The translations under genes were made by a program, and so were the position numbers. Of a DNA stretch of 64,000 nt, positions 1 through 64,000 are shown piece by piece. The stretch spans positions 11,128 to 75,127 of the forward strand of contig JANQFE010000024.1 of the NCBI GenBank assembly GCA_028278025.1, in the 5' to 3' direction. The stretch is from Thermodesulfobacteriota bacterium. GTDB taxonomy: Bacteria; Desulfobacterota; WTBG01; CAIYCZ01; CAIRTM01. Below the pieces are notes generated by a model. It worked only from the letters and a program-made list of their open reading frames with translations. It did no database searches and was not told where the DNA came from. How positions within the stretch are numbered: the stretch's first letter is position 1; every line of letters begins with the position of its first letter.

Positions 1-693
1 CCGACTTATCAGTCCGTTATCATGGAAGTTTTGCAGCGTATCCGGGTCATAACCATTAGTTTTGATCCACAGACTAAGCCCTGTCCATGAGGAGGTTCCC
101 GCAACTCCATAGAGATATATATTCTTTAGGCACAGGGCACACAACGGCAGCAGTACGATCATAGAATACAGGCCGAACTGCTTTGTAAGTTTTTGCACTT
201 TACAGACTGTATGCAGGTACAAACCCATGAACAATATAACCATCAGAAAAAAAACAGGATGAAACAGCGAGCGCACCATCCCGAGACATAACAGTGCAAA
301 CCAGAACAGCAGAATGTCACAACGCTTATGCTGTCCTGCCCAGCGAACAAGAAAGAACAGCGCCAGCAGAATTAAAAAAATTTCTATATAGGTGTAATAC
401 AACAGGTTCTCATAAAGGATAAGGGTTGGATTGAGCATAAAGACAAGCGTAAGGGCAAGCGCTCCAAGACGAACGATGCCCACTTGTACTAAAATGCTGA
501 AAAGAAGAAGCGGGATAAGCGCTCCGGCGGTTTTATAAAGCAGTCCATAGACAATGTCCGGGGCTGGAGACAGTTTCAGGACTGTGCCTAAAAAAAAGTT
601 AAACAGGGGCGGCTGGGCATGCAGATATAAAAGACTTTCCAGCAGATCCTCTTTCAGGAGCACCGGGTCCAGGTACTGCTTTGCAAACATAAG
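1..693 (-). CDS. Partial polytopic membrane glycosyltransferase, GT39/GT83 (ArnT/PMT-like); the 3' end runs off the window and the 5' end may be frameshifted
   Basis: Uninterrupted minus-strand frame from the window edge to ~790; hydrophobic TM segments; 'HAQPPLFNFF' resembles the (E/H)KPPL motif of ArnT/PMT_2 enzymes. The first in-frame ATG (MFAKQY) lies downstream of a TM helix, and an out-of-frame ATG (793..791, MGKGSLA*) would fuse after one base is deleted. Confidence 0.4.
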
Positions 694-827
694 CGGCCGT
701 GCCAGGAACGTGCCGCCCTTGAGCCAAAAAATGTAGCGCGAAATAATATATACTGCCAGGATCGTCAGCTCAGGCCAGGCTTCCTTTACCCATCGGGAAG
801 GCCTTGCCGTAGCGTTATGCGTGTTTT

Positions 828-956
828 TCAACGTTTTACTTCCACGAAAAGCGGACCTGGTTTCATTGATTTATGCATATGGCACACAGGACATTGATCC
901 GGGGGAATATCTCCCGTATAAATATACCCACAAGCCGTGCATCTCCATTTTTTCAT
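828..956 (-). CDS. Small 4-Cys zinc-ribbon (rubredoxin-like) protein, 42 aa
   Basis: [16 protein letters not shown]...CPVCHM has two CxxC pairs. A GGAGGA ribosome-binding site lies 8 nt upstream of the internal ATG. The 66-aa version in the ORF track starts at a TTG. Confidence 0.45.
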
Positions 957-1141
957 TTTACGTCCTCCTGATAAACAATCAGCCAAAGTATCTATCATTT
1001 CATTAACGTATAGCTGCTTAAATTTCAATAAAAATCAATTTATCTTTGGTTGCACCCGGATAGACTTTTGACATGCATACAATATTGATGTATAGGGAAA
1101 GTGTTTCAAGTAATATAACCTGTCAAAAAAAGGTAAGACGT

Positions 1142-1642
1142 ATGAATGTTTACAAGCATATTACTTTGGGGGGGCTGCTGATTATTTTGTTTTGTGCCTT
1201 CACCGCTTGTGCCCGCTACGGGTGTGTGCGGGGCAGCTGTGAGTATGGGCAGGGAATTTTTAAATGGCCTGAAGGTTCAAAATATATCGGAGAGTGGAAA
1301 GACAGCTTCAGGCATGGTAAGGGAATGTACGTATGGTCCGACAACACTAAATATGTTGGCGAATGGGTATTTGGCGAAGAGCACGGTCAGGGCACGCGCA
1401 TATGGCCTGATGGATCACAGTACGCCGGCGAGTGGCAACAGGGCAAAGAGGAAGGTCTGGGTATGCGCACATGGCCGGACGGCAGAAAATTCATCGGGGA
1501 ATGGAAAGCAGGTGTAATACACGGACGGGGAATGCGCGTATGGCCCAACGGCCGAAAATATATCGGCACATGGAAAAATGGTAAACGGGACGGCGAAGGC
1601 ACATTCATCCCCCCTGACGGCGAGTTGCCCGTTCTCGAATAG
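1142..1642 (+). CDS. MORN-repeat lipoprotein
   Basis: Signal peptide with lipobox (LFCAFTAC). Five or six tandem ~23-aa MORN repeats (YxGEWKdgxxHGxGxxxWPDG). Confidence 0.7.
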   Translation: MNVYKHITLGGLLIILFCAFTACARYGCVRGSCEYGQGIFKWPEGSKYIGEWKDSFRHGKGMYVWSDNTKYVGEWVFGEEHGQGTRIWPDGSQYAGEWQQGKEEGLGMRTWPDGRKFIGEWKAGVIHGRGMRVWPNGRKYIGTWKNGKRDGEGTFIPPDGELPVLE

Positions 1643-1710
1643 CTGTCAAACATATGATCTAATGATACTAAAAGCAAAGCCTGATTTCCTACAAAAAACA
1701 GACCCAATAG

Positions 1711-3033
1711 TTAAGCAACACCAGCCTGCCTTTCAAAGTCCACCGGGGATTCCTTCAGGAAAAAAGCCGAGACGGCCGCGCAGAAGGCCAGCAACGACCA
1801 GAACAAAAATACCCTGCTGAAATCATATGCCCCGTCCGGCAGGCTGATGACCAGGTAGCCCGATATCAGAGGAGACACAAAGGAGCCGAACTGACCGATG
1901 CCGTTGGTGATGCCCATGGCCCGTCCCACAACCTCCTTGGGATAGCGCAGAGAGGGGAATGCCTGCATAACGCCCCAGGGAAAATTTACAAAAAATCCGC
2001 CAAACGCCAGCGCCAGCAGAAGGAGGCCGGTTTCGCCTTTGGGTACCTGCCCGATAAAGTAAAGGACCGGAATACAGCCCAGAAAACCGATTATGGAAAC
2101 GGCCTTCATGCGGCCCTGAAACAGTTTGTCGGCCACAAAGCCCCCCAGCCACATGGCAAAGCCGGCAATGAGGTAAGGCATGGCAGCGAAAAAGCCCATA
2201 GTTTTGACGTCCATGCCGTGCTGCTTAACGAGGAAAGTACTGATCCAGGTGGTCATCCCCCAGTAGATCATCAACAGAATGAAAAAATTCAGGGTAAAAA
2301 GGTAGTACTGTAAATCGGTCAAAAAAATCTTCGTGCTGAATTGTTTACCGTGGATTTCAGCCCCTTCGCCTACTGATGAGGTTATCAGTTCGTATTCATC
2401 CTGGGTCATTTTACCTTTCTGCAGCATTTCTCCGGGAACGTCGGCCATAAATTTTTGCAGCAGGTAGATGCCCACTAGACCGGGAACAGCCAGAACGAAA
2501 AAAACGGGGCGCCAGGCACCGTCAAAGATTTCAGCAGAAAGCCAGGTAACAACAATCGGAATGATGGCCGGACCGAACGCCCAGGTTGTCGTAAAGTATC
2601 CGTTGGCCTGCCCCTTTTCGTGGCGGGGAAACCAGTTGGCAATGGTCCGCACGGCCGGCACATAGTGGTGTCCTTCTCCGAGGGCCAGGCTGATGCGCAG
2701 GATAATAAACTGCCAGAAGGTCCGTACAAAACCGGTCAAAAAGGTAACGGCCGTAAACACCCATATGGCAATGTTCATGGTTTTTTTGGGGCCGATTTTA
2801 TCTGAAAGATAACCCGATGAGAGCTGAGCTACCGCATAACCGAAAAAGAAGATGGAGCCCAGCCAGCCGATTTCCACAGGGGTCAGGTTAAGGTCTTTCT
2901 GAATATAGGGCAGGAAAATCAGGACGCTGATACGGTCAAAGTAATTAATGATATAGAGCAGCCAGATAATAAATAAAATCGTCCAGCGATATCCCCAAAG
3001 TCGTTTTGTCTCCGACACTACGGTATTACCCAT
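1711..3033 (-). CDS. MFS transporter (anion:cation symporter-like)
   Basis: Twelve TM helices; MFS signature GYLSDKIGPKK; GAGGGAGG ribosome-binding site before the ATG at 3033 (the track start at 3054 is a TTG). Confidence 0.8.
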   Translation of the reverse strand: MGNTVVSETKRLWGYRWTILFIIWLLYIINYFDRISVLIFLPYIQKDLNLTPVEIGWLGSIFFFGYAVAQLSSGYLSDKIGPKKTMNIAIWVFTAVTFLTGFVRTFWQFIILRISLALGEGHHYVPAVRTIANWFPRHEKGQANGYFTTTWAFGPAIIPIVVTWLSAEIFDGAWRPVFFVLAVPGLVGIYLLQKFMADVPGEMLQKGKMTQDEYELITSSVGEGAEIHGKQFSTKIFLTDLQYYLFTLNFFILLMIYWGMTTWISTFLVKQHGMDVKTMGFFAAMPYLIAGFAMWLGGFVADKLFQGRMKAVSIIGFLGCIPVLYFIGQVPKGETGLLLLALAFGGFFVNFPWGVMQAFPSLRYPKEVVGRAMGITNGIGQFGSFVSPLISGYLVISLPDGAYDFSRVFLFWSLLAFCAAVSAFFLKESPVDFERQAGVA

Positions 3034-3657
3034 TAAAACCTCCCTCGGGCGCAATAGCCACTATTTATTTGTTAGAGACTATGATAACATTTAGTTGAAA
3101 GGAGCATCCTTGTCGGGCTAGAGCATGCTTCTGTTCTCTATAGCCCTTGAGCACTGCGAAGGCTGAGGTGGTAAGAGCAACTGCGGTGGTGCCAGCGATG
3201 GACGATATAGTTAATTCTGGATACTCCGGCGAGCACATAGCCGCATGTAATCTAACCGCATCAGCCTTCACAGTGCTCAACTGTGAGGCTACACTTTTTT
3301 GCAAAATGCTCTAAAAAACCCATAAATCTTTAAACATAATTTCTAAAACAAGGAAAAACTCTCTAATTCTCTAGAATCTATCATAGTCTCTACCCCTTAT
3401 CCATCTTTTTAACGATCCAATGTGGATTTCACAAAAGGAATTATTATGTATCACAAACCAGCTACTCCGGCAGCATCTGGATTCATCTCCACATAAAAAA
3501 CTCATTTTACATGCAATAGGTATTATTACTTATGAAAAAATGAGCTTTTATACGCATAGAAAATGCCCGGAAATACAAGTAAACAAATTAAAATAACATA
3601 CAGCCTGCACGACCGGCACTTAAGAAACTTTGTAGCAGTTATATTACTGTGAGAAAT

Positions 3658-5808
3658 ATGCAAAGCATTCTTTCCAGCAATACAGTGAAATCATTTATAG
3701 ATTATATTTCATTTCTGCGTGAAGATTTAGTGCTTACCAAAGATGTGTGCCTGGCCCGCAGCACTCCACAGGGTCCGGAAAAAATTGATGTGCTTTTTCC
3801 CAAAGGGAAAATAGAAGAAAATAAAATAGATGAAGCGTTCAGGCTACAGGAGGCAGACAAATGTGTACTTTTCTTTGAGAGTGATCTTTTCGATTACTTC
3901 AGTTTTAAAGAAAAAGCCCTGCTGAAATGTTTATACAGTGATGCAAAACAGGTGTTTACCTCTTATCCGCTTGCAGCAATTGACGTTGAAGAAATCAAGC
4001 AGGATTTTCTGGCCTTTATTGAAAACATGGATCATAAAAGCCCTACCCTTACCGATCTTCACAGAATCAAAGTTCTGGCCCCTTCAATGTATACCTCTGC
4101 TTTAGCAACCTCGCTCATCAGTATAATGATAAGTAAATACTTTGGTGAAACTACAGGCAGCATTTACTGGGATAAAAACAAAATTGCTTATGTTGGATAC
4201 GCAGGTCTCCTATGCAATATAAGTTTAAGTAAAGCAGGCATGTATGAGCTTCTTGACCTTGATTGTCAGGACCGAGATACTATTGAAAAAAAATATTCCT
4301 GGATAAGGATTAAGAATCACCCCAAGGAAAGTGCGGCTATTATTCTCAACGAGTTAACCCGGAGAACTCATGATGATGAAAGCAACAGGGAAATAAGTAA
4401 GGCGGTAGAGTTGCATCATGAAAACCTTGACGGGAGTGGTTATTATGGATTGACAGAAGAGTCTGTTCCTCCTGTCTCAAGAATACTCCGGGTTGCGGAA
4501 TGTTATAGTGCTATGACCAATGCAGGCTATATCAAAGCTAAAAATAAGATCAAACACATCTCTGAGGCCCTCGCCGAACTGCATCGTAGATCAGGTGCCT
4601 GGTATGATCCTGCAATAGTGGCTGTTTTTACCCATTTTTTTAAAGATAATAAAAAACTGCGCAAAGCCAATCCTTCTGAAAAAAGTGTTCTTTTCAAAAA
4701 TTACTTTCTTTTGGAAGATGCCCTTGTCAGGCAGGCAGAAAAGCTGAAAGGCAAAACAGAACAAAGGGAATTACATCATTTCAGATTGTCATTAAAGGAT
4801 CGATTAAAGCTCACCCATAACGCCCTGCTTAACCTGGAACACACGTATATAGCCAAACTGGTTACAGAAGCTGCTTTCATAGCTGCAAGTCATATTTTTC
4901 ATGAAGTAAATAATGCAACATCCATGATAACAGGCAGTTTTGATATGTTCTATGAGGACTTTTTACAGGACAATAAACACTGTATTGAAGATGAACGGGT
5001 GATGAGGGTAGCCGACGAATTAAAACACGTTATTTTCCTCATTAAAACTTCTTCACGGCTGAAGCAAGATCACCCCTGCCATACGAAATCAGATAAGCTG
5101 CTTGCCTTAAGAGGTTTAGAAATCGAGCAGCAACTTGAAAGCCTGCGCCGCTGTCTGATGCTGATAGACAAGATGTGCAGAACACTGCAAGCTCAACTCT
5201 ATTCAGATGCTGCTCAAGCCGGTTGCCCAAGGTTAGCCACTATAAGTGCTGAAGGCAAAAATTATCTCCAGGCTATGTTGTTAGGTGTACAGTCGGCATT
5301 AGAAAAAACCTATTTCTTTACTGAGCAGACAAAAAAAGAGTGTAATATTAATGTATTATTAGAACAGGCCCTCAAACTGATTCAGCGCAACCCCCTTTAT
5401 AGCACTCAAAGTCGTATCATCAACATAGAAAAAAACTTCAGTCCTGATATTATCGTTTCTATTTATCCGGTTCAGATTATGTGTGTTATTGAGAACATAC
5501 TCTACAATGCGTATCATGCCATGAAAGAATCGGGCGGCATACTGCAGGTCAGCACAGAATATAATGGTAAAACCGTTATCGTCATGATAAAAAATACCGG
5601 TCCTCGCATACCGACCCATGTGCTTGTTAACATGTTTACCCCCGGCTTTACAACTAAGCAAGAAAAAGAAGGCCGGGTTGGTGGTCGTGGATTTGGTCTT
5701 TCAAATTCACTGAATATCATGCGTGCTCATGGCGGAGATCTACGCTGTGTTTCAACCGATAGTGAAAAAACAGCGTTTTATCTGATTCTGCCTGGCAGGC
5801 TTCAATAA
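3658..5808 (+). CDS. Sensor histidine kinase fused to a degenerate HD-GYP-like domain
   Basis: Central 'THDDE...ELHHENLDGSGYYGL' matches the HD-GYP signature HHExxDGSGYP with GYY in place of GYP. Downstream H-box (SHIFHEVNNATS) and C-terminal HATPase_c (G-boxes: GGRGFGLSNS...AHGGDL). Confidence 0.7.
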   Translation: MQSILSSNTVKSFIDYISFLREDLVLTKDVCLARSTPQGPEKIDVLFPKGKIEENKIDEAFRLQEADKCVLFFESDLFDYFSFKEKALLKCLYSDAKQVFTSYPLAAIDVEEIKQDFLAFIENMDHKSPTLTDLHRIKVLAPSMYTSALATSLISIMISKYFGETTGSIYWDKNKIAYVGYAGLLCNISLSKAGMYELLDLDCQDRDTIEKKYSWIRIKNHPKESAAIILNELTRRTHDDESNREISKAVELHHENLDGSGYYGLTEESVPPVSRILRVAECYSAMTNAGYIKAKNKIKHISEALAELHRRSGAWYDPAIVAVFTHFFKDNKKLRKANPSEKSVLFKNYFLLEDALVRQAEKLKGKTEQRELHHFRLSLKDRLKLTHNALLNLEHTYIAKLVTEAAFIAASHIFHEVNNATSMITGSFDMFYEDFLQDNKHCIEDERVMRVADELKHVIFLIKTSSRLKQDHPCHTKSDKLLALRGLEIEQQLESLRRCLMLIDKMCRTLQAQLYSDAAQAGCPRLATISAEGKNYLQAMLLGVQSALEKTYFFTEQTKKECNINVLLEQALKLIQRNPLYSTQSRIINIEKNFSPDIIVSIYPVQIMCVIENILYNAYHAMKESGGILQVSTEYNGKTVIVMIKNTGPRIPTHVLVNMFTPGFTTKQEKEGRVGGRGFGLSNSLNIMRAHGGDLRCVSTDSEKTAFYLILPGRLQ

Positions 5809-5849
5809 AACAAGGAAAAGGACGGAATTTTCTATTGCTTCTACACCCG

Positions 5850-6506
5850 CTAAGGGAATACAGCCACATATCCCTTGGAGATAGCATATTTAACAAGATC
5901 GGCAGTGTTTTTTAAATGTAGTTTGCCGAGCAGATTAGCACGGTGTCTTTCTACGGTTCGCACACTAATAAAAAGAAGTTCCGCAATCTCCTTGTTGCTT
6001 TTACCCTCGGCAATCAGTTTTAAAACCTCCCTCTCGCGGGGTGTGAGCGGCTCTGAAGGAAGTTGTGTGTTGCCTTGATACAGCTGAGATAAGTCCTCTG
6101 CCAGCTCCCCTGCGAGCAGACGAGTCACGTAAATACCGCCTTTTCTGATGGTCTCTATTGCAGCAAAAAGTTCAACATCAGAGTCCTCCTTCACCAGATA
6201 TCCCTGGGCCCCGGCTGAAATGCAATGATAGAGATATTCTTTGTTTCTGTGCATGGTCAGTATTAACACCTTTACATCAGGGTATAACATCCTTATTTCC
6301 CGCGTGGCTTCAATTCCCCGGAGGCTTGGCATTGAGATATCAAGGATAACCATGTCCGTTCCTGCTGTTTTCAAAAGGCTCATAAGTTCAAGACCGTCAC
6401 TTGCTTCTCCCGCCACCTCCAGACCGGGTATTTCTTCAATTATTTTTCGCATGCCGTGCCGAAAAATTACATGATCATCGGCAAGCACAACACGATACGG
6501 ATTCAT
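5850..6506 (-). CDS. Response regulator, NarL/FixJ family (REC + LuxR-type HTH)
   Basis: Receiver domain (VVLADDH...DMVILDISMP...LILT); C-terminal LuxR HTH (LTPREREVLKLIAEGKSNKEIA...SVRTVERHR); AGGAGG ribosome-binding site; 4-bp overlap with the upstream kinase. Confidence 0.9.
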   Translation of the reverse strand: MNPYRVVLADDHVIFRHGMRKIIEEIPGLEVAGEASDGLELMSLLKTAGTDMVILDISMPSLRGIEATREIRMLYPDVKVLILTMHRNKEYLYHCISAGAQGYLVKEDSDVELFAAIETIRKGGIYVTRLLAGELAEDLSQLYQGNTQLPSEPLTPREREVLKLIAEGKSNKEIAELLFISVRTVERHRANLLGKLHLKNTADLVKYAISKGYVAVFP

Positions 6507-8014
6507 ATACTGCCTCCTGTATTTTCTATAGGGACCGTTAGCGTAATTCTGGTCCCTCTATCCGGTTTGCTCCACACATCACACGTTCCACCGACCATGT
6601 ATGAACGCTCCCGCATGGTAGCTAACCCCATACCCTTATCGGCAGCCCCTCTGCTTATTAAACCATTCAGGTCAAACCCTTTGCCGTCGTCCTCTACCAC
6701 AAAGACTATCTGCCGGTTCTGCTGTTCCACGGTGATGAAGATATTTTTCGCCAGGGCATGTTTCACTATATTAGTAAGTGTCTCTTGAAAAATTCTGTAC
6801 AGGTTAATCTGGACATCCTCAGAGAAAAGGTGATCAATATCCTGCACGTCTAAAGAAATCTTGAAAGAATGCTGCTTGGCAAAATTTTCTACCTGCCACC
6901 GAAGGGCGGCGGTAAGACCAAGATCTTTCAGAACCGACGGGCTCAAATCTCTGGAGAGGCGGCGGACATTTTCGATGATTTCATCCACATATCTGCTTGT
7001 TTCCTGACAGTCTTTTATGAGTGCTGCCTGGTGTTCAGCAAGCTTTCTTGTAATCGATCTCAGTCGTAACTTTAAAAGAGCCAAATCTTGCCCCAGTTCA
7101 TCATGCAGCTCTATTGCCAGCCGTTTTCTTTCTTCCTCCTGTGCCTGCAAAAGCTTTGAGGACAAAACCCGCAGCCGTTCTTCTGATTTGCGCAATTCCA
7201 CCTCACGAGCCTGTAATGACTGCGTCATCGCATTGAAGGCTTGGGCAAGTTTTCCGATTTCATCATCAGTCTCAACGGGAAGCATGTCTACTGTGCTACC
7301 TTTTCCTAAAGCTTTCACACCATCTGTTAACCGGTTTAAAGGACGTGTTATCCCCCGTGATACAAGATAGGCAACTCCGGCACTAAGCAATAAAAAAAGT
7401 GTTCCTATGAGAATACTTTGAAACAATAAATCGTTGAGTTGTTTGCTTAATATTTTTTTATCAACAGTAATCCCGACAAAGCCTATTATACGGTTCCTTC
7501 TTTGCAGATACTCATCTCTGAAAAAAAGGGCTTCCTCCTGCATATAGTGTAAACCTGTCATTACCGGTTTCCAGAATTCAAATGTATCCCTATTCTCACG
7601 TAGCACAGAAGACCCGGCTTGTTTAAGATCTGCAAAAAGATGCCGGTTGTTTTTTCTATCTGCCGTTGTTTGTTTTTCCGGCCAATATGTACCTGGCCGT
7701 TCCAGCTTCTTAAGCACTTTTCCTTCCAGATTACAGATAATTACTTGCAGAACCGCGTCCTGTTGAAAAACTCCGTCAGCAGGGGCATTGAGCAGTTCCA
7801 AGTTTTCGGAAAACACACCAATACGTGAGTTGTGGGCCAGGATGCCTACAAGCAGGTGGCCTTTATGTATCAGACTGTCTGTCAGGGTTTTTCTCTGATT
7901 GTGGATAAAAAAAATTGAAAGGCAACAATAAATGGTGACAATAAAAACAGCAAGTTTAACAAAGACCTTTATAGCAAAATTTTCATTGAAGGCCTTCATG
8001 AAATTTAAATTCAT
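6503..8014 (-). CDS. Sensor histidine kinase, NarX/DegS-like (HAMP + HisKA_3 + HATPase_c)
   Basis: N-terminal TM, HAMP, HisKA_3 H-box (LAIELHDELGQDLALLKLRL), HATPase (VVEDDGKGF...GMGLATMRERSYMVGG); operonic with the response regulator. Confidence 0.85.
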   Translation of the reverse strand: MNLNFMKAFNENFAIKVFVKLAVFIVTIYCCLSIFFIHNQRKTLTDSLIHKGHLLVGILAHNSRIGVFSENLELLNAPADGVFQQDAVLQVIICNLEGKVLKKLERPGTYWPEKQTTADRKNNRHLFADLKQAGSSVLRENRDTFEFWKPVMTGLHYMQEEALFFRDEYLQRRNRIIGFVGITVDKKILSKQLNDLLFQSILIGTLFLLLSAGVAYLVSRGITRPLNRLTDGVKALGKGSTVDMLPVETDDEIGKLAQAFNAMTQSLQAREVELRKSEERLRVLSSKLLQAQEEERKRLAIELHDELGQDLALLKLRLRSITRKLAEHQAALIKDCQETSRYVDEIIENVRRLSRDLSPSVLKDLGLTAALRWQVENFAKQHSFKISLDVQDIDHLFSEDVQINLYRIFQETLTNIVKHALAKNIFITVEQQNRQIVFVVEDDGKGFDLNGLISRGAADKGMGLATMRERSYMVGGTCDVWSKPDRGTRITLTVPIENTGGSI

Positions 8015-9032
8015 TTATAGTCCCTCGTTTTACTATACGGGTTGTCCCCATTATTTTTTCATTAATCGGGACATTTAATTTATGAACAATCTTTTGGTTA
8101 ACTGATATAACAGCTTTTCGGGCAATTTGCTGATTAATGGAGACCACTGCCAAACGGGCGTCAGCCTGCGCAACCTTATGTGCTTTAATTCCTGAAAGTA
8201 TTGCTGCCGCCATCTCCCCTGCCTGAGCGCCCATATCAAAGGCGTCTATACCTATTGACATTAACGCTCCCAGCTCTACATACTTTTCTGAAAAAGCAAG
8301 AATAGGTATATTGTGTTCAAGGGAGAAAAGAAGCATAAACTCAATTGTCTCCGGCGTAATAAGGGTGGTATCGGGCAACATCCAAAAAACGTCTATTTTT
8401 TCTTTCATCTCCATGAGTGCTGAAGGGACAACGCCGGAGTTGTGAACTTGCCCTGCAACCAGCACAACACCGTTTATTGCCGCTGCAATGCGGGCTTTAT
8501 CTGCAAGATGACCTGTCTTATCCGGGTCATACAAAAGACCGATAGTTTTTATGTCAGGCAAAACATTAATAAGTGAAAATAATTGTCTTTCTATCGGTAT
8601 ATGCATACTGACACCGGTGATATTCTCTTCTTGAGAAAGGATGGTGTGGGGATTCAGTACCATAAGGTACACAACCGGTAGGTCTTTAATCCTTTTTACA
8701 AGGGAGAGGGCATCGGGACCTATGGCAAGAATAATATCGGGCCTCCTTGCCCTGAGCTCCTTGACCACATCGGCACCTCCCGATTCGGAGATAACCAGCC
8801 TGGAAACAACAGCGTTGCTGACACTCTTAAACCCTTTAAGGGCTTCCTCATATGGCGCTATCCTGCTGCTTTGAACGGCCACGATCTCCTGGCGGGCTTC
8901 CACCGACAGTGCCCAAAGAAGTATAATAAATATTATTGAAAAAAGAACCCTAGGTCTTGTATTCCTAGATTCGCACTTCCTCTTAATGTTTAACCTGAAA
9001 TCTGCTTTGAACGATATTTTCGCATTACCCAT
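7983..9032 (-). CDS. Periplasmic substrate-binding protein (ABC_sub_bind/PF04392-like) associated with the two-component system
   Basis: Signal peptide, periplasmic-binding-fold pattern, overlaps the start of the kinase gene; AAGGAGGG ribosome-binding site before the ATG at 9032. Confidence 0.65.
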   Translation of the reverse strand: MGNAKISFKADFRLNIKRKCESRNTRPRVLFSIIFIILLWALSVEARQEIVAVQSSRIAPYEEALKGFKSVSNAVVSRLVISESGGADVVKELRARRPDIILAIGPDALSLVKRIKDLPVVYLMVLNPHTILSQEENITGVSMHIPIERQLFSLINVLPDIKTIGLLYDPDKTGHLADKARIAAAINGVVLVAGQVHNSGVVPSALMEMKEKIDVFWMLPDTTLITPETIEFMLLFSLEHNIPILAFSEKYVELGALMSIGIDAFDMGAQAGEMAAAILSGIKAHKVAQADARLAVVSINQQIARKAVISVNQKIVHKLNVPINEKIMGTTRIVKRGTINEFKFHEGLQ

Positions 9033-9183
9033 CACACATTTCCCTCCTTTATTATTACATAATGTGTAGTTTCAATTTTGTATTTAGTATAAAAGACTGA
9101 TTTAATCGCTTGTATAAAAAAACTATATTTATTACTATACGGTAAGGCCCGCTTGCGTATAATTGTAAACAATAAAAGGTTAC

Positions 9184-11136
9184 ATGTACAGGGTTTTATT
9201 CAAAAAACGAACTTCGCTGGCAGGTTTTGCTTTAAGCATTATTTTTTTATGTCAATGTCAAAATGCCGGTGCTCAGTCTGAAGAAGAACTGAAAACGCTT
9301 CTTATGTTCTATAATGAAAAGGACCTTGTTATTTCACCCACCCGATCTCCAAAACCGGTATCCCTGGTTGCAGAAAATATCACCGTCATTACAGCTAAAG
9401 AGATAAAACAGCTTAATGCTCATACTGTTGCCGAAGCTCTCAACAGAATACCAGGCCTTTTTGTCGATTCTTTTGGTAATGATTTCGGCAGTGTTTCTTT
9501 TCTCAATATTCAGGGGTCCGAACCCAGGCATGTCCTGGTCCTGGTGGATGGAGTTCGCTGGAATTTTCTTTCAGACGGGTTTGCCGAGACTAATTCCATT
9601 CCCGTGGGCATTATCGAGCGGATTGAAATCATTAAAGGCCCTGCTTCATCAACCTGGGGCTCATCTCTGGGGGGTGTCGTTAATATTCTTACAAAACCTG
9701 CCGGTAAAGGCGTGAAGCCGACCGGTTTAATCCAGGCCTCCTACGGCAGAAGCAAATCGCAGGATTATCGGGCAGAGGTGGACGGCCGGGTTGGCTCTGT
9801 CGGGTATTACCTCCACGCAGCCCTGCAGGATTCCAGGGGCCTGAGATCTTCCAGAGCTTTTGAGAACGAAAGTCTTTATGCAAAATTCGACATACCGCTT
9901 TCACATTACGGCGACATCACCTTAAGCGCAGGGTATAGTGCCCCGCGCAATCATTTTGGGAAATTTCCAAGTGAAGGCTTGACTTCAAAGGGAACCATTC
10001 GTACTTTTTTCGCAACTGCTTCCCTGGATGTCCCGCTCACTAAAAAATTAGAGCTGCACATGTCACTGCATACAACCAGGCAGAAACACGCACAGGCCCA
10101 TGATGTCTTGGAAACCGGCTCTAAAGGCTCGTCAGGGGAACGTTATTTGGACAATATTCATGATGAAACAACAATCGGGGTCCGGGCTAAACTTGTCTGG
10201 AACCATAGGCAACACTTGATTGTGTGTGGAGCCGACTTTGATCACGGGCATCTTGAGCAGAAGCTTAAGGCCGGCCAAGCTCTTCAACTGGCCAGAGTTC
10301 CGGCAGTAAAGCGCTCCCACCCCCATATTGACCGGTGGGCCCTCTATGCTAATGATACGCTGAGCCTGGGCCGGTGGTCCTTCACCCCCGGCTTCAGGTA
10401 TGACCATGACGATATTACCGGCTCTTTCTTTAGTCCGAGCCTGGGTATTACCTGGAGACTTGGCGATAATACAATCTTTAAAGCTTCCATCGCCCGGGGG
10501 TTTTCCAGTCCTGCGCTCTCGTGGACATCGGCAGGGGGGCTGTTCCTGGAGCCGAATCCTTCTCTGGAACCGGAAACAGTGTGGTCATACCAGGCTGGAA
10601 TAGAATCAGCCGTGGCTGACTACCTGTGGCTAAAGGCCGTTGCTTTTCGCCATGATGTAAAAAATGCCATAACCGGGGAACGTTTTGCTACCGGACCGCC
10701 AACATTTAATGACCGCCTTGTGAATGGAGGGAAAACAAGACGGCAGGGCTTTGAGCTGGAGGCGGAAACACTGCCGCTGTATCATGTATCATTTCGGGCA
10801 GGAGTTTCCCTGGCACACATTACACCTTCCAATGAACGGGGCGCGCGTCACGTGTACACCTATAATATCGGGCTTGTATATGATGATATGCACTCGCTGA
10901 CTGTCCACCTTTCAGGCTATTATATATGGTGGAACTACGATTCCATATATCAGGCCGAGTACAAAAATTTTATCTGGGATATTAATCTCATCAAGACGGT
11001 TTTTACAAACAGAAAGTATTCCGGGGAATTTTTTTGTACAGCACACAACATTTTTAACGGCTCACAGTATACTCTGGGTGATTATAAGAATCCCGGTAAA
11101 TGGTTGGAAGTCGGGATGAGATTCATGTTTAACTAG
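9184..11136 (+). CDS. TonB-dependent outer-membrane receptor
   Basis: Signal peptide; plug domain with a TonB-box-like region; NRIPGLFVD...IERIEIIKGPASSTWGSSLGGVVNILTK is the classic TBDR plug motif; ~650 aa beta-barrel. Confidence 0.85.
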   Translation: MYRVLFKKRTSLAGFALSIIFLCQCQNAGAQSEEELKTLLMFYNEKDLVISPTRSPKPVSLVAENITVITAKEIKQLNAHTVAEALNRIPGLFVDSFGNDFGSVSFLNIQGSEPRHVLVLVDGVRWNFLSDGFAETNSIPVGIIERIEIIKGPASSTWGSSLGGVVNILTKPAGKGVKPTGLIQASYGRSKSQDYRAEVDGRVGSVGYYLHAALQDSRGLRSSRAFENESLYAKFDIPLSHYGDITLSAGYSAPRNHFGKFPSEGLTSKGTIRTFFATASLDVPLTKKLELHMSLHTTRQKHAQAHDVLETGSKGSSGERYLDNIHDETTIGVRAKLVWNHRQHLIVCGADFDHGHLEQKLKAGQALQLARVPAVKRSHPHIDRWALYANDTLSLGRWSFTPGFRYDHDDITGSFFSPSLGITWRLGDNTIFKASIARGFSSPALSWTSAGGLFLEPNPSLEPETVWSYQAGIESAVADYLWLKAVAFRHDVKNAITGERFATGPPTFNDRLVNGGKTRRQGFELEAETLPLYHVSFRAGVSLAHITPSNERGARHVYTYNIGLVYDDMHSLTVHLSGYYIWWNYDSIYQAEYKNFIWDINLIKTVFTNRKYSGEFFCTAHNIFNGSQYTLGDYKNPGKWLEVGMRFMFN

Positions 11137-11156
11137 AGCCTGTGAATAAGTAGTTT

Positions 11157-11190
11157 TACGTATAAAAAAATGCGTATTTTTACGCATAGA
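11157..11190. promoter_or_regulatory. Operator-like repeat array TACGTATA-N6-TGCGTAtttttACGCAtaga
   Basis: Palindrome TGCGT-N7-ACGCA plus a third half-site, ~130 bp upstream of the precursor ORF. Related TGCGTATA motifs occur at 9151 (TonB-dependent receptor promoter), 3549 (minus strand) and 45871. Confidence 0.3.
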
Positions 11191-11318
11191 CCTTGCAATA
11201 AAAAATTTAGTATGGTTAGTACCATCAAACAGGCAACTCTTGAACAAACAAATGCTGTACCCCTGCTCAATATGGGCGGGGATATCCTCATAATCATTAC
11301 ACAAGAAAGGAGACGTTT

Positions 11319-11441
11319 ATGAAGGAAAAGAAAAATGAATCCCAGGAAATCGTCGTCCTTGATGAAGGTATTGATATCAACAGTATAGACGACAGCCCGG
11401 ATGCTTGCTGTTATTCTTCAATAGGCCCCATAAGGGTTTAA
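11319..11441 (+). CDS. Candidate RiPP precursor peptide (40 aa: MKEKKNESQEIVVLDEGIDINSIDDSPDACCYSSIGPIRV)
   Basis: Missed by the ORF track because it is under 60 aa. AAGGAG ribosome-binding site 6 nt upstream; acidic leader-like N-terminus; C-terminal core with adjacent cysteines; a stem-loop with a U-run (possible attenuator) follows directly; ~50 nt upstream of an rSAM-SPASM maturase gene. Confidence 0.45.
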   Translation: MKEKKNESQEIVVLDEGIDINSIDDSPDACCYSSIGPIRV

Positions 11442-11450
11442 CCCTTCAGA

Positions 11451-11480
11451 ACAGAGGGCGATAAGGACCTCTGTTTTTTT
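11451..11480 (+). terminator. Intrinsic terminator/attenuator-like hairpin between the precursor ORF and the rSAM gene
   Basis: ACAGAGG-GCGATAAGGA-CCTCTGT followed by TTTTTTT. Confidence 0.5.
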
Positions 11481-11491
11481 ATCTTACCTAT

Positions 11492-13672
11492 ATGCAGTAT
11501 TCTCATTACCTTAAAGTATTTCCTTCCGAGGGAAATTCTGACCATCTACTGCTCTATTCGACAAAAAAGGCTTCATTGATTTCACTCAAGAAAGCAACCT
11601 ATAAAGCCGTCAAGGACGGCAAGCTGACCCTTGCTCATGAAGCCTTACTGACAAAACACGGCATGCTTGTTGAGGATCAACACAATGAAAAGCTCAGGAT
11701 GCTCGGTTTTATCAGTGAACGTAATGCTACAAGCACCTGTCTGCACATGACCGTCGTCTTAAACCTGGATTGCAACTTTGCCTGCCGCTACTGTTTTGAA
11801 GAAGAGGTGAAAGGCAAACATTACATGTCGGATGCAACAGTAAATCATCTGATACATTTCATCAAAGAGAAATTTACTGAAGATAAAAAATCTGTCGTCG
11901 TAGATTTTTATGGGGGGGAACCGCTGCTCAGTATTGAACATATAAAGACCATTTCCCGGGCAATAAATTGTTTGACTGAAACCCGGGGGGCTTCTTACAG
12001 ATTTATGCTTGTCACCAACGGTTCACTTTTTACAAGGCCGGTTGCAGAAGACCTGGTTCCCCTTGGGCTTGAAAGTGTAAAAGTAACTCTGGATGGTCCG
12101 GCTGAGGTCCACAACAAATCCCGACCTTTCAAATCGGGTGCCGGCAGCTTTAATACCATCATTCATAACATAACCCGGACCTGCAATCTGGTAAAAATCA
12201 TTATAGGAGGAAATTTCAATAAAAATACTTTTGCTAAGTTCCCGGCACTTCTTGATCATCTGGAAAAAAAGGGCCTTGCTCCTGATACATTAGCCAGTGT
12301 GAAGTTTGATCCGATAATGAAGAACCCTCAGTCTTCTGCAGCACCTTTTAGCTGTTTCGAAGGGTGCCTGTCCATTAATGAACCGTGGATTTCAAAGGCC
12401 GAGAAACTCTTGCGTGAAGAAATTTTAAAAAGAGGCTACAACACTCCCAAACCACGACCTATGCATTGTATGATAGAAACGTTACATTCCTATGTTGTGA
12501 ACTTTGATGGTGTTATCTATAAGTGCCCTGGGTTTATCGGAAAAAAGGACTTTGCAATTGGTGATGTTCATAAAGGCATACAAGATTATACATCCATTTA
12601 CAAAATAGGGTTCTGGAAAAACACAGAATGCGTTGAATGCACCTATCTGCCTATGTGCTATGGGGGCTGTAGGTACATGGCATTTATACGTGATGGGCAT
12701 ATAGACAACATTGATTGCAAAAAAGAATATCTTGACGGGTCCCTTGAAAGGCTAATCAAGCAGGACTTGAAATACAGAGAAAAGGCCGGCTGCAACATAT
12801 CAAATCCAGACAATAGTGATGTACTTATGATTAACGATCTGTTTGAACAGCTTGGTCGGGTGTGTGCCCATCATTTTCCAACCCAATTTAAACAGTTTAT
12901 CCCCCCTTCACTAGAGAGAATAATTAAATCCTATAATACTATTGATAACGTAATTCAAACCTATATATATGGTAACAGCGCCGCTACGGCAAACAACTCG
13001 AGTTTTGTTGAACGTGCATTTATGGCAGTTGCCTCCATACGCTATCTTGACGATTTTATCGATAAGGCCCTGTGGCCCCACATTCCCAAATGCAATCCGG
13101 AAAAGCTGTCCCGGTTGTTTGATACATTTTTACAAAAAGCATTGGATACTGCCAGAAAATTTGATCCTTTCATGCCGGAAACTATAATTGAGCTTCCTCG
13201 CCTGGAAATGTATCTGGCCTTGAATCCCGGTCAGGAAAACTTTGACCGGTTTTTTAAAAAATTATTTATATATAAATCTTATGATATGTTTTACACCTAT
13301 CAGATTATCCATGAGGATAGTCTTGAGAGTATTAATCATACCAGACTGGTTAGACTTGCCTTAATTGATTATATCCGTGATTTCTCGGCTGATCATATAG
13401 CAACAGATACCGATCTTAATCTGTACAAGTATATTCGCGATAATAATATTAATCCACGAAAATTCATTGCATATTTAATGGATTGTTACCGACAGGAAGA
13501 CCCGCGCGGTTACAGGAAGGCTAAGAAACGTGGTTTTATTGATAGTGCAAACGATAGCAGACCTGCTGATGATGAAAACAAAAAGGCCGCTACCTCTCTT
13601 TCTTTTCATGAATCATTCCCCCTGCTTTTTAATAGAGCTATATCTCTGCTGCAAAAGCTTTTACCCGACTAA
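11492..13672 (+). CDS. Radical SAM/SPASM-domain peptide-modifying enzyme with an N-terminal RRE-like domain and a ~300-aa C-terminal extension of unknown function
   Basis: CNFACRYC (Cx3Cx2C) radical SAM motif; C-terminal SPASM-like Cys cluster (CPGF...CVECTYLPMCYGGCRY); ~85 aa winged-helix-like N-terminus before the rSAM core (PqqD/RRE-like); residues ~430-726 have no recognisable motif. Confidence 0.8.
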   Translation: MQYSHYLKVFPSEGNSDHLLLYSTKKASLISLKKATYKAVKDGKLTLAHEALLTKHGMLVEDQHNEKLRMLGFISERNATSTCLHMTVVLNLDCNFACRYCFEEEVKGKHYMSDATVNHLIHFIKEKFTEDKKSVVVDFYGGEPLLSIEHIKTISRAINCLTETRGASYRFMLVTNGSLFTRPVAEDLVPLGLESVKVTLDGPAEVHNKSRPFKSGAGSFNTIIHNITRTCNLVKIIIGGNFNKNTFAKFPALLDHLEKKGLAPDTLASVKFDPIMKNPQSSAAPFSCFEGCLSINEPWISKAEKLLREEILKRGYNTPKPRPMHCMIETLHSYVVNFDGVIYKCPGFIGKKDFAIGDVHKGIQDYTSIYKIGFWKNTECVECTYLPMCYGGCRYMAFIRDGHIDNIDCKKEYLDGSLERLIKQDLKYREKAGCNISNPDNSDVLMINDLFEQLGRVCAHHFPTQFKQFIPPSLERIIKSYNTIDNVIQTYIYGNSAATANNSSFVERAFMAVASIRYLDDFIDKALWPHIPKCNPEKLSRLFDTFLQKALDTARKFDPFMPETIIELPRLEMYLALNPGQENFDRFFKKLFIYKSYDMFYTYQIIHEDSLESINHTRLVRLALIDYIRDFSADHIATDTDLNLYKYIRDNNINPRKFIAYLMDCYRQEDPRGYRKAKKRGFIDSANDSRPADDENKKAATSLSFHESFPLLFNRAISLLQKLLPD

Positions 13673-13735
13673 AAAACATTTTTCCCGTCAAGTTTATCAT
13701 CCAAGGGCTCCAATCAAAACATCTAATAGTGTGTC

Positions 13736-14485
13736 TCACGTTTTCCCCCGACAGACGCCCAACGTGCACAGCTGTTTTCTGACCGTTCCAAACCAGTCCG
13801 TGTTGGCCCGGGGGTTTGCCGGGCTGGGATGCAGGATAACACCGCTACGGATGTCACCTGCATCGACCGCAGGCCCGCAGGCCGCTTGGATCCGTTTCTC
13901 GGCAAAGCCGCCGACACCAATCACCCATCGGGGCTCCAAAAGACCGACAATTCGCTGCAGGTAGTTATCGCAGGCTGCAAACACACCTTCCTTTTCCCGG
14001 ACGGGAAGTTTATCGGGCGTGCGGTTGCGTCCGCTTTCTTCCATAAACACCAAAGGGCAGTAGTTGGCTATAAAAAAATCTTTAAAAAAAACATCCAGCT
14101 CACCAAACTGCTCGGCAATAGCTCCCCACAGGCGCTTGCCACTCACCTCGCTGCGCGTGCATGCAAACCCGAGTACCGGCCGCTTGGGATGCTCGTGCAC
14201 CGGTTTGTCAATCCGCTGCTCAATACCGAGCCAGCTTTGCACCATCTGCACCTCACCGAACGGCACACCGGTCTGGGCCATTCCATACGGACCGGGATTC
14301 ATGCCGAGCAGCAGGACCCTTTTTTTCGTATTCCCATAGCGCGTTACATACTCTTCGTGGGACCGGCGGGCATATTCCAGGGGGTTATAGACATGCGTGA
14401 CGGGCAGTTCAAAGCGAAGCGGGGCAAGCTCTCTGCACAGCCTTCTGCCGGCTGCATTAATTTGTGAAGAAATGGATCTTGTCAT
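13736..14485 (-). CDS. Uracil-DNA glycosylase, SMUG1 family
   Basis: LLLGMNPGPYGMAQTGVPFG matches the SMUG1 active-site motif (GMNPGPxGMxQTGVPFG). Confidence 0.75.
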   Translation of the reverse strand: MTRSISSQINAAGRRLCRELAPLRFELPVTHVYNPLEYARRSHEEYVTRYGNTKKRVLLLGMNPGPYGMAQTGVPFGEVQMVQSWLGIEQRIDKPVHEHPKRPVLGFACTRSEVSGKRLWGAIAEQFGELDVFFKDFFIANYCPLVFMEESGRNRTPDKLPVREKEGVFAACDNYLQRIVGLLEPRWVIGVGGFAEKRIQAACGPAVDAGDIRSGVILHPSPANPRANTDWFGTVRKQLCTLGVCRGKT

Positions 14486-14516
14486 AGCTCATCAGGGTAA
14501 ATAATGCCGGGGCTTA

Positions 14517-14568
14517 AAAAAAGAGTATCCCATTATAGCAATGCAATGGAATACCCTTTTTTCTGTTC
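14517..14568. terminator. Bidirectional intrinsic terminator downstream of csp
   Basis: Imperfect ~12-bp hairpin flanked by an A-run and a T-run (aaaaaaagagtatcccatt...aatggaataccctttttttc). Confidence 0.45.
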
Positions 14569-14579
14569 AAAACAACCGG

Positions 14580-14780
14580 TTAATCTATGGTAACATTAAC
14601 CGCTGCAGGACCTTTTTTCCCTTGCTCTATCTCAAAGGAAACCCGGTCGCCTTCATTGAGTGTTTTGAATCCGGTTGATTGGATTGCTGAATAATGCACA
14701 AACACATCCGGACCTTCTGCTTGCTCAATGAATCCGTAGCCCTTGCTGGAATTAAACCATTTCACCGTTCCATTAGCCAT
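14580..14780 (-). CDS. Cold-shock protein, CspA family
   Basis: [15 protein letters not shown]...VFVHYSAI: the RNP1/RNP2 motifs of a cold-shock domain. Confidence 0.9.
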
Positions 14781-15062
14781 CGTGGCATCCTCCTTTCATA
14801 AAAAATTCTTATGGTTCCAAACTTCAGGCCGCCACTTTGTCAAATGGAATCTTTCCTGCAGAACGAAACCACGCCCGTCAATAAGGACGTACTTTTATAG
14901 TTTTCGGTTATGTTTATGATCATACTATAAAAATTTTGATAAAACAAGCTATTCTAAAACAAAAAAGGGGTATTGTTCTGCCTTTTGAACGGTTCCGCCA
15001 TTGACTTTTATAACAGCCAACGGTAGACTCTTTGACCCGTTTCTCTGAACAAAAGGAATGTT

Positions 15063-16238
15063 GTGAATAAAAAAACATTTTGCGCACTGCTGCTGGCTGC
15101 ATTTTCCTCTATGCTGGGCCTGGGTATCATTTCCCCTTTTTTACCCCGCATGGCAGATGAACTGCATGCGAGCGGTTTCTGGCTCGGCACTATTTTTTCC
15201 GGGTTTGTCATCACACGCATGGCCGCAACACTCATGAGTGATTTCGTGTCTGGCAAAATGGGAATGAAAAGACTCCTGGTAGCCGGTCTTATCCTGTATG
15301 CAGTTACGTTTCCGTTCTATCCTTTTGCAGGAAGTATATACTCCCTGACCCTGGTCCGCCTGGTTCACGGTTTTGCTTCGGGCCTGGTATTGCCGGTAGT
15401 GATATCCTTTGTCGGCAACCTGGTACAGCCTGGCAGGGAAGGCACGACCATGGCAACCTATAATATGATCTGCTATCTTGGTGTGGCCTCCGGTCCGTTT
15501 TTGGGCTCTCTGTTTAACAGCCTGTTGGGGTTCACAGCAGTATTCTATGCAATGCTGTTTCTGGGCCTGGGTGCCTGCGCGGCAGCACTCTGTTTCGTGC
15601 CGGCAGCAGACACCCCTAAAGAAGTACAGGGGGCTACCCACATGCCGCTGCGGGAGCTTCTCAGTCATGACATTGTAAAAGCCGTTTTGATTATCGCGAT
15701 TATCCGCACATTGGGATCAGCAGTGCTTATGTCATTTGTGCCCCTGCATGCGGTCAAAATTCACATCAGCGTTTCTGAGATCGGAATAATAATATTTGCC
15801 GGTTTGCTCACCGCGGCCCTGCTGCAAATCCCGTTCGGAAGGTTTGCGGACAGGATTAGTAAATTTCAAAAACTCTACCAGATCCTGGGCGGCTCATTTT
15901 TCGGTACCTTTGCTCTTTTTTGTGTACCATTCTGTACAGGGTTTACCGGCCTGCTTACAACTGGTGTAGCAATCGGACTGGGAACTGCAATTTCAGTACC
16001 GGCTCTCATGAGTGTAGCTGTTTTGATCGGTCATAAAACAGGGATGAGTTTCTGGATGGGGATATTCACGGCAAGCCTGTCATCGGGATTTGTTATTGCA
16101 CCCCTGACCTCAGGGGTTGTTATGGATACCCTAGGGCTTGATAATGTTTTCTACATTATAGCCTCAGTGTCCCTTCTGGGCACACTGCTGTGTACTTATT
16201 ATATCAGAAAACGGCTGAAAGAATACCCGGTTGCATAG
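15063..16238 (+). CDS. MFS transporter
   Basis: Twelve predicted TM helices, MFS-like loop motifs; GTG start with AAGGA 7 nt upstream. Confidence 0.75.
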   Translation: MNKKTFCALLLAAFSSMLGLGIISPFLPRMADELHASGFWLGTIFSGFVITRMAATLMSDFVSGKMGMKRLLVAGLILYAVTFPFYPFAGSIYSLTLVRLVHGFASGLVLPVVISFVGNLVQPGREGTTMATYNMICYLGVASGPFLGSLFNSLLGFTAVFYAMLFLGLGACAAALCFVPAADTPKEVQGATHMPLRELLSHDIVKAVLIIAIIRTLGSAVLMSFVPLHAVKIHISVSEIGIIIFAGLLTAALLQIPFGRFADRISKFQKLYQILGGSFFGTFALFCVPFCTGFTGLLTTGVAIGLGTAISVPALMSVAVLIGHKTGMSFWMGIFTASLSSGFVIAPLTSGVVMDTLGLDNVFYIIASVSLLGTLLCTYYIRKRLKEYPVA

Positions 16239-16316
16239 CGGCCGGGCTTTGGTTATAATCCATAATAGAGATAAGCAAGAAACTTCCTCCTTAAAAAACA
16301 ATAAGAGGTTACTGCA

Positions 16317-17021
16317 ATGAAAAAGTTTAACACTCATCTGCAAAAAATTTTCAAGTCCACTGCAATATATTTCAGTCTGATAGCCTTTGCGGGCCTGGTT
16401 TTCTGCTCTGCGATCGGATACGGTGCTCCCCGAACACCTGAAGATCTGATTGAGATCAGCTGCGGAGAAAAGAATCAAAGTTCCCTTAAGATCCTGATTG
16501 CCTATGACACTATCCACGGCTCAACAGCAGAGGTTGCCGAATTTATCGGCGAGGATCTGTGCGACCGCGGATATCAGGCAGATGTCCGTTTTGTGGCTAA
16601 TGTTCCAGACTCGTCGCTGTATGACGCTGTCATTATCGGCAGCGGCATCTACCAGACAAACTGGCTGCCGGATGCCCTGGAGTATATTAATCAAAATTAT
16701 GAAGCCTTGACCCGGGTTCCAACCGCCCTGTTTATCGTGTGCGCTGCCATGAGTGAGGATACCCCTGAAAGCCGTGAATCCGCCCGGCAAAACTTTGTTG
16801 ATCCGCTGCTTGCCCAATACCCCGACCTTGAACCGGTGTCAATCGGGCCTTTCGGCGGGGCGGTAGATTTTAACACCAACCAGTACAATACATTTGAAAA
16901 GATTGTACTGCGGATCCTGGGACTCATCCTGGGCTATAAGGACAGCGCTGACTGGCGCAACTGGGAAGCAATCAGCGACTGGACAGCAGGGCTTGACGCA
17001 CAGCTGGCTGAAGAGGAGTAA
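16317..17021 (+). CDS. Flavodoxin-like domain protein (HemG/Flavodoxin_5-like)
   Basis: KILIAYDTIHGSTAEVAEFI...VIIGSGIY flavodoxin fold signature; N-terminal hydrophobic segment. Confidence 0.55.
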   Translation: MKKFNTHLQKIFKSTAIYFSLIAFAGLVFCSAIGYGAPRTPEDLIEISCGEKNQSSLKILIAYDTIHGSTAEVAEFIGEDLCDRGYQADVRFVANVPDSSLYDAVIIGSGIYQTNWLPDALEYINQNYEALTRVPTALFIVCAAMSEDTPESRESARQNFVDPLLAQYPDLEPVSIGPFGGAVDFNTNQYNTFEKIVLRILGLILGYKDSADWRNWEAISDWTAGLDAQLAEEE

Positions 17022-17184
17022 TGTTGAAAAAAAGAGGACGGTTCCCTCTCCCAGGGTCATTAGTTCCTTACAATTCTGATTTTGATACCAAAAGTGATCC
17101 TCTAAGGTGTGAAAACAGATATTTTGGGAGCAATTGTTACGTTTTAACAATGTGTTACTTGAGTTCGACTTCGGTACTCGTAAC

Positions 17185-17252
17185 GATGCTGTTTTAACAT
17201 GACGATAGTCATGTTAAAAATCATGTCAATCCGGTTCATCCTGTCAGAAAAA
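17185..17252. repeat. Palindromic MITE/REP-like element, partial copy (family A, subtype 1)
   Basis: ttaacatgacgatagtcatgttaaaaatcatgtcaatccggttcatcctgtcagaaaaa matches the right half of the 20269 and 40132 copies. Confidence 0.6.
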
Positions 17253-17376
17253 GTTCCACTGAACAAAAAGGCTCCTCCCAACCCGTTCCGATTGAGAGAA
17301 GCCTTGGTAAACTCTTTCTGTACTATAACCACACCCCTCCATTTTTGATTAATGTCGCAAGAACCCCTTGTTAAGA

Positions 17377-18255
17377 CTACAGCAGCCCGTCCCGGCGCAG
17401 CCGCCCGACAATTTCAACCGAGGCCCGGCTGCGGTCCATCGTGTAGATATGAATCCCGGGCACACCCTTTTCGATCAGCTCAGCGCACTGCCGGGTTGCC
17501 AGGTCAATACCGAATTGCTCCAGGGTCTCCTTGTCATCAGGGAGCAGCTTTGCCAGGCCGTCAGTAATTTCCGGCGTAATGGTGGCCCCGCACAGTGTGG
17601 CCAGCATGTTCATCATCTTGATGCTGTAGATGGGCATCACGCCCGGCAGGATAGGCACCGCGATACCGATAGCCCTACACTGCTCCACAAAATCAAAAAA
17701 GTACTGATTATCATAGCAATAGTTTGCAATAATATACTCAGCCCCTTTTTCAACTTTCTGCTTGAGATAGGCCAGGTCCTGTTGCTTACTTTCAGCTTCA
17801 ATATGCCCCTCCGGGTAGCCTGCTGCTCCGATGCAAAAATCATAACGCTCTTTTATAAAGGAAATCAGGTCTAAAGCATAGGGCAGACTGTCCGGGTGGG
17901 GTGTGAAACCCTCCTGCTCCGGAGCATCCCCACGCACGGCAAATATCGTTTTGATCCCCATGTCGCGGTAACTGCCAAGCACTGCTGTAATGTCGTCAGG
18001 GCCCAGACCAAAGCAGGCAAAGTAGGCGATCACGTCCAGGCCCTTTGTGTTCATCAGGCTGTCCACTAGCTGACGCGATCCGTCCTGCGTAGAGCCCCCG
18101 GCTCCAAATGTCACGGACACAAAATCCGGCTTCAATGCAGCCAATTCATCAATAACCTGTTCCAGCTTTGCAGCGGCCTTTTCGCTGCGGGCCGGAAACA
18201 GCTCAAAAGAGATTGTCGGTTTTTGATTGTCCTGCCACAAATCAACTACACGCAT
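17377..18255 (-). CDS. metF: 5,10-methylenetetrahydrofolate reductase
   Basis: FSFELFPARS...VSVTFGAGGST...: MetF family motifs throughout; AAGGAG ribosome-binding site 5 nt before the ATG at 18255. Confidence 0.9.
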   Translation of the reverse strand: MRVVDLWQDNQKPTISFELFPARSEKAAAKLEQVIDELAALKPDFVSVTFGAGGSTQDGSRQLVDSLMNTKGLDVIAYFACFGLGPDDITAVLGSYRDMGIKTIFAVRGDAPEQEGFTPHPDSLPYALDLISFIKERYDFCIGAAGYPEGHIEAESKQQDLAYLKQKVEKGAEYIIANYCYDNQYFFDFVEQCRAIGIAVPILPGVMPIYSIKMMNMLATLCGATITPEITDGLAKLLPDDKETLEQFGIDLATRQCAELIEKGVPGIHIYTMDRSRASVEIVGRLRRDGLL

Positions 18256-18497
18256 AACTGCTCCTTTCATTGAATTCATAGAAGTAGTTAGTATAGTTAA
18301 ATAATATCCATGTGTCAATCAAACCGGCGTAACAAAACATTTTTCAGATTAAAAAAAGAGAGCCAGCTTCTTTTTTTATACCTGATATGGTATAAAATCA
18401 ATTAATCCCGTGAGTTGATAATTTCTTTAGCAAACATTTCATAACCAAAGACCCCTTTAGCTTTATTAAAAGTCAAAACAACATTACAGGTTACACT

Positions 18498-19529
18498 ATG
18501 AGAAAAGCACGCTTGGGAAGAACTAATCTTGAAGTCAGCCGCTGGGCGTTAGGCGGCATCCCGCTTTCTACTGTCATGGGCGGCAAAGATGAAGAGACAA
18601 TCAGCAGGGTCATGCACACCGCGCTTGATTACGGCATAAATTTTGTCGACACCTCACGGGTATACATGGATTCTGAGGCAAACATCGGCGAGGTCATGAA
18701 AACCAGGCGAAAAGAATGCATTATTGCCACTAAATCCCACAGCAGGCTCTATGATGAAGTCATGGCAGACCTGGAAGAAAGCCTGACCCAGCTGCAGACA
18801 GACAAGATAGAGCTTTACCAGATACATGAGCTTTACCCGGATGAGGCCGCCACAGTTATGGGCAAAGGCGGCGCCCTGGAAGCCTTTCAAAAAGCAAAAG
18901 ATCAGGGCATGATTGATTATATCGGATTGACCGGCCACCATGTAGATCTTCTCGCCGACCTGATGAAAACCGACGAGTTTGACACGGTCATGTTTCCCTT
19001 TAACGTGATTGAGCGCGAACCTGAAAAGGAGCTGCTGAACCTTGCTAAAAAAAAAGATATCGGGACCATCATAATGAAGCCCATTGCCGGCGGCGCAATC
19101 AGAAATATTGAAAAAGCGTTCCGGTTCTTCAACGGGTATCCGGTCGACACTATTCTGAATGGTGTTGCAACCCTCGAAGAACTGCGAGGCAACCTGAAAT
19201 GTGCTGAAAATAGTGTACCCCTGTCACCTGAAGAACTGGCCGACTTTGAAGCTGAGGTGGCACCGTTGGGCAAAGAGTTTTGCCGGCGCTGCAGCTACTG
19301 TATGCCCTGCCCCAATGATATCATTATTCCGGTAATGGTTCATGTCTACTGGCAGCAGATAAAAGACTGTAAGCTTGAGGACCTGTCACCCGAGAGAAAG
19401 CAAACCGGCCAGAACCTTACAATCTGGTGGCAGGCCTGCAGTGAGTGCGGTGAGTGTGAAAAAAAATGTCCCTATGATCTGCCAACAATAAAACGCAAAA
19501 ATGAATTGATGAAGATGTTTGAAGGGTAG
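18498..19529 (+). CDS. Aldo/keto reductase with a C-terminal 4Fe-4S ferredoxin-like domain
   Basis: AKR N-terminus (LGRTNLEVSRWALGG...GINFVDTSRVY); C-terminal CRRCSYCMPCP...CSECGECEKKCP cluster motifs. Confidence 0.8.
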   Translation: MRKARLGRTNLEVSRWALGGIPLSTVMGGKDEETISRVMHTALDYGINFVDTSRVYMDSEANIGEVMKTRRKECIIATKSHSRLYDEVMADLEESLTQLQTDKIELYQIHELYPDEAATVMGKGGALEAFQKAKDQGMIDYIGLTGHHVDLLADLMKTDEFDTVMFPFNVIEREPEKELLNLAKKKDIGTIIMKPIAGGAIRNIEKAFRFFNGYPVDTILNGVATLEELRGNLKCAENSVPLSPEELADFEAEVAPLGKEFCRRCSYCMPCPNDIIIPVMVHVYWQQIKDCKLEDLSPERKQTGQNLTIWWQACSECGECEKKCPYDLPTIKRKNELMKMFEG

Positions 19530-19546
19530 ACAGTCAGCCGTGAACT

Positions 19547-20182
19547 TCAGTCACTTCCTTTGTCTCTTTTGCGCAGCAAACCTGCCCAGGCCCGGGGCTG
19601 ACTCCCGGGCGGCAGTCCCAACGCCTCACGTTGTTCCTGGCTGGGCTCATCAAGCTTGGTTGCTATCAGGCATAAAATTTCAAAATAGGGCTCGGTAGCA
19701 TGGGTAATATCCCGGGCCGTGCGCCGGGGAGGACCCATCTCGGGTCCGTCACAGCTGCCGCTCACGCTCAGCCAGTGCCCGCCCGTGACCAGACACTCCG
19801 CTACAAGTCGAGCAAAACGCTCCCGCTGTGCTGCTTCATCAAACAAATGGAAACAGCCCAGGTCGAAAACAAATTCGAAATCATTGCCCGGTAGGGGTGC
19901 TTCAAAAAAATCCGCGTGGATAAATGTACATTTCTCAGCTCCACTCTTTGCACGAGCCAGTTTGAGAGCACTCTCGGACAGGTCTGTTGCGGTCACCTCA
20001 AAGCCCTGGTCGGCCAACCAGATGGCGTTTGATCCAGTACCGCAGCCCACATCCAAGGCCTTGCAGGGCCGTATAGGAGTTTCCCTGACCACCCGCACCA
20101 AGTGGCTGTCTGCCCCGCCGGTATCCCACGGCATAAAATCATCACGGTAGAGTTGTTCCCAGTCAGTCTTATTTTCACTCAT
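19547..20182 (-). CDS. Class I SAM-dependent methyltransferase (TPMT-like)
   Basis: Motif I LDVGCGTGSNAIWLADQGFEVTATDLS; ATG at 20182 (the track start is a TTG). Confidence 0.7.
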   Translation of the reverse strand: MSENKTDWEQLYRDDFMPWDTGGADSHLVRVVRETPIRPCKALDVGCGTGSNAIWLADQGFEVTATDLSESALKLARAKSGAEKCTFIHADFFEAPLPGNDFEFVFDLGCFHLFDEAAQRERFARLVAECLVTGGHWLSVSGSCDGPEMGPPRRTARDITHATEPYFEILCLIATKLDEPSQEQREALGLPPGSQPRAWAGLLRKRDKGSD

Positions 20183-20268
20183 ATGTATTGTCTCGTGGGG
20201 GCGGGAATGACAAAGCAATTAAATTTGTATATTTTTTTCTCAGCCCTCATGACTGATTAGTATTATTA

Positions 20269-20360
20269 GACCGGATTAATTGGATAAACAGGATTTTGTT
20301 TTCAACATGGCAGAAGCCATATTGAAAAATCATGTCAATCCCGTATATCCTGTCAAAAAT
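20269..20360. repeat. Palindromic MITE/REP-like element, full copy (family A, subtype 1)
   Basis: gaccggattaat...gataaacaggat.ttgttttcaa.atggc...gccatattgaaaaatcatgtcaatcccgtatatcctgtcaaaaat; the termini are inverted repeats (accggattaacatgat / atcatgtcaatccggt); ~90% identical to 40132..40222. Confidence 0.7.
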
Positions 20361-20432
20361 ATCCAGCTCCCAATAGTTGTTTTGTAGTCACTACTACATA
20401 TGTCAGCATCTCTTTGCAACCTTACACGTGCT

Positions 20433-21362
20433 CTAACTCTCCAGCCCGCGTTTGATATCAGCGATGTCAATGTCAAGCAGGCAGGCAATTGCAGCAGAGC
20501 CTAAAACTGTCTGCAGCGTACAATCTTCGGGCAGTGTCATTGTAATATCCACAGTCTTTTTCCTGACCTTCAGGGTAAAGGTGGTGCGGCCGTCTTTTTG
20601 CCGGCGGACATTTTCGGCACATATATCCCCTTTCTTAAGGCCAAAGGTCAGCACACGGGCTTTGGTCACTTTTTTCAGCCCTGCCGATTGGGGATTATCG
20701 CTGTTCAGTATGGCGGTGTTGTTTTTATGCAGGTTTCTCAGAAGCTCGGCCTGCTCTTTACGGTCCTGCTTTTGAGTTCCGGTAATAAGAACCGCGGTGG
20801 GTTCACAGATGTCCGCGAGACGTTTAAGCTCACCGGGCTGATCCATTTCCAGGGCAAACAGCACAGCCTCATGTTCAGCATTTAACTTCATGAGTGTCAA
20901 GGGCAGTTCCTGCAGCCTGTTGCCGCTTAGCGGATTGGTAAGCACCCGGCGGTGCTCCCCGATAATTGAGTCTGCAATGCGGCCTGTTTCTGACACTCCA
21001 CTGCTTCCCGTGACAATCAAAAGCTCGGGGGTGAATTTATAGCGCCACAGGCTGGCAAGATTACCCAGGGCCGTCAGGGTATCATCCACTTCTATCAGGA
21101 TTTTACGTTTATATTTTTTCTGCAGGCCCGCGAGCACTCCGCTGTCACTGCCGACAAGGGTTGCCACCGCACCCTTGCTGAGGGCATCTTCTATAAAACG
21201 GTGTCCGTCCCTTCGGGTTCCTTTAAGCGGTACAAAGAGGCAGTTGGACGTTGTCTTGCGTGAATCAATACAGACAGACTCGATCATGGTCAGCCCAATC
21301 CCGCCGGCAAAGCGTCCTCCGGTAGCCTTTATGATTTCATTGGGTATTATTCTGATATGCAT
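20433..21362 (-). CDS. Mur ligase family protein (MurF-like N-terminal and central domains; P-loop lysine missing, C-terminal domain absent)
   Basis: IDSRKTTSNCLFVPLKGTRRDGHRFIEDA aligns with the MurF N-domain. The P-loop position reads VTGSSGVSETG rather than TGSxGKT, and the 309-aa protein lacks the C-terminal Mur ligase domain. Confidence 0.5.
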   Translation of the reverse strand: MHIRIIPNEIIKATGGRFAGGIGLTMIESVCIDSRKTTSNCLFVPLKGTRRDGHRFIEDALSKGAVATLVGSDSGVLAGLQKKYKRKILIEVDDTLTALGNLASLWRYKFTPELLIVTGSSGVSETGRIADSIIGEHRRVLTNPLSGNRLQELPLTLMKLNAEHEAVLFALEMDQPGELKRLADICEPTAVLITGTQKQDRKEQAELLRNLHKNNTAILNSDNPQSAGLKKVTKARVLTFGLKKGDICAENVRRQKDGRTTFTLKVRKKTVDITMTLPEDCTLQTVLGSAAIACLLDIDIADIKRGLES

Positions 21363-21529
21363 GCGTATCCTGTTACTATATTTACCGTTCAGTTGATTGT
21401 ATGAGGATTGCTGAATATTTGCAATATTTAATTAGGTCATGGTGTGAACTGTAATTCGTAATTCGTGATTAGCAGGTAAAAAACTGAGAACATAGTAAAA
21501 CACCAGTGAAGAAAGAACGCTTATCAACT

Positions 21530-21880
21530 CTATTCAAACTCTTTCGGAACAGCACAGATCATGACCAGAGGCTCAGAGTCTGATGTGTTGCGGTACCGGT
21601 GTTTTTCGTGGGGCAGCACCAGCACGAAGTCTCCCTTATGAATATTCTTCTCCTGGCCGCTTTCCATGACCAGGGCGCCATTACCCTCTATAACATAATT
21701 CAGGTGTTCAAAGGGATGAACATGATAGGGTGTATGACCATGGGGCTCAATGGTAAAAACACGAAAAGAAAACAGCGGAGAGCCGTCACCGCCCCCCAGG
21801 GGCACCTGTTTCCAGACATTTCGGGCCCCCTCCATTGCGACTGCTTTCTTTTCAGCTTCTGCCAGGCTGATTACCTTCAT
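21530..21880 (-). CDS. Cupin domain protein
   Basis: HGHTPYHVHPFEHLNYVIEGNG...HRYRN: the two cupin His motifs; AAGGAG ribosome-binding site. Confidence 0.75.
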   Translation of the reverse strand: MKVISLAEAEKKAVAMEGARNVWKQVPLGGGDGSPLFSFRVFTIEPHGHTPYHVHPFEHLNYVIEGNGALVMESGQEKNIHKGDFVLVLPHEKHRYRNTSDSEPLVMICAVPKEFE

Positions 21881-22166
21881 AGTATAGTCTCCTTAAAAAT
21901 AATCCTGCAGGTAGTATTGTACTGCTCTTACATGTACCATAGCAGCTGTGGCCCTGCAAGTAAGGCTTTTTCCATCTGGTAATTTTATTCGCCCATAGGA
22001 GAAAATTTAATATGCTCCCCCAAAGGGGATCTTAAAAAATATTGTCACTATTTATAGAAAAAATACTTACAAAGGGATTGAAATTTATGTGTCAATGTAT
22101 TACTACAAAACTAACCTGGTTTAGTAAACACTAGAACTGCAAACCGGTATTTTCTGTGAAAAATCC

Positions 22167-23912
22167 ATGAGCAATAAGATCATTTATTCCAAACAGCAGG
22201 AAGATTTCGATTACATAGCGGTTAATATCCCCTGTCAGCATGCCTGTCCGGTCAATACCAATATTCCTGCCTATATCCGGGCCCTGTTTGAATCTCACCA
22301 CAGCTCATCATATGCTATCAACGCTATGGCAAATATTTTCCCGGGCGTGCTGGGTAGAATATGTTCACGGCCCTGTGAAGATATGTGCCGCCATGGCGAA
22401 AAAGAACTGGGTAACCCGGTCAACATCTGTCATATCAAACGTGCTGCAGCAGATCTGAATAAAACTCCCGCAGAACCGCTAAAACCGCTTCCGCCCTGCG
22501 GTAAAAAAGTTGCCGTTATAGGGGCCGGACCTGCCGGACTGGCGGCTGCCCATGATCTGGCCCTGGCGGGTATTGACGTAACCGTCTTTGAGTCCTTTGA
22601 CAAACCGGGCGGCATGCTCAGGTACGGTATCCCCCGGTTCAGACTGCCCCGTACTATCCTTGAAAAAGAGATTAACAGAATTTTGAAACTTGGTATCATC
22701 TTGAAAACAGGCGTTCACATCGGAGACACGCTAAGCCTTACGAGCCTGCTGGAAAACCACGACTGCGTTCTGGTGGCAGCCGGCTGCTACACGGCCAACC
22801 AGCTTAATACAGATGGTGAAGACCTTAAGGGAGTTTTTTCAGGACTTGATTTTATGATTGATGTCTGCTCAGGCCGAAAGCCTGCGGTAGGCAAAAGAGT
22901 GCTGGTTGCAGGCGCGGGCTTTACGGCGTTTGACTGTGCCCGTTCAGCCCTGCGGCTGGGTGCTGAAGAAGTCACCATCTGCCTGCGGCGCACAGAGGAG
23001 GACCTGACCGTCACCGCGGATGAAATTTTTCAGACAAAACTGGAAGGCGTTAAATTTAATGCACTCATGCTGTCGCGCCGTATCCTTGGCACACAAAAAG
23101 TTGAAGCAGTTGAGTTTGTACGCACCAGGTCCGGTGTCCTGCGTCCGGACGGCAAACGCGAAATCTCTGAAATTAAAGGCAGTGAATTTGTTTTGCCGGC
23201 CGACAGTCTGATTGTGGCTACAGGGCAGACTCCGCTGGAGCTGACAACCGGTGACGGAAAACTTGCCGTTACGGATACAGCCTCCTTTACAACAAGCATG
23301 TCGGGAGTATATGCAACCGGCGATTATCTTTCCGGCCCCTCAACAGTGATTGAGGCCATCTCTATGGGAAGAAAGGCTGCTGAGGTTATTGCCCGTCGCC
23401 TGACCGGTAAAAAATACCGTAAAAAAGTTGTACGTATGCAAGAAACACAGGTTACGGATCGCTTGCGGGCCTGGGATTTTGTGCCCAGGCAGGCAATGCC
23501 TGCCATACAAGGCACAACTGCCCGCCTTAAAAGCTGGGCAGTTGAGGTGGAAACAGGCTTTACGGCACAACAGGCTGCCGAAGAATCAAAACGCTGTTAC
23601 CTGTGCTATCTTCATTATGAAATAGACATTGACCGCTGTATTTACTGCCGCTACTGCATTGATGTTGCGCCACGAGACTGTATAAAACTGGTTGACCGCA
23701 TAGAAACCAATGAGCACGGGGCAGTCACCGGTCTGCATGAAACTTCCGTGTGGAAAGATGTTAATGCTGTTGTTATAGACAATGCCCGCTGCATTCGCTG
23801 CGGTGAGTGCCTGCGGGTCTGTCCGGTAGACTGTATCTCCGTCACCAGGGTAGAGCTGATGGAACAGGGACCCCCTTCTGATTCTTCGATAGCGGAGCAT
23901 AAAAATGCGTGA
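22167..23912 (+). CDS. NAD(P)H-dependent FAD oxidoreductase, glutamate-synthase small-subunit-like, with a C-terminal 2x[4Fe-4S] ferredoxin domain
   Basis: N-terminal Fe-S Cys motif (CQHACPVNT...), Rossmann GAGPAGLAAAHDLA, second NAD site VLVAGAGFTAFDCA; C-terminal CIYCRYCIDVAP...CIRCGECLRVCP. Confidence 0.8.
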   Translation: MSNKIIYSKQQEDFDYIAVNIPCQHACPVNTNIPAYIRALFESHHSSSYAINAMANIFPGVLGRICSRPCEDMCRHGEKELGNPVNICHIKRAAADLNKTPAEPLKPLPPCGKKVAVIGAGPAGLAAAHDLALAGIDVTVFESFDKPGGMLRYGIPRFRLPRTILEKEINRILKLGIILKTGVHIGDTLSLTSLLENHDCVLVAAGCYTANQLNTDGEDLKGVFSGLDFMIDVCSGRKPAVGKRVLVAGAGFTAFDCARSALRLGAEEVTICLRRTEEDLTVTADEIFQTKLEGVKFNALMLSRRILGTQKVEAVEFVRTRSGVLRPDGKREISEIKGSEFVLPADSLIVATGQTPLELTTGDGKLAVTDTASFTTSMSGVYATGDYLSGPSTVIEAISMGRKAAEVIARRLTGKKYRKKVVRMQETQVTDRLRAWDFVPRQAMPAIQGTTARLKSWAVEVETGFTAQQAAEESKRCYLCYLHYEIDIDRCIYCRYCIDVAPRDCIKLVDRIETNEHGAVTGLHETSVWKDVNAVVIDNARCIRCGECLRVCPVDCISVTRVELMEQGPPSDSSIAEHKNA

Positions 23913-24921
23913 GGATCATTTCATTGTGATTGGTAATGGGCCGGCCGGCAGTCAGGCGGCCTTCACACTGAAGGAAAAAGCTCCTGAAGCCCGCGTGACC
24001 ATTGTTACAAAAGAGCGTGAAGGCTGCTGTCATTCGCATTTGCTGCCCGGATTTCTGGCCGGCAGCATTTCTGAAAAAAAAGTGTTTGCCATTTCTCTTG
24101 ATCACTACACGAAAAGCGGCATTAAACTGCGCACTGGCCAGAGTGTTGTTGATGTAAATCCTCAGCGCAAAGAAATACTGCTGGAGCACAAGGAGACTAT
24201 ATCCTACAGCGGTCTTATTATTGCCGTGGGCGGACGACCGTACATTCCCGAGCCGCTGCTTGCATACCGGGAGCACCTGTGCACTCTGAAAACCTTTCAG
24301 GATACCGGAACATGGCGACAGCTGCTGCCCGCGGCTGACTCCATTTTGATTATGGGTGGTGATTTAACCTCCCTGGCAGTTACAAAATCCCTGCTTGCGC
24401 TCAAGAAAAAAATCTATTTTATGCTCACCGGGGAAGCTTTCTGGCCGCTGCGATTTGACAAAGCCCTCCAGGAGGAGGTCTCCGGCAAACTCACCAAAAG
24501 AGGTGTAACGGTCCTGGCCGGCAACAAACTGGTTGGTATTGAGCCTGTCCGTAGTGGTTCCTGCCGCGTTTATGTGGATGGTCAGAAAATAAAAGTTGAT
24601 ATGATCGGGGCGTTTTTCGGCCTGGTGCCGGATATCGGGTTCCTGAGGCGCAGCGGCCTGCAGCTTGACCGGGGTGTGCTGGTAGATGAATATCTTTGCA
24701 GCAGTCATGAGGGTATTTGTGCTGCCGGTGATTGTGCCCAAATTTATCACCCTGAAATAAAGGATTACTGGGTTTCAATTGGAACAAAAAATGCCCGCTC
24801 ACTCGGAAAGATCGCTGCGGTAAACCTTGCAGGAGGTAGAAAAAAAACGCGCGTAGACCGTGAACGAATTTTTGATATCCAGGGTGTCAAGGTAAACACC
24901 TCGTGGTGGATGGAGTTTTAA
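23905..24921 (+). CDS. FAD-dependent pyridine nucleotide-disulfide oxidoreductase family protein
   Basis: FIVIGNGPAGSQAA (FAD), CAAGDCAQ motif; 8-nt overlap with the upstream gene. Confidence 0.7.
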   Translation: MREDHFIVIGNGPAGSQAAFTLKEKAPEARVTIVTKEREGCCHSHLLPGFLAGSISEKKVFAISLDHYTKSGIKLRTGQSVVDVNPQRKEILLEHKETISYSGLIIAVGGRPYIPEPLLAYREHLCTLKTFQDTGTWRQLLPAADSILIMGGDLTSLAVTKSLLALKKKIYFMLTGEAFWPLRFDKALQEEVSGKLTKRGVTVLAGNKLVGIEPVRSGSCRVYVDGQKIKVDMIGAFFGLVPDIGFLRRSGLQLDRGVLVDEYLCSSHEGICAAGDCAQIYHPEIKDYWVSIGTKNARSLGKIAAVNLAGGRKKTRVDRERIFDIQGVKVNTSWWMEF

Positions 24922-24922
24922 G

Positions 24923-26698
24923 ATGCCCGGAGTTGATCTTACTATTGAAATATGCGGGATGTCCGGTGACGGCACCATTGCGGCAGGCACTCTTTTAAAT
25001 GAAGCCCTGTCAGGTGCCGGTTTTTCTATTATCGGTTTCGACTCCTATCCGGCTGAAATAAGGGGATTCGGCCGTTGTGTAACCAGGTCCCGTTTTGGCA
25101 CAAGCAGGATGCTGGCCCTAAGCGATCATACCCATGTCCTGATATCCCTTGACGATCAGCAGGCCATATCTCGAATCAGCATGCTGGGTAAAAACGCGAA
25201 AGTGCTGTTTGACAATAAACCCGCAGGTACTGTGCAGGAGGGAATGTCAATCGCGGCTCACACAGCACCCGATGCTGATCTGTACGGCATGCCCTTCACC
25301 GATCTTGCCTCAGAGGCCGCCGGAACAACCCGGGGCAAAAACCTTGCAGCGCTGGGTTGTTTTACAGGACTGGCTGGCATTGATCCCCGGTTTTTTTATA
25401 CTGTTATTGAAAAAAAATTCAGGGCCAAAGGCGAAACGGTTCTCAATGCCAATCTGAACAGTTTTAATGCCGGACTTACCTATGCGCACACACACTTTGA
25501 AGATGCTCCCCTGGTTATCACTGCTCCTGCTCCCGAAAAGAAAAAAGTCCAGCGGATCATGCTGTCCGGTAATGCTGCAATTGCGCGGGGAGCGCTGGAT
25601 GCAGGACTTGCTCTCTATTTCGGCTACCCCATAACACCGGCTACACCTATCATGGAATATCTTGCCAAAACCCTCCCGCAAAAAGGAGGCAAGGTTGTTC
25701 AGATGGAGGATGAAATTTCTTCCATTGGTGCGGTTCTGGGTTCTTTTTATGCGGGCAAACGGGCCATGACTGCCACTTCCGGTCCCGGACTGGCGCTTAT
25801 GGCAGAAATGATATCACTGGGGGTAATGAGTGAAACACCTGCAGTAATTGTAGACGCCCAGAGGGGTGGACCATCCACAGGACTGCCCACTAAAACAGAA
25901 CAGTCCGATCTGCATGCAGCCGTTTTTGGCGGCCCCGGTGATTCACCCCGGATAGTTATCGCCCCGACGGATGTAGCTGAATGTTATCAGTTTACCCTTA
26001 AAAGTTTTGAGCTTGCTGAAAAATATCAAACACCGGTCATAGTACTGACTGATTTCTTCCTGGACAACCGGGTTGAAAATGTTGCCGCAGCGGATATATC
26101 AGGCAAAAAACGAGTTGACGGCAATATCTATCCCCCCAAAAAAGAACAGGGGCGCTACCAGCGCTACCTGGTTACACCGTCCGGGATATCACCCCGTGCG
26201 CTTCCCGGTTCTGAAGGCTATATTTATCCCGCAACAGGCCTTGAGCACACTGAAGCCGGGCTGCCCGACTATTCTGAGCCGGTTCACATGCAGATGAATG
26301 CCAAACGCCATACAAAAATCCGTCAGGCCCTTGCAGACCTGCCACCACCAAAGGAGTTTTCGCAAAAAGGTCCACTTGATCTTGGCGTTATTGCCTGGGG
26401 TTCAAGCTTTGGAGCAGCCCTGGAAGCGGTCTTAAAGGCCCGCAAAAAAGGGCTGGCTGTCGGTGCGCTCAAGGTTATCTCTCTGTTTCCCTATCATGAA
26501 GAACAGATCAGGCAGTTCATGTCACGCTGTCGCCGGGTGTTGATTCCTGAACTGAATTTTCAGGGGCAGCTTGCTAACCTGATCGGTCATCTGCACCACG
26601 GTGACGTGGTGCGCTTCAACAGGACAACCGGCACGCCGCTGCTGCCATCGGAAATACTACTAAAGATTCAGGAACTGCTGCAAAAGGATAATACATGA
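24923..26698 (+). CDS. korA: 2-oxoacid:ferredoxin oxidoreductase, fused gamma-alpha subunit (KorA-like)
   Basis: N-terminal gamma domain; alpha-domain motifs GNAAIARGALDAGLALYFGYPITPAT...TSGPGLALMAE...VDAQRGGPSTGLPTKTEQSDL. Confidence 0.85.
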   Translation: MPGVDLTIEICGMSGDGTIAAGTLLNEALSGAGFSIIGFDSYPAEIRGFGRCVTRSRFGTSRMLALSDHTHVLISLDDQQAISRISMLGKNAKVLFDNKPAGTVQEGMSIAAHTAPDADLYGMPFTDLASEAAGTTRGKNLAALGCFTGLAGIDPRFFYTVIEKKFRAKGETVLNANLNSFNAGLTYAHTHFEDAPLVITAPAPEKKKVQRIMLSGNAAIARGALDAGLALYFGYPITPATPIMEYLAKTLPQKGGKVVQMEDEISSIGAVLGSFYAGKRAMTATSGPGLALMAEMISLGVMSETPAVIVDAQRGGPSTGLPTKTEQSDLHAAVFGGPGDSPRIVIAPTDVAECYQFTLKSFELAEKYQTPVIVLTDFFLDNRVENVAAADISGKKRVDGNIYPPKKEQGRYQRYLVTPSGISPRALPGSEGYIYPATGLEHTEAGLPDYSEPVHMQMNAKRHTKIRQALADLPPPKEFSQKGPLDLGVIAWGSSFGAALEAVLKARKKGLAVGALKVISLFPYHEEQIRQFMSRCRRVLIPELNFQGQLANLIGHLHHGDVVRFNRTTGTPLLPSEILLKIQELLQKDNT

Positions 26699-27492
26699 AA
26701 ACATCAGGTCGTATTCTGGCGCAAAAGGTACAGGACATTCAAACATCGGGCAGGCTTTCGATTCGTTCCGCCAGCCTGCCCACTTGGTGTCCGGGCTGCG
26801 GCTATTTTGGAATCCATCAGGGCTTAAACAATGCCATCCAGCAGCTGAGTCTGCCCCACCACAGCATTGTCACGGTTACCGGAATCGGCTGTGCCGGCCG
26901 CTATGCGTTTTTTAACAATACCTACAGTTTTCATGTTACTCACGGCAGGACTCTGCCGGTGGCCACCGGTGTGAAGCTGGCTAATCCGGCCCTGACGGTG
27001 TTTGCAATCGGCGGCGACGGCGACGGCCTGGCAATCGGCGGCGGGCATCTGCCCCATATGGCGCGCCGTAATATCAATGTAAACTACCTGCTCTTTGATA
27101 ATTCCATGTACGGCCTTACCAAAGGCCAGCCCTCACCCAGTTCACCGGTTGGAACCAAAACGAAGGTATCCCCTGCCGGTACATTCGAAATGCCCCTGAA
27201 TGCCAGCCTGTTGGGCCTTTCCTACGGTACAACCTTTGCGGCACGGCTTTTCGCAGGAGACCCTGAAAGCATCACACAAGCCCTTATTGAAGGCATTCGG
27301 CATGAAGGATTTTCTTTCTTTCACATTTACACCACCTGCCTGACCTTTGACAAAGAGAATAAAACCTGGGAACATCTCAAAGAACGGGTCCACCCCTTGC
27401 CACAAAAATATGACTGTTCCAATCTGAGCAAAGCCATGGCCCATATCCTTGAGGATGATTTCAGCACGGGCGTTATTTACAAAAAAAGTTGA
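26695..27492 (+). CDS. korB: 2-oxoacid:ferredoxin oxidoreductase beta subunit (TPP-binding)
   Basis: WCPGCGYFGI...GIGCAGRY...GGDGDGLAIGGGHL...LLFDNSMYGLTKGQ; 4-nt overlap with korA. Confidence 0.85.
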   Translation: MKTSGRILAQKVQDIQTSGRLSIRSASLPTWCPGCGYFGIHQGLNNAIQQLSLPHHSIVTVTGIGCAGRYAFFNNTYSFHVTHGRTLPVATGVKLANPALTVFAIGGDGDGLAIGGGHLPHMARRNINVNYLLFDNSMYGLTKGQPSPSSPVGTKTKVSPAGTFEMPLNASLLGLSYGTTFAARLFAGDPESITQALIEGIRHEGFSFFHIYTTCLTFDKENKTWEHLKERVHPLPQKYDCSNLSKAMAHILEDDFSTGVIYKKS

Positions 27493-27542
27493 TTAATTAT
27501 CTACGCCATAGGGTTAAGTTTTAGGGAGCTCCCAAAGGGGAG

Positions 27543-27580
27543 ATTTACTTTTCTTTGGAGCAAGCAAAGAAAAGTAAATT
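27543..27580. terminator. Bidirectional terminator hairpin between convergent korB and the GAF kinase (member of a hairpin repeat family)
   Basis: 15-bp perfect stem aatttacttttctttg-gagcaagc-caaagaaaagtaaatt with T-runs on both sides. Confidence 0.55.
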
Positions 27581-27581
27581 T

Positions 27582-28832
27582 TTATGATGAAGGCTGTTCT
27601 GTGTGAAGGGGTAACCTGACGGTAAAGACCGAACCCTCATTTTCGCGGCTCTGCAATTCCAGTTCCCCACCGAACCGCTCAACTATCTGTTTTACAGAGG
27701 AAAGCCCTACACCGGTTCCCAGTATACGGTTTTTCTTGGCATTAGAGGCACGATAGAATTCCCGGAAGAGTTTCGGGATTTCGTCTTCGGGGATGCCCAT
27801 CCCTGTATCGGCGACCGTGAACAGTGCCCAGGGATCGCTACGCTGCAGGGTGACGGTAACCGAGCCTTCCTGGGTATATTTTACAGCATTGGATACCAGG
27901 TTTGATATAATCAGGTTCAAGCCTTTGGAGTCAAAACGTACCGGGACAGGCTGCTCCGGAAGCTCTACATTCATTATAAGTTTTTTATTTTCAGCCTGGT
28001 CACGGTACAGGTTGCAAACATTTATAGTCTCATTGGCAACATCAAGCACGCTAACATCTCCCAGAGGGCTGCCCGATTTGACCCTGGACAGTTCCAGGAT
28101 ATCCTTAATCAGATCAAGCAGCTGGCTCATGCGGGAACCGATTTTTGATGTTATAGCAAGGATATCGGGATCACCGGAGCGATCCATCTCAAGCACATCT
28201 ATCATCATCTTGGAGGCTGATACCGGGGACTTAAGCTCATGCACCATGATCTTCATAAATTCTGCCTTTTCCTGATCAAGCCGCTTGAGCGTGGAAATAT
28301 CGTGCAGCATGCGGGCATGGTAAAGCGTGTAGCCCACCAGCCGAGAAACACTCTGCAGCGGGAGAAGGTCTGATTCCTGAAACGGCGCCCCTTTGCTGTT
28401 CATAACCTGCGCAACCCCGATAAGCTCACCTTTAAAAAGAGCCGGTGCGCACATAACATCACGGGTCCGAAAACTGTTGTGCTCATCCCATGTCTTGTCA
28501 AACCGGATCTGCGGGTCAATGCCGCTCAGGTCACCATAGGCATCCTCAACCACAAAAGAACGGCCCGTGAGAGCACAGTACCCGGCCAGGGAGGCACGGC
28601 TGATGGGGATGCGGATACTGCGGGTAACATTACCGATGGTGGCGGCCGATTCCAGCTCCTGGGTTTCCCGGTTAACCAGGTACATAGTGGTGCGTTCTGC
28701 ATTAAGCGCCTGGCACACCACCTCGGCTGCTTCTCTGAGAACTTCAGGCAGCTCATCATCGCTTATCATGCGGTCATACAGGGTAAAAAAACGTTCATTG
28801 ACTATAAGACTGTTTTTTAGCATTTCGGTCAT
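27582..28832 (-). CDS. GAF-domain sensor histidine kinase
   Basis: GAF region (residues ~30-180), HisKA H-box HELKSPVSA, HATPase N/G boxes (LISNLVSNAVKYT...DTGMGIPE...GTGVGLS); GAGGAA ribosome-binding site. Confidence 0.85.
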   Translation of the reverse strand: MTEMLKNSLIVNERFFTLYDRMISDDELPEVLREAAEVVCQALNAERTTMYLVNRETQELESAATIGNVTRSIRIPISRASLAGYCALTGRSFVVEDAYGDLSGIDPQIRFDKTWDEHNSFRTRDVMCAPALFKGELIGVAQVMNSKGAPFQESDLLPLQSVSRLVGYTLYHARMLHDISTLKRLDQEKAEFMKIMVHELKSPVSASKMMIDVLEMDRSGDPDILAITSKIGSRMSQLLDLIKDILELSRVKSGSPLGDVSVLDVANETINVCNLYRDQAENKKLIMNVELPEQPVPVRFDSKGLNLIISNLVSNAVKYTQEGSVTVTLQRSDPWALFTVADTGMGIPEDEIPKLFREFYRASNAKKNRILGTGVGLSSVKQIVERFGGELELQSRENEGSVFTVRLPLHTEQPSS

Positions 28833-28937
28833 GGCCGGAGTTCCTCAGGATGTTTGTATTAAAAAGCACCAAAAAAATTACAAAACTATAACACTATAGA
28901 GTAATTTTTCAAGGAAAAACAGGCTGGAATAAAAGCA

Positions 28938-29160
28938 AACAACAGTTTGGTGAACTGTAAACAGTACTTAGTGATTCGTGAACTGTATTTTGTACTCTAT
29001 TAGTCTTTTGACCTTTTTTTGCCAGTACTCAGTACTTTTCTTTCAGCTTGACAGCCATCAGCTGTGTTTAGTGTTTGGTCTTTAGTCTCAACATAGATAA
29101 TGTAACTTTAGGCATTTTAGCTCGCTTTAATGTACTTTAGGCACTTTCTTTACCTACTCA
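28938..29160. repeat. AT-rich repeat-containing 5' region (family B: aacagtacttagtgattcgt...; actttaggcactttctttacct)
   Basis: A 17-mer, aacagtacttagtgatt, is identical at 37402. A 21-mer, ctttaggcactttctttacct, is identical at 49768. Related gtgattcgtaa motifs occur at 21450 and 47112. Confidence 0.5.
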
Positions 29161-29169
29161 GCACTGTTT

Positions 29170-31113
29170 TTAGTTTATCAAATCACCAATCGCCGGGGCT
29201 TCCCCCTCGCCAAGTTTGCCCTTTTTACCAAGATGCTCGGCTGCATCCGCAAGGCCGATCTCTTCCAGCCGCTTGCGGGTGGGCCGGCCGTCACGGGAAC
29301 AGCCCCGGTAATGATAATACTCATCAAGCATGCCCGGGTGGTGAATCGGGTCTTCATCTCCCCGTCTGGTACCATGTCGGATGTCATCCTTTCTGGTAAT
29401 CCCCAGCAGCGCATTGAAACACTTTTCAATCTGGTAGGCCCGCTCGACTGACTCAAACAGTCCGGCAGGATCTTTACCGGTTGCCGCCTGATAGATTTCT
29501 CCCATTTCATCAAATAGCAGATGCGGGTCACCGAAAACATCGCTGGCCACTACCGGCACAAAACAGAGTCCCAGAGAATCCATCAACATCTTGTAGTTCT
29601 CGCTCCACCAAACAACCCGGCCTTTGGCGACCGGACTTGCATGATCAAGCATTTCCGGTGGAATCCCCTTGCCGAATATTTTCTCAAGCATCTCTTCCAG
29701 ACCGATCATGGCAGCAAATGGATGGCCTTTGAGGTGGTCGGCACCCCGGGTTGCTACTGATGAAGCCAAGCTCATGGCCACGGCCTGTGTACAGTTGTAG
29801 GTAAAGGACATTCCCTTGGTGTGAAACCCGTACGGTTCGGCCTCAGGGCTCAGCTGCGCCAGGATATCCGGCATACTTTCAGCCAGAAGGTTGCCGAAGC
29901 CCTGCCGGGCAGCCACCTGATGCATCACCCGGGCAATCATCTCTGCATCACCCCAGTTCAGGGGCACTCCGCCTGTTTCTTCAGTTGTTAAAATACCGCG
30001 TTGAAAGCACTCCATGGCCATGGCCATTATCCAGCCGAACTGAACACAGTCCATTCCCAGGCGGTTAACCACATCAGACAGATGGACAAGGGCCGGAAAA
30101 TCAAAGACTCCCAGCAGCGGTCCCATGTTTGTATAGTGACCGAACTCCAGTTTGTCGGAAGACTCTCCTGTGTAGGGCCCCTCGGGCACCTCCCATTTCT
30201 GCGTGCAGGCCATAGGACATTTGTAACAGGCTGTTTGTCCGGTCTTGTAGGTTTTTACAATATCATCAATGTCATAGCATTCAAGCTGTTCCGGTGTTAT
30301 TCTGACCTGCTGGTTTTTAATGCGCGTCTGCGAGCTGTTCTGCGCTATGAGCATTAATGACCCGTATTCCTTATGGGCAAACACGGCCTGGCCCTGCCCC
30401 CAGATTTTACGGTACCGTTTTGCCAGCACCTCAAACTGTTCGGTATCGGCCACCGGGACCGTACCCCTTGCTTTTACTATAACGGCCTTCAAGTTCTTGG
30501 AGCCCATAACGCAGCCCATACCTGCTTTACCGTTGCAGCTTATCCTCTTAGTACCGGATATGATATTGGCATACTTAACCAGGTTCTCCCCGGCCGGGCC
30601 GATACGGGCCGATTCACAATCACCGTATTTCTTCCGGATATCCTCACCTGTCTGGTAGGTGTCTCGTCCCCACAAATCGGCTGCATCAACCAGTTCCGGT
30701 TTTTTACCCTTTTCAATAAGCAGTGCAACAGGTTTCGCGGCACGGCCCTGTATGATTATGTGGTCATAGCCTGCCTGCTTAACCCGCGCCGGGAACCATC
30801 CTCCGCCGTTAGAATCGCCGAAGATGCCTGTCAGCGGGCTTTTGGCGGTAACCGTAAAACGGGAAGTACAGGGAAATGCTGTTCCCGTTAAGATACCAAA
30901 TCCAAAGATCAGGGGACTCTGGGGCGAAAGCGGATCTGCCTGCGGGTTACCGGCCATCAGGTCATATAACAGCCTGGCATTGATCCCGGCCCCGCCAATA
31001 TAGTGCTGCATGAGTTTATCAGGGAGGGCTTCCTCCTGTAGGGTTTCCTTTGAAAGGTCTACCTTCAGGAGGTTGCCTCTCCACCCGTATCTCAGAGATG
31101 GGTCGGTTTGCAT
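29170..31113 (-). CDS. aor: Aldehyde:ferredoxin oxidoreductase (tungsten/pterin AOR family)
   Basis: N-terminal YGWRGNLLKVDLS, AOR_N and AFOR_C hallmarks, Cys ligands for the 4Fe-4S cluster; AAGGAG ribosome-binding site. Confidence 0.88.
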   Translation of the reverse strand: MQTDPSLRYGWRGNLLKVDLSKETLQEEALPDKLMQHYIGGAGINARLLYDLMAGNPQADPLSPQSPLIFGFGILTGTAFPCTSRFTVTAKSPLTGIFGDSNGGGWFPARVKQAGYDHIIIQGRAAKPVALLIEKGKKPELVDAADLWGRDTYQTGEDIRKKYGDCESARIGPAGENLVKYANIISGTKRISCNGKAGMGCVMGSKNLKAVIVKARGTVPVADTEQFEVLAKRYRKIWGQGQAVFAHKEYGSLMLIAQNSSQTRIKNQQVRITPEQLECYDIDDIVKTYKTGQTACYKCPMACTQKWEVPEGPYTGESSDKLEFGHYTNMGPLLGVFDFPALVHLSDVVNRLGMDCVQFGWIMAMAMECFQRGILTTEETGGVPLNWGDAEMIARVMHQVAARQGFGNLLAESMPDILAQLSPEAEPYGFHTKGMSFTYNCTQAVAMSLASSVATRGADHLKGHPFAAMIGLEEMLEKIFGKGIPPEMLDHASPVAKGRVVWWSENYKMLMDSLGLCFVPVVASDVFGDPHLLFDEMGEIYQAATGKDPAGLFESVERAYQIEKCFNALLGITRKDDIRHGTRRGDEDPIHHPGMLDEYYHYRGCSRDGRPTRKRLEEIGLADAAEHLGKKGKLGEGEAPAIGDLIN

Positions 31114-31186
31114 GTGCTGCTCCTTTCCTCACTGTATGCCGTGTTGCCCGGCGTTAAACTGCATTTTACGTAGGACAATAAATATA

Positions 31187-31202
31187 TAGTTGTATAGGCA
31201 AC
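31187..31202. promoter_or_regulatory. Second copy of the MarR-type operator upstream of aor
   Basis: ATATATAGTTGTATAGGCAACTA matches the marR promoter box in ~17 of 20 positions. Confidence 0.4.
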
Positions 31203-31289
31203 TAATCTGAATCAATTATTATCCCTACCCATAGGGGAGCTTGAAATCTCCGATTCATCCATCTATGACTACAAACCTTTATGCTCTTT

Positions 31290-31420
31290 TCTTGATGGTT
31301 TTTCCGGGTCCCATTACAACGCAGCCGAGTGCAGGGATTTCAGGCGTGTCGGGACAAGTTGCAGGGTGCCTTTTCTTTCGTTGTTTTTCTTTGGAACACG
31401 CAAAGAAAAAGTAAATTTTA
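31290..31420. repeat. Composite hairpin repeat (family D): modules cccattacaacgcagccgagtgcag / caagttgcagggtgcctttcttt / ttttctttgg-N-caaagaaaag
   Basis: The same three modules recur at 59860..60052. The terminal hairpin module also occurs at 27543..27580. Confidence 0.55.
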
Positions 31421-31445
31421 AGTATAATCCCTGTGCTGCTGATAT

Positions 31446-31892
31446 CTATTGTTTTTGCATATTCCCGTAAATAGTAAAAAGCACTTCTCTGCAGATATCC
31501 AAATGTTCGCTGCTTACTCCCTGCTGTGCTTCCGTCTGGGCGCTGAGTGCCAGCGGCTTAAGCTGCTTTAGCAGTTTACGCCCCTTTGCATGCAGGCTGA
31601 TCCGTTTCTGCCGACGGTCAATCGTATCAGGCATACGGTTCACCAGCCCGTGCTTTTCAAGACCGTCAATCAGGCGGGCTACGGTTGTTTTATCCTTATA
31701 GGTATTCTCGGCAAGCTGCTGCTGGGTTTGACCGTTACGGCTCCGCAGGTTGACAAGCAACAGCCACTGCTCTACCGAAATAGTATAGCCCGCTTGTGCA
31801 AAACTTTTTTGCAGTCGGTTAAGAATAGCCCGTGATGTCCTGCCCAGCAGCATTCCCAGCGAATGCCTCAAATCGCTGTCATTACGGTACAT
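31446..31892 (-). CDS. MarR family transcriptional regulator
   Basis: Winged-helix MarR signature (QQQLAENTYKDKTTVARLIDGLEKHGLVNRMPDTIDRR). A palindromic operator overlaps the alternative upstream ATG, so the downstream ATG at 31892 is preferred. Confidence 0.75.
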   Translation of the reverse strand: MYRNDSDLRHSLGMLLGRTSRAILNRLQKSFAQAGYTISVEQWLLLVNLRSRNGQTQQQLAENTYKDKTTVARLIDGLEKHGLVNRMPDTIDRRQKRISLHAKGRKLLKQLKPLALSAQTEAQQGVSSEHLDICREVLFTIYGNMQKQ

Positions 31893-31910
31893 GCTATTTA
31901 GTTTAAATTT

Positions 31911-31927
31911 TGGTTGTATATACAACT
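31911..31927. promoter_or_regulatory. Perfect palindrome GTTGTATATACAAC (putative MarR autoregulatory operator)
   Basis: 14-bp perfect palindrome in the marR promoter. A near-copy AGTTGTATAGGCAACT lies at 31187..31202 in the AOR promoter region. Confidence 0.45.
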
Positions 31928-32213
31928 AATATAGTTAATTACGGGTCGCCTGTCAAGGGCTTATATGCAAAAAGACCTAGCCAGGTAATGTTCTGTTCGG
32001 TGTGGTTGCTAATGAGGTTACAGCAAATGAAAACCCGGAAAAACAAACTATTGTGAAGAAATGCTGAGAAGGGTCTTAAAACTACTCACAACAATAATCA
32101 AATTACAATCACTTGTGCAATTATTTTTTTCAAATAATATGCACAGTGCCGCAGGTATCAGCCGGTAAACCCGCAGTTTGAAGCAGTGGGGGCAAAGCCC
32201 CCACCGCCAAGCA

Positions 32214-33614
32214 TTATAGGGCTCTTAAGAATGCTACCAGAGCCTTTTTTTCATCCTCAGTGAGTTTAAGTTTTTGAATTAAGTTAAAAAATTCAATCGT
32301 GTCTTCCAGTGTCAGCAGCCTGCCGTCATGCAGGTAAGGCGGGGAATCCTTTATGCCGCGCAGCGGGAATGTTTTGATCGGTCCGTCTGCGGATGCCATC
32401 CTGCCGTTTATCATCTGGGGTTTATAGAACCGTTCGGTTTTCAAATTATGCATCATATTATCTGTATAATAAGGCGCCGGATGACAAACCATGCACTTTG
32501 CCTTGCCAAGAAAAAGCGCTTCGCCCTGTTTTTCCAGCTGGGTAGCTTTTGCTTTGTCCAGTTTTCCGTAAATATTCAGTTTGGGTGCAGGTGGGAAATC
32601 TAATATATTTTGGAACTCACCCATAAAATGGGCCTGGCTGCCCCGTTCAAGGACGTTGACGCCTTTTTTGGTGGCAATAACCGGGTCACCGTCAAAATAG
32701 GCCGCCCGCTGCTCAAATTCAGTAAAATCTTCAACAGATTTCAATCCGCGCTGGGAGCCAAACAACCTCTGAATGTTGACACCCCGCAGGCTGGGAGTAT
32801 CAATACGATGTCGAAATTTCTGGGGGCGTATGTCACCGACAAGATGGGTAGCCGCATTTGTATGTCCATTTACATGACAGTCAAAGCAGGTGACTCCCAG
32901 GCTCGGCTTTGCAGAACGCCGGTCTTCGGTTGCGTTAAACTGCTGCTGTGGAAACGGTGTCAGCAGCAGCCGGAGACCTTCAAGCTGTTTGGGATTCAGG
33001 ATACCGTTAAAAAGCTCAAAAAAGTTATCAGTCGTAACCACCTTACCCTGGGAAACGTCACCGAGGTCCGGTCGTGTTGTCAGGTAAATGGGCGGTGGAA
33101 AGTCCGGCAGCAGGTGATCGGGCAAATCAAAATCCAGGTCAAACCGTGTCAGATCGCGACCGGTCTGCTTTTTTATTTCCTGAATATGAAATACGGGGAA
33201 GACCATGCCGCCTTCAGAATGATGGGGGTGCGGTAGCGGCATGAATCCTTGCGGGAATAGCCCTTTTTGTCGAATCTCTTCCGGGCTCATGTTCCCCAGC
33301 TCCTGCCAGGTGATGCCTTTGGGCAGCTTGGCCCGGACACCCTCCTGGACAGGCTTACCCCCCGACATGGTAACATCTTTTGCCGGCCTGTTGCTGAGAT
33401 CATAGCGCTGATCCAGCAGTTTCTCCTGCCGTTTCATGACGTCACTTTTTTCGTCCTTCATTACGGCCATGGATTCTGAAAAGGGTTTCGTGATAACCAC
33501 GGGGGCATAGCTGCTTGCTGCCTTCTCAGCACCACAAGCAATGCCCGGTGCGGCCGCAGTAATAAGTACTGTACATACCAGAAAGACTCCTATCAATGGG
33601 CGTTTACGCTTCAT
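32214..33614 (-). CDS. Di-heme c-type cytochrome, cytochrome c peroxidase-like
   Basis: Signal peptide; two CxxCH motifs (CFDCH, CMVCH); AAGGAG ribosome-binding site before the ATG at 33614. Confidence 0.6.
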   Translation of the reverse strand: MKRKRPLIGVFLVCTVLITAAAPGIACGAEKAASSYAPVVITKPFSESMAVMKDEKSDVMKRQEKLLDQRYDLSNRPAKDVTMSGGKPVQEGVRAKLPKGITWQELGNMSPEEIRQKGLFPQGFMPLPHPHHSEGGMVFPVFHIQEIKKQTGRDLTRFDLDFDLPDHLLPDFPPPIYLTTRPDLGDVSQGKVVTTDNFFELFNGILNPKQLEGLRLLLTPFPQQQFNATEDRRSAKPSLGVTCFDCHVNGHTNAATHLVGDIRPQKFRHRIDTPSLRGVNIQRLFGSQRGLKSVEDFTEFEQRAAYFDGDPVIATKKGVNVLERGSQAHFMGEFQNILDFPPAPKLNIYGKLDKAKATQLEKQGEALFLGKAKCMVCHPAPYYTDNMMHNLKTERFYKPQMINGRMASADGPIKTFPLRGIKDSPPYLHDGRLLTLEDTIEFFNLIQKLKLTEDEKKALVAFLRAL

Positions 33615-34185
33615 CACCTATTCTCCTTTCTCTTACAGATTATTATACGGTTTTGTTGCTTCCCTATTCCTTATGATCCATCACCTCCTCTCTTAATCTG
33701 ACATTTGCATACTAAAACACGACACAGCGGACCGGTGTGCATCCGCCCTGAAAGAACAAGTCCGCACAGAGGCACTGTGCCGCTGTATGGTTTTTATGAA
33801 AACGATAAAAAGAATGTATTCATGTACCCCGTTTGCATGTATATCCTAGGTAGTCTGGTACTAACCGACAATCAAAACTGTGGATCAGAGGCTGGGCGCG
33901 TACCTGTTTGGGCGGCAAGGGCAGTGCGAGCCTCAGCCTGAACTATACTAATAGTCGTTCCAGCGAGCATGTTGCCCGCAGCAATCAAGCAGGGGCGCGC
34001 CCAGCTTACACCCAATGTTACTTGTCCAGAAGTACCAGAATGAATTTGAATGCAAGAACCCGCCAGAGCCTTTTTTGTTGCGCAGGTGGAAGCATCTGCA
34101 CGTCATAGGGCTTTTAATCACGTCTTCCTATTTATTAGTTATAAAAACTAAATAGTAGTAATTACTATTTTACAACCAAAAAAAT

Positions 34186-34623
34186 TTAGCTCTTTTTCCG
34201 GCATTGTTTGCAAATCCCCTCCAGGACGACCCGCTTCCCAAGCACGGTAAACCGGCTTTGAATATCTTGTGGAATTTTTACACTGTCATAATACCTGCTG
34301 TATACATCTATGATAGTGTTACAGCGTATGCATCTGAAATGATGGTGCTGTTTCAAATTAGGATCAAAACGCTTGGGGTCACCATGGCCCTCTACAACCT
34401 TGAGCAGGCCGATTGCAGAAAAGGTCAGCAGCGTCCTGTTTACTGTATCAAAGGACATGCTGGGAAACTTCCCTTTTATCTTCTTGAATATTTTATCTGC
34501 CGAAGGGTGGTCGGTCGTGTGGCATATGGCCTCATATATTGCAATACGCTGGGGGGTCAGCTTCAGGCCATGTTCTACACATTTTTCTCGCAATATTTCG
34601 ACGGCAGCGCGCTGGGTGTTCAT
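34186..34623 (-). CDS. Fur family transcriptional regulator (possibly PerR-type)
   Basis: HTH (KLTPQRIAIYEAI), HHHFxCxxC and CxxC metal-site motifs; adjacent to the peroxidase. Confidence 0.85.
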   Translation of the reverse strand: MNTQRAAVEILREKCVEHGLKLTPQRIAIYEAICHTTDHPSADKIFKKIKGKFPSMSFDTVNRTLLTFSAIGLLKVVEGHGDPKRFDPNLKQHHHFRCIRCNTIIDVYSRYYDSVKIPQDIQSRFTVLGKRVVLEGICKQCRKKS

Positions 34624-34790
34624 ATCTATTATTATATAGGATTAATTCTTAATTGCAAGGATTTTTTACTAAATGTTTTTTGACCAGCTTCAAGACTGTA
34701 ACGAATAAGGCCGGAAGCTACGATGCCGTTCGCTTTCTAATCCCCTCCCCTTGGCAGTGCTTGGCGGGATATGTTCTGGCCGTCCGGGGT

Positions 34791-34991
34791 CTATGTGTAG
34801 CGTCTGCGCAACCGGTCGAGCTTGTGCTGCCGCCGGGCCGCCTCCGTCTGTTTGCGCTTTTTTTTGACGCTGGGCTTTTCGTGGAATTTGCGCTGCTTGA
34901 GCTCTTTTTGCAGCCCATCCCTTTGAACCTTCCTTTTCAAAATCCTCAGTGCCTTATCTATATCACCGTCAACCTTTACAGAAATACTCAT
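34791..34991 (-). CDS. rpsU: 30S ribosomal protein S21
   Basis: MSISVKV...DKALRILKRKVQRDG...KPSVKKKRK: the S21 family pattern. Confidence 0.85.
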   Translation of the reverse strand: MSISVKVDGDIDKALRILKRKVQRDGLQKELKQRKFHEKPSVKKKRKQTEAARRQHKLDRLRRRYT

Positions 34992-35064
34992 ATAACCCCT
35001 TTCTAAAAGTACTGCTGCCCTGCACAGTATCTTAAACGTTCTATATCATCTGAAGACGCCTTTT

Positions 35065-36117
35065 TCAATGTGCCCCTTGACTATATTCTACCCTGGCTGT
35101 CTGCCGCAGTTTTTTCAAATAGTGCACAAAGGCCTTCTGTTCTTTTTGCTGCTTTAAATAAACCGTAATATCATCTTGAGCCTCTTTTACTGACAGCGCA
35201 CGGGCCTCCTGACGGTCGGTCACTTTAATTAAGTGAAAGCCCAGCTGCGTTTCCACAATAGAACTAACCTCTCCCGCCTTGAGGCTGAATGCCGATTCCT
35301 CAAAGGGCTTCACCATGTTGCCCCTGGGGAAAAACCCCAGGTCACCACCGCTGGATTTGCTGGGACATTGTGAGTTCTCACGGACCAGCTGGGCAAAGTC
35401 GGCGCCTTTTTGAACCTGAGCGCGCAGATCGGCAAGCTTTTTGCGCTTTTGTTTCCTGCTCTGCTGAGACTCATCCGGGGAAATCCTGAGCAGAATATGG
35501 CTTGCGCGAACCTGTTCCGGACTGTTAAAAATATCCATGTTTTCGTTATAGAAGCTCTTAATCTCTTCACCTGTTACCACGACAGGGCCATCCAGGTTTT
35601 TTTCCAGGAGCTTTTCAATTATAAGATCTTCCGCAACCCGGTCTTTCAGATCCTGTCTGGACAGCCCCTGCTCTGACAATTGCTGCTCAAACTGCTCCGG
35701 AGAACTAAAGCGGCCGACAATCTTGTCGACTCCGGTATCTATTTCTGCTGCCGACAGATCGATATTTTCTTGTTCGGCTATTTGCAGCAGCAGCGTTCTG
35801 TTGATGAGATTCTCAAGCGCCTGTTCCTGCACAACCTGCCTGAACTGATCCACTTGCTGCGGCTGCACGTTGTCCCGGTATTGCATCATTAGGTTATTAA
35901 TTTCGCGCTCAACCTCTGCAGTACTGATAACAGCACCGTTAACGCTGGCAGCCATGGTTGCTGCTGTGCCGGTTTTTGCTTTGCCTGCAACTGCCTGCAG
36001 ACTGCTTTCATTCCGGGCAGTCTGCAAAGGGGCTGCCGGAAGCCGTGTGTCAGGCAGCAAACTGCACATCATCAGCAGGCCTGCCGGTAAAAAGCATCGT
36101 ACCAAAACCCTCTGCAT
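35065..36117 (-). CDS. Periplasmic peptidyl-prolyl cis-trans isomerase (SurA/PpiD-like parvulin)
   Basis: Signal peptide after MQRVLVR; SurA N-domain; PpiC rotamase domain (SHILL...GGDLGFFPRGNMVKPFEESAF...GFHLIKV). Confidence 0.8.
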   Translation of the reverse strand: MQRVLVRCFLPAGLLMMCSLLPDTRLPAAPLQTARNESSLQAVAGKAKTGTAATMAASVNGAVISTAEVEREINNLMMQYRDNVQPQQVDQFRQVVQEQALENLINRTLLLQIAEQENIDLSAAEIDTGVDKIVGRFSSPEQFEQQLSEQGLSRQDLKDRVAEDLIIEKLLEKNLDGPVVVTGEEIKSFYNENMDIFNSPEQVRASHILLRISPDESQQSRKQKRKKLADLRAQVQKGADFAQLVRENSQCPSKSSGGDLGFFPRGNMVKPFEESAFSLKAGEVSSIVETQLGFHLIKVTDRQEARALSVKEAQDDITVYLKQQKEQKAFVHYLKKLRQTARVEYSQGAH

Positions 36118-36151
36118 ATTATGCTCCGGGAAAAATCTGCTTGTCAGCCTG

Positions 36152-36451
36152 TCACCTGAGATGTCTCTTAAACTCCTCCGCTGTTTGTGCCAGACTTTCC
36201 AGCTCGGGAATGGCCTTGGCCTGTTCGAGCATCCCGGCATCATTAATCAGCTGCTTCACACAAAAGCCAAACGTTGATATTAAAACCTTATCCCGTTCCT
36301 TATCACTGCCATCCGCCAGTTTGGGAATGTCTTCCCAACTGCAGCGTTTCCCGAACTCGTTTTTAAAGTGTGTAATAATCTTTTCCATCCGCTTTACGGC
36401 TGCTGTGCTTAGTGTTTCCTGGGGAAACATCTCCCCTGCATCAGTACTCAT
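36152..36451 (-). CDS. Hypothetical small acidic protein
   Basis: Intact ORF between same-strand genes with an AAGGAAA ribosome-binding site; no recognisable motif. Confidence 0.4.
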   Translation of the reverse strand: MSTDAGEMFPQETLSTAAVKRMEKIITHFKNEFGKRCSWEDIPKLADGSDKERDKVLISTFGFCVKQLINDAGMLEQAKAIPELESLAQTAEEFKRHLR

Positions 36452-36579
36452 GCTGCTGTTTCCTTGAGATATTGATCATTATTACGTAATAGTGCCTGTT
36501 TTACACAGTGTGACTTCCCTGATCCGTTTGTACCATGCCATTTTTTATTTTGCGCACTGCCGACACCTCGCTGCGGCAG

Positions 36580-37086
36580 TTATTCCCCGCAACTGCCGCA
36601 GCCGCTATCTCTGCAGCCCGCGTCCGGGGCACAGCCGCATTGCTCGTCGGGCTCAAGACCGGTTTCACAAATTTCTATATCAAATACGAGTGTCTTCCCG
36701 GCCAGGAAATGGTTCAGATCAAGCTTGATGGAATCATTACCCAGCTCTGTAATGGTTGCCGGAAGGGGATTGCCGTTCTGGTCGGTTAGCTGCACCGCCA
36801 TACCCACCTGCAGTTCCATCCCCTCGGGAACATTAGCTCTGGGCATATCAACCATGCGGTCTGCCAGATGCGGCCCGTAACCCTCTTCGGGTGTGATGGT
36901 CACTGTTTTCTTATCACCCACGATCATACCGACAGCCGCGTTGTCAAATCCCGGGATAAGCTGGCCCGCGCCGACAGTGAATTTGAGTGGTGATTGACCC
37001 TCGGATGAGTCAAACACATCTCCATTCTCCAGTTTGCCGGTATAGTGCACACTGATAGTATCGCCGGCTTTAATTGGTTCAGACAT
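36580..37086 (-). CDS. slyD: FKBP-type peptidyl-prolyl isomerase SlyD with a Cys/Gly-rich metal-binding tail
   Basis: GDTISVHYTGKLENGDVFDSS..., inserted flap domain, C-terminal CGCAPDAGCRDSGCGSCGE; AAGGAG ribosome-binding site. Confidence 0.85.
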   Translation of the reverse strand: MSEPIKAGDTISVHYTGKLENGDVFDSSEGQSPLKFTVGAGQLIPGFDNAAVGMIVGDKKTVTITPEEGYGPHLADRMVDMPRANVPEGMELQVGMAVQLTDQNGNPLPATITELGNDSIKLDLNHFLAGKTLVFDIEICETGLEPDEQCGCAPDAGCRDSGCGSCGE

Positions 37087-37375
37087 AATGCTATTTCTCC
37101 TTTAGCTGCTAATATGGATTTTTCTTCACAGCCGCGCATTTCAAACCGCAACAGCGCTACGGTCTTTTCAATCAAAACACCCTCTTCGTAGAGCATCCCC
37201 TGTTCTACAAACCTGGCAGCCGTTTCGGTGCGAAGGGGTGAAGTGTGATTTTAGAAAGGCACTTAATGACTGGCCCCTTGTTGTACAGACATATTAAGTA
37301 TAAGATAAACTAATTGATAAGTCAATGAGGTTTAGCAGTCAGATATACAGACAAAGAGGCTAATTTTATCAGCTA

Positions 37376-37545
37376 TTATTTAGTATTTGGTAAATTGTTA
37401 ACAGTACTTAGTGATTGGTTAATAGTTAATAGAGAACAGTGAGCTGTTAACAGTATTGAGTACTAAGCACTATTTTTTTGCTTATAAGCTTATCAGTTTA
37501 ATAGCCATTAGCTATGTTTAGTGGTTAAGCGCTCTAAAAAACCCG
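37376..37545. repeat. AT-rich repeat-containing intergenic region (family B)
   Basis: ttaacagtacttagtgattggttaatagttaatagagaacagtgagctgttaacagtattgagtactaag has internal direct and inverted repeats and shares a 17-mer with 28952. Confidence 0.5.
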
Positions 37546-37592
37546 TATCACGCTTTACGTTCTGTATCCAATATCCAGAAACATGCAACGAG

Positions 37593-38543
37593 TTACGGCT
37601 TTGCACCTGAAAAAAATCGCCGGGGATTCTCCTGCAGCACTGTCTGAATATGTTCATCAGCGGCACCGCCCTGTTTGAGCAGGGGGATAACCCGCTCGAA
37701 AAAGTTTGCAGGATGCCAGTTCTTATAGGGACCGGTACCGATTTTGGGTCCGCCTACCCAGTACCAGACCGAATCGTGGGAAACCATGAGGTGTGCGGCG
37801 CAGCCGGCTTCAATCAGCTTAAGCAGCGTGGCTGCGCGTACTTCATCGGACATACCGGGCATACCGAAACGGTCAAAGCCCAGATAGGAACCGCCCTGAA
37901 CGATGCCCATATGGTAGGCAAAATCGGTAGAGATACAGCTATGCCCGATCATAATACGGTGGGCCGGCACACCTGCGCTGCACAGTATCTGCTGCTGTTT
38001 GTCTCCAAGAATTCCTTCGGTATGGGTAATGATTGGTGCTCCGGTTTCCACCGAGGCTTTGGCCGCAGCCAGCAGCAACTCATGTTCAGCCTCACTGATC
38101 ACCGGCTGTCCGGTGACTACCTTAATGACAGCGGCTTTTACCCCGGTATCATTAATCCCCTCGGTAAGTTCCTTGATAAACAGAGCGGCTACCGCATCAG
38201 GGCTGTTGCCCAGGCGCTCGCGCACTTGTAAGTAGGTAGCTGTACTGTAAATGCCCGTAGCACAAAGAATATTATATCCTGTTTTTGTCGCAATCTCAAC
38301 CATCAGGGGAACGTTCCGGCCAAGATCAACAGTAGTGGGATCTACCAGGCTCTTTACTCCAAACCGGCTGATTTTTGAGACGTACTCGCAGCAGACAGAC
38401 ACAATCTCATCACGTTGGGGTCCGGGTTTGAGCATGTCGGCACCAGGCCCGCCGTACTGTACAAACACGTGCTCATGCATAAGCGTTCGACCGAGCTGAT
38501 CGGCCGTGATGGGTCCGGCAACAGTATTAACGGCATCATTCAT
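37593..38543 (-). CDS. Phosphotriesterase-family (PTE/Php) metal-dependent hydrolase
   Basis: GRTLMHEHV HxH motif, TIM-barrel amidohydrolase pattern; GGAGGAG ribosome-binding site before the ATG at 38543. Confidence 0.8.
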   Translation of the reverse strand: MNDAVNTVAGPITADQLGRTLMHEHVFVQYGGPGADMLKPGPQRDEIVSVCCEYVSKISRFGVKSLVDPTTVDLGRNVPLMVEIATKTGYNILCATGIYSTATYLQVRERLGNSPDAVAALFIKELTEGINDTGVKAAVIKVVTGQPVISEAEHELLLAAAKASVETGAPIITHTEGILGDKQQQILCSAGVPAHRIMIGHSCISTDFAYHMGIVQGGSYLGFDRFGMPGMSDEVRAATLLKLIEAGCAAHLMVSHDSVWYWVGGPKIGTGPYKNWHPANFFERVIPLLKQGGAADEHIQTVLQENPRRFFSGAKP

Positions 38544-38869
38544 ACAAATCTCCTCCAATATACCCGATAGGCTTTACATTGACAGAGCAAACCATATCAA
38601 AAGCTGTACTCTATAGCATACCTTCACTATGTTTGCTTTACTTATTTCACCATTGTTTATACCACTGTACAGATTAACGCAAAAAATATCAGTTTTTTTT
38701 CATTAATAGCAATGTATTTTCAAAGAATTTTACAATCTTTCACAACAGTAAGAACCCAGCTGGCTATATGCCGTGTCAGCTGTTTAGTTTTTTGTAGGAC
38801 TTGACCCGAATAAATTAATGCTTATTTTGTTAGTGAGGGAAATAAAAAACCCGTTAAGGAGGTAAAAAA

Positions 38870-39298
38870 ATGGCTTATTCATTAGTAAAATTAAAAAAGC
38901 CTTTTGATTTGCTGGCAAACTGGCCGGAATATATTAAAGTAATAAGTAATCATTTTGCCCAGCCTGAGGAAGCCGAGGTTTGGTCTCCAGCTATTGATGT
39001 AAAAGAAAGGGACGGAAAATATGTACTCAGGGCTGATTTGCCGGGTGTCAGAGCAGAGGACATTCAGGTTACCTATAAAAACGGCTACCTGACCATCAAG
39101 GGCAAAAGACGCAGGGACGAACGCAATGACTCTGACTTTAATCACATCAATGAACGATATTACGGCTCCTTTGAAAGAGTGCTGCAATTCCCTGGGGGAG
39201 TTAAAGAATCAGAAATTCAAAAAAAATACCAAAACGGCATTTTGGAACTTACCATTCCAATACCGCAGGAAGATTTCAAAGGAAATAAAGCTGTCTGA
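38870..39298 (+). CDS. Hsp20/alpha-crystallin small heat-shock protein
   Basis: Alpha-crystallin domain (DVKERDGKYVLRADLPGV...GILELTIP); AAGGAGG ribosome-binding site. Confidence 0.9.
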   Translation: MAYSLVKLKKPFDLLANWPEYIKVISNHFAQPEEAEVWSPAIDVKERDGKYVLRADLPGVRAEDIQVTYKNGYLTIKGKRRRDERNDSDFNHINERYYGSFERVLQFPGGVKESEIQKKYQNGILELTIPIPQEDFKGNKAV

Positions 39299-39318
39299 CA
39301 CACAGGAGGTTTTTTATT

Positions 39319-39579
39319 ATGAGAGATATTAAATACTACCTTCCCGGAATACTGTTAATTCTGATGGCTGTTGCAATTATAGCTATGCCTGAAATACTTG
39401 TAGCCCTTGTTGCAGCAATGGTTATCCTGGCCGGCATTGTTGCGCTGCGCATAGGGCACCTAATGAAAACATCACACGTAACTGTTGAGCCTAAAAGGGA
39501 TCTGTTTTTTGATGATGAGTTTTTTAACTGGCCCTTTGCAGCACGATCGGTATACAGCCGTTGGCGCAGAAGGCTCTAA
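39319..39579 (+). CDS. Small membrane protein co-transcribed with hsp20
   Basis: AGGAGG ribosome-binding site; two TM segments; followed by a strong terminator. Confidence 0.5.
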   Translation: MRDIKYYLPGILLILMAVAIIAMPEILVALVAAMVILAGIVALRIGHLMKTSHVTVEPKRDLFFDDEFFNWPFAARSVYSRWRRRL

Positions 39580-39621
39580 AACGCAACAATCTCTTTCCGG
39601 CTTACGGGAGAGTCTGAGATA

Positions 39622-39656
39622 TAAAAAAGGAACCATTTATGTGGTTCCTTTTTTAT
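39622..39656 (+). terminator. Rho-independent terminator of the hsp20 operon
   Basis: aaggaacca-tttatg-tggttcctt followed by ttttatt. Confidence 0.7.
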
Positions 39657-39796
39657 TAATACGGTTTTTTAAAACAAGAAACCGGACGCCTTCAACCGCA
39701 TTTACGGATTATATCAGCACCTCATTTATACAATGTTGTTAACATGCAAACAGTTTACTGATTGCTTCTTTACAAAAAGGGCCCCCGCTTCTACAG

Positions 39797-40081
39797 TTAA
39801 ATACCTTTTACCAGTTCATCAAACCTCTCAACCTCTACCGCAGGGGCCGTGGTAAAGCAGATTCCGGTCAGCCTGGTCAGGGCAACCGAGGCCTGCATGG
39901 CCTGTTCCAGGTCAGGCATATCCAGGATAAGAATCACGTCATGCACCCCCAGCATCGCATACATTGCCTTGAGCTCACCCCGGAGCTCTCTCACCAGACT
40001 GGCAACTGCTTCTGTACGCTCGGCACTGACTGCATTCAGTGATGCAACGGAATATTTGCCAAACATAAAAAAAGTAGCCAT
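39797..40081 (-). CDS. GYD-domain protein
   Basis: MATFFMFGKYS...DVILILDMPD...FTTAPAVEVERFDE matches the GYD family pattern; GAGGTG ribosome-binding site 7 nt upstream. Confidence 0.55.
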   Translation of the reverse strand: MATFFMFGKYSVASLNAVSAERTEAVASLVRELRGELKAMYAMLGVHDVILILDMPDLEQAMQASVALTRLTGICFTTAPAVEVERFDELVKGI

Positions 40082-40131
40082 AATAATCACCTCTGTGTTT
40101 TGTAAATTGTTATTAGCAATGAGAGTCATTA

Positions 40132-40222
40132 GACCGGATTAACATGATAAACAGGATATTGTTTTCAATAGGGCAACGGCCATATTGAAAAATCATGTCA
40201 ATCCGGTATGTCCTGTCAAAAA
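40132..40222. repeat. Palindromic MITE/REP-like element, full copy (family A, subtype 1)
   Basis: Near-identical to 20269..20360. Confidence 0.7.
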
Positions 40223-40252
40223 AATAAACATCTGTTTTCCGTTTCACGTGAC

Positions 40253-42553
40253 TCAACCAAACAGCTTGCGAAAAAGACCGGTTGCCGGACCGGGCCAGCG
40301 CCGTACCACCATAACCGGACCGGGGCAGGAGCGGGCAACTCTTTCAGGGATATCACCTGCCACCATCTTTACAAACGGCCGGCCGGCTGCCGCACCCACA
40401 ACTACCAGCTCAAACTCCTGCGAGGCTTTTGCAATGCCTGCGGCAATTGATCCTGATTTGACTATATAACGGCCGATCTTTACCTGTGGATCAAGCGTTT
40501 TCAATGACTTACTGATCCTTTCCAAGGCAGCCTCCTGTCCGGCCCGGTCTGCCTTTTCAGGCACGACCACGCATGCATCAACGCTGGCACCGTAGTGCCC
40601 GGCAATATCGCGGGCAAAGGCAGCTCCCAGAGTGGCATGCGGGCCGCCCGAGGTTGCCAGCAGAATACGGCTGATGGTATCTGCTGAGTCTGCCTTGATA
40701 ACGGCAACATCGCAGGGACAGTGCCGCAGCATATAGTCGGTAATCTCCCCAAAAATATGATGGTGCTGCTGAGGAAAACCCTTCCAGCCCATTACGAGCA
40801 GGTTACAGTGGTGATCTTGAACCGAATCAAGCATGGCATGACTGAGTGAGTGTGCCACCCTCAAATCGCCCCGCAGGTCCGCTCCAAGCTCCAGGGCGCA
40901 GGCCTGGGCCTCCCTGATCAGGGGACGGCGTTGATCAACCAAAACAACCCCCTCGTGTATAGGAAGCTGTTCAGGCACCACGGCCACTGTGAGGGCCACA
41001 ATCTCACCGTTGCGGGGAATGCTGAGGGCCGCTGCAATACTGATCAGGTAGCGTACCGTAGCCGGGTTGTGCAAGGGCACAAGTACACGGAAGCGCTCCC
41101 GCTGCTCCGGTGGTGTGGTTTTTTCCAGCCGCAGCACCAGCGGCCTACGGGCCTTAATCTTATGCTGAAACAGCGCAATATACAAAAAGAGCCCCACAGC
41201 AGTCCAGCCCCCCACTATAGTCCAGGGAATCCTGTCAAAGCGATACTGAAAGACAGCCAGCAGCAGATTAATAACGAAGCCCAGCAGGGGTAAAACCGGA
41301 TACAGGGGCATTGTGTAACGGCGTTTCAGAGCAGGTTGTTTACGGCGCAGCGCCACTACAGCCAAGTTGACCATCGCAAAAACCAGCAGAAACATGACGC
41401 TGGCTGCTGAGCCCAACAGGCTGATCGGCAAGCAAACCGCTACAATAAGAAACAGTACCCCAGTTATCAGGATGGCAATATGCGGGGTGCGCAGGCGTGC
41501 ATGGATTGCTGCAAGCCTGGGCGGCAGCCATTCGTTGCGAGCCATGGAAAACGCCACCCGGGAGGATGCCATGATCGTGGCATTAAGCGCACTCATGGTG
41601 GAGAGCAGACCGCCCATCACGATCAAAAACGCACCGGCCGCAGGCATCATCTTGGCTGCCACCCTGATTATGCCGGTTTCCTGATATTTGCCTAAAAACT
41701 CCCAGGAAGGCATGTCTCCGGGGTGAACCGCGCCGAGGGAGACAAAAATAACGCACAGGTATATCAGCACAGTTACGCCCACCGACACAAAAATAGCTCG
41801 GGGAATATTTTTTTCAGGCTCTTTTATCTCCTCGGCCACCGTGGCAATCAGATCATAGCCTTCAAAGGCAATAAAGGTAAGGCCCATGGCAATAAAAACG
41901 CTGCCGATTCCCTGCGGAAAAAACGGTTTAAACTCGGCTTTGGCTGCCGGCACATCACCGATAATTGCCTCAATACCAAAGATAATAAACACGACCAGTA
42001 CGGCAACCTTGGCGACCACAATCACATTTTCGGTCTTACCCGTAATCATGGCGCCCCGCACATTCAGGGACACAAAGGTAACGCCTCCCAGGATAATCAT
42101 TGCCACCACCGCAGCCTGCTCCCCGGCAAGGCCGACCAGCAGGCCGTGGGTACCGGGAAGGTAACAGCCCAAAAACTCCATCAGGTAGGCCCCGAATCCG
42201 GCTGCATACAAGGCGCAGGCCACCGTGTAGGCAAACCAGAGCCACCATCCGGCCACAAATGCAAAAACATCGGGGAATGCATATTTAACATAGGAATACC
42301 CCCCGCCGGACTCGGGAATTGAAGAGGCCAGCTCGGCATAGGCAAACGCCGTGATCAGGGTTATCAGTCCGTTCAGGGCGAACGCCAGCAGGGAAGCCGG
42401 TCCTGATACTCCGGCCGCAATACCCGTGAGCACAAAAATGCCGGCACCGATCATGGCGCCTATGCCGATCATCGTGGCGTCAAAAAAACCCAGGCTGCGG
42501 TCAAAGGTAACCTGCAGTTCTTTTCTGTCAGCCTTGTTGTTTTTTAGAGTCAT
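40253..42553 (-). CDS. APC-family amino-acid permease fused to C-terminal tandem universal stress protein (UspA) domains
   Basis: 12-TM APC core (GIGAMIGAGIFVLTG...); ~300-aa C-terminus with two Usp-like alpha/beta domains (VLVPLHNP..., ILLATSGGPHA...VVVGAAAG). Confidence 0.85.
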   Translation of the reverse strand: MTLKNNKADRKELQVTFDRSLGFFDATMIGIGAMIGAGIFVLTGIAAGVSGPASLLAFALNGLITLITAFAYAELASSIPESGGGYSYVKYAFPDVFAFVAGWWLWFAYTVACALYAAGFGAYLMEFLGCYLPGTHGLLVGLAGEQAAVVAMIILGGVTFVSLNVRGAMITGKTENVIVVAKVAVLVVFIIFGIEAIIGDVPAAKAEFKPFFPQGIGSVFIAMGLTFIAFEGYDLIATVAEEIKEPEKNIPRAIFVSVGVTVLIYLCVIFVSLGAVHPGDMPSWEFLGKYQETGIIRVAAKMMPAAGAFLIVMGGLLSTMSALNATIMASSRVAFSMARNEWLPPRLAAIHARLRTPHIAILITGVLFLIVAVCLPISLLGSAASVMFLLVFAMVNLAVVALRRKQPALKRRYTMPLYPVLPLLGFVINLLLAVFQYRFDRIPWTIVGGWTAVGLFLYIALFQHKIKARRPLVLRLEKTTPPEQRERFRVLVPLHNPATVRYLISIAAALSIPRNGEIVALTVAVVPEQLPIHEGVVLVDQRRPLIREAQACALELGADLRGDLRVAHSLSHAMLDSVQDHHCNLLVMGWKGFPQQHHHIFGEITDYMLRHCPCDVAVIKADSADTISRILLATSGGPHATLGAAFARDIAGHYGASVDACVVVPEKADRAGQEAALERISKSLKTLDPQVKIGRYIVKSGSIAAGIAKASQEFELVVVGAAAGRPFVKMVAGDIPERVARSCPGPVMVVRRWPGPATGLFRKLFG

Positions 42554-43323
42554 ATAGTAAATGTAGGGCTGGTCTCAGTACTGTGGGATCCCTTCCCAGC
42601 TACCCCGCTGACGCCATACCATGTTTCACCATGATGTATAGCGTCACACGTTACTGTGTCAGTTCATCGGTAAGGGTCTTTGGTTTTGAGCAGCAAGGGG
42701 TGTATCCCGGGTGCCGTCACTCTCCCGGTCCCACAACACAAACAGGGTCCTGATGAGGAAGGTGTCCAGTTTACACAGCCTGTTGTTGTATTACCGGCAG
42801 GAACCGTCACCTGTTTGGTACCTACAGAGACATTCCAATACCCAGTTCGGCGGCACCGAAGTTAAGCGACACTGTTTGGGAACTGCCGGTAGAATTCTGC
42901 GTTTCATAGCCCAGCTGTGTGCTTTGACCGGAGACCGCGGGTTCCGGATCAACTGAGATATCCTCATCAATGTATTCTGATATAACATATCCCTGTGCCG
43001 GACCGGCTGCCGTCAACAAAAAAAAGAGCGGCAGCCATTGTTACATGAAAAAGTGCTCTGCTTGTTTCCAGGGGCATCCCCTCCCCCTGTGTTCTTTATT
43101 TATAAGTGGTAATGTATACATTATGAAAACATTTTGTGCCTGAAAAGCGCTTTTTATACTAAAAAACAGCTTCCCCCTGATGCATTGTTTGGGCTGCTTC
43201 TCAATGCCGGCTAATAGTAGCAAAAAGGAATTTGGTTTGGCAAGAAAAAGAAATCAGAGGCAGATTATAGAAAAAAAGCCTTGCCTGAAAGCGAGGCTTT
43301 GAAAAAATCTCTGGAAAAGGATG

Positions 43324-43400
43324 TATTTTTTTTCGTTAAACTTAATTTGCTTTGCCTTTACTCATACCTTCCTTACTCCCTGGGTTGTATTAATAATACT
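43324..43400 (-). pseudogene. Duplicated 5' fragment of a csp gene (leader plus first ~6 codons, frameshifted)
   Basis: ~75 bp is ~90% identical to the 5' UTR and start of csp at 46775 (tttttttcgttaaac...tttgcctttactcata.cttc.ttactcc.t.ggttgt.ttaataatact); the coding remnant reads MSKGKAN*. Confidence 0.5.
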
Positions 43401-43431
43401 TTTATATCTCTGTGCCGAATCAAATCCGGTG

Positions 43432-43701
43432 CTACCGTCTTTTGTGCTTACTGTTCTGCGACCTGGCTTCGGCTACGATAAGCTTATTACCATCAAGTTC
43501 CACCCCTTTGCAAATTTTAACAACCTCCCGGGCCTCTTCGGCAGTGGCCATCTCAACAAAAGCAAAACCCTTCGAGCGGCCGGTCTCCTTGTCCCTGATA
43601 ATCTTTGCCGATATACAGTTCCCCAGATCACCAAAATTATCCAGGAGGTCCTCCTCAGTGGTTTCTTCGGTCAGATTGCCCACATATAGTCTATTAGTCA
43701 T
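43432..43701 (-). CDS. RRM-type RNA-binding protein
   Basis: RNP2 LYVGNL, RNP1 KGFAFVEM. Confidence 0.85.
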   Translation of the reverse strand: MTNRLYVGNLTEETTEEDLLDNFGDLGNCISAKIIRDKETGRSKGFAFVEMATAEEAREVVKICKGVELDGNKLIVAEARSQNSKHKRR

Positions 43702-43763
43702 ATCCCTTCCCCCATACTGTAAAAATTACCGGTTTGCATGGCGCATAGACCGGCGTATACTAT

Positions 43764-45716
43764 TCACACCAGGCTTGCTGCCAGCCCCTCAACATTTATG
43801 AACACCTCAAAATGACTCCGTGCATAGGCAATCACATCTGCCATATCTGTGCGCAGGGACTCAATACTGATGAAGGTAATTCGTTTTTGATATCCTCGCA
43901 ACTGCTTCAAAAACACAAGCAGCGCTGTGCGCTCCGTGGTGGTTACCCCGCTGAAATTAAGCGCCAGATTGCCCTTCTGCTCTTTTAAATACGTTTCGAT
44001 TCTGTTTTTCAGCTTCATGGCCGTCACCCTGTTAAAAACACCTTTCAGATCAACAATAAGGGGATGATGGGCCTTGTGCTGAGGTCTGTGCCGAATGCTC
44101 AAGATACCATTACCGCTAAGTTCTGCCGGAGCCAGCCGTGTGGCGGCCATGCGGTATTCAGTACGCTGGAGCCGTGCCTGGGGATAGGAACCATGGGCAA
44201 GCTTTACTTTTTCTGCAAACGCAAACAGTGGGACAAGTGTTGATAAAAACTTGTTTTTTACTCCGCCGGAACCTATTTCCTTCAAGATGGCCCGCTGAAC
44301 CTGTCTGATCTGCTGGGCAACCTCGTGCGTAGGGGCATAGCGCACTGCTGTGGGAAACAGGGGCAGAGCTTCAAGGCAGCCTGTGCGGTACTGATCAGCC
44401 CGCATCTGCAGCAGGGGGTCAGAAGAATCTCTGAACTTCAGGTATCCATTCAACTGGGTTGCCACATATCGTATTACCGAAGGCCCCAGCCGACGATATT
44501 CAGCCTCATAAACATCCAGAATCAGCTGCTCCATTTCCTGCTTGCTGATATGGGGATGGTCAAACACCAGATGAAAGCCGTCCCAATGCTTGTAGGGAAC
44601 ATCAGGCAGCAGCCTGCCTTCCCGCTTGAGCCGCTCAAACAGAGGTGTGCTGCAGGCTGCGCTCAGGATAAGAAACTGGCTCAGGCTCGGTCTGAGGGAT
44701 ATGAGATATTCAAAATCTTCCCACACTGATTCAACCGTATGGAAGTCATGCCCTATGATAAGTGAAGCCAGGGTATTGATACCGTGGGCCTGGAGCCGGT
44801 CAAAAATCTTTTTCAGATCGCGGCCCTGCAATTTGGCATAGGTTGCCCGGCTTGATTCCACTCCGATCCAGAGCGACTCAACACCCATGCTGACCAGATC
44901 CTCGGGGTCCCATTGCTCTACGGAGCATGCGCTGGCAAAACAGGAAATTTTTATCGGCTCCTGTCTATCCTCCCGCACACACGCCAAAAACTCACGGGCG
45001 CGCTTTTTCTGCATCAGAAAATCTTCTTCAATGATGCCGATGGGTAGATTTGGATTGTCCAGGGTCCTGTGGACCCTTCTGATTTCACGGTGCAAATCCC
45101 GGCCGGTTTCTAAAAGAGGAATATGGCGCTGCTTATGGAAGTGCGATGTTGCACAGAATTCACAGCCGTGGGGACAGCCGAGCCCTCCCAGCACAACGGC
45201 TCCCTTCATAATCGGGATGCCGGCAATTTTACCTCTGGTGGGATAGACAACATGCTGTGCGGGTTTATCAATGTGGTCCTCTCCCAAAAGCCGCCGCATA
45301 AAGCCGACTCCCTCTTCCCGGCAGATATAATCACCATACTGGTCGCATTCCGGCAGCATGGTTCCGTATCCGCCCAGAATTATACGAGCCTCCGGGGCCA
45401 CCCTGCGTACCATGCGACACATTTTTTTCATCTTGGCAAACGTCGCAATCACGAAGCTGATCCCGACATAATCATAGCCTTTGGCAAGCTCACGTTTAAA
45501 CTGTTGCATGGTGGGGTACTGCAGCACTGTTGTCGGAGTAGCTATATTATTGGCGATATATTCCAGGCCGTAGGAGATATAGGACACCCGGGGGCTGAAA
45601 ATTCCCTGGGCCCGTGTTACCTGGGCATGGAACAGTTCAGGCATGACATGCTCGGTGCAATCATCAGTATTAGCCCCGAATGGTCCGCATACTGTCGTCA
45701 GAAGTATTTTTTTCAT
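43764..45716 (-). CDS. B12-binding radical SAM protein with a C-terminal STAS (anti-sigma-antagonist-like) domain
   Basis: N-terminal cobalamin-binding Rossmann domain, CPHGCEFC radical SAM motif; last ~110 aa (LIVDLKGVF...LALNFSGVTTTERTALLVFLKQL...FEVFINVEGL) matches the SpoIIAA/STAS pattern. Confidence 0.75.
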   Translation of the reverse strand: MKKILLTTVCGPFGANTDDCTEHVMPELFHAQVTRAQGIFSPRVSYISYGLEYIANNIATPTTVLQYPTMQQFKRELAKGYDYVGISFVIATFAKMKKMCRMVRRVAPEARIILGGYGTMLPECDQYGDYICREEGVGFMRRLLGEDHIDKPAQHVVYPTRGKIAGIPIMKGAVVLGGLGCPHGCEFCATSHFHKQRHIPLLETGRDLHREIRRVHRTLDNPNLPIGIIEEDFLMQKKRAREFLACVREDRQEPIKISCFASACSVEQWDPEDLVSMGVESLWIGVESSRATYAKLQGRDLKKIFDRLQAHGINTLASLIIGHDFHTVESVWEDFEYLISLRPSLSQFLILSAACSTPLFERLKREGRLLPDVPYKHWDGFHLVFDHPHISKQEMEQLILDVYEAEYRRLGPSVIRYVATQLNGYLKFRDSSDPLLQMRADQYRTGCLEALPLFPTAVRYAPTHEVAQQIRQVQRAILKEIGSGGVKNKFLSTLVPLFAFAEKVKLAHGSYPQARLQRTEYRMAATRLAPAELSGNGILSIRHRPQHKAHHPLIVDLKGVFNRVTAMKLKNRIETYLKEQKGNLALNFSGVTTTERTALLVFLKQLRGYQKRITFISIESLRTDMADVIAYARSHFEVFINVEGLAASLV

Positions 45717-46053
45717 TATGCTTTTCCTTGTGCGCGAGAATCTGGAGCACAGGCATGCAGAACTGCAACAGGGACTGTTCAGCCCGGGGGGCTGTATCCG
45801 CGCGTCGGGGGCAGATCACCCCGGCCGCTGCGGCAATCACAGCTGCCCTGCTAGGCCTGTCTGTTAAGCGTGATGCGTATAGCACTTTTGGGGAAGGGTA
45901 AAAAGAGACCAGAAAAAAAGGGCGCTCAGAACCATTGGGCCAGGGATGTTTGTCATTCTCCTGCTCCGTTAGCCTGTAGAAAAAACAAAAAAGACAAAGA
46001 AGCCATTCCCTGAAAACAAAGTGTATACCAATAATGTTTGTAGCCGGCCCGGC

Positions 46054-46359
46054 TTAATACCGGCCGCGTCCTCTGGGGCCCCCACCCGATCTGCGGGAAG
46101 AGTCCCGGTCCCGTCTGGGTCTGGCTTCATTTACGGTGAGCTTTCGGCTGCCCAGCTCAGTACCATTTAATTTTTTGATAGCTTCCTGGGCATCCTCCTC
46201 ACGGGCCATTTCCACAAAGCCGAAACCTTTCGACTGTCCTGAGAATTTATCCGTGATAATGTTTACCGAGATACACTCTCCAATTTCTTCAAAGCTTTTC
46301 TTTAATGTCTCTTCGGTTACCTCATAGGACAGGTTCCCGACATACAGATTTTTGGCCAT
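46054..46359 (-). CDS. RRM-type RNA-binding protein with an RG-rich tail
   Basis: LYVGNLS / KGFGFVEM; C-terminal RRDRDSSRRSGGGPRGRGRY. Confidence 0.85.
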   Translation of the reverse strand: MAKNLYVGNLSYEVTEETLKKSFEEIGECISVNIITDKFSGQSKGFGFVEMAREEDAQEAIKKLNGTELGSRKLTVNEARPRRDRDSSRRSGGGPRGRGRY

Positions 46360-46574
46360 TGATGCTCCTTTATGCGTGTGTTGTTATCCTGTTGCTCCCG
46401 TACAAGGGAGCCGGCAGATTACCGATCGGATTGTCGCTCATTACCGCACCGATTAAGACAATCTCCTCGTCATCACCCCAATGCATACCGCCGTTTGAAA
46501 GCCCCGGTCGGTTGTGCCTTGTTAGGCTGCATGATTTTTTGCAGCATTTGCGGTTTGTTACTGCAATGTGTTGT

Positions 46575-46775
46575 TTATAAGGCCCTGACTTTTAATGCCT
46601 GCAGACCCTTGTTACCCTCGGTAACTTCAAAGGTTACCTCATCACCGTCTGACAGGCTTTTGAATCCCTGTCCTTCTATAGCGCTGTAGTGTACAAACAC
46701 ATCGCCATGCTCTTCAGATTCAATAAAGCCAAATCCTTTTTTTTCGTTAAACCATTTTACTTTGCCTTTACTCAT
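46575..46775 (-). CDS. Cold-shock protein, CspA family
   Basis: [16 protein letters not shown]...VFVHYSAI. Confidence 0.9.
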
Positions 46776-47340
46776 AACTTCTTACTCCTTAGGTTGTGTT
46801 AATAATACTGTAACATTCATACTGTTTTCCTTATTATATAAAAATGTTTGGTAAGTGCCGCCTGATCGTATAGTATTTCTTCCAAAAAAAAAACCCGCGG
46901 GATTATCAAAATCCCGTGGGCTCTAATATATTAAAACTTCCTGGATTTTAGACTAATACGGCACGATGCTTCTTTTTACTTAAGATAACATATACCTAAA
47001 AAAAAGACGTGTGTCAATGCATAATTTCCCCTGCCGAAGAAAAAGTCTTACTGTTTGTGAAAAACACTCCTGCAAAACAAAGCCGCCCTGCTAACCACTG
47101 GAAACCACTTTGTTGTTTGGTGATTCGTAATTAGAGAATCGTTAATAGATCGCTTTTCTTGGGGAGCATTCTGACTTTGTCAGAATTCGAGGAGCGCTGC
47201 GCTTCAGGTATGAGGGTTGTATCCTCAAGGCCAGAGGCCGATCTTTAAATCCCGCTTCAGCAGTATGATCCTCAAACTCAACCAGCAATCCCGCCTGTGG
47301 CGGGACCTATGCTCCGCTCCGGCCAGCAACAAATAAAACC

Positions 47341-47394
47341 AGTTCCGCTTCACACTTTACGCTTCTGGTTTGACGTTATTAATCCAGTATCCAG
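47341..47394. repeat. ~54-bp direct repeat copy 1 (family C)
   Basis: gttccgcttcacactttacgcttctggtttgacgttattaatccagtatccag is ~95% identical to 49657..49711. Confidence 0.65.
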
Positions 47395-47426
47395 TTTTCT
47401 CAATACTCGTTACTCGGTACTATTTT

Positions 47427-48755
47427 TTATTCCACCCCCCACACATGTACCACGGCTGCGTTTTCGTTGGTATGACCTCCAAAGCCCTTCTCTATCATAA
47501 AAACCCGCTGGCCTGCACTGTCTACGGCTATGCCGCCCACTTCCCCGCAGGTATGCCCGGCAGCATCGCCCAGGTGGAATTCCGCGGGTCTCCAGATTTC
47601 ATACGGCACAACACCCCAGGCATCACGGCTGCCCAGGGCAACCTCGCCCAGCTCATCTACATCATAGAAGATCACCTGGCGCTCGAAAGGATCACAGTGA
47701 TACCCCTGACTATCCTGACAGGCATCAGAACTCGAGGGAGCACCATAGCTGTTATCACCCAGTCCCTTAATACCCAGAAGCACTATAGACCTTTTGTCGC
47801 CGCTTTCTATAAAAGCGCCGCCTTCCCATTTATCGCACATGGTAAAATCAGGAAAGTCACACTGGGAGGGGTCTCCCACGTTGGGCCCGGCGCACTCCGG
47901 GTAGTATATGTTGTACCACAGCATCGGAACTGCATCCAAATCACCACTGGGCTCCTCGCTGTCCCAGGGACGAAAAGCAAACAGCGTGGGCCCCTGCGAG
48001 CCGTTAAATGCCCCGCGGGTTTTGCCCGTGACAAGTGTTCGGCCCCCGAGATACATATTAGCATAGGATTGGGGTACGCTGAAAAGGTAGTCTCCGCATT
48101 TGTTGCCGTGATAGGGCAACTCTTCAGGCCCCACATGATAGAGTCCGCGCGCATGTGATCCATCCATGTCGGAAATCCAGACAGTCCTGTGGCTGTCATC
48201 AACCACACCATACCAGTAATCCAGCGTTCCATAGAGTTTATCGCTTGTCTGGGAGCCCTGCCGCGGCACAACAGCTATACCGCTTACAACGGCAAACTCC
48301 GCATCAAAGTTTTCATTCTGCCTGCTGTACTGCTCCACCAGGCCCCCGTCAAAATTGGTCATTGCGGTAAGCACGGCAGCTTCAGGCAGATCCTGCCAGT
48401 TGGACGCGGTTGATGGTTGCGGAATTGAGAGTTCGGCAAACTCCGGTTCGTTCAGATCAAATCCGGTCACCAGCAGGGAACCAGAGCCCCCGTTGCCGGT
48501 TTCGTAGTAGGCCATACCTCGGGATCCCCAGTTGCACTCCTCCGGCAGACGAAAAGCTCCCTGATAGGTAAAATCTGTTGACTGGAGCCGCTCTGAAGGA
48601 GTTACCGTAACAGTTGTGGTGGTTGTTGTTGACAGGTCGCTGGTAGTGGTTGTCGTGGTTTCATTATCGGGACCGCCGCCCCAATCACAACCGGGGGAAA
48701 AAACAAACATACATACTGCGGGAATAATTGCAATAATTGTGGCCTTTGTTTTCAT
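47427..48755 (-). CDS. Secreted lipoprotein with a poly-Thr linker, function unknown
   Basis: Signal peptide plus lipobox (FSPGC), TTTTTTSDLSTTTTTT linker; GGAGG ribosome-binding site. Confidence 0.6.
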   Translation of the reverse strand: MKTKATIIAIIPAVCMFVFSPGCDWGGGPDNETTTTTTSDLSTTTTTTVTVTPSERLQSTDFTYQGAFRLPEECNWGSRGMAYYETGNGGSGSLLVTGFDLNEPEFAELSIPQPSTASNWQDLPEAAVLTAMTNFDGGLVEQYSRQNENFDAEFAVVSGIAVVPRQGSQTSDKLYGTLDYWYGVVDDSHRTVWISDMDGSHARGLYHVGPEELPYHGNKCGDYLFSVPQSYANMYLGGRTLVTGKTRGAFNGSQGPTLFAFRPWDSEEPSGDLDAVPMLWYNIYYPECAGPNVGDPSQCDFPDFTMCDKWEGGAFIESGDKRSIVLLGIKGLGDNSYGAPSSSDACQDSQGYHCDPFERQVIFYDVDELGEVALGSRDAWGVVPYEIWRPAEFHLGDAAGHTCGEVGGIAVDSAGQRVFMIEKGFGGHTNENAAVVHVWGVE

Positions 48756-49023
48756 AATATACCTCCTCTGGTATGTCTGTTTTTCGTATTAATTGACATA
48801 AAAGGGAACGGAAGCTGACAACGCCTGTAATTGTCTCTACAGATATCCCTTGTACAAGCATTGTAATAATTTTTACCATCTTCTTTCAAGCTTTTTGTAT
48901 ATCGCAAAAAGCCTGTGCTGTCCCTGTTTGTTACGACCGGCAATAATGTAATTTTATGTTTATAATATATACTGTCTATGATACATACATAAAAATCAGA
49001 ACACCCTATCATGAGGTAAAAAA

Positions 49024-49594
49024 AATGGTCACCTGTGAACGTGAAAAACTTGCCGAGGAAGAAAAAAGGCTCATAGCTCCCTGTGGAATCTATTGCGGAG
49101 CCTGTGATATTTTCCTGGGCAAAAGCATGCACCTGGCCAGGGAGCTGCACCGGATACTTGATGGGTTTAATCTCACCGACGTTGCTCCCTTTGTGCTGGA
49201 AGCAGAGCAGGAGCAGGCCAGGGATTTCCTGGCAATCCTTAAAAAATGGGGCAGCGGCAAACAATGTCCCGGCTGCATCAAGGGAGGCGGCAATCCCGAC
49301 TGCCCCATAGAGGCCTGTGCCAAGGAAAAGGGCCTATATACCTGTGCAGAATGCGAACGGATGCCCTGTTCACCGGACGAACGGAATGAGGACCCCTTCA
49401 GCCCGGAGTCACTGCTGGGCCTGATCACAAAACGATATTCGGGCTGGAATATTGAAAACCTGAAGCGTATCCGGGAAATCGGCTATCGCCGGTTTATCGA
49501 TGAAACGCAGGCAAAGGTAAGGGCCGGGTTTTTGACAAGCGATGTGATATCACCTGAAATGGTTATGACTGAGTGTTTTAATAAAATGAAATAA
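49024..49594 (+). CDS. Cys-rich protein, DUF3795-like
   Basis: APCGIYCGACDIF...CPGCIKGGGNPDCPIEACAKEKGLYTCAECERMPC; GAGGTAAAAAAA ribosome-binding site before the ATG at 49024. Confidence 0.5.
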
Positions 49595-49656
49595 GCCACC
49601 CGAACCACCTCACGGTGTGGTATTTGGTTTTTGGCAAATCGTTAACAGATCGCCTA

Positions 49657-49711
49657 GTTCCCGCTTCACACTTTACGCTTCTTGTTTGACGTTATTAATC
49701 CAGTATCTAGC
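49657..49711. repeat. ~54-bp direct repeat copy 2 (family C)
   Basis: gttcccgcttcacactttacgcttcttgtttgacgttattaatccagtatctag. Confidence 0.65.
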
Positions 49712-49995
49712 ATCCCCGACCCTATCGAGATCTTCGCTGCGCTCCGACAAGCAACTGACAACTGATGTTTTTATAACTTTAGGCACTTTCTTTACCTTTC
49801 TCATTACTACTTGTTTAAGCTTAGTAATTTTTGAACCCTCAAGGGTCAGGTTATACATAAGCCCTTTATTTGAGGCCACAACAGCAATAGTCGGCTTATT
49901 GAGCGTTTCTGTGTCCAGGGTACCGCCGGCACCGAATGTAGCTATGGCAACTGAGCCTTCAGCACCGACCTTCCAGCCTTCGCTTTCACGAAAAT
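49673..49995 (-). pseudogene. 3' fragment of a SYLF/Ysc84-domain gene with no start codon, abutting repeat elements
   Basis: The frame reads ...EGWKVGAEGSVAIATFGAGGTLDTETLNKPTIAVVASNKGLMYNLTLEGSKITKL (SYLF-like G-rich beta motifs) and opens directly after a TAG with no in-frame start. The C-terminus is encoded by repeat family C. A MITE copy lies immediately upstream. Confidence 0.3.
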
Positions 49996-50010
49996 GTAAC
50001 TACTTTTTCT

Positions 50011-50120
50011 GACCGGATTTACAGGATTAACATGATGTTTCAAAAGGGCTGACGCCATGTTGAAAACAGCAATCCTGTACAACTCTGAGTAAAGTCGCAG
50101 GATTATTCCTGTCTAACAGA
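50011..50120. repeat. Palindromic MITE/REP-like element (family A, subtype 2)
   Basis: gaccggatttacaggattaacatgatgtttcaaaagggctgacgccatgttgaaaacagcaatcctgtac...cctgtctaacag; shares both arms with the 58310 copy. Confidence 0.6.
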
Positions 50121-50315
50121 ATCAACGAACACCATCTGATATTTTATTATTAATTGTTATATTTTTTGTTGTTACATCCGATAGTTAGACTATTGAGCGT
50201 AACAGTGAAACGAGCCGCATCCAGTGATTGCGCGGGGCAGCATCTTGCAAAATACTGCAAAGGACTGTTCCCGTAAAACATACAATAAAATATTTCATGC
50301 ACAGAAAGGCTCATC

Positions 50316-53300
50316 ATGCATAAAAAACAAACAAAATGTTTTTTTCAGAAAGTTGTTTTTTTAGCGTTTTTTACTGTTTTTTTGATCTTTATGCTGCTTC
50401 CGGCTTCTTTCAGCTTTGCCCGGCAAACCATTAAAAAAAGCCGGGACATAACCGCACCGGCTGCCCAGCGTGACCCTACGACAACTACCACGACCAGGGA
50501 ATTAACCACTACCACGATCGGCCGTGAGACTACCACCACAACAACAACCAGGGAATTAAGCACCACGACGTCTGTACCCGATACTACTACCACTATTGTA
50601 TTTGATACCTCCACTACGACCTCGGTAGCAACACTGCCGACCACAACAACAACTGCGTCCCGTGATACCTCTACTACCACAACTGCGGTCCTTGATACCA
50701 CCACGACAACTACCGCGGCCGTGGCAGCGGCCACAGATTGCCAGTCAGCCAAAGATAACGCTCAGATCATCTGCTGCACGGATGCTGTATCCGCTCCTGT
50801 TCCTGACAACCTCGACTATGTATCACTGACAAACTGCGAAACCGGTGAAGTTGAGTCGTTTGCCTGTGTCCATGATCCCGCTACCGGATCAGAGCTGGCT
50901 ACCGAGACCACCGTGACTGAAGGGGCCGCTGAGGATTATTCCAGCCCTGAATGTCAGGCAGCCCTTGATGATGTTGCAGACTACTGTGCTGAGCAAGATG
51001 AAAACTGGCATGAGGATCATACCTATACCCTTGAATGCGAATCCGTAAAAACCGCGGTTTACCCGCTCTGTGATGACCTGCAGATGATCAGCGAAATCGG
51101 TTGTCCCGAATGGCCGGGCCTGGAAGTACTGCAACGTATTTTTGAAGGCACCACCGAAGGCCCGCCGATCCAGATACCGATTCCCACGCCTGAGGAAACG
51201 CCGTTTGAAGAACTGGAGAGCGACGCTGCCGCAAAACCCGGCGCCGACATGGATCAGTTTACCCAGCTTATGGATAATGAGACCGCTTTGAAAGAAAAGG
51301 AAGACCAGAAGCTCAGGATCGAAATACCGGGTAATTTCATACGCTATATGATGGCACGGACGTTCTTTAAAAAAGCCCTTGAAATGATGGATGGCCAGGA
51401 TGGTTTTGAATGCGAGCCGGATGAGCTGGAGTGCTCCATCGATCCCCTTGAGCTTGCTGATTTATCTCCCTTTTTAACGATTGATAAAGAGAACTTTAAG
51501 CTGTCAGCCAAAAAAGCCTCCTATGGCTACCGATTATACGACCTGTGGGCCGGTGAGGAGGATTCTGTATACATACAGTGGTCCGGGGAAATCAGGGTTG
51601 AAACCAGCTCTAAAATGAAGCTTGACTTGAAGGATAATGCTACCCTGGCGGTTATACCGCTGCATGAACCCGACGCGGCAAACGGATACTCAACCGATGT
51701 TGAGGTCTCTGAGCGCTGGCTTGACCGGGCACAGTTGGTACTCGAGCTGCCTGATGACCGGTGCAGTCCGCTCCAGGGTAACCAATATAACGATAAGTAC
51801 ATTACCTGGACGACACCCTTTTCATGCAACTGCACGGGAAATGACGCCGGTAAGACCAACTATTGTGTTGTGGACCCGTATGAACGGGAGGAATCAGAAA
51901 TTAACATAGATGATCTTGAAAGCGCGGGTGCTGATCTGGTTGAAGTCGTCTGCACCGATCCGCTCACAACGGCTGAAGGTGAAAACCTGTCCGAATATCT
52001 TTCTAACCAGGGATATTCCGATGAGTTTGTTGCCCAGGTCATCACCACGCTGCGGGATTTTGGCTGTGCCGGCCGGACCGTTACCCGTGTAGCTACCGAG
52101 GAGGGTTTGATAACCTCGGCCATCGGTCTTGAGTTTACCAATATTATGGACCTCGGCGCACTGCAGGCCACCATGGAGCCCGGTATTTTCACGATCAAAT
52201 TTCCGTTTTTCGGTACTGCCATTCAGTATCTCGAAAAAACCTGGTGGGGCTGGCTGTTCAGCTGGATTATCGAGATCATTCAAAAACTGCTTGAAGCTAT
52301 TATCAGTGCCAAGGGAACACTTCTCTTAAATGTCCTTGTCAATACGGCAAGTGCTTCCCTGGGCGACCAGGAAATGCTGCTCCACGGCGTGATCAGCCAC
52401 AGCCTGGGCACAGATGACAGTGATCCTGATATAAGCATCGGGCTGCGGCGGCTGGCAACGGATGCGCCTGAAGTGAAGATCACCAATTTCGGTTTTTCCT
52501 GGGAAACGCCCTCATGTGACAGTATGGACGGCCCCGAGGACCTCCTGAACCTGATTACCTGTCCATTTGAAATCCTGGTCAATCTGCTGAAATATGTGCT
52601 GTCCCCCATCACCAATCTGCTGCTCACCCTGGCAGATCATATGTTTGATCTGATGAATTTTATTAATGATGAAATTTCAGGTGTCGTTATTAATGAAGTG
52701 GCTAAAATAGAAGACAGTAACCAGATAGCCGCGCTCATCAAAGGCACGGTTGTCTCAACCAGCACCAATCCCTATTATCTGGCCGAAGAATACGCTGATC
52801 AGGAACAGCTGGGCCAGCTGCTGGGAGTTGTGACGGATTCCCTGCCCGTTCTGCAGGATCTGGCCAAAACCATTCCTCCGCCGCTGGTGCAGCTTTGTCT
52901 GCTGGCTGGAAACAGCGACACTGCCGGCGGCGTTGCCTGCCAGATTGTCAAGATTTTTGCCGGCGGCTTTGATGTCGACTCCGGCAGCAAGGGGGTCAAT
53001 GAGGTCCGGGTCGATATACCGCGCCTGGGCGCCAAAACACATTACCGCAGCATGGCTGATTTTGAAGAACTGTCAAGTATGCTCAATGACGACCTGCCGC
53101 CGGTACGGTTCTGTCTGCCGGGAGACAATCCTCCCGGGTCCGAGGTATATGATCAGGATGACCTGCTGATCCTGACCGATTTTAATGAAATTGATATCTC
53201 CGATGAGGAAAGCGCCAAACCGCATGACTGGCGAACCCAGTCGGCCCTGTTCCTGGATCTCAAGGCCCACGGACAGCTCTCCATCCCGGGCCTGGCATCA

Positions 53301-54044
53301 CTGCTGATAAAACCCACCGAGCGTACAAACCTGCTCATTAACGAGGTTTTTGTCTGCAAGGATAATGAGTACTGCAACCCCGCTAAAAATTATATCAGAG
53401 ACCGCGCAGAGCTCGCGCTTTGCTCCATGGCTTCAGACATCTGGTACTCCCTGGCCTTTAGCGAAGAGGAGCAGCAATACTATAACCTGGCCGCGGACAT
53501 GGAGCCCGAGCTTATCGCCACGCTGATGGTATTTGCTGAACCAGTGGAAGGCGATCTGCCGGATGATTTCAGTGAAGATCTGGAAGCGGTGGCCGAGTGG
53601 CTCTCGCAATGCCAGGAAGCGTTGAGTGAGCTGGAATGGGCGCTGCCGGGACCGTCAATCTGCGAGGACCTGGCCGGAAGCAGTGCGAAAACTTTAAGTG
53701 CGCTCTACCAATTCCGTGATACCGTGCTGAGCACAGATGAAAAAGGTATATTCTACCGCACGGCCTATTACCGCCTGCGGACCGACCTGGTGGCTCTTTT
53801 TGACGCCCACCCGCATCTGTTAAACCGCACGGCAACATTCATTAACCGGGTAGCGCCCCGGCTGCAGACTGCCGGTCCGCAAGAGATCATTGTCCTGTCA
53901 GCCGGTGATCTTGCTGAATGCCGCTCACTGCTACATGATATGATTAAAGTGTCAAACGGGCCGCTGAAGCAGACCCTTACCCGGCTGCGAACCGATCTGG
54001 AAACGGGCACCCTGCTGCCTGCTCTGGGCATCCGCGTTGAGTAA
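50316..54044 (+). CDS. Very large (1242 aa) secreted or surface protein with N-terminal signal-anchor, a ~100-aa Thr-rich repeat region and a large Cys-containing domain of unknown function
   Basis: Long intact ORF with a GAAAGG ribosome-binding site and signal/TM segment (VVFLAFFTVFLIFMLL); TTTTTRELTTTTIGRETTTTTTTRELSTTT repeats; no recognisable catalytic motif. Confidence 0.7.
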   Translation: MHKKQTKCFFQKVVFLAFFTVFLIFMLLPASFSFARQTIKKSRDITAPAAQRDPTTTTTTRELTTTTIGRETTTTTTTRELSTTTSVPDTTTTIVFDTSTTTSVATLPTTTTTASRDTSTTTTAVLDTTTTTTAAVAAATDCQSAKDNAQIICCTDAVSAPVPDNLDYVSLTNCETGEVESFACVHDPATGSELATETTVTEGAAEDYSSPECQAALDDVADYCAEQDENWHEDHTYTLECESVKTAVYPLCDDLQMISEIGCPEWPGLEVLQRIFEGTTEGPPIQIPIPTPEETPFEELESDAAAKPGADMDQFTQLMDNETALKEKEDQKLRIEIPGNFIRYMMARTFFKKALEMMDGQDGFECEPDELECSIDPLELADLSPFLTIDKENFKLSAKKASYGYRLYDLWAGEEDSVYIQWSGEIRVETSSKMKLDLKDNATLAVIPLHEPDAANGYSTDVEVSERWLDRAQLVLELPDDRCSPLQGNQYNDKYITWTTPFSCNCTGNDAGKTNYCVVDPYEREESEINIDDLESAGADLVEVVCTDPLTTAEGENLSEYLSNQGYSDEFVAQVITTLRDFGCAGRTVTRVATEEGLITSAIGLEFTNIMDLGALQATMEPGIFTIKFPFFGTAIQYLEKTWWGWLFSWIIEIIQKLLEAIISAKGTLLLNVLVNTASASLGDQEMLLHGVISHSLGTDDSDPDISIGLRRLATDAPEVKITNFGFSWETPSCDSMDGPEDLLNLITCPFEILVNLLKYVLSPITNLLLTLADHMFDLMNFINDEISGVVINEVAKIEDSNQIAALIKGTVVSTSTNPYYLAEEYADQEQLGQLLGVVTDSLPVLQDLAKTIPPPLVQLCLLAGNSDTAGGVACQIVKIFAGGFDVDSGSKGVNEVRVDIPRLGAKTHYRSMADFEELSSMLNDDLPPVRFCLPGDNPPGSEVYDQDDLLILTDFNEIDISDEESAKPHDWRTQSALFLDLKAHGQLSIPGLASLLIKPTERTNLLINEVFVCKDNEYCNPAKNYIRDRAELALCSMASDIWYSLAFSEEEQQYYNLAADMEPELIATLMVFAEPVEGDLPDDFSEDLEAVAEWLSQCQEALSELEWALPGPSICEDLAGSSAKTLSALYQFRDTVLSTDEKGIFYRTAYYRLRTDLVALFDAHPHLLNRTATFINRVAPRLQTAGPQEIIVLSAGDLAECRSLLHDMIKVSNGPLKQTLTRLRTDLETGTLLPALGIRVE

Positions 54045-54047
54045 CAC

Positions 54048-54827
54048 ATGCAACGGTATCTAAGAAAAATCTTGTGCAATGTCCTGTCGGTGCTGCTACT
54101 GAGCGCGTTGTTATATGCGGAAGAGACTTGCCCTGCTCCCACCCTGTCCCCGCCGGCCCGGGCCGCACAGGTTGAGGTTAATCTTGATAAATTCAACGGT
54201 GAGATTTCACTCAATATATCCTCAGCCGAAGGGCTCATCATTGACTGCAATTCCTTTTACCTGCTGCAAAACAGTGTTCGCTATGATGTGCGTGATTGCG
54301 GCCTGGTGGATGCCGCTGATGTATGCGGCGTGCCCATAATGTTTCAGGAGCTTACTGTTGAGGTTACGTATATTGAAGGATTTGATTTTCTGGGCGCTTT
54401 TACGCTTGTTCTCAACGACAGCTCCATAGATATCCCTGCGGATAATGCTGATGCATATGATGCCGCCTGGGTGTATGCATCAACAATCGCGCAAGCCTTT
54501 TCGCCGGTACCGGGCTGCCTGACACTGCCTGAGGCCCAATATGTTTTTAACCGGGGAGATGCTATCTGCATCTTTGCTGTTCTGCCGTTTCTTGATGCGG
54601 GTGATGAAATCCGTATTGAGACATCTACGGTTAAGAGACTCTATCGACATACTGTTATAGAACACCAGGAGACCTGGGACAGTCGGGGGATAAGCTCGAT
54701 TTATAGAGTTCTGAACCTGAATGGTCCGCTGTCATACGGGGACTGGAAAGCCACTATCTATGTAAATGATACGGAGGCTGTCAGTGAATCCTTTACCGTA
54801 CAGATGAGAAAGAGAGGCAGCAGTTAA
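54048..54827 (+). CDS. Secreted hypothetical protein co-transcribed with the 1242-aa protein
   Basis: Starts 4 nt after the upstream stop; signal peptide (VLSVLLLSALLYA); several Cys residues. Confidence 0.55.
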   Translation: MQRYLRKILCNVLSVLLLSALLYAEETCPAPTLSPPARAAQVEVNLDKFNGEISLNISSAEGLIIDCNSFYLLQNSVRYDVRDCGLVDAADVCGVPIMFQELTVEVTYIEGFDFLGAFTLVLNDSSIDIPADNADAYDAAWVYASTIAQAFSPVPGCLTLPEAQYVFNRGDAICIFAVLPFLDAGDEIRIETSTVKRLYRHTVIEHQETWDSRGISSIYRVLNLNGPLSYGDWKATIYVNDTEAVSESFTVQMRKRGSS

Positions 54828-55033
54828 AGACTTATAAATGGCAGTTTTTCTTCTCAATTCATTTATTTAACCGCAGACTGTCGCGGAACCTTTTGCTCCC
54901 GCGACAGTGCGGAAGCAAAAACTGCATTCGCTTCACGATATTAGTTGTTTAGTGAATCTGCTTAAAATTTGCAAAGGTATAGCAGAATTCTTTTTTAGAT
55001 TGCAATGACGAATGGTGAGCACAACGCAGTAGA

Positions 55034-55927
55034 ATGGACGTTTTTCAACAGCCCCGCTTTCTGGCAAACCATATGACGCTGAATAACTCCATAATGATCG
55101 GCCTTGCTTGCGGTGTCTTATCGTATATTACCCTGTATATCGGCAAAGGGCTCCAGAAATATGCCATTGAGGGCTTTAAAACAAAAAAATCCATAAAGAA
55201 CAAACATTCGGGAATCTGGATTTTCGGAACCATACTCACGGTTTTATTTACGCTTATCCACTGGATTGCCTTAAACTTTGCCCCTATCAACCTGATCGCC
55301 CCCCTTGAAGGCACAGGCCTTGTAACACTTCTTTTTTTCTCATACTATGCCCTTAAAGAATCCATGACAGGTAAGGAAATAACGGGCGTCGTTTTCATTA
55401 TCATTGGCACGGTTCTGGCCGCCCTTTACAATACCAATGCAGGAGAGGTTGATACATCCCGTTTCAGCATGACGATGTTTTTAATTATATCCGTCCCGCT
55501 TGTCCTTATGGAGATCATTCTGATTATTATTTCAAGATTCAGCGGCTATAAATTCGCCGGATTGGTCATAGGCTTTAGCGGGGGCACCATGATGGCACTG
55601 CAGACCCTGACAAAACGCCTGTCATTCATGGATGATTACGCCCTGATTTTTATACCGCTGGCCCTCTTGTTTGCCACTGCAACCCTTGTATTTACTCAAC
55701 TGGCCTTTGCCAAGGCAAAGGCCACTCAGGTTGTACCCTGCTTCACGTCGGCCAGCATCATTATCGCCTCTTTGTCAGGGAAAATGGTTCTGAATGAAAG
55801 ACTCGTCACTATACAGATCCTTGGTATTGTTACCATTGTTATCGGTGTGATTCTGTTAACCGCGTTCCAGAAAGAGCAGGCAAATAGCAGGCTTAACGGC
55901 AATCTGTTCCGGTTGAAACGTTTTTAA
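55034..55927 (+). CDS. DMT-superfamily (NIPA/EamA-like) integral membrane transporter
   Basis: ~9-10 TM helices in two half-repeats; GKGLQKYA-type motif. Confidence 0.55.
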   Translation: MDVFQQPRFLANHMTLNNSIMIGLACGVLSYITLYIGKGLQKYAIEGFKTKKSIKNKHSGIWIFGTILTVLFTLIHWIALNFAPINLIAPLEGTGLVTLLFFSYYALKESMTGKEITGVVFIIIGTVLAALYNTNAGEVDTSRFSMTMFLIISVPLVLMEIILIIISRFSGYKFAGLVIGFSGGTMMALQTLTKRLSFMDDYALIFIPLALLFATATLVFTQLAFAKAKATQVVPCFTSASIIIASLSGKMVLNERLVTIQILGIVTIVIGVILLTAFQKEQANSRLNGNLFRLKRF

Positions 55928-57062
55928 TTGCATAATCATCGCTGCGCTGATAACCGGCCGATTTCCCGGATGTGGTCAGTTCCTCATACAGTGAAGAAAT
56001 ACCGTCAATCATTTTGGTCTCATCAAACAGCAATTCTGCCCGTGCCCGACTGGCCCTGCCCATCTCCTGAGCTTTGCGGGGATTGTCAAGCAGCTGAGCA
56101 ATCGCCCGGGCCAGGGCCTGGGAATCGCCCGGCGGAACAAGTATGCCGTTCTTGCCGTTTTCCACGGCTTCCGGAATACCTCCTACCCTGGTGGCGACGA
56201 TCGGTTTTCCGGACGCCATTGCCTCTATCAGTGACCTCCCGAGCCCCTCTGCCAGCGAGGGTAGGATAAAGACATCAAGGAGCGAAAGTATGTCCGGAAT
56301 ATCATTTCTTTTGCCGGTAGCAACAATGTACCGTGTGACACCCAGGGATTCTGCATGACTTCTCAGCACGTCAATCTTCTTTTGGCTGGCGCCGCCGCCC
56401 ACAACGAGGCACATAAGCCGTCTTTTTTCATCAGTTAATATTTTAACCGCCTCAAAAAGAGTCTTAAACCCCTTGCGCTCTGTCAGCCTGGCAACAATGC
56501 CGATGATGGCGCAATCCGCAGAGAGGCCCAGAGCCTTCAAAAGCTCCTGGTTCTTTTCCTGCGGAGCAAACTGGCTGAGATTGACGGCCGTATGGATCGT
56601 GGTGACATGACGGGGAGGCAGGCCTGATTGGATCATAACATCCCTGATATGCTCAGATATTGCGATGATCCGGTTGGTGAGCGTGCCGTAGAGGTAGCGG
56701 CTTAATGCGCCTCCTTTAAGCGGCACATGATTATGCTTTGTTCTAACATGGGCTTGAACGCCCGCGATTTTTCCGGCAAGCACACTCAGCAAATGATCAA
56801 CATACCCATGAGCATTGATCAGATTGACCTGCTCCCGCCGCAAAAAAAGGCTGAGCTTTATGAGCGCCGGCACGAAATGCTTCATGCTGAGGGGAACTAC
56901 TTCAAGGCAGCGCTCCCGGGCGCTGAGTTCAATGAATGAATGCGGCTGACACACAACTATCACCCGGTATCCTCTCTTGTGGAGTTCCTGAGCCTCCTTC
57001 AGTGTCCGCATGGTCTGTCCGGTAAGATGTGTTTGCCTGTCGATCTGTACAACGGTAATCAT
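55893..57062 (-). CDS. Glycosyltransferase family 4 (GT-B, group 1)
   Basis: C-terminal EX7E-type motif region GLGRSLIEAMASGKPIVATRVGGIPE; AGGAGC ribosome-binding site. Confidence 0.85.
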   Translation of the reverse strand: MITVVQIDRQTHLTGQTMRTLKEAQELHKRGYRVIVVCQPHSFIELSARERCLEVVPLSMKHFVPALIKLSLFLRREQVNLINAHGYVDHLLSVLAGKIAGVQAHVRTKHNHVPLKGGALSRYLYGTLTNRIIAISEHIRDVMIQSGLPPRHVTTIHTAVNLSQFAPQEKNQELLKALGLSADCAIIGIVARLTERKGFKTLFEAVKILTDEKRRLMCLVVGGGASQKKIDVLRSHAESLGVTRYIVATGKRNDIPDILSLLDVFILPSLAEGLGRSLIEAMASGKPIVATRVGGIPEAVENGKNGILVPPGDSQALARAIAQLLDNPRKAQEMGRASRARAELLFDETKMIDGISSLYEELTTSGKSAGYQRSDDYAIKNVSTGTDCR

Positions 57063-57099
57063 AGTGGAGCTCCTGCTCAGAGCATCTTACTGCTGCCGG

Positions 57100-57966
57100 T
57101 TAGAACAGGTATTGCTGAACAATTTTTGGTATGCGCAGAAAGACACTGTTTGGTGAGATATGTCGCTTGCCTGCATACGCTTCATACTTTCTTAAAATCT
57201 CCAGATGATTCTCAACATAGGTACTGATATCATCAGGATGAACTTTTTTGTAATCGCATTCCTTAACGACTGTCGCCTTAATCTCTTCATCTGTGATTTC
57301 AATGGAGAGTTTTTGCAAAAGCTGCTTGAAGTAGAAGAATCTATTATTGCAGAAATCTTCATAATACAGGGGAAAAGCATCAACACCAGCGCACCGTAAG
57401 TCCTGGAAAAATCCCTTTCGATAGGCAATTCTTTCTTCACACTTTCTGATTATTCTCTTTAAAACCATCCAGTTTACTTTTATTTTAGGTAAATCATTGA
57501 TGGTGACATCATAAAACTGCAGATGCCCGCTGTTGCCTTTCCCATTGCCGTGATATTTCGACAATGCCCATCTCAGCACATCCTGCCTGATGAGAACAAA
57601 AGCAGTAACATCATATTTTTTCAGCAGGGAAAAAATTTCTGCATTCCACTGCTTTCTTAACCTCATCTTGAATCCGTGACTGGTGTGCGGCGCAAACTTA
57701 AATTTACAAACACTATTGTATGTGGAATAGATTGCGTTAAGTGCTGCAAGATGGTTTTCTGATGTGTCGTAGATCATTGACAGACATTTTAAAAAATCTT
57801 CTTTTGTAATGTCTTTGCCTAAGGCCCCTTGATTATTAAGAAACATATGTCTGTCAAACGGTTCAATAAAATCAGAGATAATTTCGGTTTGCTTGAAATT
57901 ATTCAAAATGCTGACAAGGGCGCACGAGCCTTCTTTTTCGGAATTAAAAATAATAAAGTTTTTCAT
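57100..57966 (-). CDS. Sulfotransferase-family protein (Stf0-like)
   Basis: 5'-PSB-like FIIFNSEKEGSCAL and 3'-PB-like RQDVLRWALS motifs. Confidence 0.45.
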   Translation of the reverse strand: MKNFIIFNSEKEGSCALVSILNNFKQTEIISDFIEPFDRHMFLNNQGALGKDITKEDFLKCLSMIYDTSENHLAALNAIYSTYNSVCKFKFAPHTSHGFKMRLRKQWNAEIFSLLKKYDVTAFVLIRQDVLRWALSKYHGNGKGNSGHLQFYDVTINDLPKIKVNWMVLKRIIRKCEERIAYRKGFFQDLRCAGVDAFPLYYEDFCNNRFFYFKQLLQKLSIEITDEEIKATVVKECDYKKVHPDDISTYVENHLEILRKYEAYAGKRHISPNSVFLRIPKIVQQYLF

Positions 57967-58309
57967 GCATAATCCTGCAAAATGAGGAACATGATCCTTT
58001 TATGCACGGCAAGACAACAGCCCCCCCGATGCATCGGAGTGGCTTTACTAGGCCTTTTGTCGCCGGATCCCGCTTTATTACGGGACGCCGGGGGTTTTTA
58101 TGAAGACAATAAACCTATTCTAATATGCCGGGGTTATGTTTTTGTTAGGATAGATTTAGGTTTATGTTAATTAAGGTGTTGAGGAGAAAATAAGAATTTG
58201 AGTAGTGAGTGCTGAAAGAGGGAGGCTGATAGAAATCCAGTGGTTTTCATGAAACGTGATTATTGATATTCGGAAAGCAATGGAGCCGGGCATAGGTAGT
58301 GAACTGTTT

Positions 58310-58406
58310 TTCTGACTGGATTTACCGGATTGACATGATTTTTCAATATGGCTTGAGCCATATTGAAAATAACATCCCGTTCATCCGGTTAATCCTGTCT
58401 AACAAT
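58310..58406. repeat. Palindromic MITE/REP-like element (family A, subtype 2) overlapping the 3' end of the PHP gene
   Basis: ctgactggatttaccggattgacatgatttttcaatatggcttgagccatattgaaaataacatcccgttcatccggttaatcctgtctaaca is a long imperfect palindrome. Confidence 0.65.
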
Positions 58407-58780
58407 AAAAACCCGGGACCTCGTACTTCAGAAATGCAAAAGGAGGGTTTAATATCAATGCCGAGTATGTGATACTTCTCATGATCATTGGTAATCTCCG
58501 AGCCGGGCAGGAGCAGCATATTATACTGTTCCCACGCTTTTCCGGCACCGGCCCATAGCTGCTGCAAATACTCATGAAAATCTTCCTGGAGCACGTAATA
58601 GGGCCGCCCGTTAGCAAGCCGGTTGTTTTCCCGCGTGCGCCTGTCGAAAGTATGGTCTGTAATGGCTATGGCATCAAAACCGTTTGCTCCGTAGAGATCA
58701 ATTACTTCATCCAGCGATAACAGACCGTCGCTATGATTCGTATGGATGTGAAAATCGCACAGCAGCCATTCGCCGAACAT
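58343..58780 (-). CDS. PHP-domain metal-dependent phosphoesterase; the 3' end is encoded by a repeat element
   Basis: LCDFHIHTNHSDG...AIAITDHT PHP motifs; the last ~25 codons fall inside the palindromic repeat at 58310..58406. Confidence 0.65.
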   Translation of the reverse strand: MFGEWLLCDFHIHTNHSDGLLSLDEVIDLYGANGFDAIAITDHTFDRRTRENNRLANGRPYYVLQEDFHEYLQQLWAGAGKAWEQYNMLLLPGSEITNDHEKYHILGIDIKPSFCISEVRGPGFLLLDRINRMNGMLFSIWLKPY

Positions 58781-58839
58781 GGGGAGTATCCTTTCAATGA
58801 TGTGTTACTGTAAAACAGCAGATAGCAGACGCCGTAACC

Positions 58840-59127
58840 ATGAAAACAGCCTGCAGCCTGTTCTGTATTCTTATTATGTTTATGAGCGGATGTGCCCCGG
58901 CTATCAGGGTGATGCATTTTACTGACAGCACATATTCACCAACCGGCAGGGTTGAGGTATTCAGAACCGCTCTGCCGCAGCGCCCCTATACCGAGATTGC
59001 CCAGCTTGAGACATCCGCACATGATGAAAAGGCTGTTTCACTGTTGAGAGCAAAGGCCCGGGAAATTGGGGCTGATGCTATTATCCTGATTGGTGAGGCA
59101 TACCGCGGGACCTCTTATGGATATTAA
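58840..59127 (+). CDS. Small lipoprotein, hypothetical
   Basis: Signal peptide plus lipobox (FMSGC). Confidence 0.45.
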   Translation: MKTACSLFCILIMFMSGCAPAIRVMHFTDSTYSPTGRVEVFRTALPQRPYTEIAQLETSAHDEKAVSLLRAKAREIGADAIILIGEAYRGTSYGY

Positions 59128-59859
59128 CCACTTGGTCGATCAAAAAACTGATTGCTATCGCTGCCAAGTACAATAAGTAAACGGCTCGATGGTTGTCTTG
59201 TTCCCGTCAGAGTAAGTGTCACAATTTTTTCAAAGCTCCTCATCGCTCATGCAAGCATACCCTTGTACTGTTCACCACAGCTTCTTCCTTTAAAGTGCTA
59301 CATAGTATCAAATCCTATCAGAAGACAAGGGCCTGATCAACCGCAGATGTGGTTTGAAAGGGTGAGCATACAAAGTTTTAACAATATATTAACAGTACAT
59401 TAACTGTCTCACCTTTCCATTTCAAAATGTCATCTTATTCCCGTAATTAATCATTATTTTATCATAGTCTAACAAACCATTAACAGAGTTCTGCGATCAT
59501 AGTTAAATCCGAAAAACAATATCTAACCAGCTGAAAAGGGGGTGATAGTCGCAACTCTGATTTCATACATTATTTTACGTCTAGCCCGCATTATTCATCA
59601 GCATGTAGTGAACGCACTATCCCCTGGTGTTTACTACAAAAAAACCTTCCGGCACGCCTGCCGCCGGTGGCATCGGATTGGGCTGCAAAGGCGGTGCGAG
59701 CGATGTCTGGTAATCAAGAAAACAGCTGTTTTTGCGAGCACATAGCCTGAAGCACGCAGCCCGATGCCGCAGGCCGACCGCTAATAATCATGAATAATGC
59801 GGGCTAGCAATGACCCTCGCTTAAAAGGCGAAGCTTTAAGCTGCCCCCTGTACGGGGGC

Positions 59860-60052
59860 TTTTGATCCCATTGCAACGCAGCCGAGTGCAGTGGTTGCTC
59901 TGCGGATCAAGGAGGCAAACTGTTTGAGCGTAGTGAGTTTTTGCCTCCGCCGCAGGCAAGCACTGCATGAGGGTATCCGTCTTTGGCGGGCAAGTTGCAG
60001 GGTGGCCTTTCTTTTGCATACTTTTCTTTGGCCAAACAAAGAAAAGTATGGG
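59860..60052. repeat. Composite hairpin repeat (family D), longer copy with an internal insertion
   Basis: cccattgcaacgcagccgagtgcag ... caagttgcagggtggcctttctttt ... catacttttctttggccaaacaaagaaaagtatg (14-bp stem). Confidence 0.55.
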
Positions 60053-60244
60053 TGTTGAAAGCGATCTTTTCTTTTAACAACTTTAATGTTCCTCCCCGAA
60101 TCGTTCAAAACGATTCTGTTTAAGACCCTGAGCTATGACGAAGGGGCGCACGGTTGAAAGTCGCAGATCCGCCTCGGGAGAGCCGTGAGTTTAGAAATTT
60201 AACTAACCTTTTAAATCATAAATTTCTCAAAAGGAGAAGAACCA

Positions 60245-63200
60245 ATGAAAAAAAGTTTCTCTACTATAATCGCAGTCCTGTTATGTGTGCTGCTGCCGGC
60301 AACATACGTCTTCGGACAACCCATATCAGCTGCAAAAATAGCCGGCTTTGCAATTGAAGATGCCGAGATTGCAACCTATTCCGCTGAACACCAGGCTGTG
60401 TACATCTCTGCCAAGTCAACCATAGAAATCATCAGCATTGCTGACCCTGCCGCCCCTGATGTAAGCAGCAAGATCAGCATTGACATTTCAGCGTACGGAA
60501 GCGCAGTAAACAGCGTTGCGGTCTATGGCGATCTTGTGGCCGCAGCAGTTGAAAATGAAGATGCACAGGCCAACGGCAGCGTTGTCTTCTTTGATCATGC
60601 CGGCACCTTCCTGGCCGGTTTCGATGCCGGGGCCCTGCCCGATATGGTCACGTTCACACCCGACGGGAACTATGTGCTCGTGGCAAACGAAGGCGAGCCC
60701 AATGATGAATACACGCTTGATCCGGAAGGCAGCCTTACCGTTATTGACATCTCCCAGGGCTTGGCGCAGGCACAGGTTACCCAGGTCGGATTCACATCCT
60801 TCAACAGCAGTAAAGACGACCTCATTGCTGAAGGCATACGTATTTTCGGTCCCGGGGCAACCGTGGCACAGGATTTGGAACCTGAATATATTGCTGTTTC
60901 TGATGATTCACATACCGCCTGGGTCACACTCCAGGAAAATAACGCTGTTGCAGAGCTTGATATTGCCACTAAAACTGTTAGCGCCATCCATCCGCTTGGT
61001 TATAAAAGTTACGACTCCCGGAGCAGGGGGATTGATGCAAGCGATAAAGACGGCGCTATCAATATCCGGCGCTACCCGGTCCTGGGGATGTACCAGCCCG
61101 ATGCAATTGCGGCTTTCAATCACGCAGGACGTACCTACCTGATAACAGCAAATGAGGGCGATGCCCGGGATTACGACGGCTTCAGCGAAGAGGCCCGTGT
61201 TGAAGACCTGACCCTTGATCCTGAGGCTTTTCCTGAAGCCGGAGCGCTGCAGGCAGCGGATGTGCTGGGACGACTGAAAACGTCAACAGTCATGGGCGAT
61301 ACCGACAGTGATGGCGATAATGATCTGATTTACAGTTACGGCGCACGGTCCTTTTCCGTTTGGAAGCCTCACAAAGGTACATTGAAACAACAATATGACA
61401 GCGGAAACAAACTGGCCAAAATCACAGCAGCACTTCATCCTGAAGCATTCAACTGCAATGACGGAATAATAAGCGAATTCGACAAGCGCAGCGATGACAA
61501 AGGCATTGAGCCGGAAGGGGTCACCGTCGGTACAATCGGCGATAGACGCTATGCCTTCATCGGCCTTGAGCGTGGTCTCGGCGGTATCATGATATTTGAT
61601 ATCACTAACCCGCGGGAGCCCGCCTTTGTCACCTGGGTACTCTCCAATAACGGCAGCGGAGCAGACGGGAACGACATTGCACCCGAGGGTATAGCGTTCA
61701 TCGCTCCGGAAAGCAGTCCTAACGGCAAAGCGCTGCTGGTCGGTACGTTTGAAGAAAGCGGCTCGGTAGCAATCTATGAACTGTCATTGCAACAGGACAC
61801 GCAGATATCCATTGCTCCGCAGGCCGGAACTATCGGCACCTCCCTCATCATAACGGGCCACAATTTCGGCAGCAAATCCGGCAAGGTACGGATCGGCAAT
61901 AAAAGCGCAAAAACAATCCTGTGGACTGACACGCTGATTCAGTGCACACTCTTTAATCAGATGAAGCCCGGCACATACGATGTAACCATAACACCTTACA
62001 AAGCTGAACCGATCCTTTTCAGTGATTATTATACTGTCAGTCTTCCCGAGGTATCTACCATCGATCCCCCGCAGGGGGCTGCTGCCGGAGAATCCGTTAT
62101 GCTGACCGGAAAGTATTTCGGTTCGGCAAAGGCCAAACTGAGAGTGTATCTATACGACGGCTGCTCAAAAACGATTGCACCAGACCTGACGTATACAATG
62201 GACCCGCTTACCGGCGAAAGCACCTGTACGTTCACTATGCCCGATCTGCCGCCCAGCACTTATGATCTCAAGCTACGCACCTTGATTGGATGGTCGGAAC
62301 CGATCCCGTACGAATGCATCAACCCTGATTACCAGGACCTGCGCACCATCTCTGTCGTCAGCACCAATGATTTTCACGGTGCCCTTGTCGGCAGGGTACA
62401 CTCCTGGTCAAACGGTGATGCGGTTGGAGGTGCCGACTGGCTGGCAGGCTACCTGAACATTATCCGTGATGAAAATCCCAAAGGCTATCTGTTTGTTGAC
62501 GCCGGAGATATGATGCAGGGTACGCTCACCTCAAACTACTTTTATGGTGAACCGACCATTGACGTGTTCAACGAAATGGACCTGAAAGCTACCGCACTGG
62601 GCAATCACGAGTTTGACTGGGGATTGAGTATACTGGCTGACCGCATGGCGCAGGCTGGTTTCCCGTTTATATCCGCCAACATTATGTACCGCGATCATAA
62701 AGACCGTTTGCGGCACTGGTGCACCCCCTACATCATTAAGAAGATCAACGGTATTAAGGTCGGCATTATCGGACTCACCACTACCGACACTCCCATTATT
62801 ACCAATCCGGTTCATGTGGCCGACCTGGAGTTCGTTGAACCCGCTGCTGCCGTAACCGGCCTTATCCCCGAACTGCAACAAAAGGGGGTAACCATGGTTG
62901 TTGTCGTTGCTCACATGGGCGGGTTCTGGAACAGCAGCAGTGCAGCAGTGGAAGGAGAAGTTGCCGACCTGGCCTGTGCGCTTGATGCCGATGATGTTGA
63001 TCTTATTGTCTCAGGGCATACCCACTCACGCATTGACGAGGTGATTTGTGACATACCGGTCGTCCAGGCCTATTCAGGCGGTACGGCCTTTGCCCGGGTC
63101 GACGTTAGCGTGGATGTGTACAATAAAAGGGTTGTCGGATATGACATGAACGAATTCCCAACCACAACATACCAGACATACAGCGGCAGTCCGGCAACCT

Positions 63201-63871
63201 ATGAGGGAGTTACGGTTTCTCCGGACCCGAACGTTGCTGCAATTGTCGGCTTGTATGAAGCCCAGATAGACGATATCAAAAACCAGGTGCTGGGCCAAAC
63301 AACAGCCCCAATTACCCGCCAGTACAGATATGAGTCCGTCATGGGCGACTGGGTCACGGACATCATGCGCACCTATGAGTCCGGTATTGACTTCGCGCTC
63401 ACCAACAGCGGCGGCCTGCGTACGGATATTGATGCCGGCGACATTACCTTTGGTGAGGTCTACGAAGCACTTCCCTTTGACAACTCGCTGGTTGTGGTAG
63501 AGCTTGACGGAAATGAAGTACGTCAGGTGTTGGAAGAAGGTGTCACCGGTGCCCACGGTGTTGTCCAGGTGTCAGGCCTGCAGTTTACCTTCGATTATGA
63601 CGCACCCGCCGGAAGCCGCATTATCGGAGATATTATTGACCTGAACACCAGCTTGCCGATCGATCCGGTCGCCTTGTACCAGGTTGCCGTAAATGACTTC
63701 ATGGCAAACGGCGGTGACGGCTATGCTACCCTGGCTGCCAACCCGCAAACAAATACCTTCTTTCTGGTGCGGGATATCGTTGTCAGCTGGATCATGGCCA
63801 ACTCACCCTTCACAGCACCTGACCCGACGGTTGAGCAGCGTATGACTGCCTTAGGCACACCACCATCATAA
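60245..63871 (+). CDS. Large secreted multidomain protein: N-terminal beta-propeller-like domain, IPT/TIG domains and a C-terminal calcineurin-like 5'-nucleotidase/phosphodiesterase (UshA-like)
   Basis: AAGGAGAAGAA ribosome-binding site, signal peptide; IPT/TIG patterns (GTSLIITGHNFGSKSG...YDVTITP; GESVMLTGKYFGSAKA); metallophosphatase motifs (STNDFHG, GNHEFD, VVAHMG, SGHTHS); 5'-nucleotidase C-domain. Confidence 0.8.
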   Translation: MKKSFSTIIAVLLCVLLPATYVFGQPISAAKIAGFAIEDAEIATYSAEHQAVYISAKSTIEIISIADPAAPDVSSKISIDISAYGSAVNSVAVYGDLVAAAVENEDAQANGSVVFFDHAGTFLAGFDAGALPDMVTFTPDGNYVLVANEGEPNDEYTLDPEGSLTVIDISQGLAQAQVTQVGFTSFNSSKDDLIAEGIRIFGPGATVAQDLEPEYIAVSDDSHTAWVTLQENNAVAELDIATKTVSAIHPLGYKSYDSRSRGIDASDKDGAINIRRYPVLGMYQPDAIAAFNHAGRTYLITANEGDARDYDGFSEEARVEDLTLDPEAFPEAGALQAADVLGRLKTSTVMGDTDSDGDNDLIYSYGARSFSVWKPHKGTLKQQYDSGNKLAKITAALHPEAFNCNDGIISEFDKRSDDKGIEPEGVTVGTIGDRRYAFIGLERGLGGIMIFDITNPREPAFVTWVLSNNGSGADGNDIAPEGIAFIAPESSPNGKALLVGTFEESGSVAIYELSLQQDTQISIAPQAGTIGTSLIITGHNFGSKSGKVRIGNKSAKTILWTDTLIQCTLFNQMKPGTYDVTITPYKAEPILFSDYYTVSLPEVSTIDPPQGAAAGESVMLTGKYFGSAKAKLRVYLYDGCSKTIAPDLTYTMDPLTGESTCTFTMPDLPPSTYDLKLRTLIGWSEPIPYECINPDYQDLRTISVVSTNDFHGALVGRVHSWSNGDAVGGADWLAGYLNIIRDENPKGYLFVDAGDMMQGTLTSNYFYGEPTIDVFNEMDLKATALGNHEFDWGLSILADRMAQAGFPFISANIMYRDHKDRLRHWCTPYIIKKINGIKVGIIGLTTTDTPIITNPVHVADLEFVEPAAAVTGLIPELQQKGVTMVVVVAHMGGFWNSSSAAVEGEVADLACALDADDVDLIVSGHTHSRIDEVICDIPVVQAYSGGTAFARVDVSVDVYNKRVVGYDMNEFPTTTYQTYSGSPATYEGVTVSPDPNVAAIVGLYEAQIDDIKNQVLGQTTAPITRQYRYESVMGDWVTDIMRTYESGIDFALTNSGGLRTDIDAGDITFGEVYEALPFDNSLVVVELDGNEVRQVLEEGVTGAHGVVQVSGLQFTFDYDAPAGSRIIGDIIDLNTSLPIDPVALYQVAVNDFMANGGDGYATLAANPQTNTFFLVRDIVVSWIMANSPFTAPDPTVEQRMTALGTPPS

Positions 63872-63888
63872 ACGTTTTCAATAACAAT

Positions 63889-63926
63889 AACGGAGCAGGG
63901 TTTCATCTAACCCTGCTCCGTTTTAT
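63889..63926 (+). terminator. Rho-independent terminator
   Basis: cggagcaggg-tttcatctaa-ccctgctccg followed by ttttatt. Confidence 0.7.
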
Positions 63927-63957
63927 TCGTTACCCGGCACTCAGAACTCAACACTTA

Positions 63958-63990
63958 TCTATCATCCTGTCTAACAAGTGTCTGCCTCAT
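63958..63990. repeat. Partial family A element at the window edge
   Basis: tatcatcctgtctaacaag matches the 3' arm of subtype 2 (atcctgtctaaca). Confidence 0.35.
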
Positions 63991-64000
63991 TTTATTTAAA

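Follow-up and report, generated by a model that had tools for sequence, protein, structure and literature searches.

The gene under study lies on the forward strand at positions 3658–5808 of the window, the 64-kb stretch of DNA analyzed here, and encodes, from an ATG at 3658, an uninterrupted frame of 716 amino acids. An alternative GTG start at 3649 (3649–5808, same strand) gives a protein of 719 amino acids, the form in which the identical protein is already on record in a 179-kb NCBI contig (P0001), and the same protein sequence was recovered a second time, independently, from an SRA assembly. The protein is predicted to be soluble, without a transmembrane segment (maximum of 1.7 in a 19-residue Kyte-Doolittle window, reached inside the CA domain). 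[quoted passage not shown] An N-terminal α/β region (residues approximately 1–125, 3658–4032), delimited by AF2 secondary structure and the family alignment, is followed by an HD-GYP-type domain with a remodeled active site (residues approximately 130–335, 4045–4662; Pfam HD_5 and hhalign), the translated sequence of which contains the GYP-loop motif HHENLDGSGYYGL (residues 253–265, 4414–4452). A helical or coiled-coil linker (residues approximately 339–392, 4672–4833; AF2 helices 339–369 and 379–392) lies between this sensor domain and the kinase, which is composed of an atypical DHp region (residues approximately 396–552, 4843–5313; AF2 and Foldseek) and a CA (HATPase_c) domain (residues approximately 556–716, 5323–5805; Pfam HATPase_c). 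The N-terminal region is modeled as a helix, three strands, a helix, two short strands, and two or three helices (pLDDT approximately 70 to 85), and its conservation is confined, in the family alignment, to the six-member family described below. A Pfam search of this region gave no match at E≤10, and its identification as DUF3391 (PF11871), which would place the protein in the Bd1817 family (DUF3391-HD-GYP), was considered and found unsupported.

The preliminary description of this locus had reported a central HD-GYP-like module, and profile comparisons bore this out. The Pfam HD-GYP model HD_5 matched residues 217–320 well above its cutoff (E=3.4e-15, 56.6 bits against 27.2) in an alignment extending to profile position 170 of 170, and hhalign aligned the family profile with 48 canonical HD-GYP domains over 200 columns that cover the whole domain (probability 99.95%, E=9.7e-38). 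The generic Pfam HD model stayed under its cutoff in this protein (19.6 against 22), and HDOD gave no Pfam match. A generic HD or HDOD identity with intact metal ligands, the alternative named in that description, is thus ruled out by the HD_5 score and the hhalign result, and the ligands are not intact. At the level of sequence profiles, these results show that the central domain is of the HD-GYP type (the class defined by Pfam HD_5 and PROSITE PS51832) and homologous to such domains over its full length.

The active-site residues were scored by alignment to PmGH numbering. Three of the 8 metal ligands are identical (H250, H276, and H277 of PmGH, which are H221, H253, and H254 in the protein studied here), and the PmGH ligand D305 is a Glu. 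The HD dyad of PmGH (H221-D222) is fully replaced by C186-N187 (4213–4218), which lies in the segment LLCNISL encoded within 4207–4227. In addition, PmGH K225 corresponds to L190 and D308 to S284, and D183 corresponds to S143 in a stretch (PmGH 183–189) where the register is uncertain because hhalign and BLAST are off by a few residues; with the same local uncertainty, no His is available opposite PmGH H189. A Tyr occupies the position of PmGH E185, as in the binuclear Y/F subgroup. The loop HHENLDGSGYY keeps the HH ligands, the E, the DG, the G, and the substrate-contacting Tyr, and only the Pro of GYP is changed, to Tyr. In PmGH, the H189A, H221A, D222A, D183A, K225A, and D308A mutations essentially abolish activity, mutants in E185 and D305 retain residual activity, and P286A is hardly affected and stays active (PMC4159591). 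The degenerate catalytic apparatus that had been proposed for this domain was thus borne out, and because of it c-di-GMP hydrolysis by the domain is very unlikely; judged from these residues, it is almost certainly non-catalytic. Two details of the earlier account did not hold. The HD residues are not partially retained, since the dyad is fully replaced and what is kept are the three other His ligands. Likewise, degeneracy cannot be read from the GYY that replaces GYP, because GYY or GYE is also found in HD-intact HD-GYP proteins (P0161, P0173, and P0168) and the P286A change leaves PmGH active; we dropped it as evidence of inactivity.

The protein belongs to a family of six members that share 31% to 35% identity and are the sole relatives found among 1.84 billion representatives. 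When the full protein was used as query, a word-indexed homolog search returned only the protein itself and generic matches, and with the family profile it returned only P0001 and P0013. Scans of genome and metagenome contigs with the family alignment gave no family member among the matches listed, which were dominated by the generic HHE..DG.G pattern, and these scans say little on the true distribution of the family. Two relatives altogether lack the CA domain. Within the six proteins, N187, the His triad, the HHE..DG.GY motif, E281, and Y291 are invariant. The first position of the former HD dyad varies (C, C, S, S, A, and K), and the second is an invariant Asn, so that the D222N and D305E substitutions (PmGH numbering) are fixed across the family. 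Altogether, the alignment shows that the replacement pattern is fixed in this small family and is not random. Former functional positions are invariant in 11 of 20 cases, against 15 of 186 positions elsewhere in the domain (six sequences at approximately 30% identity, Fisher p=1.2e-6), which, together with the two fixed substitutions, points to a selected pocket rather than decay at the former active site.

We also analyzed the kinase core, which the preliminary description had called a complete HisKA/HATPase transmitter. The HATPase_c part is clear (E=1.1e-14, 55.2 bits with the cutoff at 26.4, residues 606–712), and most CA boxes are intact: the N-box residue N617, the F-box residue F660, and the glycines of the G2 box GRGFG (676–680) agree with 136 to 145 of 145 related kinases. 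The G1 box reads NTGPR (5593–5607) instead of DxGxG. This could suggest a pseudokinase, a reading that we rejected because an Asn variant of the G1 box occurs in 14 of the 145 related kinases and the remaining boxes are intact. Pfam HisKA gave no match in the protein at E≤1, and the relative P0009 has a sub-threshold HisKA match (E=5e-4) at the aligned H-box. The predicted phospho-acceptor is His415 (codon 4900–4902), identified from the H-box sequence FHEVNNA and the family alignment. The His-acidic dyad H415-E416 sits in the DHp helix 396–438 of the AF2 model and is shared by 4 of the 5 family members whose sequences extend to the H-box, P0012 having a Tyr. The second DHp helix is formed by residues 531–552, and the insert of roughly 70 to 90 residues in the DHp region includes a helical pair (446–470 and 479–515). 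Foldseek matched the model to the DHp+CA fold of HK853 (E=6.5e-9) and, over 230 to 255 columns and with probability 1.0, to HK853, WalK, and ZraS (E=6.5e-9 to 2e-8). The claim of a transmitter therefore stands for the HATPase_c domain, the H-box, and the overall fold, but not for a Pfam HisKA domain, and the DHp insert and the G1 box set this core apart. It looks like a functional class I kinase core, with every motif that His415 autophosphorylation would need.

The surroundings of the gene were searched for signaling partners. No cognate response regulator was found in the operon or in the 64-kb window, where the sole receiver belongs to a convergent LuxR-type regulator (5850–6506) that is co-operonic with a HisKA_3 kinase. 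A motif scan of the window found no GGDEF, EAL, or PilZ gene, and no Rfam family, such as a c-di-GMP riboswitch, matched the 600-bp upstream region. The metabolism encoded in the window is that of an anaerobe (AFOR, 2-oxoacid:ferredoxin oxidoreductase, and Fe-S proteins), and the neighboring AFOR has approximately 70% identity to 'Deltaproteobacteria bacterium' MAG proteins. Among the relatives, P0009 is the closest, and its gene immediately follows that of a REC-Sigma54_activat-HTH_8 regulator. This neighbor and the H-box type suggest that the partner of the kinase is probably an NtrC-type regulator. A KaiC-like/V4R/ThiF neighborhood is conserved beside three relatives and has no counterpart in the 64-kb window. 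The contig of one relative carries an archaeal-type Pelota gene.

We propose that the input module is an HD-GYP phosphodiesterase domain that would have lost catalysis and been remodeled for binding or sensing. The putative pocket would be formed by His221, His253, and His254 (the 'G-site' triad of PmGH), Asn187, Glu255, Glu281, Tyr262, and a clamp of Tyr291, Leu185, and Met286, and the leading candidate ligand would be a cyclic dinucleotide, c-di-GMP for instance, for which a single retained metal ion may provide an anchor. From the occupied pocket, the signal would pass along the domain's C-terminal helices and the coiled-coil linker (339–392) into the DHp and there switch His415 autophosphorylation, along with the transfer of the phosphoryl group to a response regulator whose gene lies elsewhere. 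That a non-catalytic HD-GYP-derived input domain sits on a working kinase is, in our judgment, likely. For the fuller statement, a soluble orphan class I kinase with a non-catalytic, HD-GYP-derived, ligand-sensing input for which c-di-GMP is a candidate, we see the chances as even. Against it stand the missing cognate regulator in the operon, the two relatives without a CA domain, and the uncertain register around PmGH 183–189.

The identity of the ligand is where the proposal is most tentative. Part of the nucleotide-binding surface is preserved, including the GYP-loop Tyr and the aromatic and hydrophobic clamp residues. For the 8 canonical-site contacts of DvhD (Y652, L577, M646, E668, Y621, K582, R650, and Y523), 4 to 5 equivalents were found (Y291, L185, M286, and Y262, with Y145 tentative). 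PmGH binds c-di-GMP with the G-site metal alone occupied (PMC4159591). However, the charged contacts are lost: K582, R650, and E668 of DvhD are replaced by L190, A289, and R311, and the PmGH nucleotide contacts R314, K317, and K225 by A289, I292, and L190. Across the six family members, the R314 position is A, R, S, S, R, and A. The lack of GGDEF, EAL, and PilZ genes in the window also weighs against c-di-GMP, as does the archaeal-type Pelota gene on the contig of one relative, given that this signaling system is regarded as bacterial. The suggestion of the preliminary description that the domain senses rather than hydrolyzes c-di-GMP thus holds for a degenerate domain in input position, whereas c-di-GMP sensing itself is plausible but unproven because neither the charged contacts that PmGH makes with the nucleotide nor those of DvhD are preserved; we regard c-di-GMP as the specific ligand as a possibility somewhat on the doubtful side.

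The invariant residues are exactly the metal-proximal ones, and the contacts to base and phosphate (R314, K317, and K225 in PmGH) have disappeared, which would fit a sensor of metal, redox state, or gas rather than of a nucleotide. His221, His253, His254, Asn187, and Glu281 would then form a mononuclear Fe, Mn, or Zn site of which the occupancy, oxidation state, or ligation (Fe(II), O2, or NO) controls the kinase. HD scaffolds are described as binding mono-, di-, and trinuclear metal centers with varied chemistry (PMC8177086). Such a sensor would also suit the anaerobic metabolism encoded in the window and would be compatible with archaeal family members, c-di-GMP machinery and signaling being regarded as limited to bacteria. 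Yet a pure metal sensor would have no need of Tyr262 or of the nucleobase clamp Tyr291/Leu185/Met286, all of which are likewise invariant or retained. No literature precedent was found for an HD-GYP domain acting itself as a metal or gas sensor, and in the known examples sensing of this kind is done by a separate hemerythrin or globin domain. We consider this explanation unlikely. A broader formulation, in which the fixed Asn/3-His/Glu site and the Tyr-lined pocket would define a new HD-GYP-derived class of sensor for a ligand other than c-di-GMP (Fe(II), O2, or NO at a mononuclear metal, or another phosphorylated or nucleotide signal), attached to a kinase with a four-helix-extended DHp in a family that may span bacteria and archaea and in which some members have lost or split off the CA domain, also appears improbable to us.

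The domain might instead bind no small ligand and serve as a scaffold for protein-protein interaction or dimerization, a role suggested for inactive RpfG-family proteins, PA2572 (YN-GYP), and HnoD, with the signal entering through the N-terminal region or a partner. Inactive HD-GYP proteins are known to work by protein-protein interactions, the interaction of RpfG with GGDEF proteins is mediated by the GYP loop, the conserved N-terminal domain of the family could be the true sensor, and the KaiC-like ATPase neighbors of three relatives could be partners, although these neighbors are missing from the 64-kb window. However, the buried residues of the former active site (the His triad, Asn187, and Glu281) are invariant at approximately 30% overall identity, which a role in surface interaction alone would not predict; we regard the scaffold reading as unlikely too. 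A bifunctional enzyme, in which a still-active hydrolase of c-di-GMP or another phosphodiester is fused to a kinase, is highly improbable: HH, E, DG, G, Y, and the H250 equivalent are kept and single ligand losses are tolerated (the E185 and D305 mutants of PmGH, and RpfG, reported active without one His), but D183, H189, H221, D222, and K225, the change of any of which to Ala abolishes PmGH activity, are all missing at once, D308 with them, and PA2572, with a similar change of HD to xN, has a regulatory role and no detectable c-di-GMP hydrolysis (PMC3411652). Equally remote is a decaying or non-functional remnant, such as one left by a horizontally acquired gene. The gene has the lowest GC3 value of the window (0.379; window mean 0.524, z=-2.3) and no operon partner, and the family is extremely rare, all of which might suggest a remnant. 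Yet the 716-codon frame is intact and the kinase motifs are likewise preserved, pocket residues are conserved family-wide, and the identical sequence was independently recovered in the SRA assembly.

The preferred reading, a non-catalytic HD-GYP-derived input on a working kinase, concerns a tiny, undescribed family, and the idea behind it, a dead enzyme domain reused as a sensor, is already well known. In the searchable literature we found no histidine kinase whose input had been shown to be an HD-GYP-type domain. Should c-di-GMP be bound, the protein would connect the second-messenger pool directly to a phosphorelay by a kind of receptor undocumented for kinases; should it be another ligand, the domain would represent a new sensor type. 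In practical terms the gain is modest, with six representatives among the 1.84 billion, from uncultured organisms, but the analysis provides a testable residue map (N187, H221, H253, H254, Y262, E281, and Y291) and corrects the tempting notion of GYY as a marker of degeneracy.

The combination of HD-GYP and a kinase in one polypeptide had been called uncommon, and it is, but it is not unique: 12 other 50%-identity cluster representatives with this combination, several of them degenerate, were present among the best 150 matches. Uncharacterized fusions of HD-GYP with HATPase_c are found in P0015, P0017, P0048, P0050, P0054, P0076, P0077, P0115, and P0116, and in reverse order in P0002, P0014, P0121, and P0133. 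Their HD or HH residues are degenerate in P0015 (HT, HR), P0048 (RW), P0077 (QD, GF), P0054 (RD), and P0116 (YD). These fusions differ from the family described here in their degeneration patterns, in the GAF or PAS domains between sensor and kinase, in the canonical Pfam HisKA where tested (P0002, P0048, and P0050), and in lacking the N-terminal region and the DHp insert. Among kinases regulated by c-di-GMP, CckA reportedly senses the molecule through its CA domain, which is not of the HD-GYP type. RavS and SgmT are also modulated directly by this second messenger (PMC6707612, PMC3509222), the logic that the preliminary description put forward for the protein studied here. They sense it through a PAS domain and a GGDEF I-site, respectively, and neither is of the HD-GYP type. 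With the canonical phosphodiesterases PmGH (4MCW), PA4781 (4R8Z), and V-cGAP3 (5Z7C), the domain has in common the fold, the HHExxDGxGY loop, the H250 equivalent, and the C-terminal helices, and it differs from them in the 5 non-identical metal ligands out of 8 and in the loss of D183, K225, the structural D308, and the base contacts R314 and K317. PA2572 of Pseudomonas aeruginosa resembles it in the change of the HD dyad to x-Asn, but there the domain, with GYP intact, is the output of a response regulator (REC-(YN-GYP)), whereas here it is a kinase input with CN and GYY. Dead enzyme domains that act as second-messenger receptors are central to c-di-GMP biology, as in LapD and FimX (EAL) and PelD (GGDEF). 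Since 2026, DvhD has added HD-GYP to these reused domains. In this Desulfovibrio vulgaris protein, a degenerate HD-GYP domain is a metal-free c-di-GMP receptor (PDB 9RBZ/9RC0, PMC13090378). As in DvhD, metal-dependent catalysis appears to be lost and the HD-GYP fold kept; in DvhD, however, the HH pair is also lost (to MN) and binding occurs via K582, R650, and E668, whereas here HH is kept and it is those three positions that are replaced. DvhD is a dCache-PAS-HD-GYP membrane protein whose signal goes outward, to a periplasmic protease, and the protein described here is predicted to be soluble and to signal to its own fused kinase core.

The kinase gene was an uninterrupted forward-strand ORF starting at 3649 (GTG) or 3658 (ATG) and ending at 5808, which gives a protein of 719 or 716 amino acids, respectively; residues are numbered here from that ATG. 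An identical protein (P0001) has been recorded once, on a 179-kb NCBI contig, plus one SRA assembly, and its 90%-identity cluster has no further member. No 19-residue window outside the ATP-binding (CA) domain was sufficiently hydrophobic for a membrane helix, and the protein is thus predicted to be cytoplasmic. The HD-GYP model of Pfam (HD_5) matched with E = 3.4e-15 and 56.6 bits (cutoff 27.2), while generic HD stayed under its cutoff and HDOD was not reported at E ≤ 1, which bears out the HD-GYP-like module of the preliminary description. This match spanned only profile positions 77–170, the C-terminal half of the model (residues 217–320), and the motif quoted earlier, HHENLDGSGYYGL, is indeed encoded at 4414–4452. 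The complete HisKA/HATPase transmitter proposed for the other half of the protein stood in part: HATPase_c was matched at residues 606–712 (E = 1.1e-14), but HisKA was not reported by Pfam at E ≤ 1. In NCBIfam, AtoS/ZraS-type kinases and an RpfG-like phosphodiesterase were the only matches, each of them partial and far below threshold.

We then compared the domain with PmGH, a characterised HD-GYP phosphodiesterase (PDB 4MCW, whose chain numbering equals that of the paper +6, as verified at five landmarks of the printed alignment). In the PmGH paper (PMC4159591), the metal ligands are E185, H189, H221, D222, H250, H276, H277, and D305 (n = 8), D183 and K225 are catalytic, D308 is structural, and Y285, R314, and K317 contact the substrate. 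Activity is abolished by alanine at D183, K225, D308, and every ligand but E185 and D305, and is little affected when the GYP motif, R314, or K317 is mutated. The kinase retains H250, H276, and H277 (as H221, H253, and H254), together with E278 (E255), Y285 (Y262), and Y316 (Y291). D305 corresponds to E281, and the E185 position to Y145, the typical residue of the binuclear Y/F subgroup. The remaining sites have changed: D183 to S143, K225 to L190, P286 to Y263, D308 to S284, R314 to A289, and K317 to I292, with no histidine at the H189 position (a gap by hhalign, S147 by BLAST alignment to the HD-GYP protein P0168). The HD dyad, previously thought to be partly retained, is replaced at both positions (H221 by C186 and D222 by N187). 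With 3 of the 8 PmGH ligands identical, one more conservatively replaced, and five individually essential residues jointly absent, hydrolysis by this domain would be very unlikely, judging from the mutagenesis of the homolog, and the outline of a degenerate HD-GYP domain feeding a kinase was right.

The emphasis placed on GYY was misplaced. Two stand-alone HD-GYP proteins from outside the window, P0161 and P0173, have an intact LLHDIGK motif yet carry HHENLDGSGYYG, and P0168, also from outside the window and with its HD motif intact, carries GYE, so the proline of the eponymous motif varies in a whole subgroup; PmGH P286A is still active (PMC4159591). GYY is thus meaningless, and the informative changes are those at the HD dyad, H189, K225, and D183.

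When 1.84 billion cluster representatives were searched exhaustively with phmmer, only five relatives covered the N-terminal and HD-GYP-like region (P0009 to P0013; 31–35% identity, E = 1e-53 to 1e-26), and all remaining matches reached the generic kinase or HD-GYP part only. P0010 (663 aa) and P0011 (665 aa) have the full architecture, and P0009 and P0012 end after the region resembling the phospho-acceptor helices (DHp), without a CA domain. In P0013 the architecture is split over two ORFs, a sensor half and then a separate 287-aa HATPase_c protein (contig from JGI sample 3300075153, genes at 1756–3006, 3087–3950, and 5050–6105); an adjoining Pelota/eRF1-type gene on this contig suggests an archaeal host. 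Across the six-member alignment the HD position reads CN, CN, SN, SN, AN, and KN, the GYP position is GYY in five members and GYP in one, and D305 is Glu in all. Invariant residues occupied 11 of 20 former functional positions versus 15 of 186 others in the domain (Fisher p = 1.2e-6), in a comparison of six sequences only whose functional positions are conserved superfamily-wide in any case. Even the residues that came in as replacements, Asn187 and Glu281, are fixed, and this pattern in the alignment indicates a site remodelled under selection rather than eroded. The contigs of the low-GC relatives P0010, P0011, and P0012 share a homologous small ORF (96–130 aa) directly upstream of a KaiC-like ATPase (PF06745), the common neighbours lying at 3035–5257 on L082 (P0011), 1644–2789 and 4651–5292 on L083 (P0010), and 2087–3074 and 5053–7692 on L164 (P0012). 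Two of these contigs also hold V4R, ThiF, and UbiE-type methyltransferase genes, and L164 bears four KaiC-like genes and a DUF835 gene; no counterpart of this KaiC-like/V4R/ThiF/UbiE/DUF835 neighbourhood was found within the window.

In the kinase half, the H-box (SHIFHEVNNAT, 4888–4920) contains H415-E416, which aligns with HD in P0009, P0010, and P0011 and with Tyr in P0012. The predicted model places H415 in a long helix (396–438), followed by two extra helices (446–470 and 479–515), the second DHp helix (531–552), and the CA domain, and this two-helix insert is probably why Pfam HisKA failed. The CA domain carries N617, F660, and GRGFG, and its G1 box reads NTGPR. We rejected a pseudokinase reading of this G1 box because the position, Asp in 131 of 145 related kinases aligned to the protein, is Asn in the other 14, which makes Asn a natural subtype and no evidence for a pseudokinase. 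We conclude that the transmitter, although atypical, is probably functional.

The gene stands alone, separated by a 600-bp AT-rich spacer (GC 0.38) from a divergent MFS transporter gene (1711–3054). Within the spacer lies a long imperfect hairpin of about 135 nt (3147–3281, +), with arms GAGCACTGCGAAGGCTGA (3149–3166) and its reverse complement (3261–3278), then a T-run; region 3100–3310 folded as RNA at -88.3 kcal/mol (z = -5.4 versus shuffles). The hairpin is single-copy in the window and matched no Rfam family, the sole hit being a sub-threshold, generic miRNA-precursor-like one. Downstream, the stop codon is 42 bp from that of a convergent LuxR-type response regulator gene (5850–6506, -), co-operonic with genes for a HAMP-HisKA_3 kinase (6503–8014, -) and an ABC_sub_bind periplasmic protein (7983–9035, -); a TonB-dependent receptor gene (9184–11136, +) diverges from this separate two-component module. 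The LuxR-type regulator has the only receiver (REC) domain detectable in the 64 kb. Because NarL/LuxR-type regulators usually pair with HisKA_3 kinases, the kinase of its own operon is its more likely partner. P0009, the nearest relative, which keeps the H-box without a CA domain, lies on the same strand directly downstream of a REC-Sigma54_activat-HTH_8 regulator (contig from JGI sample 3300042731, genes at 459–1799 and 2138–3685), and this NtrC-type sigma-54 neighbour hints at the partner class. An NtrB-like type is also indicated by the H-box (HE.NN) and by the top partial matches in NCBIfam (AtoS, ZraS), and our working guess is therefore an NtrC-type partner encoded elsewhere.

The GC3 of the kinase gene (0.379) is the lowest of 31 window ORFs (mean 0.524, z = -2.3), and its relatives sit on contigs of 33–40% GC. 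GC is lower than in the rest of the window throughout block 3055–13672, up to a radical-SAM gene (11492–13672, GC 0.406). Lateral acquisition of the kinase gene is possible, and the block may have been laterally acquired. The neighbouring AFOR gene is about 70% identical to 'Deltaproteobacteria bacterium' MAG proteins. Taken with the TonB-dependent receptor, this makes an uncultured Gram-negative anaerobe of Desulfobacterota type the most likely host, and such bacteria are a group rich in HD-GYP domains. The radical-SAM protein (+, 726 aa, Radical_SAM and Fer4_12) has a C-terminal extension of about 300 residues without a reported domain, and its 90% cluster consists of two 57-aa fragments only. 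Elsewhere in the window, ORF 1073–1642 (+) encodes a small MORN-repeat protein (189 aa, at least five repeats) whose N-terminal segment is hydrophobic, and ORF 60245–63871 (+, 1208 aa; choice-of-anchor I, IPT/TIG, metallophosphatase, and 5'-nucleotidase C-terminal domains) probably encodes a large surface-associated nucleotidase. ORFs 50316–54044 (+, 1242 aa) and 32214–33617 (-, 467 aa) had no Pfam match at E ≤ 1e-5.

As to what the domain might sense, we take the three retained histidines to be probably the G-site metal ligands, on our reading of the HD-superfamily two-metal site. PmGH binds c-di-GMP with the G-site metal alone present, and its Y285 hydrogen-bonds a c-di-GMP phosphate (both PMC4159591); the equivalent Y262 is invariant in the family. 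These points count for c-di-GMP, as does the Desulfovibrio vulgaris receptor DvhD, a degenerate HD-GYP (HD to SQ, HH to MN) that binds c-di-GMP without any metal (PMC13090378). Among the canonical-site residues of DvhD (n = 8; chain offset 490, verified at four landmarks), Y652, L577, M646, Y621, and tentatively Y523 have equivalents in the kinase, whereas the charged contacts are all replaced: K582 (PmGH K225) by L190, R650 (R314) by A289, R653 (K317) by I292, and E668 by R311. In DvhD, R650A and Y652A/R653A weaken c-di-GMP binding (PMC13090378). The loss of the charged contacts counts against c-di-GMP, as do the lack of conservation of the R314 position in the family, the suggested archaeal host of P0013 (c-di-GMP machinery being regarded as bacterial), and a motif scan of the window that picked up neither GGDEF nor EAL nor PilZ. 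Hence c-di-GMP is a reasonable but unproven guess, the residue-level evidence opposing a PmGH- or DvhD-like binding mode, and as the specific ligand it is a candidate only, one we rate as possible rather than probable.

According to the part of Galperin and Chou's article considered, HD-GYP is typically a C-terminal output domain in multidomain proteins, and kinase fusions go unmentioned in that running text, Table 3 aside. Our hit list, in which such fusions are favoured by construction since each of the two domains raises the score, contained 12 other cluster representatives with HD-GYP and a kinase CA domain. HD-GYP lay upstream of the kinase in nine, 5 of them with degenerate HD and/or HH motifs, and downstream in four. 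The list nonetheless shows independent recurrence of the combination; it is uncommon, as had been proposed, but not unique, and as far as searches went such fusions are uncharacterised in the literature. The non-catalytic HD-GYP domain would here be reused as a sensor, the input of a histidine kinase. Non-catalytic second-messenger-enzyme domains acting as sensors are a known theme, to which this kinase would belong as a case of histidine-kinase input, in a six-member orphan family.

Follow-up and report, generated by a model that had tools for sequence, protein, structure and literature searches.

A probable geopeptide-type RiPP locus with a rare, unannotated domain fused to its radical SAM/SPASM maturase

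What product is made by a locus in which a 40-codon reading frame, a hairpin and the gene of a 726-residue radical SAM (rSAM) enzyme follow one another on one strand, and what does the C-terminal part of that enzyme add? The arrangement lies in a 64,000-nucleotide stretch of DNA from a Thermodesulfobacteriota bacterium (the window; coordinates are on the + strand unless stated), where the original prediction had placed an undescribed RiPP-like cluster. The RiPP-type unit of precursor, hairpin and rSAM/SPASM maturase is upheld by our analysis. The cluster is not undescribed, however: the enzyme matches TIGR04280 along the whole model and above the cutoff, and wherever NCBI names its rSAM homologs, one fused protein included, the name given is geopeptide radical SAM maturase. 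This is in all probability a geopeptide-type RiPP locus, composed of a TonB-dependent receptor, a precursor and an rSAM/SPASM maturase with a rare extra C-terminal domain that is putatively catalytic. The geopeptide family is already catalogued; what is unusual here is the rare, unannotated domain of 297 residues fused to the enzyme, termed domain X below.

The enzyme gene (11492..13672) starts 50 nucleotides after the end of the precursor gene and encodes 726 residues, in agreement with the first description; no obvious Shine-Dalgarno sequence precedes it. Residues 1-429 align to the TIGR04280 model from position 1 to 428 of 428, at 547.5 bits (cutoff 400, E = 2e-164), and residues 430-726 form domain X, so that we read the protein as bifunctional. 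Both the rSAM model PF04055 (44.9 bits) and the SPASM model TIGR04085 (51.7 bits, cutoff 27), two of the searches first proposed for this protein, score above cutoff. The rSAM motif CNFACRYC (C94, C98, C101; 11771..11794) was recovered by pattern matching on the translation. Because it occupies residues 94-101, the stretch ahead of it measures 93 residues and not the approximately 85 first estimated. The SPASM auxiliary-cluster region (12467..12718), also anticipated, has the full seven-cysteine pattern C326-x13-G-x4-C345, C380-x2-C383-x5-C389-x3-C393 and C409.

An anSME or another non-peptide rSAM enzyme was considered and rejected, in line with the original prediction. The anSME model TIGR03942 reaches 70.6 bits (cutoff 349), and the next-best families (CefB, TIGR04463, Clo7bot, PapB, SCIFF and CcpM) are all maturases of Cys-rich peptides. 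Scores fall below the equivalog cutoffs for PapB (127 versus 340), SCIFF maturase (102.5 versus 425), CcpM (94.8 versus 500) and RumMC (48 versus 720), and below that of the darobactin/dynobactin-type model DynA NF041298 (68.7 versus 450). The closest solved structure is CteB (5WGG, E = 9e-18). The rSAM half has 2184 homologs at E <= 1e-40; among the best 120, all but one are 430-469 residues long (119/120) and the remaining one is fused. At 726 residues, the window enzyme departs from the single-module architecture of about 430 residues that is typical of TIGR04280.

The N-terminal module (residues 1-85; 11492..11746) is a putative peptide-recognition domain. None of 18 N-terminal segments matched PqqD (PF05402) at E <= 10, and the 85 residues matched no PDB sequence, either singly or as a profile. 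The sole support for an RRE role is that the same module is joined directly to domain X where the rSAM core is missing: the N-terminus of one such standalone module-plus-X protein (P0003) is 32% identical to it (E = 8e-11).

The candidate substrate is encoded by the 40-codon frame at 11319..11441, which reads MKEKKNESQEIVVLDEGIDINSIDDSPDACCYSSIGPIRV. Its Shine-Dalgarno sequence, AAAGGAGA (11306..11313), ends 5 nucleotides ahead of the ATG, and both frame and ribosome-binding site are located where they had been reported. The peptide follows the pattern of a (I/V)(I/V)(L/I)D-x-G-(I/V/L) leader and then a CC pair close to the C-terminus: the leader motif IVVLDEGID, a presumed recognition element, covers residues 11-19 (11349..11375), and the core pair Cys30-Cys31 (11406..11411) lies 9 residues before the end. 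Against the geopeptide model TIGR04229 the peptide scores 14.3 bits (cutoff 30), with only leader positions 1-9 aligned, and the peptides of related loci also fall below that cutoff (11-29.6 bits). The peptide had been thought to belong to no recognized family; judged by its sequence, it is a divergent, sub-threshold relative of the geopeptide.

A gene caller used for a public collection also predicted this gene, and an identical 40-residue protein is on record. The IVVLDEGID leader is kept throughout all family peptides, and D15, G17, C30 and C31 are invariant across 10 loci (alignment A5); two copies of the family peptide (P0205 and P0213) lack the CC pair and appear decayed. At least 10 independent loci (among them L007-L013, L043, L044 and L050) have a small ORF with the same leader motif and CC just 5' of their homologous enzyme gene, and the pattern lies upstream of every close enzyme homolog examined. 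The small ORF is thus conserved in syntenic loci, as predicted, and a chance ORF was rejected on the basis of these homologous frames. In two relatives (L012 and L007) the precursor forms tandem arrays of up to nine copies, as expected of a substrate gene. Within the window, tblastn with the homologous peptides matched only 11319..11438 (E from 3e-7 to 2e-3) and detected no second precursor copy. No sigma-70 promoter for the peptide gene was found near 11157-11318, where counts did not exceed those in shuffled sequences.

Between the two genes lies the expected stem-loop with a U-run (11448..11480; dG -13.6 kcal/mol, z = -2.0 relative to shuffles), which would be terminator- or attenuator-like. 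The 7-bp stem that had been noticed, ACAGAGG/CCTCTGT with its G/C pairs, is the core of a hairpin (11448..11477) that extends to 10 pairs and leads into seven T residues at 11474..11480; a simple terminator scan misses it only because the loop is longer than 8 nucleotides. Strong hairpins occur at the same position in L009, L011, L012, L013 and L050, making six loci with the window. A search of 9000..15000 against Rfam gave no known RNA element at E <= 1. A short ORF that runs into a terminator-like hairpin, and whose product falls below the TIGR04229 cutoff, could also be a regulatory uORF or attenuation leader only, with the enzyme acting on another substrate, either a protein such as a sulfatase or a small molecule. 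However, the loci have diverged in DNA sequence while keeping, at the amino-acid level, the leader motif, the CC pair and a near-terminal Arg. The multi-copy arrays, the anSME score far under its cutoff and the peptide maturases that make up the near enzyme families likewise argue against a purely regulatory role, which is already largely refuted and to which we give almost no credence.

Directly upstream of the peptide gene is a TonB-dependent outer-membrane receptor of 650 residues (9184..11136; Pfam Plug and TonB_dep_Rec_b-barrel). Full-length identity to the receptors that immediately precede the peptide gene in L050, L008, L012 and L011 is 52-54%, and identity to the counterpart in L013 is 32%; an orthologous receptor occupies this position in most of the geopeptide loci compared. 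This pairing points to re-uptake of the product. Methanobactin-type RiPP metallophores are likewise small modified peptides encoded beside a dedicated TonB-dependent importer, suggesting secretion and re-uptake; their maturation enzymes, MbnBC, are unrelated to rSAM/SPASM proteins. A literature search combining TonB, rSAM and metallophore returned nothing relevant, and that geopeptides bind metal is purely a hypothesis. The receptor suggests a secreted, re-imported metal carrier or signal and offers a concrete way into the role of the product. On the - strand, at 5850..9035, Pfam identifies a periplasmic binding protein (PF04392), a HAMP histidine kinase and a LuxR-type response regulator. A PF04392 protein is found beside the receptor or the rSAM gene in L013 (37% identity), L011 (28%) and L008 (a fragment), so the association of these genes with the geopeptide locus is suggestive, not established. 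A 186-residue half-MFS protein follows the rSAM gene in L009, L014 and L050 and is absent from the window locus.

Domain X (12779..13669), the C-terminal 297 residues, appears to be all-alpha, with a fold that may be like that of class I terpenoid synthases. The claim that it belongs to no known family was borne out: it has no Pfam or NCBIfam match, and none of 43 members of its family matched any Pfam family even at E <= 10, the polyprenyl synthase, squalene/phytoene synthase and terpene synthase families included. Nor was there a match to PDB sequences, or to Escherichia coli IspA with hhalign (probability 0.1), and Foldseek against the PDB returned nothing significant. Its structural neighbors, at moderate similarity, are isoprenoid-fold enzymes and not nucleotide enzymes. 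The family is very rare (55 clusters among 1.84 billion representatives) and has three architectures. The rSAM-X fusion is found in the window enzyme and in P0011, P0012 and P0107, and also in P0013, where the rSAM Cys motif has been lost; the N-terminal module is joined to X, with no rSAM core, in P0002-P0007; and X also stands alone. A scan of metagenomes for loci with X yielded at least one. No precursor was found beside the module-plus-X genes on their short contigs (L002-L005).

Comparison of the 43 sequences, which are otherwise only about 22% identical per column, revealed a clear set of six invariant charged residues (R, D, D, E, K and D). The first three, R88, D91 and D95 in domain X numbering, belong to the motif R517-Y-L-D520-D-F-I-D524 (13040..13063; signature IRYxD(D/N)F(I/L)D), so that the first and last Asp of D(D/N)F(I/L)D never vary. 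Roughly 105-120 residues later comes a DxxRD...D region, represented here by D626-YIR-D630 through D639-T-D641-LNLYKYIRDN (13367..13444), in which D212 is invariant and D197, R200 and D201 are nearly so. In a family this diverged, such residues mark out an active site or a ligand site, not a scaffold. They weigh against a non-enzymatic domain X (a helical scaffold, a chaperone, or an immunity or docking domain, keeping the peptide in place or linking the maturase to the machinery of membrane export), as do the free-standing cytoplasmic members in unrelated contexts. A non-enzymatic role would account for the lack of any detectable sequence relationship to an enzyme family, for the only moderate fold similarity and for the missing exporter gene that other loci possess; on balance we regard it as improbable.

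We suggest that domain X may add a second chemical modification. What best fits its invariant residues and fold, by analogy, is a Mg2+-dependent enzyme that would ionize a diphosphate donor and alkylate, for example prenylate, the peptide; we favor this tentatively, as a reading that could well prove wrong. In L044, an X fusion is followed 65 nucleotides downstream by a Pyr4-like transmembrane terpene cyclase (PF25129, 98.8 bits). L044 is syntenic with the unfused L007, L008 and L012, and it alone among them has both the fusion and the cyclase. The window itself contains no isoprenoid or Pyr4-like cyclase gene. The cores of fused-type loci share no aromatic acceptor, with CCY, CCW and CCS all found, and a literature search combining RiPP, rSAM, prenyltransferase and terpene cyclase returned nothing.

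The setting of three standalone members of the family does not suggest prenylation: they lie between purC and purB in independent purine operons, with the order purL-purQ-purK-purE-purM-purC-X-purB in L047 and the purC-X-purB core recurring in L006 and L045. One of these homologs comes from a Patescibacteria genome, where X relatives inside the purine operon could point to a step that is missing or is carried out differently. Domain X might accordingly handle a purine nucleotide, a nucleoside or a phosphoribosyl compound instead of an isoprenoid, whether to dispose of the rSAM by-product 5'-deoxyadenosine, to supply or regulate a cofactor, or to place a nucleotide-derived group on the peptide. 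A Mg2+-phosphate ligand would be an equally good match for the invariant acidic and basic residues (Asp, Glu, Lys, Arg), and a purine nucleoside is set free each time an rSAM enzyme turns over. However, the structural neighbors are of the isoprenoid fold, two other standalone members lie outside purine operons, and the proteins from those operons, which share just 24-36% identity with the domain in the window, may have another function. For the fused clade, a role with a peptide or an isoprenoid is indicated by the existence of module-plus-X proteins and by the Pyr4-type cyclase next to X in L044. Purine handling is a possibility of some weight that we nonetheless consider unlikely. Returning to alkylation, its most far-reaching form is a doubtful proposition when taken whole: domain X would found a new family of the isoprenoid-synthase fold, directed by a peptide-recognition module, that in the fused proteins alkylates or prenylates the geopeptide core, for example at an invariant Cys, before or after rSAM cross-linking. 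In some lineages (L044) a Pyr4-type membrane cyclase would next close the prenyl group into a ring, and the product specified by the window would be a terpenoid-RiPP hybrid, exported and then taken back in by its own TonB-dependent receptor.

Taken together, these elements suggest how the locus might work. The strong ribosome-binding site would drive translation of the 40-residue precursor, while the hairpin and U-run would probably let only part of the transcripts through to the enzyme gene. The N-terminal module of about 85 residues could then bind the leader I-V-V-L-D-E-G-I-D. C94, C98 and C101 of the rSAM core would cleave SAM, and this core, with two SPASM auxiliary clusters, would cross-link Cys30-Cys31 to downstream core residues, most likely through thioethers. 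We infer cross-linking because the nearest relatives are all Cys-rich-peptide maturases; the chemistry, thioether or C-C, is proposed by analogy only. Domain X would carry out a second peptide-directed step such as prenylation. Finally, to judge by synteny, the product, a metal chelator or a signal, would be released from the cell and brought back in by the neighboring receptor.

Geopeptide loci are common among anaerobes that reduce sulfate or metals, with more than 2000 enzyme clusters, and yet the class exists as a name in genome annotation, with 'hypothetical equivalog' as its status in NCBIfam. Literature searches for geopeptide, TIGR04280 and TIGR04229 found nothing, neither published chemistry or biology nor an experimentally characterized member, so all geopeptide chemistry is analogy. 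If domain X does modify the peptide, it would represent a new class of RiPP tailoring enzyme and possibly a new route to peptide-terpenoid hybrids.

Among known systems, the isoprenoid synthase superfamily includes prenyltransferases that act on RiPPs, such as ComQ, PalQ and ChrPC (PMC10853753, PMC13290415). Like ComQ, PalQ and the P domain of ChrPC, domain X appears to be all-alpha, has a first Asp-rich motif and is joined to a peptide-directed system. Unlike them, it has no sequence membership in the superfamily by Pfam or hhalign, and no known member of that group is fused to an rSAM enzyme. The characterized peptide prenyltransferases of this type all target Trp (PMC13290415), which is not present in all fused-type geopeptide cores. 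In ChrPC and NctPC, RiPP prenylation can precede terpene cyclization (PMC13290415, PMC10853753), a parallel to X and the Pyr4-like cyclase in L044. A prenyltransferase-cyclase pair is also formed by DmtC1 and the membrane cyclase DmtA1 in drimentine biosynthesis (PMC6173783). There a class I-fold prenyltransferase, phytoene-synthase-like, accompanies a small integral-membrane terpene cyclase, as may also hold for L044; the substrate, however, is a tRNA-derived diketopiperazine and not a ribosomal peptide, and the pairing is seen in one X locus only and not in the window.

In sactipeptide products the thioether runs from Cys sulfur to C-alpha, in ranthipeptides to C-beta or C-gamma. With the SCIFF/ranthipeptide and sactipeptide maturases such as CteB and PapB, the window enzyme shares a seven-Cys SPASM rSAM architecture with an N-terminal extension and a short Cys-containing peptide substrate encoded next door; it differs in that the core has only two Cys, which are adjacent, and in the coupling to a TonB-dependent receptor. 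The closest likeness is to the geopeptide system itself. The window enzyme is longer than its relatives because of the fused domain X, and the window precursor, besides its sub-cutoff score, has its leader and CC farther apart. In both, the whole TIGR04280 model is matched above cutoff, a precursor with an LDEG-type leader and a CC core lies immediately upstream of the enzyme, and the hosts are anaerobes, among them Thermodesulfobacteriota, Desulfobacterales and Nitrospirota MAGs.

The 726-aa radical SAM (rSAM) enzyme is encoded at 11492..13672 on the plus strand, beginning 50 nt downstream of a 40-codon ORF (11319..11441, +) that encodes the peptide MKEKKNESQEIVVLDEGIDINSIDDSPDACCYSSIGPIRV. 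The Shine-Dalgarno sequence of the peptide gene, AAAGGAGA, can be read at 11306..11313 (+). All features listed in the original prediction are present, including the ribosome-binding site, a hairpin with a T-run, the CNFACRYC motif (enzyme residues 94-101) and the SPASM cysteines, which form a complete seven-Cys pattern. The first 429 residues of the enzyme match TIGR04280, the NCBIfam model for geopeptide radical SAM maturases, from end to end (547.5 bits, cutoff 400). The family is thus already known to annotation pipelines, and the description of the cluster as "undescribed" was mistaken. The NCBIfam type of TIGR04280 is "hypothetical equivalog", and a literature search found no paper mentioning the geopeptide system. 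The next-ranked families (CefB, TIGR04463, Clo7bot, PapB, SCIFF and CcpM) all fall far under their own cutoffs, and every one is a maturase family for Cys-rich peptides. Among solved structures, the SCIFF maturase CteB is nearest (E = 9e-18). The top 120 of the 2,184 homologues of the rSAM half (E <= 1e-40) show 56-63% identity, and homologues with a specific source name are called "geopeptide radical SAM maturase". An identity as anSME, which the original prediction had named as a refuting outcome, was rejected, with a score of 70.6 against a cutoff of 349.

The peptide itself matches the geopeptide precursor model TIGR04229 weakly (14.3 bits versus a cutoff of 30), with model positions 1-9 aligned to the leader segment IVVLDEGID; precursors from the related loci, at 11-29.6 bits, likewise fall under this narrow cutoff. 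Upon comparison with close genomic relatives and three loci with fused enzymes, we found an ORF of 27-45 aa directly 5' of the enzyme in each locus with upstream sequence, encoding a leader like that of the window peptide and a CC pair 7-12 residues before the C-terminus. Ten aligned precursors all share D15, G17, C30 and C31, and almost all have an Arg close to the C-terminus. Searching with a profile brought in another 30 geopeptide-family peptides, one of them the window's own 40-mer, on a 179-kb NCBI contig. Because peptides with this leader and CC pair recur upstream of related enzymes, the earlier guess of a RiPP precursor with its rSAM maturase proves largely right, and, judged by sequence, the pair belongs to the already catalogued geopeptide system. 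Copy number varies: the window has a single precursor gene, one related locus has nine identical tandem copies with a period of ~166 nt (L012:2324-3741), and another has four, one of them decayed (L007:3059-3616).

Between the precursor and maturase genes lies a hairpin (11448..11477) with the core ACAGAGG/CCTCTGT, extended to 10 pairs, which leads into seven T (dG -13.6 kcal/mol, z = -2.0). No Rfam family matched the region. Since a strong hairpin also follows the precursor gene in L009, L011, L012, L013 and L050, the attenuator-like layout is a family feature. A perfect palindrome, ATGCGTA-TTTT-TACGCAT (11170-11187), preceded by an A-run, is found upstream of the peptide gene, after the stop codon of the receptor gene at 11136. 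It scores as a terminator on the minus strand only, where no gene needs terminating, and might serve the receptor gene as a terminator, either weak or bidirectional.

That receptor, a TonB-dependent protein, is encoded at 9184..11136, upstream of the precursor. Its counterparts lie directly upstream of the peptide gene or genes in L050, L008, L012 and L011, with 52-54% identity over the full length; receptor fragments occupy the same site in L007 and L009, and the receptor of L013 is 32% identical and divergently placed. As receptor identity across loci is about equal to that of the enzymes, receptor, peptide and enzyme travel together. Divergent from the receptor gene, a group on the minus strand (5850..9035) encodes a PF04392 periplasmic binding protein, a HAMP/HisKA_3 histidine kinase and a LuxR-type response regulator. 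The PF04392 protein recurs with a HAMP histidine kinase in L011, L013 and L008, so that this group may serve as a sensor for the imported peptide. A 186-aa half-size MFS protein, likely an exporter, is encoded directly 3' of the maturase in three loci (L009:2475-3041, L014:766-1326 and L050:5214-5774; mutual identity 56-81%) and is absent from the window. At 13736-14485 (-), convergent with the maturase gene, the window encodes a protein of the uracil-DNA glycosylase superfamily (PF03167, 46.6 bits) that is far under the family 4 UDG cutoffs. Farther along, a 309-aa ORF (20433-21362, -), short for a Mur ligase, has the catalytic and middle domains and lacks the C-terminal one.

The remainder of the enzyme, residues 430-726 (domain X), has no Pfam or NCBIfam match even at E <= 10. 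It is very rare, with 10 matches among 5.8 billion proteins and, by profile search, 55 cluster representatives among 1.84 billion. Among the best 120 homologues of the rSAM half, a single one carries an X fusion, and a fused 723-aa homologue is annotated by NCBI simply as geopeptide maturase. The family has four architectures. The first is the rSAM-X fusion (the window enzyme, P0011, P0012 and P0107), and the second a fusion that has lost the CxxxCxxC motif (P0013, 718 aa). P0013 reads LMNSNKKTESD in place of that motif and keeps the SPASM cysteines and domain X; from its sequence, X seems to be retained there without rSAM activity. The third (P0002-P0007, 372-379 aa) begins with ~70 aa that share homology with the N-terminal module of the rSAM enzyme itself (32% identity, E = 8e-11) and continues with X, and the fourth comprises ~40 free-standing X proteins of 280-330 aa. 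The X-coding DNA of the window (12800-13399) is the most AT-rich stretch of its neighbourhood (GC 0.38 versus 0.45-0.52 in the flanks), which hints weakly at a separate acquisition of the fused part.

An AlphaFold model of X built on a 43-sequence alignment is all-alpha and of high confidence (pLDDT 87.9, pTM 0.87). The predicted fold is terpenoid-synthase-like, a moderate similarity short of proof: a Foldseek search of the PDB gave no significant match, and a PDB profile search, a Pfam scan of every family member and hhalign against E. coli IspA were negative. Across the 43 sequences, R88, D91, D95, E143, K166 and D212 (domain X numbering) are invariant and F93, W99, Q152, F155, D197, R200 and D201 nearly so, giving the motifs IRYxD(D/N)F(I/L)DxxLWP, LPxxE, QxxFD, KSxD, DxxRDF and DF(N/D)L. 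The invariant acidic and basic residues would fit a Mg2+-phosphate or diphosphate ligand, whether X acts on isoprenoids or on purines, and we think it improbable that X is non-catalytic. The purine reading draws on gene order: in three independent purine operons of Patescibacteria-like genomes, a free-standing X gene sits between purC (SAICAR synthase) and purB (adenylosuccinate lyase) (L006:1016-1879, L045:2450-3385 and L047:7001-7909, also L048), where it could mark an unknown or alternative pathway step. One free-standing relative comes from a Patescibacteria genome, and two others lie in unrelated contexts. This placement counts against an isoprenoid function; a link of X to purines or nucleotides strikes us as somewhat unlikely.

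The locus combines a conserved precursor, a bona fide geopeptide-family rSAM/SPASM enzyme with an additional conserved domain fused to it, and a receptor inherited along with them. We propose that the hairpin would lower expression of the enzyme below that of the precursor, whose leader would be bound by the enzyme's N-terminal module, the putative RRE of the original prediction. The rSAM half would then cross-link the CC pair, probably as thioethers, and domain X would make a second, Mg2+-dependent modification. The product would be exported and re-imported through the TonB-dependent receptor, as a metallophore or signal. New here are the rare fused domain, its modular distribution, its putative terpenoid-synthase-like fold and the receptor linkage.

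The argument for an isoprenoid-type function of X comes from L044. This locus is syntenic with the unfused L007, L008 and L012 (downstream PHP protein 70-73% identical, UvrD helicase 47-49%), and it alone of the four has the X fusion. A Pyr4-like transmembrane terpene cyclase (L044:2741-3391; PF25129, 98.8 bits versus a cutoff of 27) begins 65 nt after the fusion and is absent from the three unfused loci; a BrnT/BrnA pair is also inserted at the site. The window has neither a Pyr4-like cyclase nor an isoprenoid gene near the maturase, and L050 has neither. Similar pairings are known: DmtC1, a phytoene-synthase-like prenyltransferase, is partnered by the membrane cyclase DmtA1 (PMC6173783), the RiPP prenyltransferases ComQ and PalQ belong to the isoprenoid synthase superfamily (PMC10853753), and ChrPC and NctPC are fused RiPP prenyltransferase-cyclases, of a class in which all characterised enzymes target Trp (PMC13290415). 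The fused-type cores CCY, CCW, CCY and CCS share no common aromatic acceptor, which counts against the isoprenoid reading, as does the lack of cyclase and isoprenoid genes in the window and L050. Taken with the precedents, the fusion and adjoining cyclase of L044 count in favor of it, and we tentatively entertain alkyl or prenyl transfer as a possible role for X. For the locus as a whole, a pathway to a peptide-terpenoid hybrid is a minority but attractive reading.

Follow-up and report, generated by a model that had tools for sequence, protein, structure and literature searches.

Bacterial MITEs, of which the Correia/NEMIS elements of Neisseria are an example, are small, non-coding, multi-copy sequences that have terminal inverted repeats, lie between genes and have a longer, gene-bearing relative with the same ends; Correia/NEMIS elements also carry promoter-like hexamers and may form RNase III-type hairpins. 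The elements we describe here, from a 64-kb window (the whole stretch of DNA that was analyzed), resemble them in these respects, with a probable counterpart to the longer relative. The Correia terminal repeat contains GGATTAAC. REP/BIME hairpins and rRNA intervening sequences provide models for the protection of mRNA 3' ends and for RNase III processing. On balance, we think it somewhat more likely than not that the window elements are gene-less foldback-type (MITE-like) members of a very widespread superfamily of inverted arms, derived from cassettes that encode a nuclease.

The window contains four complete copies of 94-113 nt, together with a half copy and a terminal fragment of 14 nt, lying 3-20 kb apart among housekeeping genes. 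The copy positions given in an initial annotation proved correct, as did its description of small, non-coding palindromes at different intergenic sites, and the core GGATTRACATGATNTTT occurs five times in the window against 0.06 expected from shuffled sequences. We refined the limits of the element so that it runs from a T-run to TAA. The two subtypes that had been distinguished by their ends (cctgtcaaaaa and cctgtctaaca) are instead a single asymmetric element in opposite orientations: read on its own strand, every copy begins TTTTT(C)TGAC and finishes GTCTAA. The copies have unrelated flanks, and their neighboring genes are different at all five sites; the copies therefore did not arise by local segmental duplication, a possibility that the annotation had named as what would refute it. 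Nothing speaks for duplication or chance beyond the fact that the copies share one window, and with the five core matches and with relatives in many phyla the probability of either is close to nil.

The half copy, c1 (17192..17252, minus strand), consists of a 5' arm (TTTTTCTGACAGGATGAACCGGATTGACATGAT, 17220-17252) and an apical palindrome (17192-17219), and lacks a 3' arm; its apex is a compensated variant, AACATGAC/GTCATGTT, that differs from the other copies. It lies between convergent genes, one with a flavodoxin domain (plus strand) and one for MTHFR (minus strand). Full copy c2 (20266..20359, minus strand, 94 nt) starts 74 nt past the stop of a Mur-ligase-like gene (20433-21362, minus strand) and ends 48 nt ahead of the start of a methyltransferase gene (19547-20218, minus strand). 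Full copy c3 (40129..40224, minus strand, 96 nt) starts 29 nt past the stop of a permease-Usp gene (40253-42553, minus strand), and the ATG of the longest GYD ORF (39797-40129, minus strand) falls within its last bases, GTCTAATG. Full copy c4 (50004..50116, plus strand, 113 nt) has an insertion of about 20 nt in its 3' arm; its TGAC supplies the TGA that closes a repeat-built ORF (49617-50012), and 200 nt separate its end from the downstream ORF 50316-54044 (plus strand). Full copy c5 (58307..58402, plus strand, 96 nt) forms the best hairpin of the set, and a truncated PHP-domain ORF (58343-58780, minus strand) reads into it, its frame terminating there. The solo 14-nt terminal fragment c6 (ATCCTGTCTAACAA, 63964..63977, plus strand) consists of nothing but the 3' end of an arm and matches the terminus of c5 exactly. 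It starts 93 nt past the stop of gene 60245-63871, beyond that gene's own hairpin; by our estimate a given 14-mer such as this is expected by chance about 5e-4 times in 128 kb.

In each arm 9-nt units follow one another in tandem, the array comprising a T-run, GAC, nGGATTnAC, nGGATTrAC and ATGATTTTT (consensus TTTTT-GAC-AGGATTkAC-AGGATTrAC-ATGATTTTT), and the opposite arm is its mirror image, so that the elements have terminal inverted repeats of 35-45 nt bounded by GAC...GTC. We define the arm superfamily by at least two tandem nGGAT(T)nAC 9-nt units ending in ATGAT and a T-run, mirrored, with the outer flank TT[T/A]GAC, a flank consensus drawn from 171 arms; all five copies have this structure. 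The apical palindrome (58340..58369, plus strand, in c5), TTTTCAATATGGC-nnnn-GCCATATTGAAAA, is specific to the subfamily of this organism: TTTTCAATATGGC had no match in JGI metagenome contigs, and no known cassette has exactly the arms of the window copies. We rejected a small peptide (AGGA-N5-ATG, then Met-Ile-Phe), since its frame varies among copies and in c4 meets a stop after 6 codons. Resemblances to DnaA and Fur boxes and to IHF, sigma-54, dif/Xer and CsrA-sponge sites were set aside as well, on spacing or key bases.

The 5' arm is near-invariant over the five copies, while the 3' arm is looser and decayed. In c5 the conserved 5' arm (58307..58343, plus strand) comprises the T-run, CTGACT, a 16-nt spacer of GGAT units and the extended -10-like site TGnCATGAT, an arrangement resembling a sigma-70 promoter (TTGACA, 16 nt, TGnCATGAT) that points at the downstream gene. 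The -35-like hexamer is CTGACT in c5 and TTGACA in c2 and c3. Counted as consensus matches only, the 5' arms agree at 8-10 of 12 positions with a spacer of 16, and four of the five have the TG; the 3' arms gave no such match. The conserved GGAT cores in the spacer are left unexplained by a promoter reading.

These properties are grounds for regarding the arms as arrays of sites for a host DNA-binding protein, or as portable promoters serving host genes, with any nuclease link secondary. The invariance of the 5' arm beside a decaying 3' arm, the sigma-70-like geometry with its critical -10 bases and TG, and the retention of unit sequence in place of element-specific pairing (below) all favor it, as does the setting of the copies: in the sense direction a stop codon lies upstream of each of c1-c4, and a same-strand gene starts within about 200 nt downstream of c2, c3 and c4 (in c3 the ATG is inside the last bases of the element). 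However, a convergent gene stands in front of c1, a promoter needs neither GGAT cores in its spacer nor a mirrored second arm, and the asymmetric elements of the wider family show no consistent orientation to neighboring genes (6 versus 4), a count on which we also dropped the idea of a strand-specific function in that family. We know of no candidate protein that binds the 9-bp units, and we judge this regulatory explanation unlikely.

If transcribed, the elements would form stable hairpins, as the initial annotation had supposed: the long hairpins of c2, c3 and c5 have z-scores of -6.2 to -8.0 (c5, -40.7 kcal/mol, z -8.0), and c1 and c4 score about -3. Read-through transcripts would form a hairpin with about 40 base pairs. 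Such an element might serve the host as RNA, co-transcribed with the upstream gene, its hairpin protecting the mRNA 3' end or an RNase III cut within it separating cistrons. The very stable folds fit this, as do the sense-oriented positions of c1-c4 just past stop codons and a G-U pair in the apical stem of c2, which fits pairing on the sense strand. The pairing itself argues otherwise: arms pair with the arms of unrelated elements at -0.81 kcal/mol per nt versus -0.86 with their own partner, and within-element covariation between arms is absent. Because arms pair equally well with those of unrelated elements, what is conserved is the unit sequence and not element-specific pairing.

Further evidence against a host RNA comes from Rfam 15, which gave no match in the window at the gathering threshold; in E-value mode c4 and c5 returned only noise, and related loci only unrelated matches. 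The family also has no orientation bias, and its arms occur singly or in direct tandem as well (L113, L004). Intrinsic termination was rejected on the placement of the T-run, which precedes the hairpin; A or TAA, with no U-tract, follows the hairpin on either strand. A terminator scan did not call the elements. We consider a host RNA element quite improbable.

The family is clearly dispersed beyond the window, as had been proposed, with relatives across phyla and metagenomes. The same arms are present in MAGs from at least seven phyla. One arm-derived 20-mer matched 13 GTDB genomes, 8 of which have the same unit-built arms: inverted pairs in four (Heliomicrobium, Leptospiraceae, Pyrinomonadaceae and Blastocatellia), a single arm in three (Pelotomaculum, a Deltaproteobacteria MAG, and a Latescibacterota MAG with variant units) and direct repeats in a Chloroflexia genome. 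A second 20-mer, ACAGGATTAACATGATGTTT, which has an exact copy within c4, matched at least 120 metagenome contigs. The center between arms ranges from a few nt to about 300 nt, and the spacing of paired arms is continuous from 50 to about 320 nt. Plasmid BLAST searches found arms on three Spirosoma plasmids, together with one weak match in Thiodictyon and further weak matches in Rhizobium, Persicobacter and Vibrio; viral contigs and a phage collection gave no match. The loci of the nearest relatives (permease 65-69% identical) have neither the element nor synteny, and therefore no empty site was recovered; no pair of filled and empty sites was found. Searching the literature for the arm strings as exact text returned only unrelated primer matches, and literature searches by subject turned up no description of the elements.

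Full-length relatives carry, between the same arms, one small GxxExxY (PDDEXK_3) gene encoding a Cas4-like fold. A GxxExxY gene (PF13366, Cas4-like PD-(D/E)XK) lies between or beside arms at 13 of about 135 arm loci, and the arm-gene-arm unit occurs in five unrelated gene contexts. We examined its boundaries at 23 places representing three GxxExxY protein clusters and four contexts (dinB/holB, sigma-54 activator, FecR/TonB and UvrD/RecD). The left arm ends 49-52 nt ahead of the ATG at all 23 places, the right arm begins 23-25 nt past the stop at 20 of them, and sequence similarity between the contexts begins and ends at the arm ends. The fifth context, in a Dehalococcoidia MAG, has a shorter version of the same arms. 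No GxxExxY gene is present within the 64-kb window.

GxxExxY proteins are 80-89% identical across MAGs labelled Planctomycetota/Brocadiaceae, Deltaproteobacteria/Desulfobacteraceae and Dehalococcoidia, most of these contigs being shorter than 3 kb. Residues D66, E76 and K78 are invariant, and the protein belongs to no known transposase family; a sequence search of the PDB found no relatives of these proteins, the relation being visible by fold only. To our knowledge no activity has been demonstrated for GxxExxY. Multiple transfers of PF13366 between divisions have already been noted (PMC3424549). Among PLSDB plasmids there are 8 GxxExxY genes, and all five examined either lie between inverted arms or adjoin them; in four the arms consist of clear short units with a different sequence (CACAGAG, GGATT, CGCGGAT, CACGGATTCG).

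An intermediate form occurs at locus L087, where 24 codons from the N-terminus of GxxExxY (E 2e-8) survive in a 259-nt gene-less element (7035-7294); such a fossil was found in only 1 of 48 gene-less elements. At L076 the cassette ORF is split. Other observations weigh against the cassette reading: as well as GxxExxY genes, arms flank other cargo, for example a VapC-like PIN gene with its partner (L092), and also ordinary housekeeping genes. Many GxxExxY genes lie between two complete hairpins instead of single arms, and the hairpins could instead insert next to such genes.

The distribution of the short form suggests that it is mobile. The cassette units would move from phylum to phylum and among chromosomal sites that are unrelated to one another, and the window copies probably arose from these units by loss of the center. 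The GxxExxY nuclease may copy or maintain the short forms in trans, recognizing GGAT units or the hairpin or cruciform, by a route that would leave no target-site duplication. The conserved 5' arm may double as an inward-facing sigma-70-type promoter, which in the cassette would drive the nuclease gene and in gene-less copies could drive the next host gene. The annotation had advised looking for target-site duplications; there were none. In c2-c5 the two boundary regions have no direct word of more than 4 nt in common, and no duplication was seen at cassette boundaries in four contexts.

The cassette looks like a so far undescribed and very widespread mobile unit, present in many bacterial phyla. 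More tentatively, and with rather less confidence than an even chance would warrant, arm-GxxExxY-arm could be an unrecognized class of mobile element of about 0.5 kb, its sole gene a minimal Cas4-like PD-(D/E)XK nuclease, that spreads across phyla between intergenic sites without target-site duplication, the window hairpins being non-autonomous derivatives abundant in environmental bacteria. If this were true, an ordinary-looking MITE would be the visible trace of a very common phylum-crossing cassette, and the large, function-orphan nuclease family PF13366/TIGR04256, its sole gene, would gain a testable role. It would also account for one of the common reasons why metagenome assemblies break, and add a route of mobility that uses no DDE, HUH, serine or tyrosine enzyme. 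With a consensus-like -35 and extended -10 in the arms, gene-less copies could rewire neighboring host genes in many uncultured lineages.

Among known systems, REP/REPIN elements are also numerous intergenic hairpins: two inverted halves make up about 100 nt, there is no target-site duplication, and an enzyme whose single-copy gene has the same repeats on either side presumably spreads them. The initial annotation had suggested a family mobilized by a RAYT (IS200/IS605-type TnpA_REP) encoded elsewhere in the genome, and size, palindromic shape, intergenic position and the lack of target-site duplications agree with this. However, REPs are lineage-specific, with a GTAG head and a Y1 (HUH) transposase, whereas the window units are 9-mers with a GGAT core, have no GT[AG]G head (arms start T-run-GAC-nGGAT) and share their arm sequence with several phyla. 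The gene between arms is the GxxExxY PD-(D/E)XK nuclease and never a Y1 transposase in the roughly 135 loci examined, and a Pfam scan of 38 window ORFs (the larger ones and those adjoining copies) detected no such transposase. A RAYT origin is thus very improbable.

Integron attC sites are likewise imperfect palindromes by single small genes, including toxin-antitoxin genes, and the end GTCTAAC fits the RYYYAAC core. In the arm elements, unlike attC, genes lie inside the palindrome and not beside it, with no cassette array and no integrase; the attC reading was rejected, with GTCTAAC at the 3' end only, T-run-GAC at the 5' end and no GTTRRRY partner in the right order. The intervening sequences of 23S rRNA (Leptospira, Coxiella S23p) carry a small ORF in the loop of paired inverted ends and are tolerated in transcripts (PMC4990558). 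They resemble the arm elements as small selfish units whose inverted ends pair into a stem; the arm elements differ in lying outside rRNA and in having GxxExxY as cargo in place of S23p.

Unlike Correia elements, which duplicate TA, the window elements have no target-site duplication, and unlike MITEs their arms are arrays of 9-bp units in variable number with a sequence common to phyla, their longer relative encoding a 123-aa PD-(D/E)XK nuclease and not a DDE transposase. The remaining likeness, to the foldback (FB) elements of Drosophila and other eukaryotes, is an architectural analogy only, across another domain of life and size scale and with no shared sequence or enzyme: FB elements too have long inverted arms built of short tandem subrepeats in variable number, around a variable center that is either empty or coding.

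Reading the six places in the window at which the initial annotation had put a palindromic repeat family confirmed that the repeat is real. Its 17-nt core, GGATTRACATGATNTTT, occurs five times with no more than 2 mismatches, versus 0.06 expected from shuffled sequence, and repeat detection (families D2-D4, pairs I1-I5) joined the same five places. Copies c2 (20266-20359) and c3 (40129-40224) lie on the minus strand and c4 (50004-50116) and c5 (58307-58402) on the plus strand, c4 having an insertion of about 20 nt in its 3' arm, as judged from the alignment. Copy c1 (17192-17252) is a half copy, consisting of a 5' arm and a different, self-complementary apical palindrome without a 3' arm, and c6 (63964-63977) is only the final 14 nt of an arm. 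Across the alignment the 5' arm and the apex between the arms are near-invariant and the 3' arm is looser; folded as RNA, c2, c3 and c5 form long hairpins of -34 to -41 kcal/mol (z -6.2 to -8.0). Two subtypes had been proposed, subtype 1 (c2 and c3, minus strand) and subtype 2 (c4 and c5, plus strand), but oriented on its own strand every copy starts TTTTT(C)TGAC and finishes GTCTAA, so these are one asymmetric element in two orientations.

The window has a G+C content of 48%. It belongs to an uncultured anaerobe in which Shine-Dalgarno sites are used, and among the genes it carries are those for aldehyde and pyruvate ferredoxin oxidoreductases, radical-SAM enzymes and a TonB receptor. The five copies occupy five different intergenic places. 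Read in the sense direction, c1-c4 come after a stop codon; for c2, c3 and c4 a same-strand gene starts at most about 200 nt past the element's end, and the ATG of the gene after c3 falls within that copy's final bases. In the wider family, asymmetric elements have no consistent orientation to genes (6 versus 4). No direct repeats flank the window copies, and no transposase was found among 38 window ORFs scanned against Pfam. At c5, the PHP-domain ORF at 58343-58780 (minus strand) has only the N-terminal ~110 residues of a PHP-domain protein, its frame entering c5 and stopping inside; the remainder of the gene is absent from the other side of c5 (57966-58306), and the ORF is a gene truncated at the element.

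Other repeats were observed in the same window. A second short-unit family (GTGAACTGT, AACAGTACTTAGTGATT) lies mostly 5' of gene starts, at 21440-21476, 28943-28992, 37383-37470, 47109-47145 and 49627-49655, and one of its short units, GTAGTGAACTG, touches the 5' end of c5. Two copies of a 50-nt repeat, 96% identical, lie at 47345-47394 and 49661-49710, a weaker third copy lies at 37529-37578, and an exact 22-mer occurs at 29134-29155 and 49776-49797. The 131-aa ORF at 49617-50012, whose stop codon is the TGA in the TGAC of c4, has no Pfam hit and is probably not a gene, since it is mostly made of these 50-nt and 22-mer repeats. A repeated A/T-rich hairpin (TTTTCTTTGG...CAAAGAAAA) is found at 27549-27584, 31352-31420 and 59988-60045, two of these places having a 58-nt context in common. 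A 54-nt tandem repeat (50469-50576; 2 copies, 72% identical) lies within a 1242-aa ORF (50316-54044) for which no Pfam match was found. Small neighbouring genes of RRM / cold-shock type have paralogous 80-nt stretches, 78-83% identical, at their starts (43327-43407 and 46737-46816); genes for RRM, CSD, HSP20, Usp and GYD proteins cluster in this part of the window.

Each arm is an array of 9-nt units in the order TTTTTCTGAC, nGGATTnAC, nGGATTrAC, ATGATTTTT, and the opposite arm is its mirror image, built of ATCCnGT units. The outer flank has the consensus T-n-T-T-[T/A]-GAC in 171 distinct arms. The best pairing in c3 is offset by one unit, as expected of interchangeable units. Chimeric hairpins, made from a left arm and an unrelated element's right arm, reach -0.81 versus -0.86 kcal/mol per nt for the real ones, and an element's own partner arm has a near-uniform rank among the pairings, so that the arms pair through common units and not through an element-specific pairing that has been kept. 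A recognised unit sequence, or recent shared ancestry, fits this result better than selection for an RNA structure does. Neither the window elements nor the related loci could be assigned to an Rfam family.

The 5' arm may also act as a promoter, judging by its sequence: c2 and c3, with an outer TTGACA followed after a 16-nt spacer by TGnCATGAT, agree with the consensus at 10 of 12 positions and have the extended TG as well; c1 agrees at 9 of 12 and c4 and c5 at 8 of 12. The 3' arms do not have this geometry. In the arm-gene-arm cassettes considered below, the left arm has TTGACA and, after 15 nt, CATGAT; a Shine-Dalgarno site and the ATG come next. A cassette that had to be expressed across many phyla would require a promoter close to consensus, a need that could account for some of the conservation between phyla but not for the GGAT cores conserved in the spacer.

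A 20-mer from the arm matched 13 GTDB genomes, once each, where we estimate that about 9 would be expected by chance. Unit-built arms of the same type are present in 8 of the 13: as inverted pairs in four (Heliomicrobium, Leptospiraceae, Pyrinomonadaceae and Blastocatellia), as single arms in three (Pelotomaculum, a Deltaproteobacteria MAG and a Latescibacterota MAG (variant units)) and as direct repeats in a Chloroflexia genome. A second 20-mer, found in c4, matched at least 120 metagenome contigs. The subfamily with this organism's apex (TTTTCAATATGGC, CCGGATT units) was found nowhere else in the metagenome scan, and viral contigs yielded no hits. On Spirosoma oryzicola plasmids, arms separate glycoside-hydrolase genes and, elsewhere, cobalamin genes. 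Arm-to-arm spacing in pairs forms a continuum of 50 to about 320 nt, with centres of a few bases up to a 200-nt stretch having its own hairpins, and at two loci (L113, L004) the arms form a direct tandem. The same arms are seen in composite elements 250-330 nt long (L069 1657-1907, L077 2481-2733, L043, L133, L035, L068, L129), which have conserved internal hairpins, with CGGAA/CAGAA loops near the 5' side and their complements near the 3' side, as well as a GCCGCC-loop-GGCGGC hairpin; no Rfam match was found for them. In a Blastocatellia MAG (L014, ~4700-4900), CACGAATT units form a longer palindrome (TTAGCCACGAATTAACAC...GTGTTAATTCGTGGCTAA) that has a GGAT-type element nested in it.

Among the ORFs adjoining arms, GxxExxY proteins (TIGR04256, PF13366) recur. 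A local profile search placed their genes at 13 of ~135 arm loci and found none in the 64-kb window. Most have arms on both sides, and the stop codon is often within TGAC. One such protein (L053) has more than 120 clusters at 84-100% identity, with named members from Planctomycetota/Brocadiaceae, Deltaproteobacteria/Desulfobacteraceae and Thermodesulfobacteriota and Dehalococcoidia members that are 80% identical; the contigs are mostly under 3 kb, as expected of repeats that break assemblies. Cassette boundaries were read at 23 fetched places encoding three GxxExxY proteins, which represent four unrelated contexts, one exact protein occurring in two of them. Similarity starts at TTTGACAGGATAACAGGATAGACATGAT, 49-52 nt 5' of the ATG, at all 23 places and stops at ATCATGTCAATCCTGTTTATCCTGTC, 23-25 nt 3' of the stop, at 20; no target-site duplication was seen in the four contexts. 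Some cassettes have an additional outer inverted pair (AATAGTTCAC / GTGAACTATT-like); the outer flanks of L146, L150 and L053 carry a AATAGTTCAC / AGCTGAACTATTAC pair similar to the window's short-unit repeats. In a Dehalococcoidia MAG, a GxxExxY gene within an iron-sulfur-protein operon is surrounded by the cassette arms in a shorter form. Of eight GxxExxY genes found by tblastn on PLSDB plasmids, all five inspected (33-56% identical) adjoin or sit between inverted arms, which in four cases clearly consist of short units with sequences of their own (CACAGAG, GGATT, CGCGGAT, CACGGATTCG). In a survey of the superfamily (PMC3424549), PF13366 is listed as having no known function and as having been transferred between divisions multiple times.

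Cargo besides GxxExxY exists, as VapC-type genes at arms indicate: arms 1.1 kb apart (L092, 9935-11038) surround two small ORFs resembling a toxin-antitoxin pair (PIN/VapC-like, 155 aa; partner, 119 aa), and at L075 NCBIfam confirms a gene adjoining an arm as VapC. On a Spirosoma oryzicola plasmid (L015 700-1300, NZ_CP089542.1), different hairpin repeats (GTCATCC...GGATGAC) flank the gene for a 97-aa GIY-YIG nuclease, a second palindrome-bracketed small nuclease gene on the same replicon.

The reading with the best support is that the window elements derive from GxxExxY nuclease cassettes as gene-less foldback forms. In a gene-less element of 259 nt (L087, 7035-7294), 24 codons of the GxxExxY N-terminus survive (E 2e-8, 288 translated frames), the one clear gene fossil among 48 elements, and the cassette ORF at L076 is broken; together these support derivation by loss of the centre. 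No empty, element-free insertion site was found. The initial annotation had likened the family to MITE and REP elements. The REP/RAYT part of that comparison is wrong; the MITE-like part holds in spirit. The gene-less elements may be mobilised in trans by the GxxExxY nuclease.

Follow-up and report, generated by a model that had tools for sequence, protein, structure and literature searches.

A csp gene truncated to its leader and first codons downstream of an RRM gene in a Thermodesulfobacteriota bacterium: a probable decaying remnant

Why does a short copy of the beginning of a cold-shock gene lie between an RNA-binding protein gene and a transporter gene, 3.4 kb away from the intact gene that it resembles? 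The question is raised by a 64,000-nt stretch of a Thermodesulfobacteriota genome (hereafter, the window), in which the first-pass annotation, made from the sequence alone, had noted a duplicate of about 75 bp, at 43324-43400, of the leader and start region of a csp gene. The locus, which is encoded on the minus strand throughout, starts with the intact 66-aa csp gene (csp46775; leader 46776-46816, CDS 46575-46775; Pfam CSD E = 3.1e-28), which is located upstream of a gene for a 101-aa RRM protein (RRM2, 46359-46054). These are followed by a gene for a 650-aa B12-binding radical SAM protein (45716-43764), an intact gene for an 89-aa RRM-type RNA-binding protein (RRM1, 43432-43701; Pfam RRM_1 E = 6.6e-21), the short csp-like element (hereafter, the orphan), a terminator-like hairpin, a stretch of 717 nt without a convincing gene (42554-43270) and an APC/Usp transporter gene (42553-40253). 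The answer that we favor, with a probability of roughly 0.88, is that a csp gene was formerly located directly downstream of RRM1 and that the orphan is its 5' stump, an ordinary decaying remnant.

The relationship between the orphan and csp46775 is readily detected at the nucleotide level. In a blastn search, positions 43400-43326 (minus strand) align with positions 46809-46737 of csp46775 with 66 of the 75 positions identical and two one-base gaps (E = 3e-20), so that the reported duplicate is real, with the identity adjusted from the approximately 90% given at first to 88%. The MAFFT alignment and a repeat search agree with this pairing, which is the single non-self match in the entire 64-kb window for a query spanning 43300-43440 on the minus strand, and the 64 kb contain exactly two occurrences of the 16-mer ATGAGTAAAGGCAAAG from the start region, at 43350-43365 and 46760-46775. 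The matching segment consists of about 35 nt of the 5' leader, including the Shine-Dalgarno (SD) sequence AGGGAGTAAGGAAGG (43366-43400, minus strand, aligned with 46776-46809 of the intact gene, with weaker similarity extending to about 43407), the ATG and a total of 13 codons (43326-43365, minus strand). The similarity breaks off sharply 3' of a run of eight A residues, TTTAACGAAAAAAAA, which encodes K12-K13, right before the RNP1 codons for KGFGFI. With csp46775 as the query, tblastn missed the orphan: its matches in the window were limited to the csp genes at 46775 and 14780.

Within these 13 codons, the reading frame is disrupted. The orphan reads ATG AGT AAA GGC AAA GCA AAT TAA, which yields the mini-ORF MSKGKAN* (43365-43342, minus strand). 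Both this reading and the frameshift were correctly noted in the first-pass annotation; the main lesion, instead, is the loss of everything past codon 13. When the orphan is aligned with five intact csp genes, all five have the same segment GTAAAATGG, encoding V-K-W, whereas the orphan has GCAAATTAAG, a change that amounts to three substitutions and one inserted base (+1) and that creates the stop codon, with TAA in place of TGG. Following GCAAATTAAG, homology picks up again through the A run and then ends before the RNP1 motif GFGFI, so at least about 160 nt of the coding sequence are missing. Compared with a complete cold-shock domain gene, with an ORF of about 65-70 aa containing RNP1 (KGFGFI) and RNP2, the orphan retains 13 homologous codons only, with a stop at codon 8, and its similarity ends after the codons for K12-K13, without the two RNP motifs.

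The position of the orphan is that of an intact csp gene in the relatives that we found. In the closest of these, a JGI metagenome contig (L002) in which the radical SAM protein is 80% identical to that of the window, the radical SAM gene is followed by a gene for an 89-aa RRM protein (73% amino acid identity to RRM1), an intact 66-aa csp gene and a DEAD-box helicase gene. The distance from the RRM stop codon to the csp ATG is 61 nt in L002, compared with 66 nt from the RRM1 stop codon to the orphan ATG in the window. In a second lineage, represented by contigs L112 and L113, the gene order is RRM (77% identity to RRM1), csp, DEAD-box helicase and BipA. Thus, the comparison with relatives that the first-pass annotation had proposed reveals that, in L002 and in L112/L113, the orthologous RRM gene is immediately followed by an intact csp gene, and of the origins suggested there, that of a remnant of a lost csp gene is borne out. 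The same comparison indicates that the fragment is probably not the duplicate that it was taken for because it holds the RRM-csp position of both relatives.

None of the relatives found in the collections searched is close. In the protein collection, homologs of the radical SAM protein top out at 80% identity, and in an exact-sequence look-up the radical SAM protein, RRM1, csp46775 and the transporter are each the sole member of the respective 90% cluster. A search of genome contigs for the radical SAM protein yielded 16 loci, none of them above 78% identity and none with an RRM-csp pair downstream. The search of metagenome contigs with RRM1 was dominated by generic RRM genes, and among the matches listed only one (L022, 65%) was moderately close; its arrangement differs, with two consecutive RRM genes followed by csp. 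The relatives that we found, none of which is closer than about 80% amino acid identity, carry at this position an intact csp gene rather than a fragment.

The csp genes of L002 and L112 allow the changes in the orphan to be polarized. The orphan and csp46775 differ at nine positions (seven substitutions and two insertions), and all nine fall in columns where the three intact orthologs, csp46775 and those of L002 and L112, agree with one another, which implies that all these changes arose on the orphan branch; in the comparison of the four sequences, no column is changed in csp46775 alone. Under equal rates, the probability that nine of nine changes fall on one branch is, by simple arithmetic, 0.5^9, or about 0.002. 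The leader accounts for five of these nine changes, one of which falls in the SD core while another alters the SD-ATG spacing by 1 nt, and the leader and the coding stump have diverged about equally (approximately 10% each). Given these changes at invariant leader positions, the leader has been kept no better than the dead coding stump. Conversely, in all 15 columns that are variable among the three intact genes, the orphan is identical to csp46775, and csp46775 and the L002 gene agree at only 36 of the 67 third-codon positions, so that the two copies in the window were separated or homogenized long after the split from L002. Judging from these columns, the separation of the orphan from csp46775 is recent, and decay has since affected only the orphan.

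The orphan is, therefore, hardly distinguishable from a typical bacterial pseudogene left by deletion after duplication: homology, disabling lesions, a syntenic intact ortholog and substitutions confined to one branch, with relaxed constraint, are all observed. Nothing essential differs, apart from the orphan being very short (about 80 nt) and retaining an SD and an ATG, with a seven-codon ORF that is translatable.

The intact copy, csp46775, shares 91% amino acid identity with the L002 protein, and its leader is homologous to that of the L002 gene over about 50 nt. The two genes also have 13 identical bases across the stop codon (TATAAACAACACA), with a score that was reached by 24 of 500 shuffles. 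In terms of sequence, csp46775 could be either a recent copy of the RRM1-linked csp gene or its recent gene conversion partner. Under the simplest reading, the RRM1-linked gene would have been copied to the site upstream of RRM2, or would have exchanged sequence with a paralog there, after which the original would have been deleted as redundant.

Apart from the history of the two copies, we noticed several features in the vicinity of csp46775. Upstream of it (about 47016-46885, minus strand), there is a promoter-like site, with TTGACA, a spacer of about 17-18 nt and TATATG, followed some 100 nt later by a strong hairpin with a T10 run typical of a terminator (stem 46916-46898). This promoter/hairpin unit could be a small RNA or, alternatively, part of a long, terminator-containing csp46775 leader, a possible target of Csp-type antitermination. 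Farther upstream, a two-part intergenic repeat consists of 47345-47394 and 49661-49710 (50 nt, 96%) along with 47103-47153 and 49603-49653 (51 nt, 71%); the spacing between the two parts is a few nucleotides in one copy and about 190 nt in the other. No further copies were found in the window, and there was no Rfam match.

An indication of how much was lost at the 3' side of the orphan comes from the sequence past the junction. Positions 43275-43325 (minus strand) show a weak collinear match to the 3' untranslated region (UTR) of the L002 csp gene (51 nt at 69%, blastn E = 0.014 against an L002 subject of about 1.9 kb), with a local alignment score that was reached by 7 of 500 and by 6 of 300 shuffles (p about 0.02); none of the eight other csp genes that were compared matches this sequence in its 3' flank. 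The match is suggestive of a retained csp 3' UTR, which this segment may be, and hints that some 200 bp were lost internally, with the 3' UTR being spared. The size of the deletion is uncertain, and a larger one, which would have taken the csp gene from codon 14 on along with a downstream DEAD-box helicase gene, is conceivable. There is no DEAD-box helicase gene anywhere in the 64 kb, and no DEAD-box remnant or other sequence resembling L002 or L112 was found in 42554-43340.

A hairpin resembling an intrinsic terminator (AAAGCCU.CGC....GGC.AGGCUUU), followed by a U run, is located past the junction (43270-43300, minus strand), with the hairpin proper at 43300-43275 and the U run extending to 43270. 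It appears in both the minimum free energy and the centroid folds and was not listed by a consensus terminator scanner, probably owing to the 1x1 internal mismatch in the stem. When the 3' UTR of the L002 csp gene was folded, no clear terminator homologous to this hairpin was seen. Between the RRM1 stop codon and the orphan (43431-43400), no sigma-70-like promoter was predicted by a consensus scan, of the kind that a promoter may escape, and there is no terminator. The hairpin and U run are, by these predictions, likely to form the 3' end of the RRM1 transcript. With neither a promoter nor a terminator before the orphan and the hairpin after it, the stump most likely travels as a passive part of the RRM1 3' UTR, which would probably be about 160 nt long. 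The seven-codon ORF, with its SD and ATG intact, may be translated, encoding nothing useful. In the fold of the RRM1 3' UTR, the orphan SD pairs with CCUUUUCC just past the junction; we gave no weight to this pairing given that the fold (z = -1.5) is no better than those of shuffled sequences.

Within the 717-nt stretch downstream of the hairpin, we noted a 65-aa TTG-start ORF (43019-42822) without a Pfam hit, a promoter-like site at 43243-43214 and, around 43040-43005, a perfect inverted repeat of 8 bp, GGCTGCCG...CGGCAGCC.

The leader itself appears to differ from the known regulatory leaders of csp genes. The first-pass annotation assumed that csp leaders are long cold-box RNAs, and this does not appear to hold here. 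The homologous part that is common to the orphan, csp46775, L002 and L112 is only about 35-50 nt, and the fold of the csp46775 leader (-4.8 kcal/mol, z = +1.4) predicts that it is unstructured. The Rfam cspA thermoregulator model (RF01766) scores 14.5 bits on the intact csp46775 region, against a threshold of 78 bits (E = 1.6), and does not hit the orphan (42500-47300, E <= 5). At the Rfam gathering thresholds, there is no match in the whole window, and a search of 42500-47300 at E <= 5 yielded chance-level matches only. In Escherichia coli, by contrast, the leaders of cold-inducible csp genes are 145-160 nt long and contain a cold box, and a downstream box is located 14 bases after the start codon (PMC6719143). 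The likeness to the E. coli cspA-type 5' UTR lies in the part of a CspA-family gene concerned, namely, its leader and first codons, which in E. coli carry the regulatory signals; the mutations in the orphan are concentrated early in the coding sequence, the part of the gene that holds the downstream box in E. coli. The csp genes of this orthogroup are preceded in three lineages by a conserved short AU-rich motif, approximately ATTATTAACACAA..TAAGGAGTAAG.A.TTATG, that is predicted to be unstructured (46776-46816, minus strand, in the window, 10290-10334 in L002 and 1752-1795 in L112). This motif may act in translation or cold regulation as a signal that is specific to the lineage and different from the enterobacterial cold box.

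Several other explanations of the orphan have to be weighed against an ordinary remnant. That the match is due to chance, to the generic initiation context of highly expressed genes or to an assembly artefact joining two csp copies is hardly credible. Admittedly, the 5' coding part of csp genes is highly conserved, to the extent that GTAAAATGGTTTAACGA, for example, is common to five intact csp genes of different lineages. However, apart from the E-value of 3e-20, the match takes in 35 nt of non-coding leader, and the orphan and csp46775 share the lineage-specific synonymous states AGT AAA GGC, against ACC AAG GGT in L002. Furthermore, when the 130 nt upstream of the collected csp genes were compared, no leader similarity was found for the other csp gene in the window (14592-14780) or for more distant csp genes, and the orphan-type leader is common, besides csp46775, only to the L002 and L112 genes. 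We thus rejected a generic similarity of ribosome-binding sites and start codons, the possibility against which the first-pass annotation had set its own reading. We rejected mis-assembly as well: contig L001 of an independent Logan assembly is identical to positions 37764-51716 of the window (13,953 nt, zero mismatches), orphan included, which makes a mis-join unlikely, and the nine differences from csp46775 speak against a collapsed or chimeric repeat. Another candidate that we considered and rejected is a leader-peptide attenuator, in which the seven-codon ORF along with the hairpin and U run would govern whether transcription continues into the APC/Usp transporter gene. Such an architecture is reminiscent of the combination found here, a short ORF with a strong SD and a terminator-like hairpin 42 nt later, but the transporter gene begins 717 nt past the terminator, with the promoter-like site at 43243-43214 in between. 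Besides, the ORF is a mutated csp start rather than a conserved leader peptide, and the fold of the RRM1 3' UTR, with the z-score given above, shows no competing antiterminator; we consider this reading extremely improbable.

A functional role of the stump itself deserves a closer look. The stump could have been kept as a regulatory RNA, either within the RRM1 3' UTR or as a short transcript of its own, that would titrate Csp proteins or cold-adapted ribosomes and, as a natural decoy, would tune the cold-shock response or the stability of the RRM1 mRNA. The leader, SD and ATG are still recognizable and are followed by a terminator, and the leader motif, being conserved across csp orthologs of three lineages, is presumably functional in the intact genes. 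Effects of this kind are reportedly on record for E. coli, where the cspA 5' UTR is said, in work by Jiang, Fang and Inouye in 1996, to play a part in adaptation to cold shock, and where truncated or nonsense cspA mRNAs reportedly trap ribosomes at low temperature, as described by Xia, Etchegaray and Inouye in 2001. The orphan has an architecture like that of the truncated or nonsense cspA constructs, namely, a csp leader, an SD, an ATG, a few codons and a premature stop. Those constructs, however, are reportedly engineered, strongly expressed and toxic, whereas no promoter of its own was detected for the orphan. The mutations also point away from conservation for a regulatory role: five of the nine changes affect parts of the leader that do not vary among the three closest intact orthologs, with one of the five in the SD core and another shifting the SD-ATG spacing by 1 nt, and the divergence of the leader equals that of the stump, at about 10%. 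The predicted lack of structure in the leader of the intact gene leaves no structural element to be preserved, the consensus scan reveals no promoter-like site upstream, no Rfam family matches, and the sampled relatives have the intact gene, rather than the fragment, at this position. We therefore regard a regulatory RNA as very unlikely, and the proposal of the first-pass annotation that the fragment is a decoy or cis-regulatory element is unsupported since the changes at invariant leader positions follow a pattern of decay. A more specific version, in which the stump has been co-opted as a translatable csp leader and mini-ORF in the RRM1 3' UTR that competes for Csp proteins or cold-adapted ribosomes, strikes us as most improbable. 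If it were true, the co-opted stump would couple the fate of the RRM1 mRNA to Csp levels and would be a natural counterpart of the effects engineered with the E. coli cspA 5' UTR and truncated cspA.

The wider context of the locus is a recurring cold-shock neighborhood. Like known clusters of csp, RRM (Rbp) and DEAD-box genes, it belongs to a gene string that is found as RRM-csp-DEAD in L002 and L112/L113; unlike in those contigs, the RRM1-linked csp of the window is a stump and the 64 kb lack the helicase gene. In addition, a same-strand csp-RRM pair, in this order, as formed by csp46775 and RRM2 in the window (46054-46775), is found in unrelated metagenome contigs, with a gap of about 175-240 nt in L024, L031, L045 and L063 and of about 565 nt in L109-L111. 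The genes for csp and RRM RNA chaperones seem to be habitually linked.

The radical SAM gene (43764-45716, minus strand) also repeatedly adjoins csp, RRM or DEAD-box genes, as seen in L002, L003, L005, L006, L013, L014, L017, L104 and L107. This uncharacterized gene matches no curated NCBIfam family, and some of its homologs have a C-terminal STAS_2 domain. The metagenome-assembled genomes with such radical SAM/cold-shock adjacency are labeled as Thermodesulfobacteriota, delta proteobacterium, Proteobacteria and Chitinivibrionales. This repeated linkage in several phyla is a hint that the radical SAM gene possibly has a cold-related role. In L004 and L005, the radical SAM gene is followed by a gene for a 1450-aa BcrAD_BadFG+DUF2229 protein. 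In two other contigs, small ORFs share the pattern ..ER..L.QALHC.KTS.QW..AT..YN: in L107, such an ORF (4391-4603, 70 aa) is located just after the radical SAM gene, and in L104 (4316-4480, 54 aa) after the RRM gene that follows the radical SAM gene. Such an ORF, of which we found no counterpart in the window, could encode a peptide that serves the radical SAM enzyme as a partner or substrate.

Taken together, the observations are best accounted for by a csp gene that was lost in place. The homology of the stump to csp genes, its position behind RRM1, its truncation after codon 13 and its one-sided decay are observed directly, and from these we infer that it has no function of its own. The ancestral state would have been a cold-shock gene string, RRM-csp, possibly with the DEAD-box helicase gene, as the relatives still have it. 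A second, near-identical csp gene, csp46775, would then have arisen 3.4 kb away by recent duplication or gene conversion, after which the RRM1-linked copy would have lost everything past codon 13 by deletion. Free of constraint, the stump would subsequently have gained the +1 insertion, the stop codon and further substitutions.

In practical terms, the appropriate annotation of the region is a csp pseudogene fragment rather than a small ORF or candidate regulatory RNA. The stump is another instance of a well-known kind of gene remnant, of little importance beyond annotation, and the more useful by-product of the analysis is the genomic context of the radical SAM gene, which may deserve a separate look. 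As for the cold-shock genes, the locus is a small example of duplicate-then-lose turnover within a cold-shock gene cluster, in which the polarized substitutions reveal which of the two copies is decaying.
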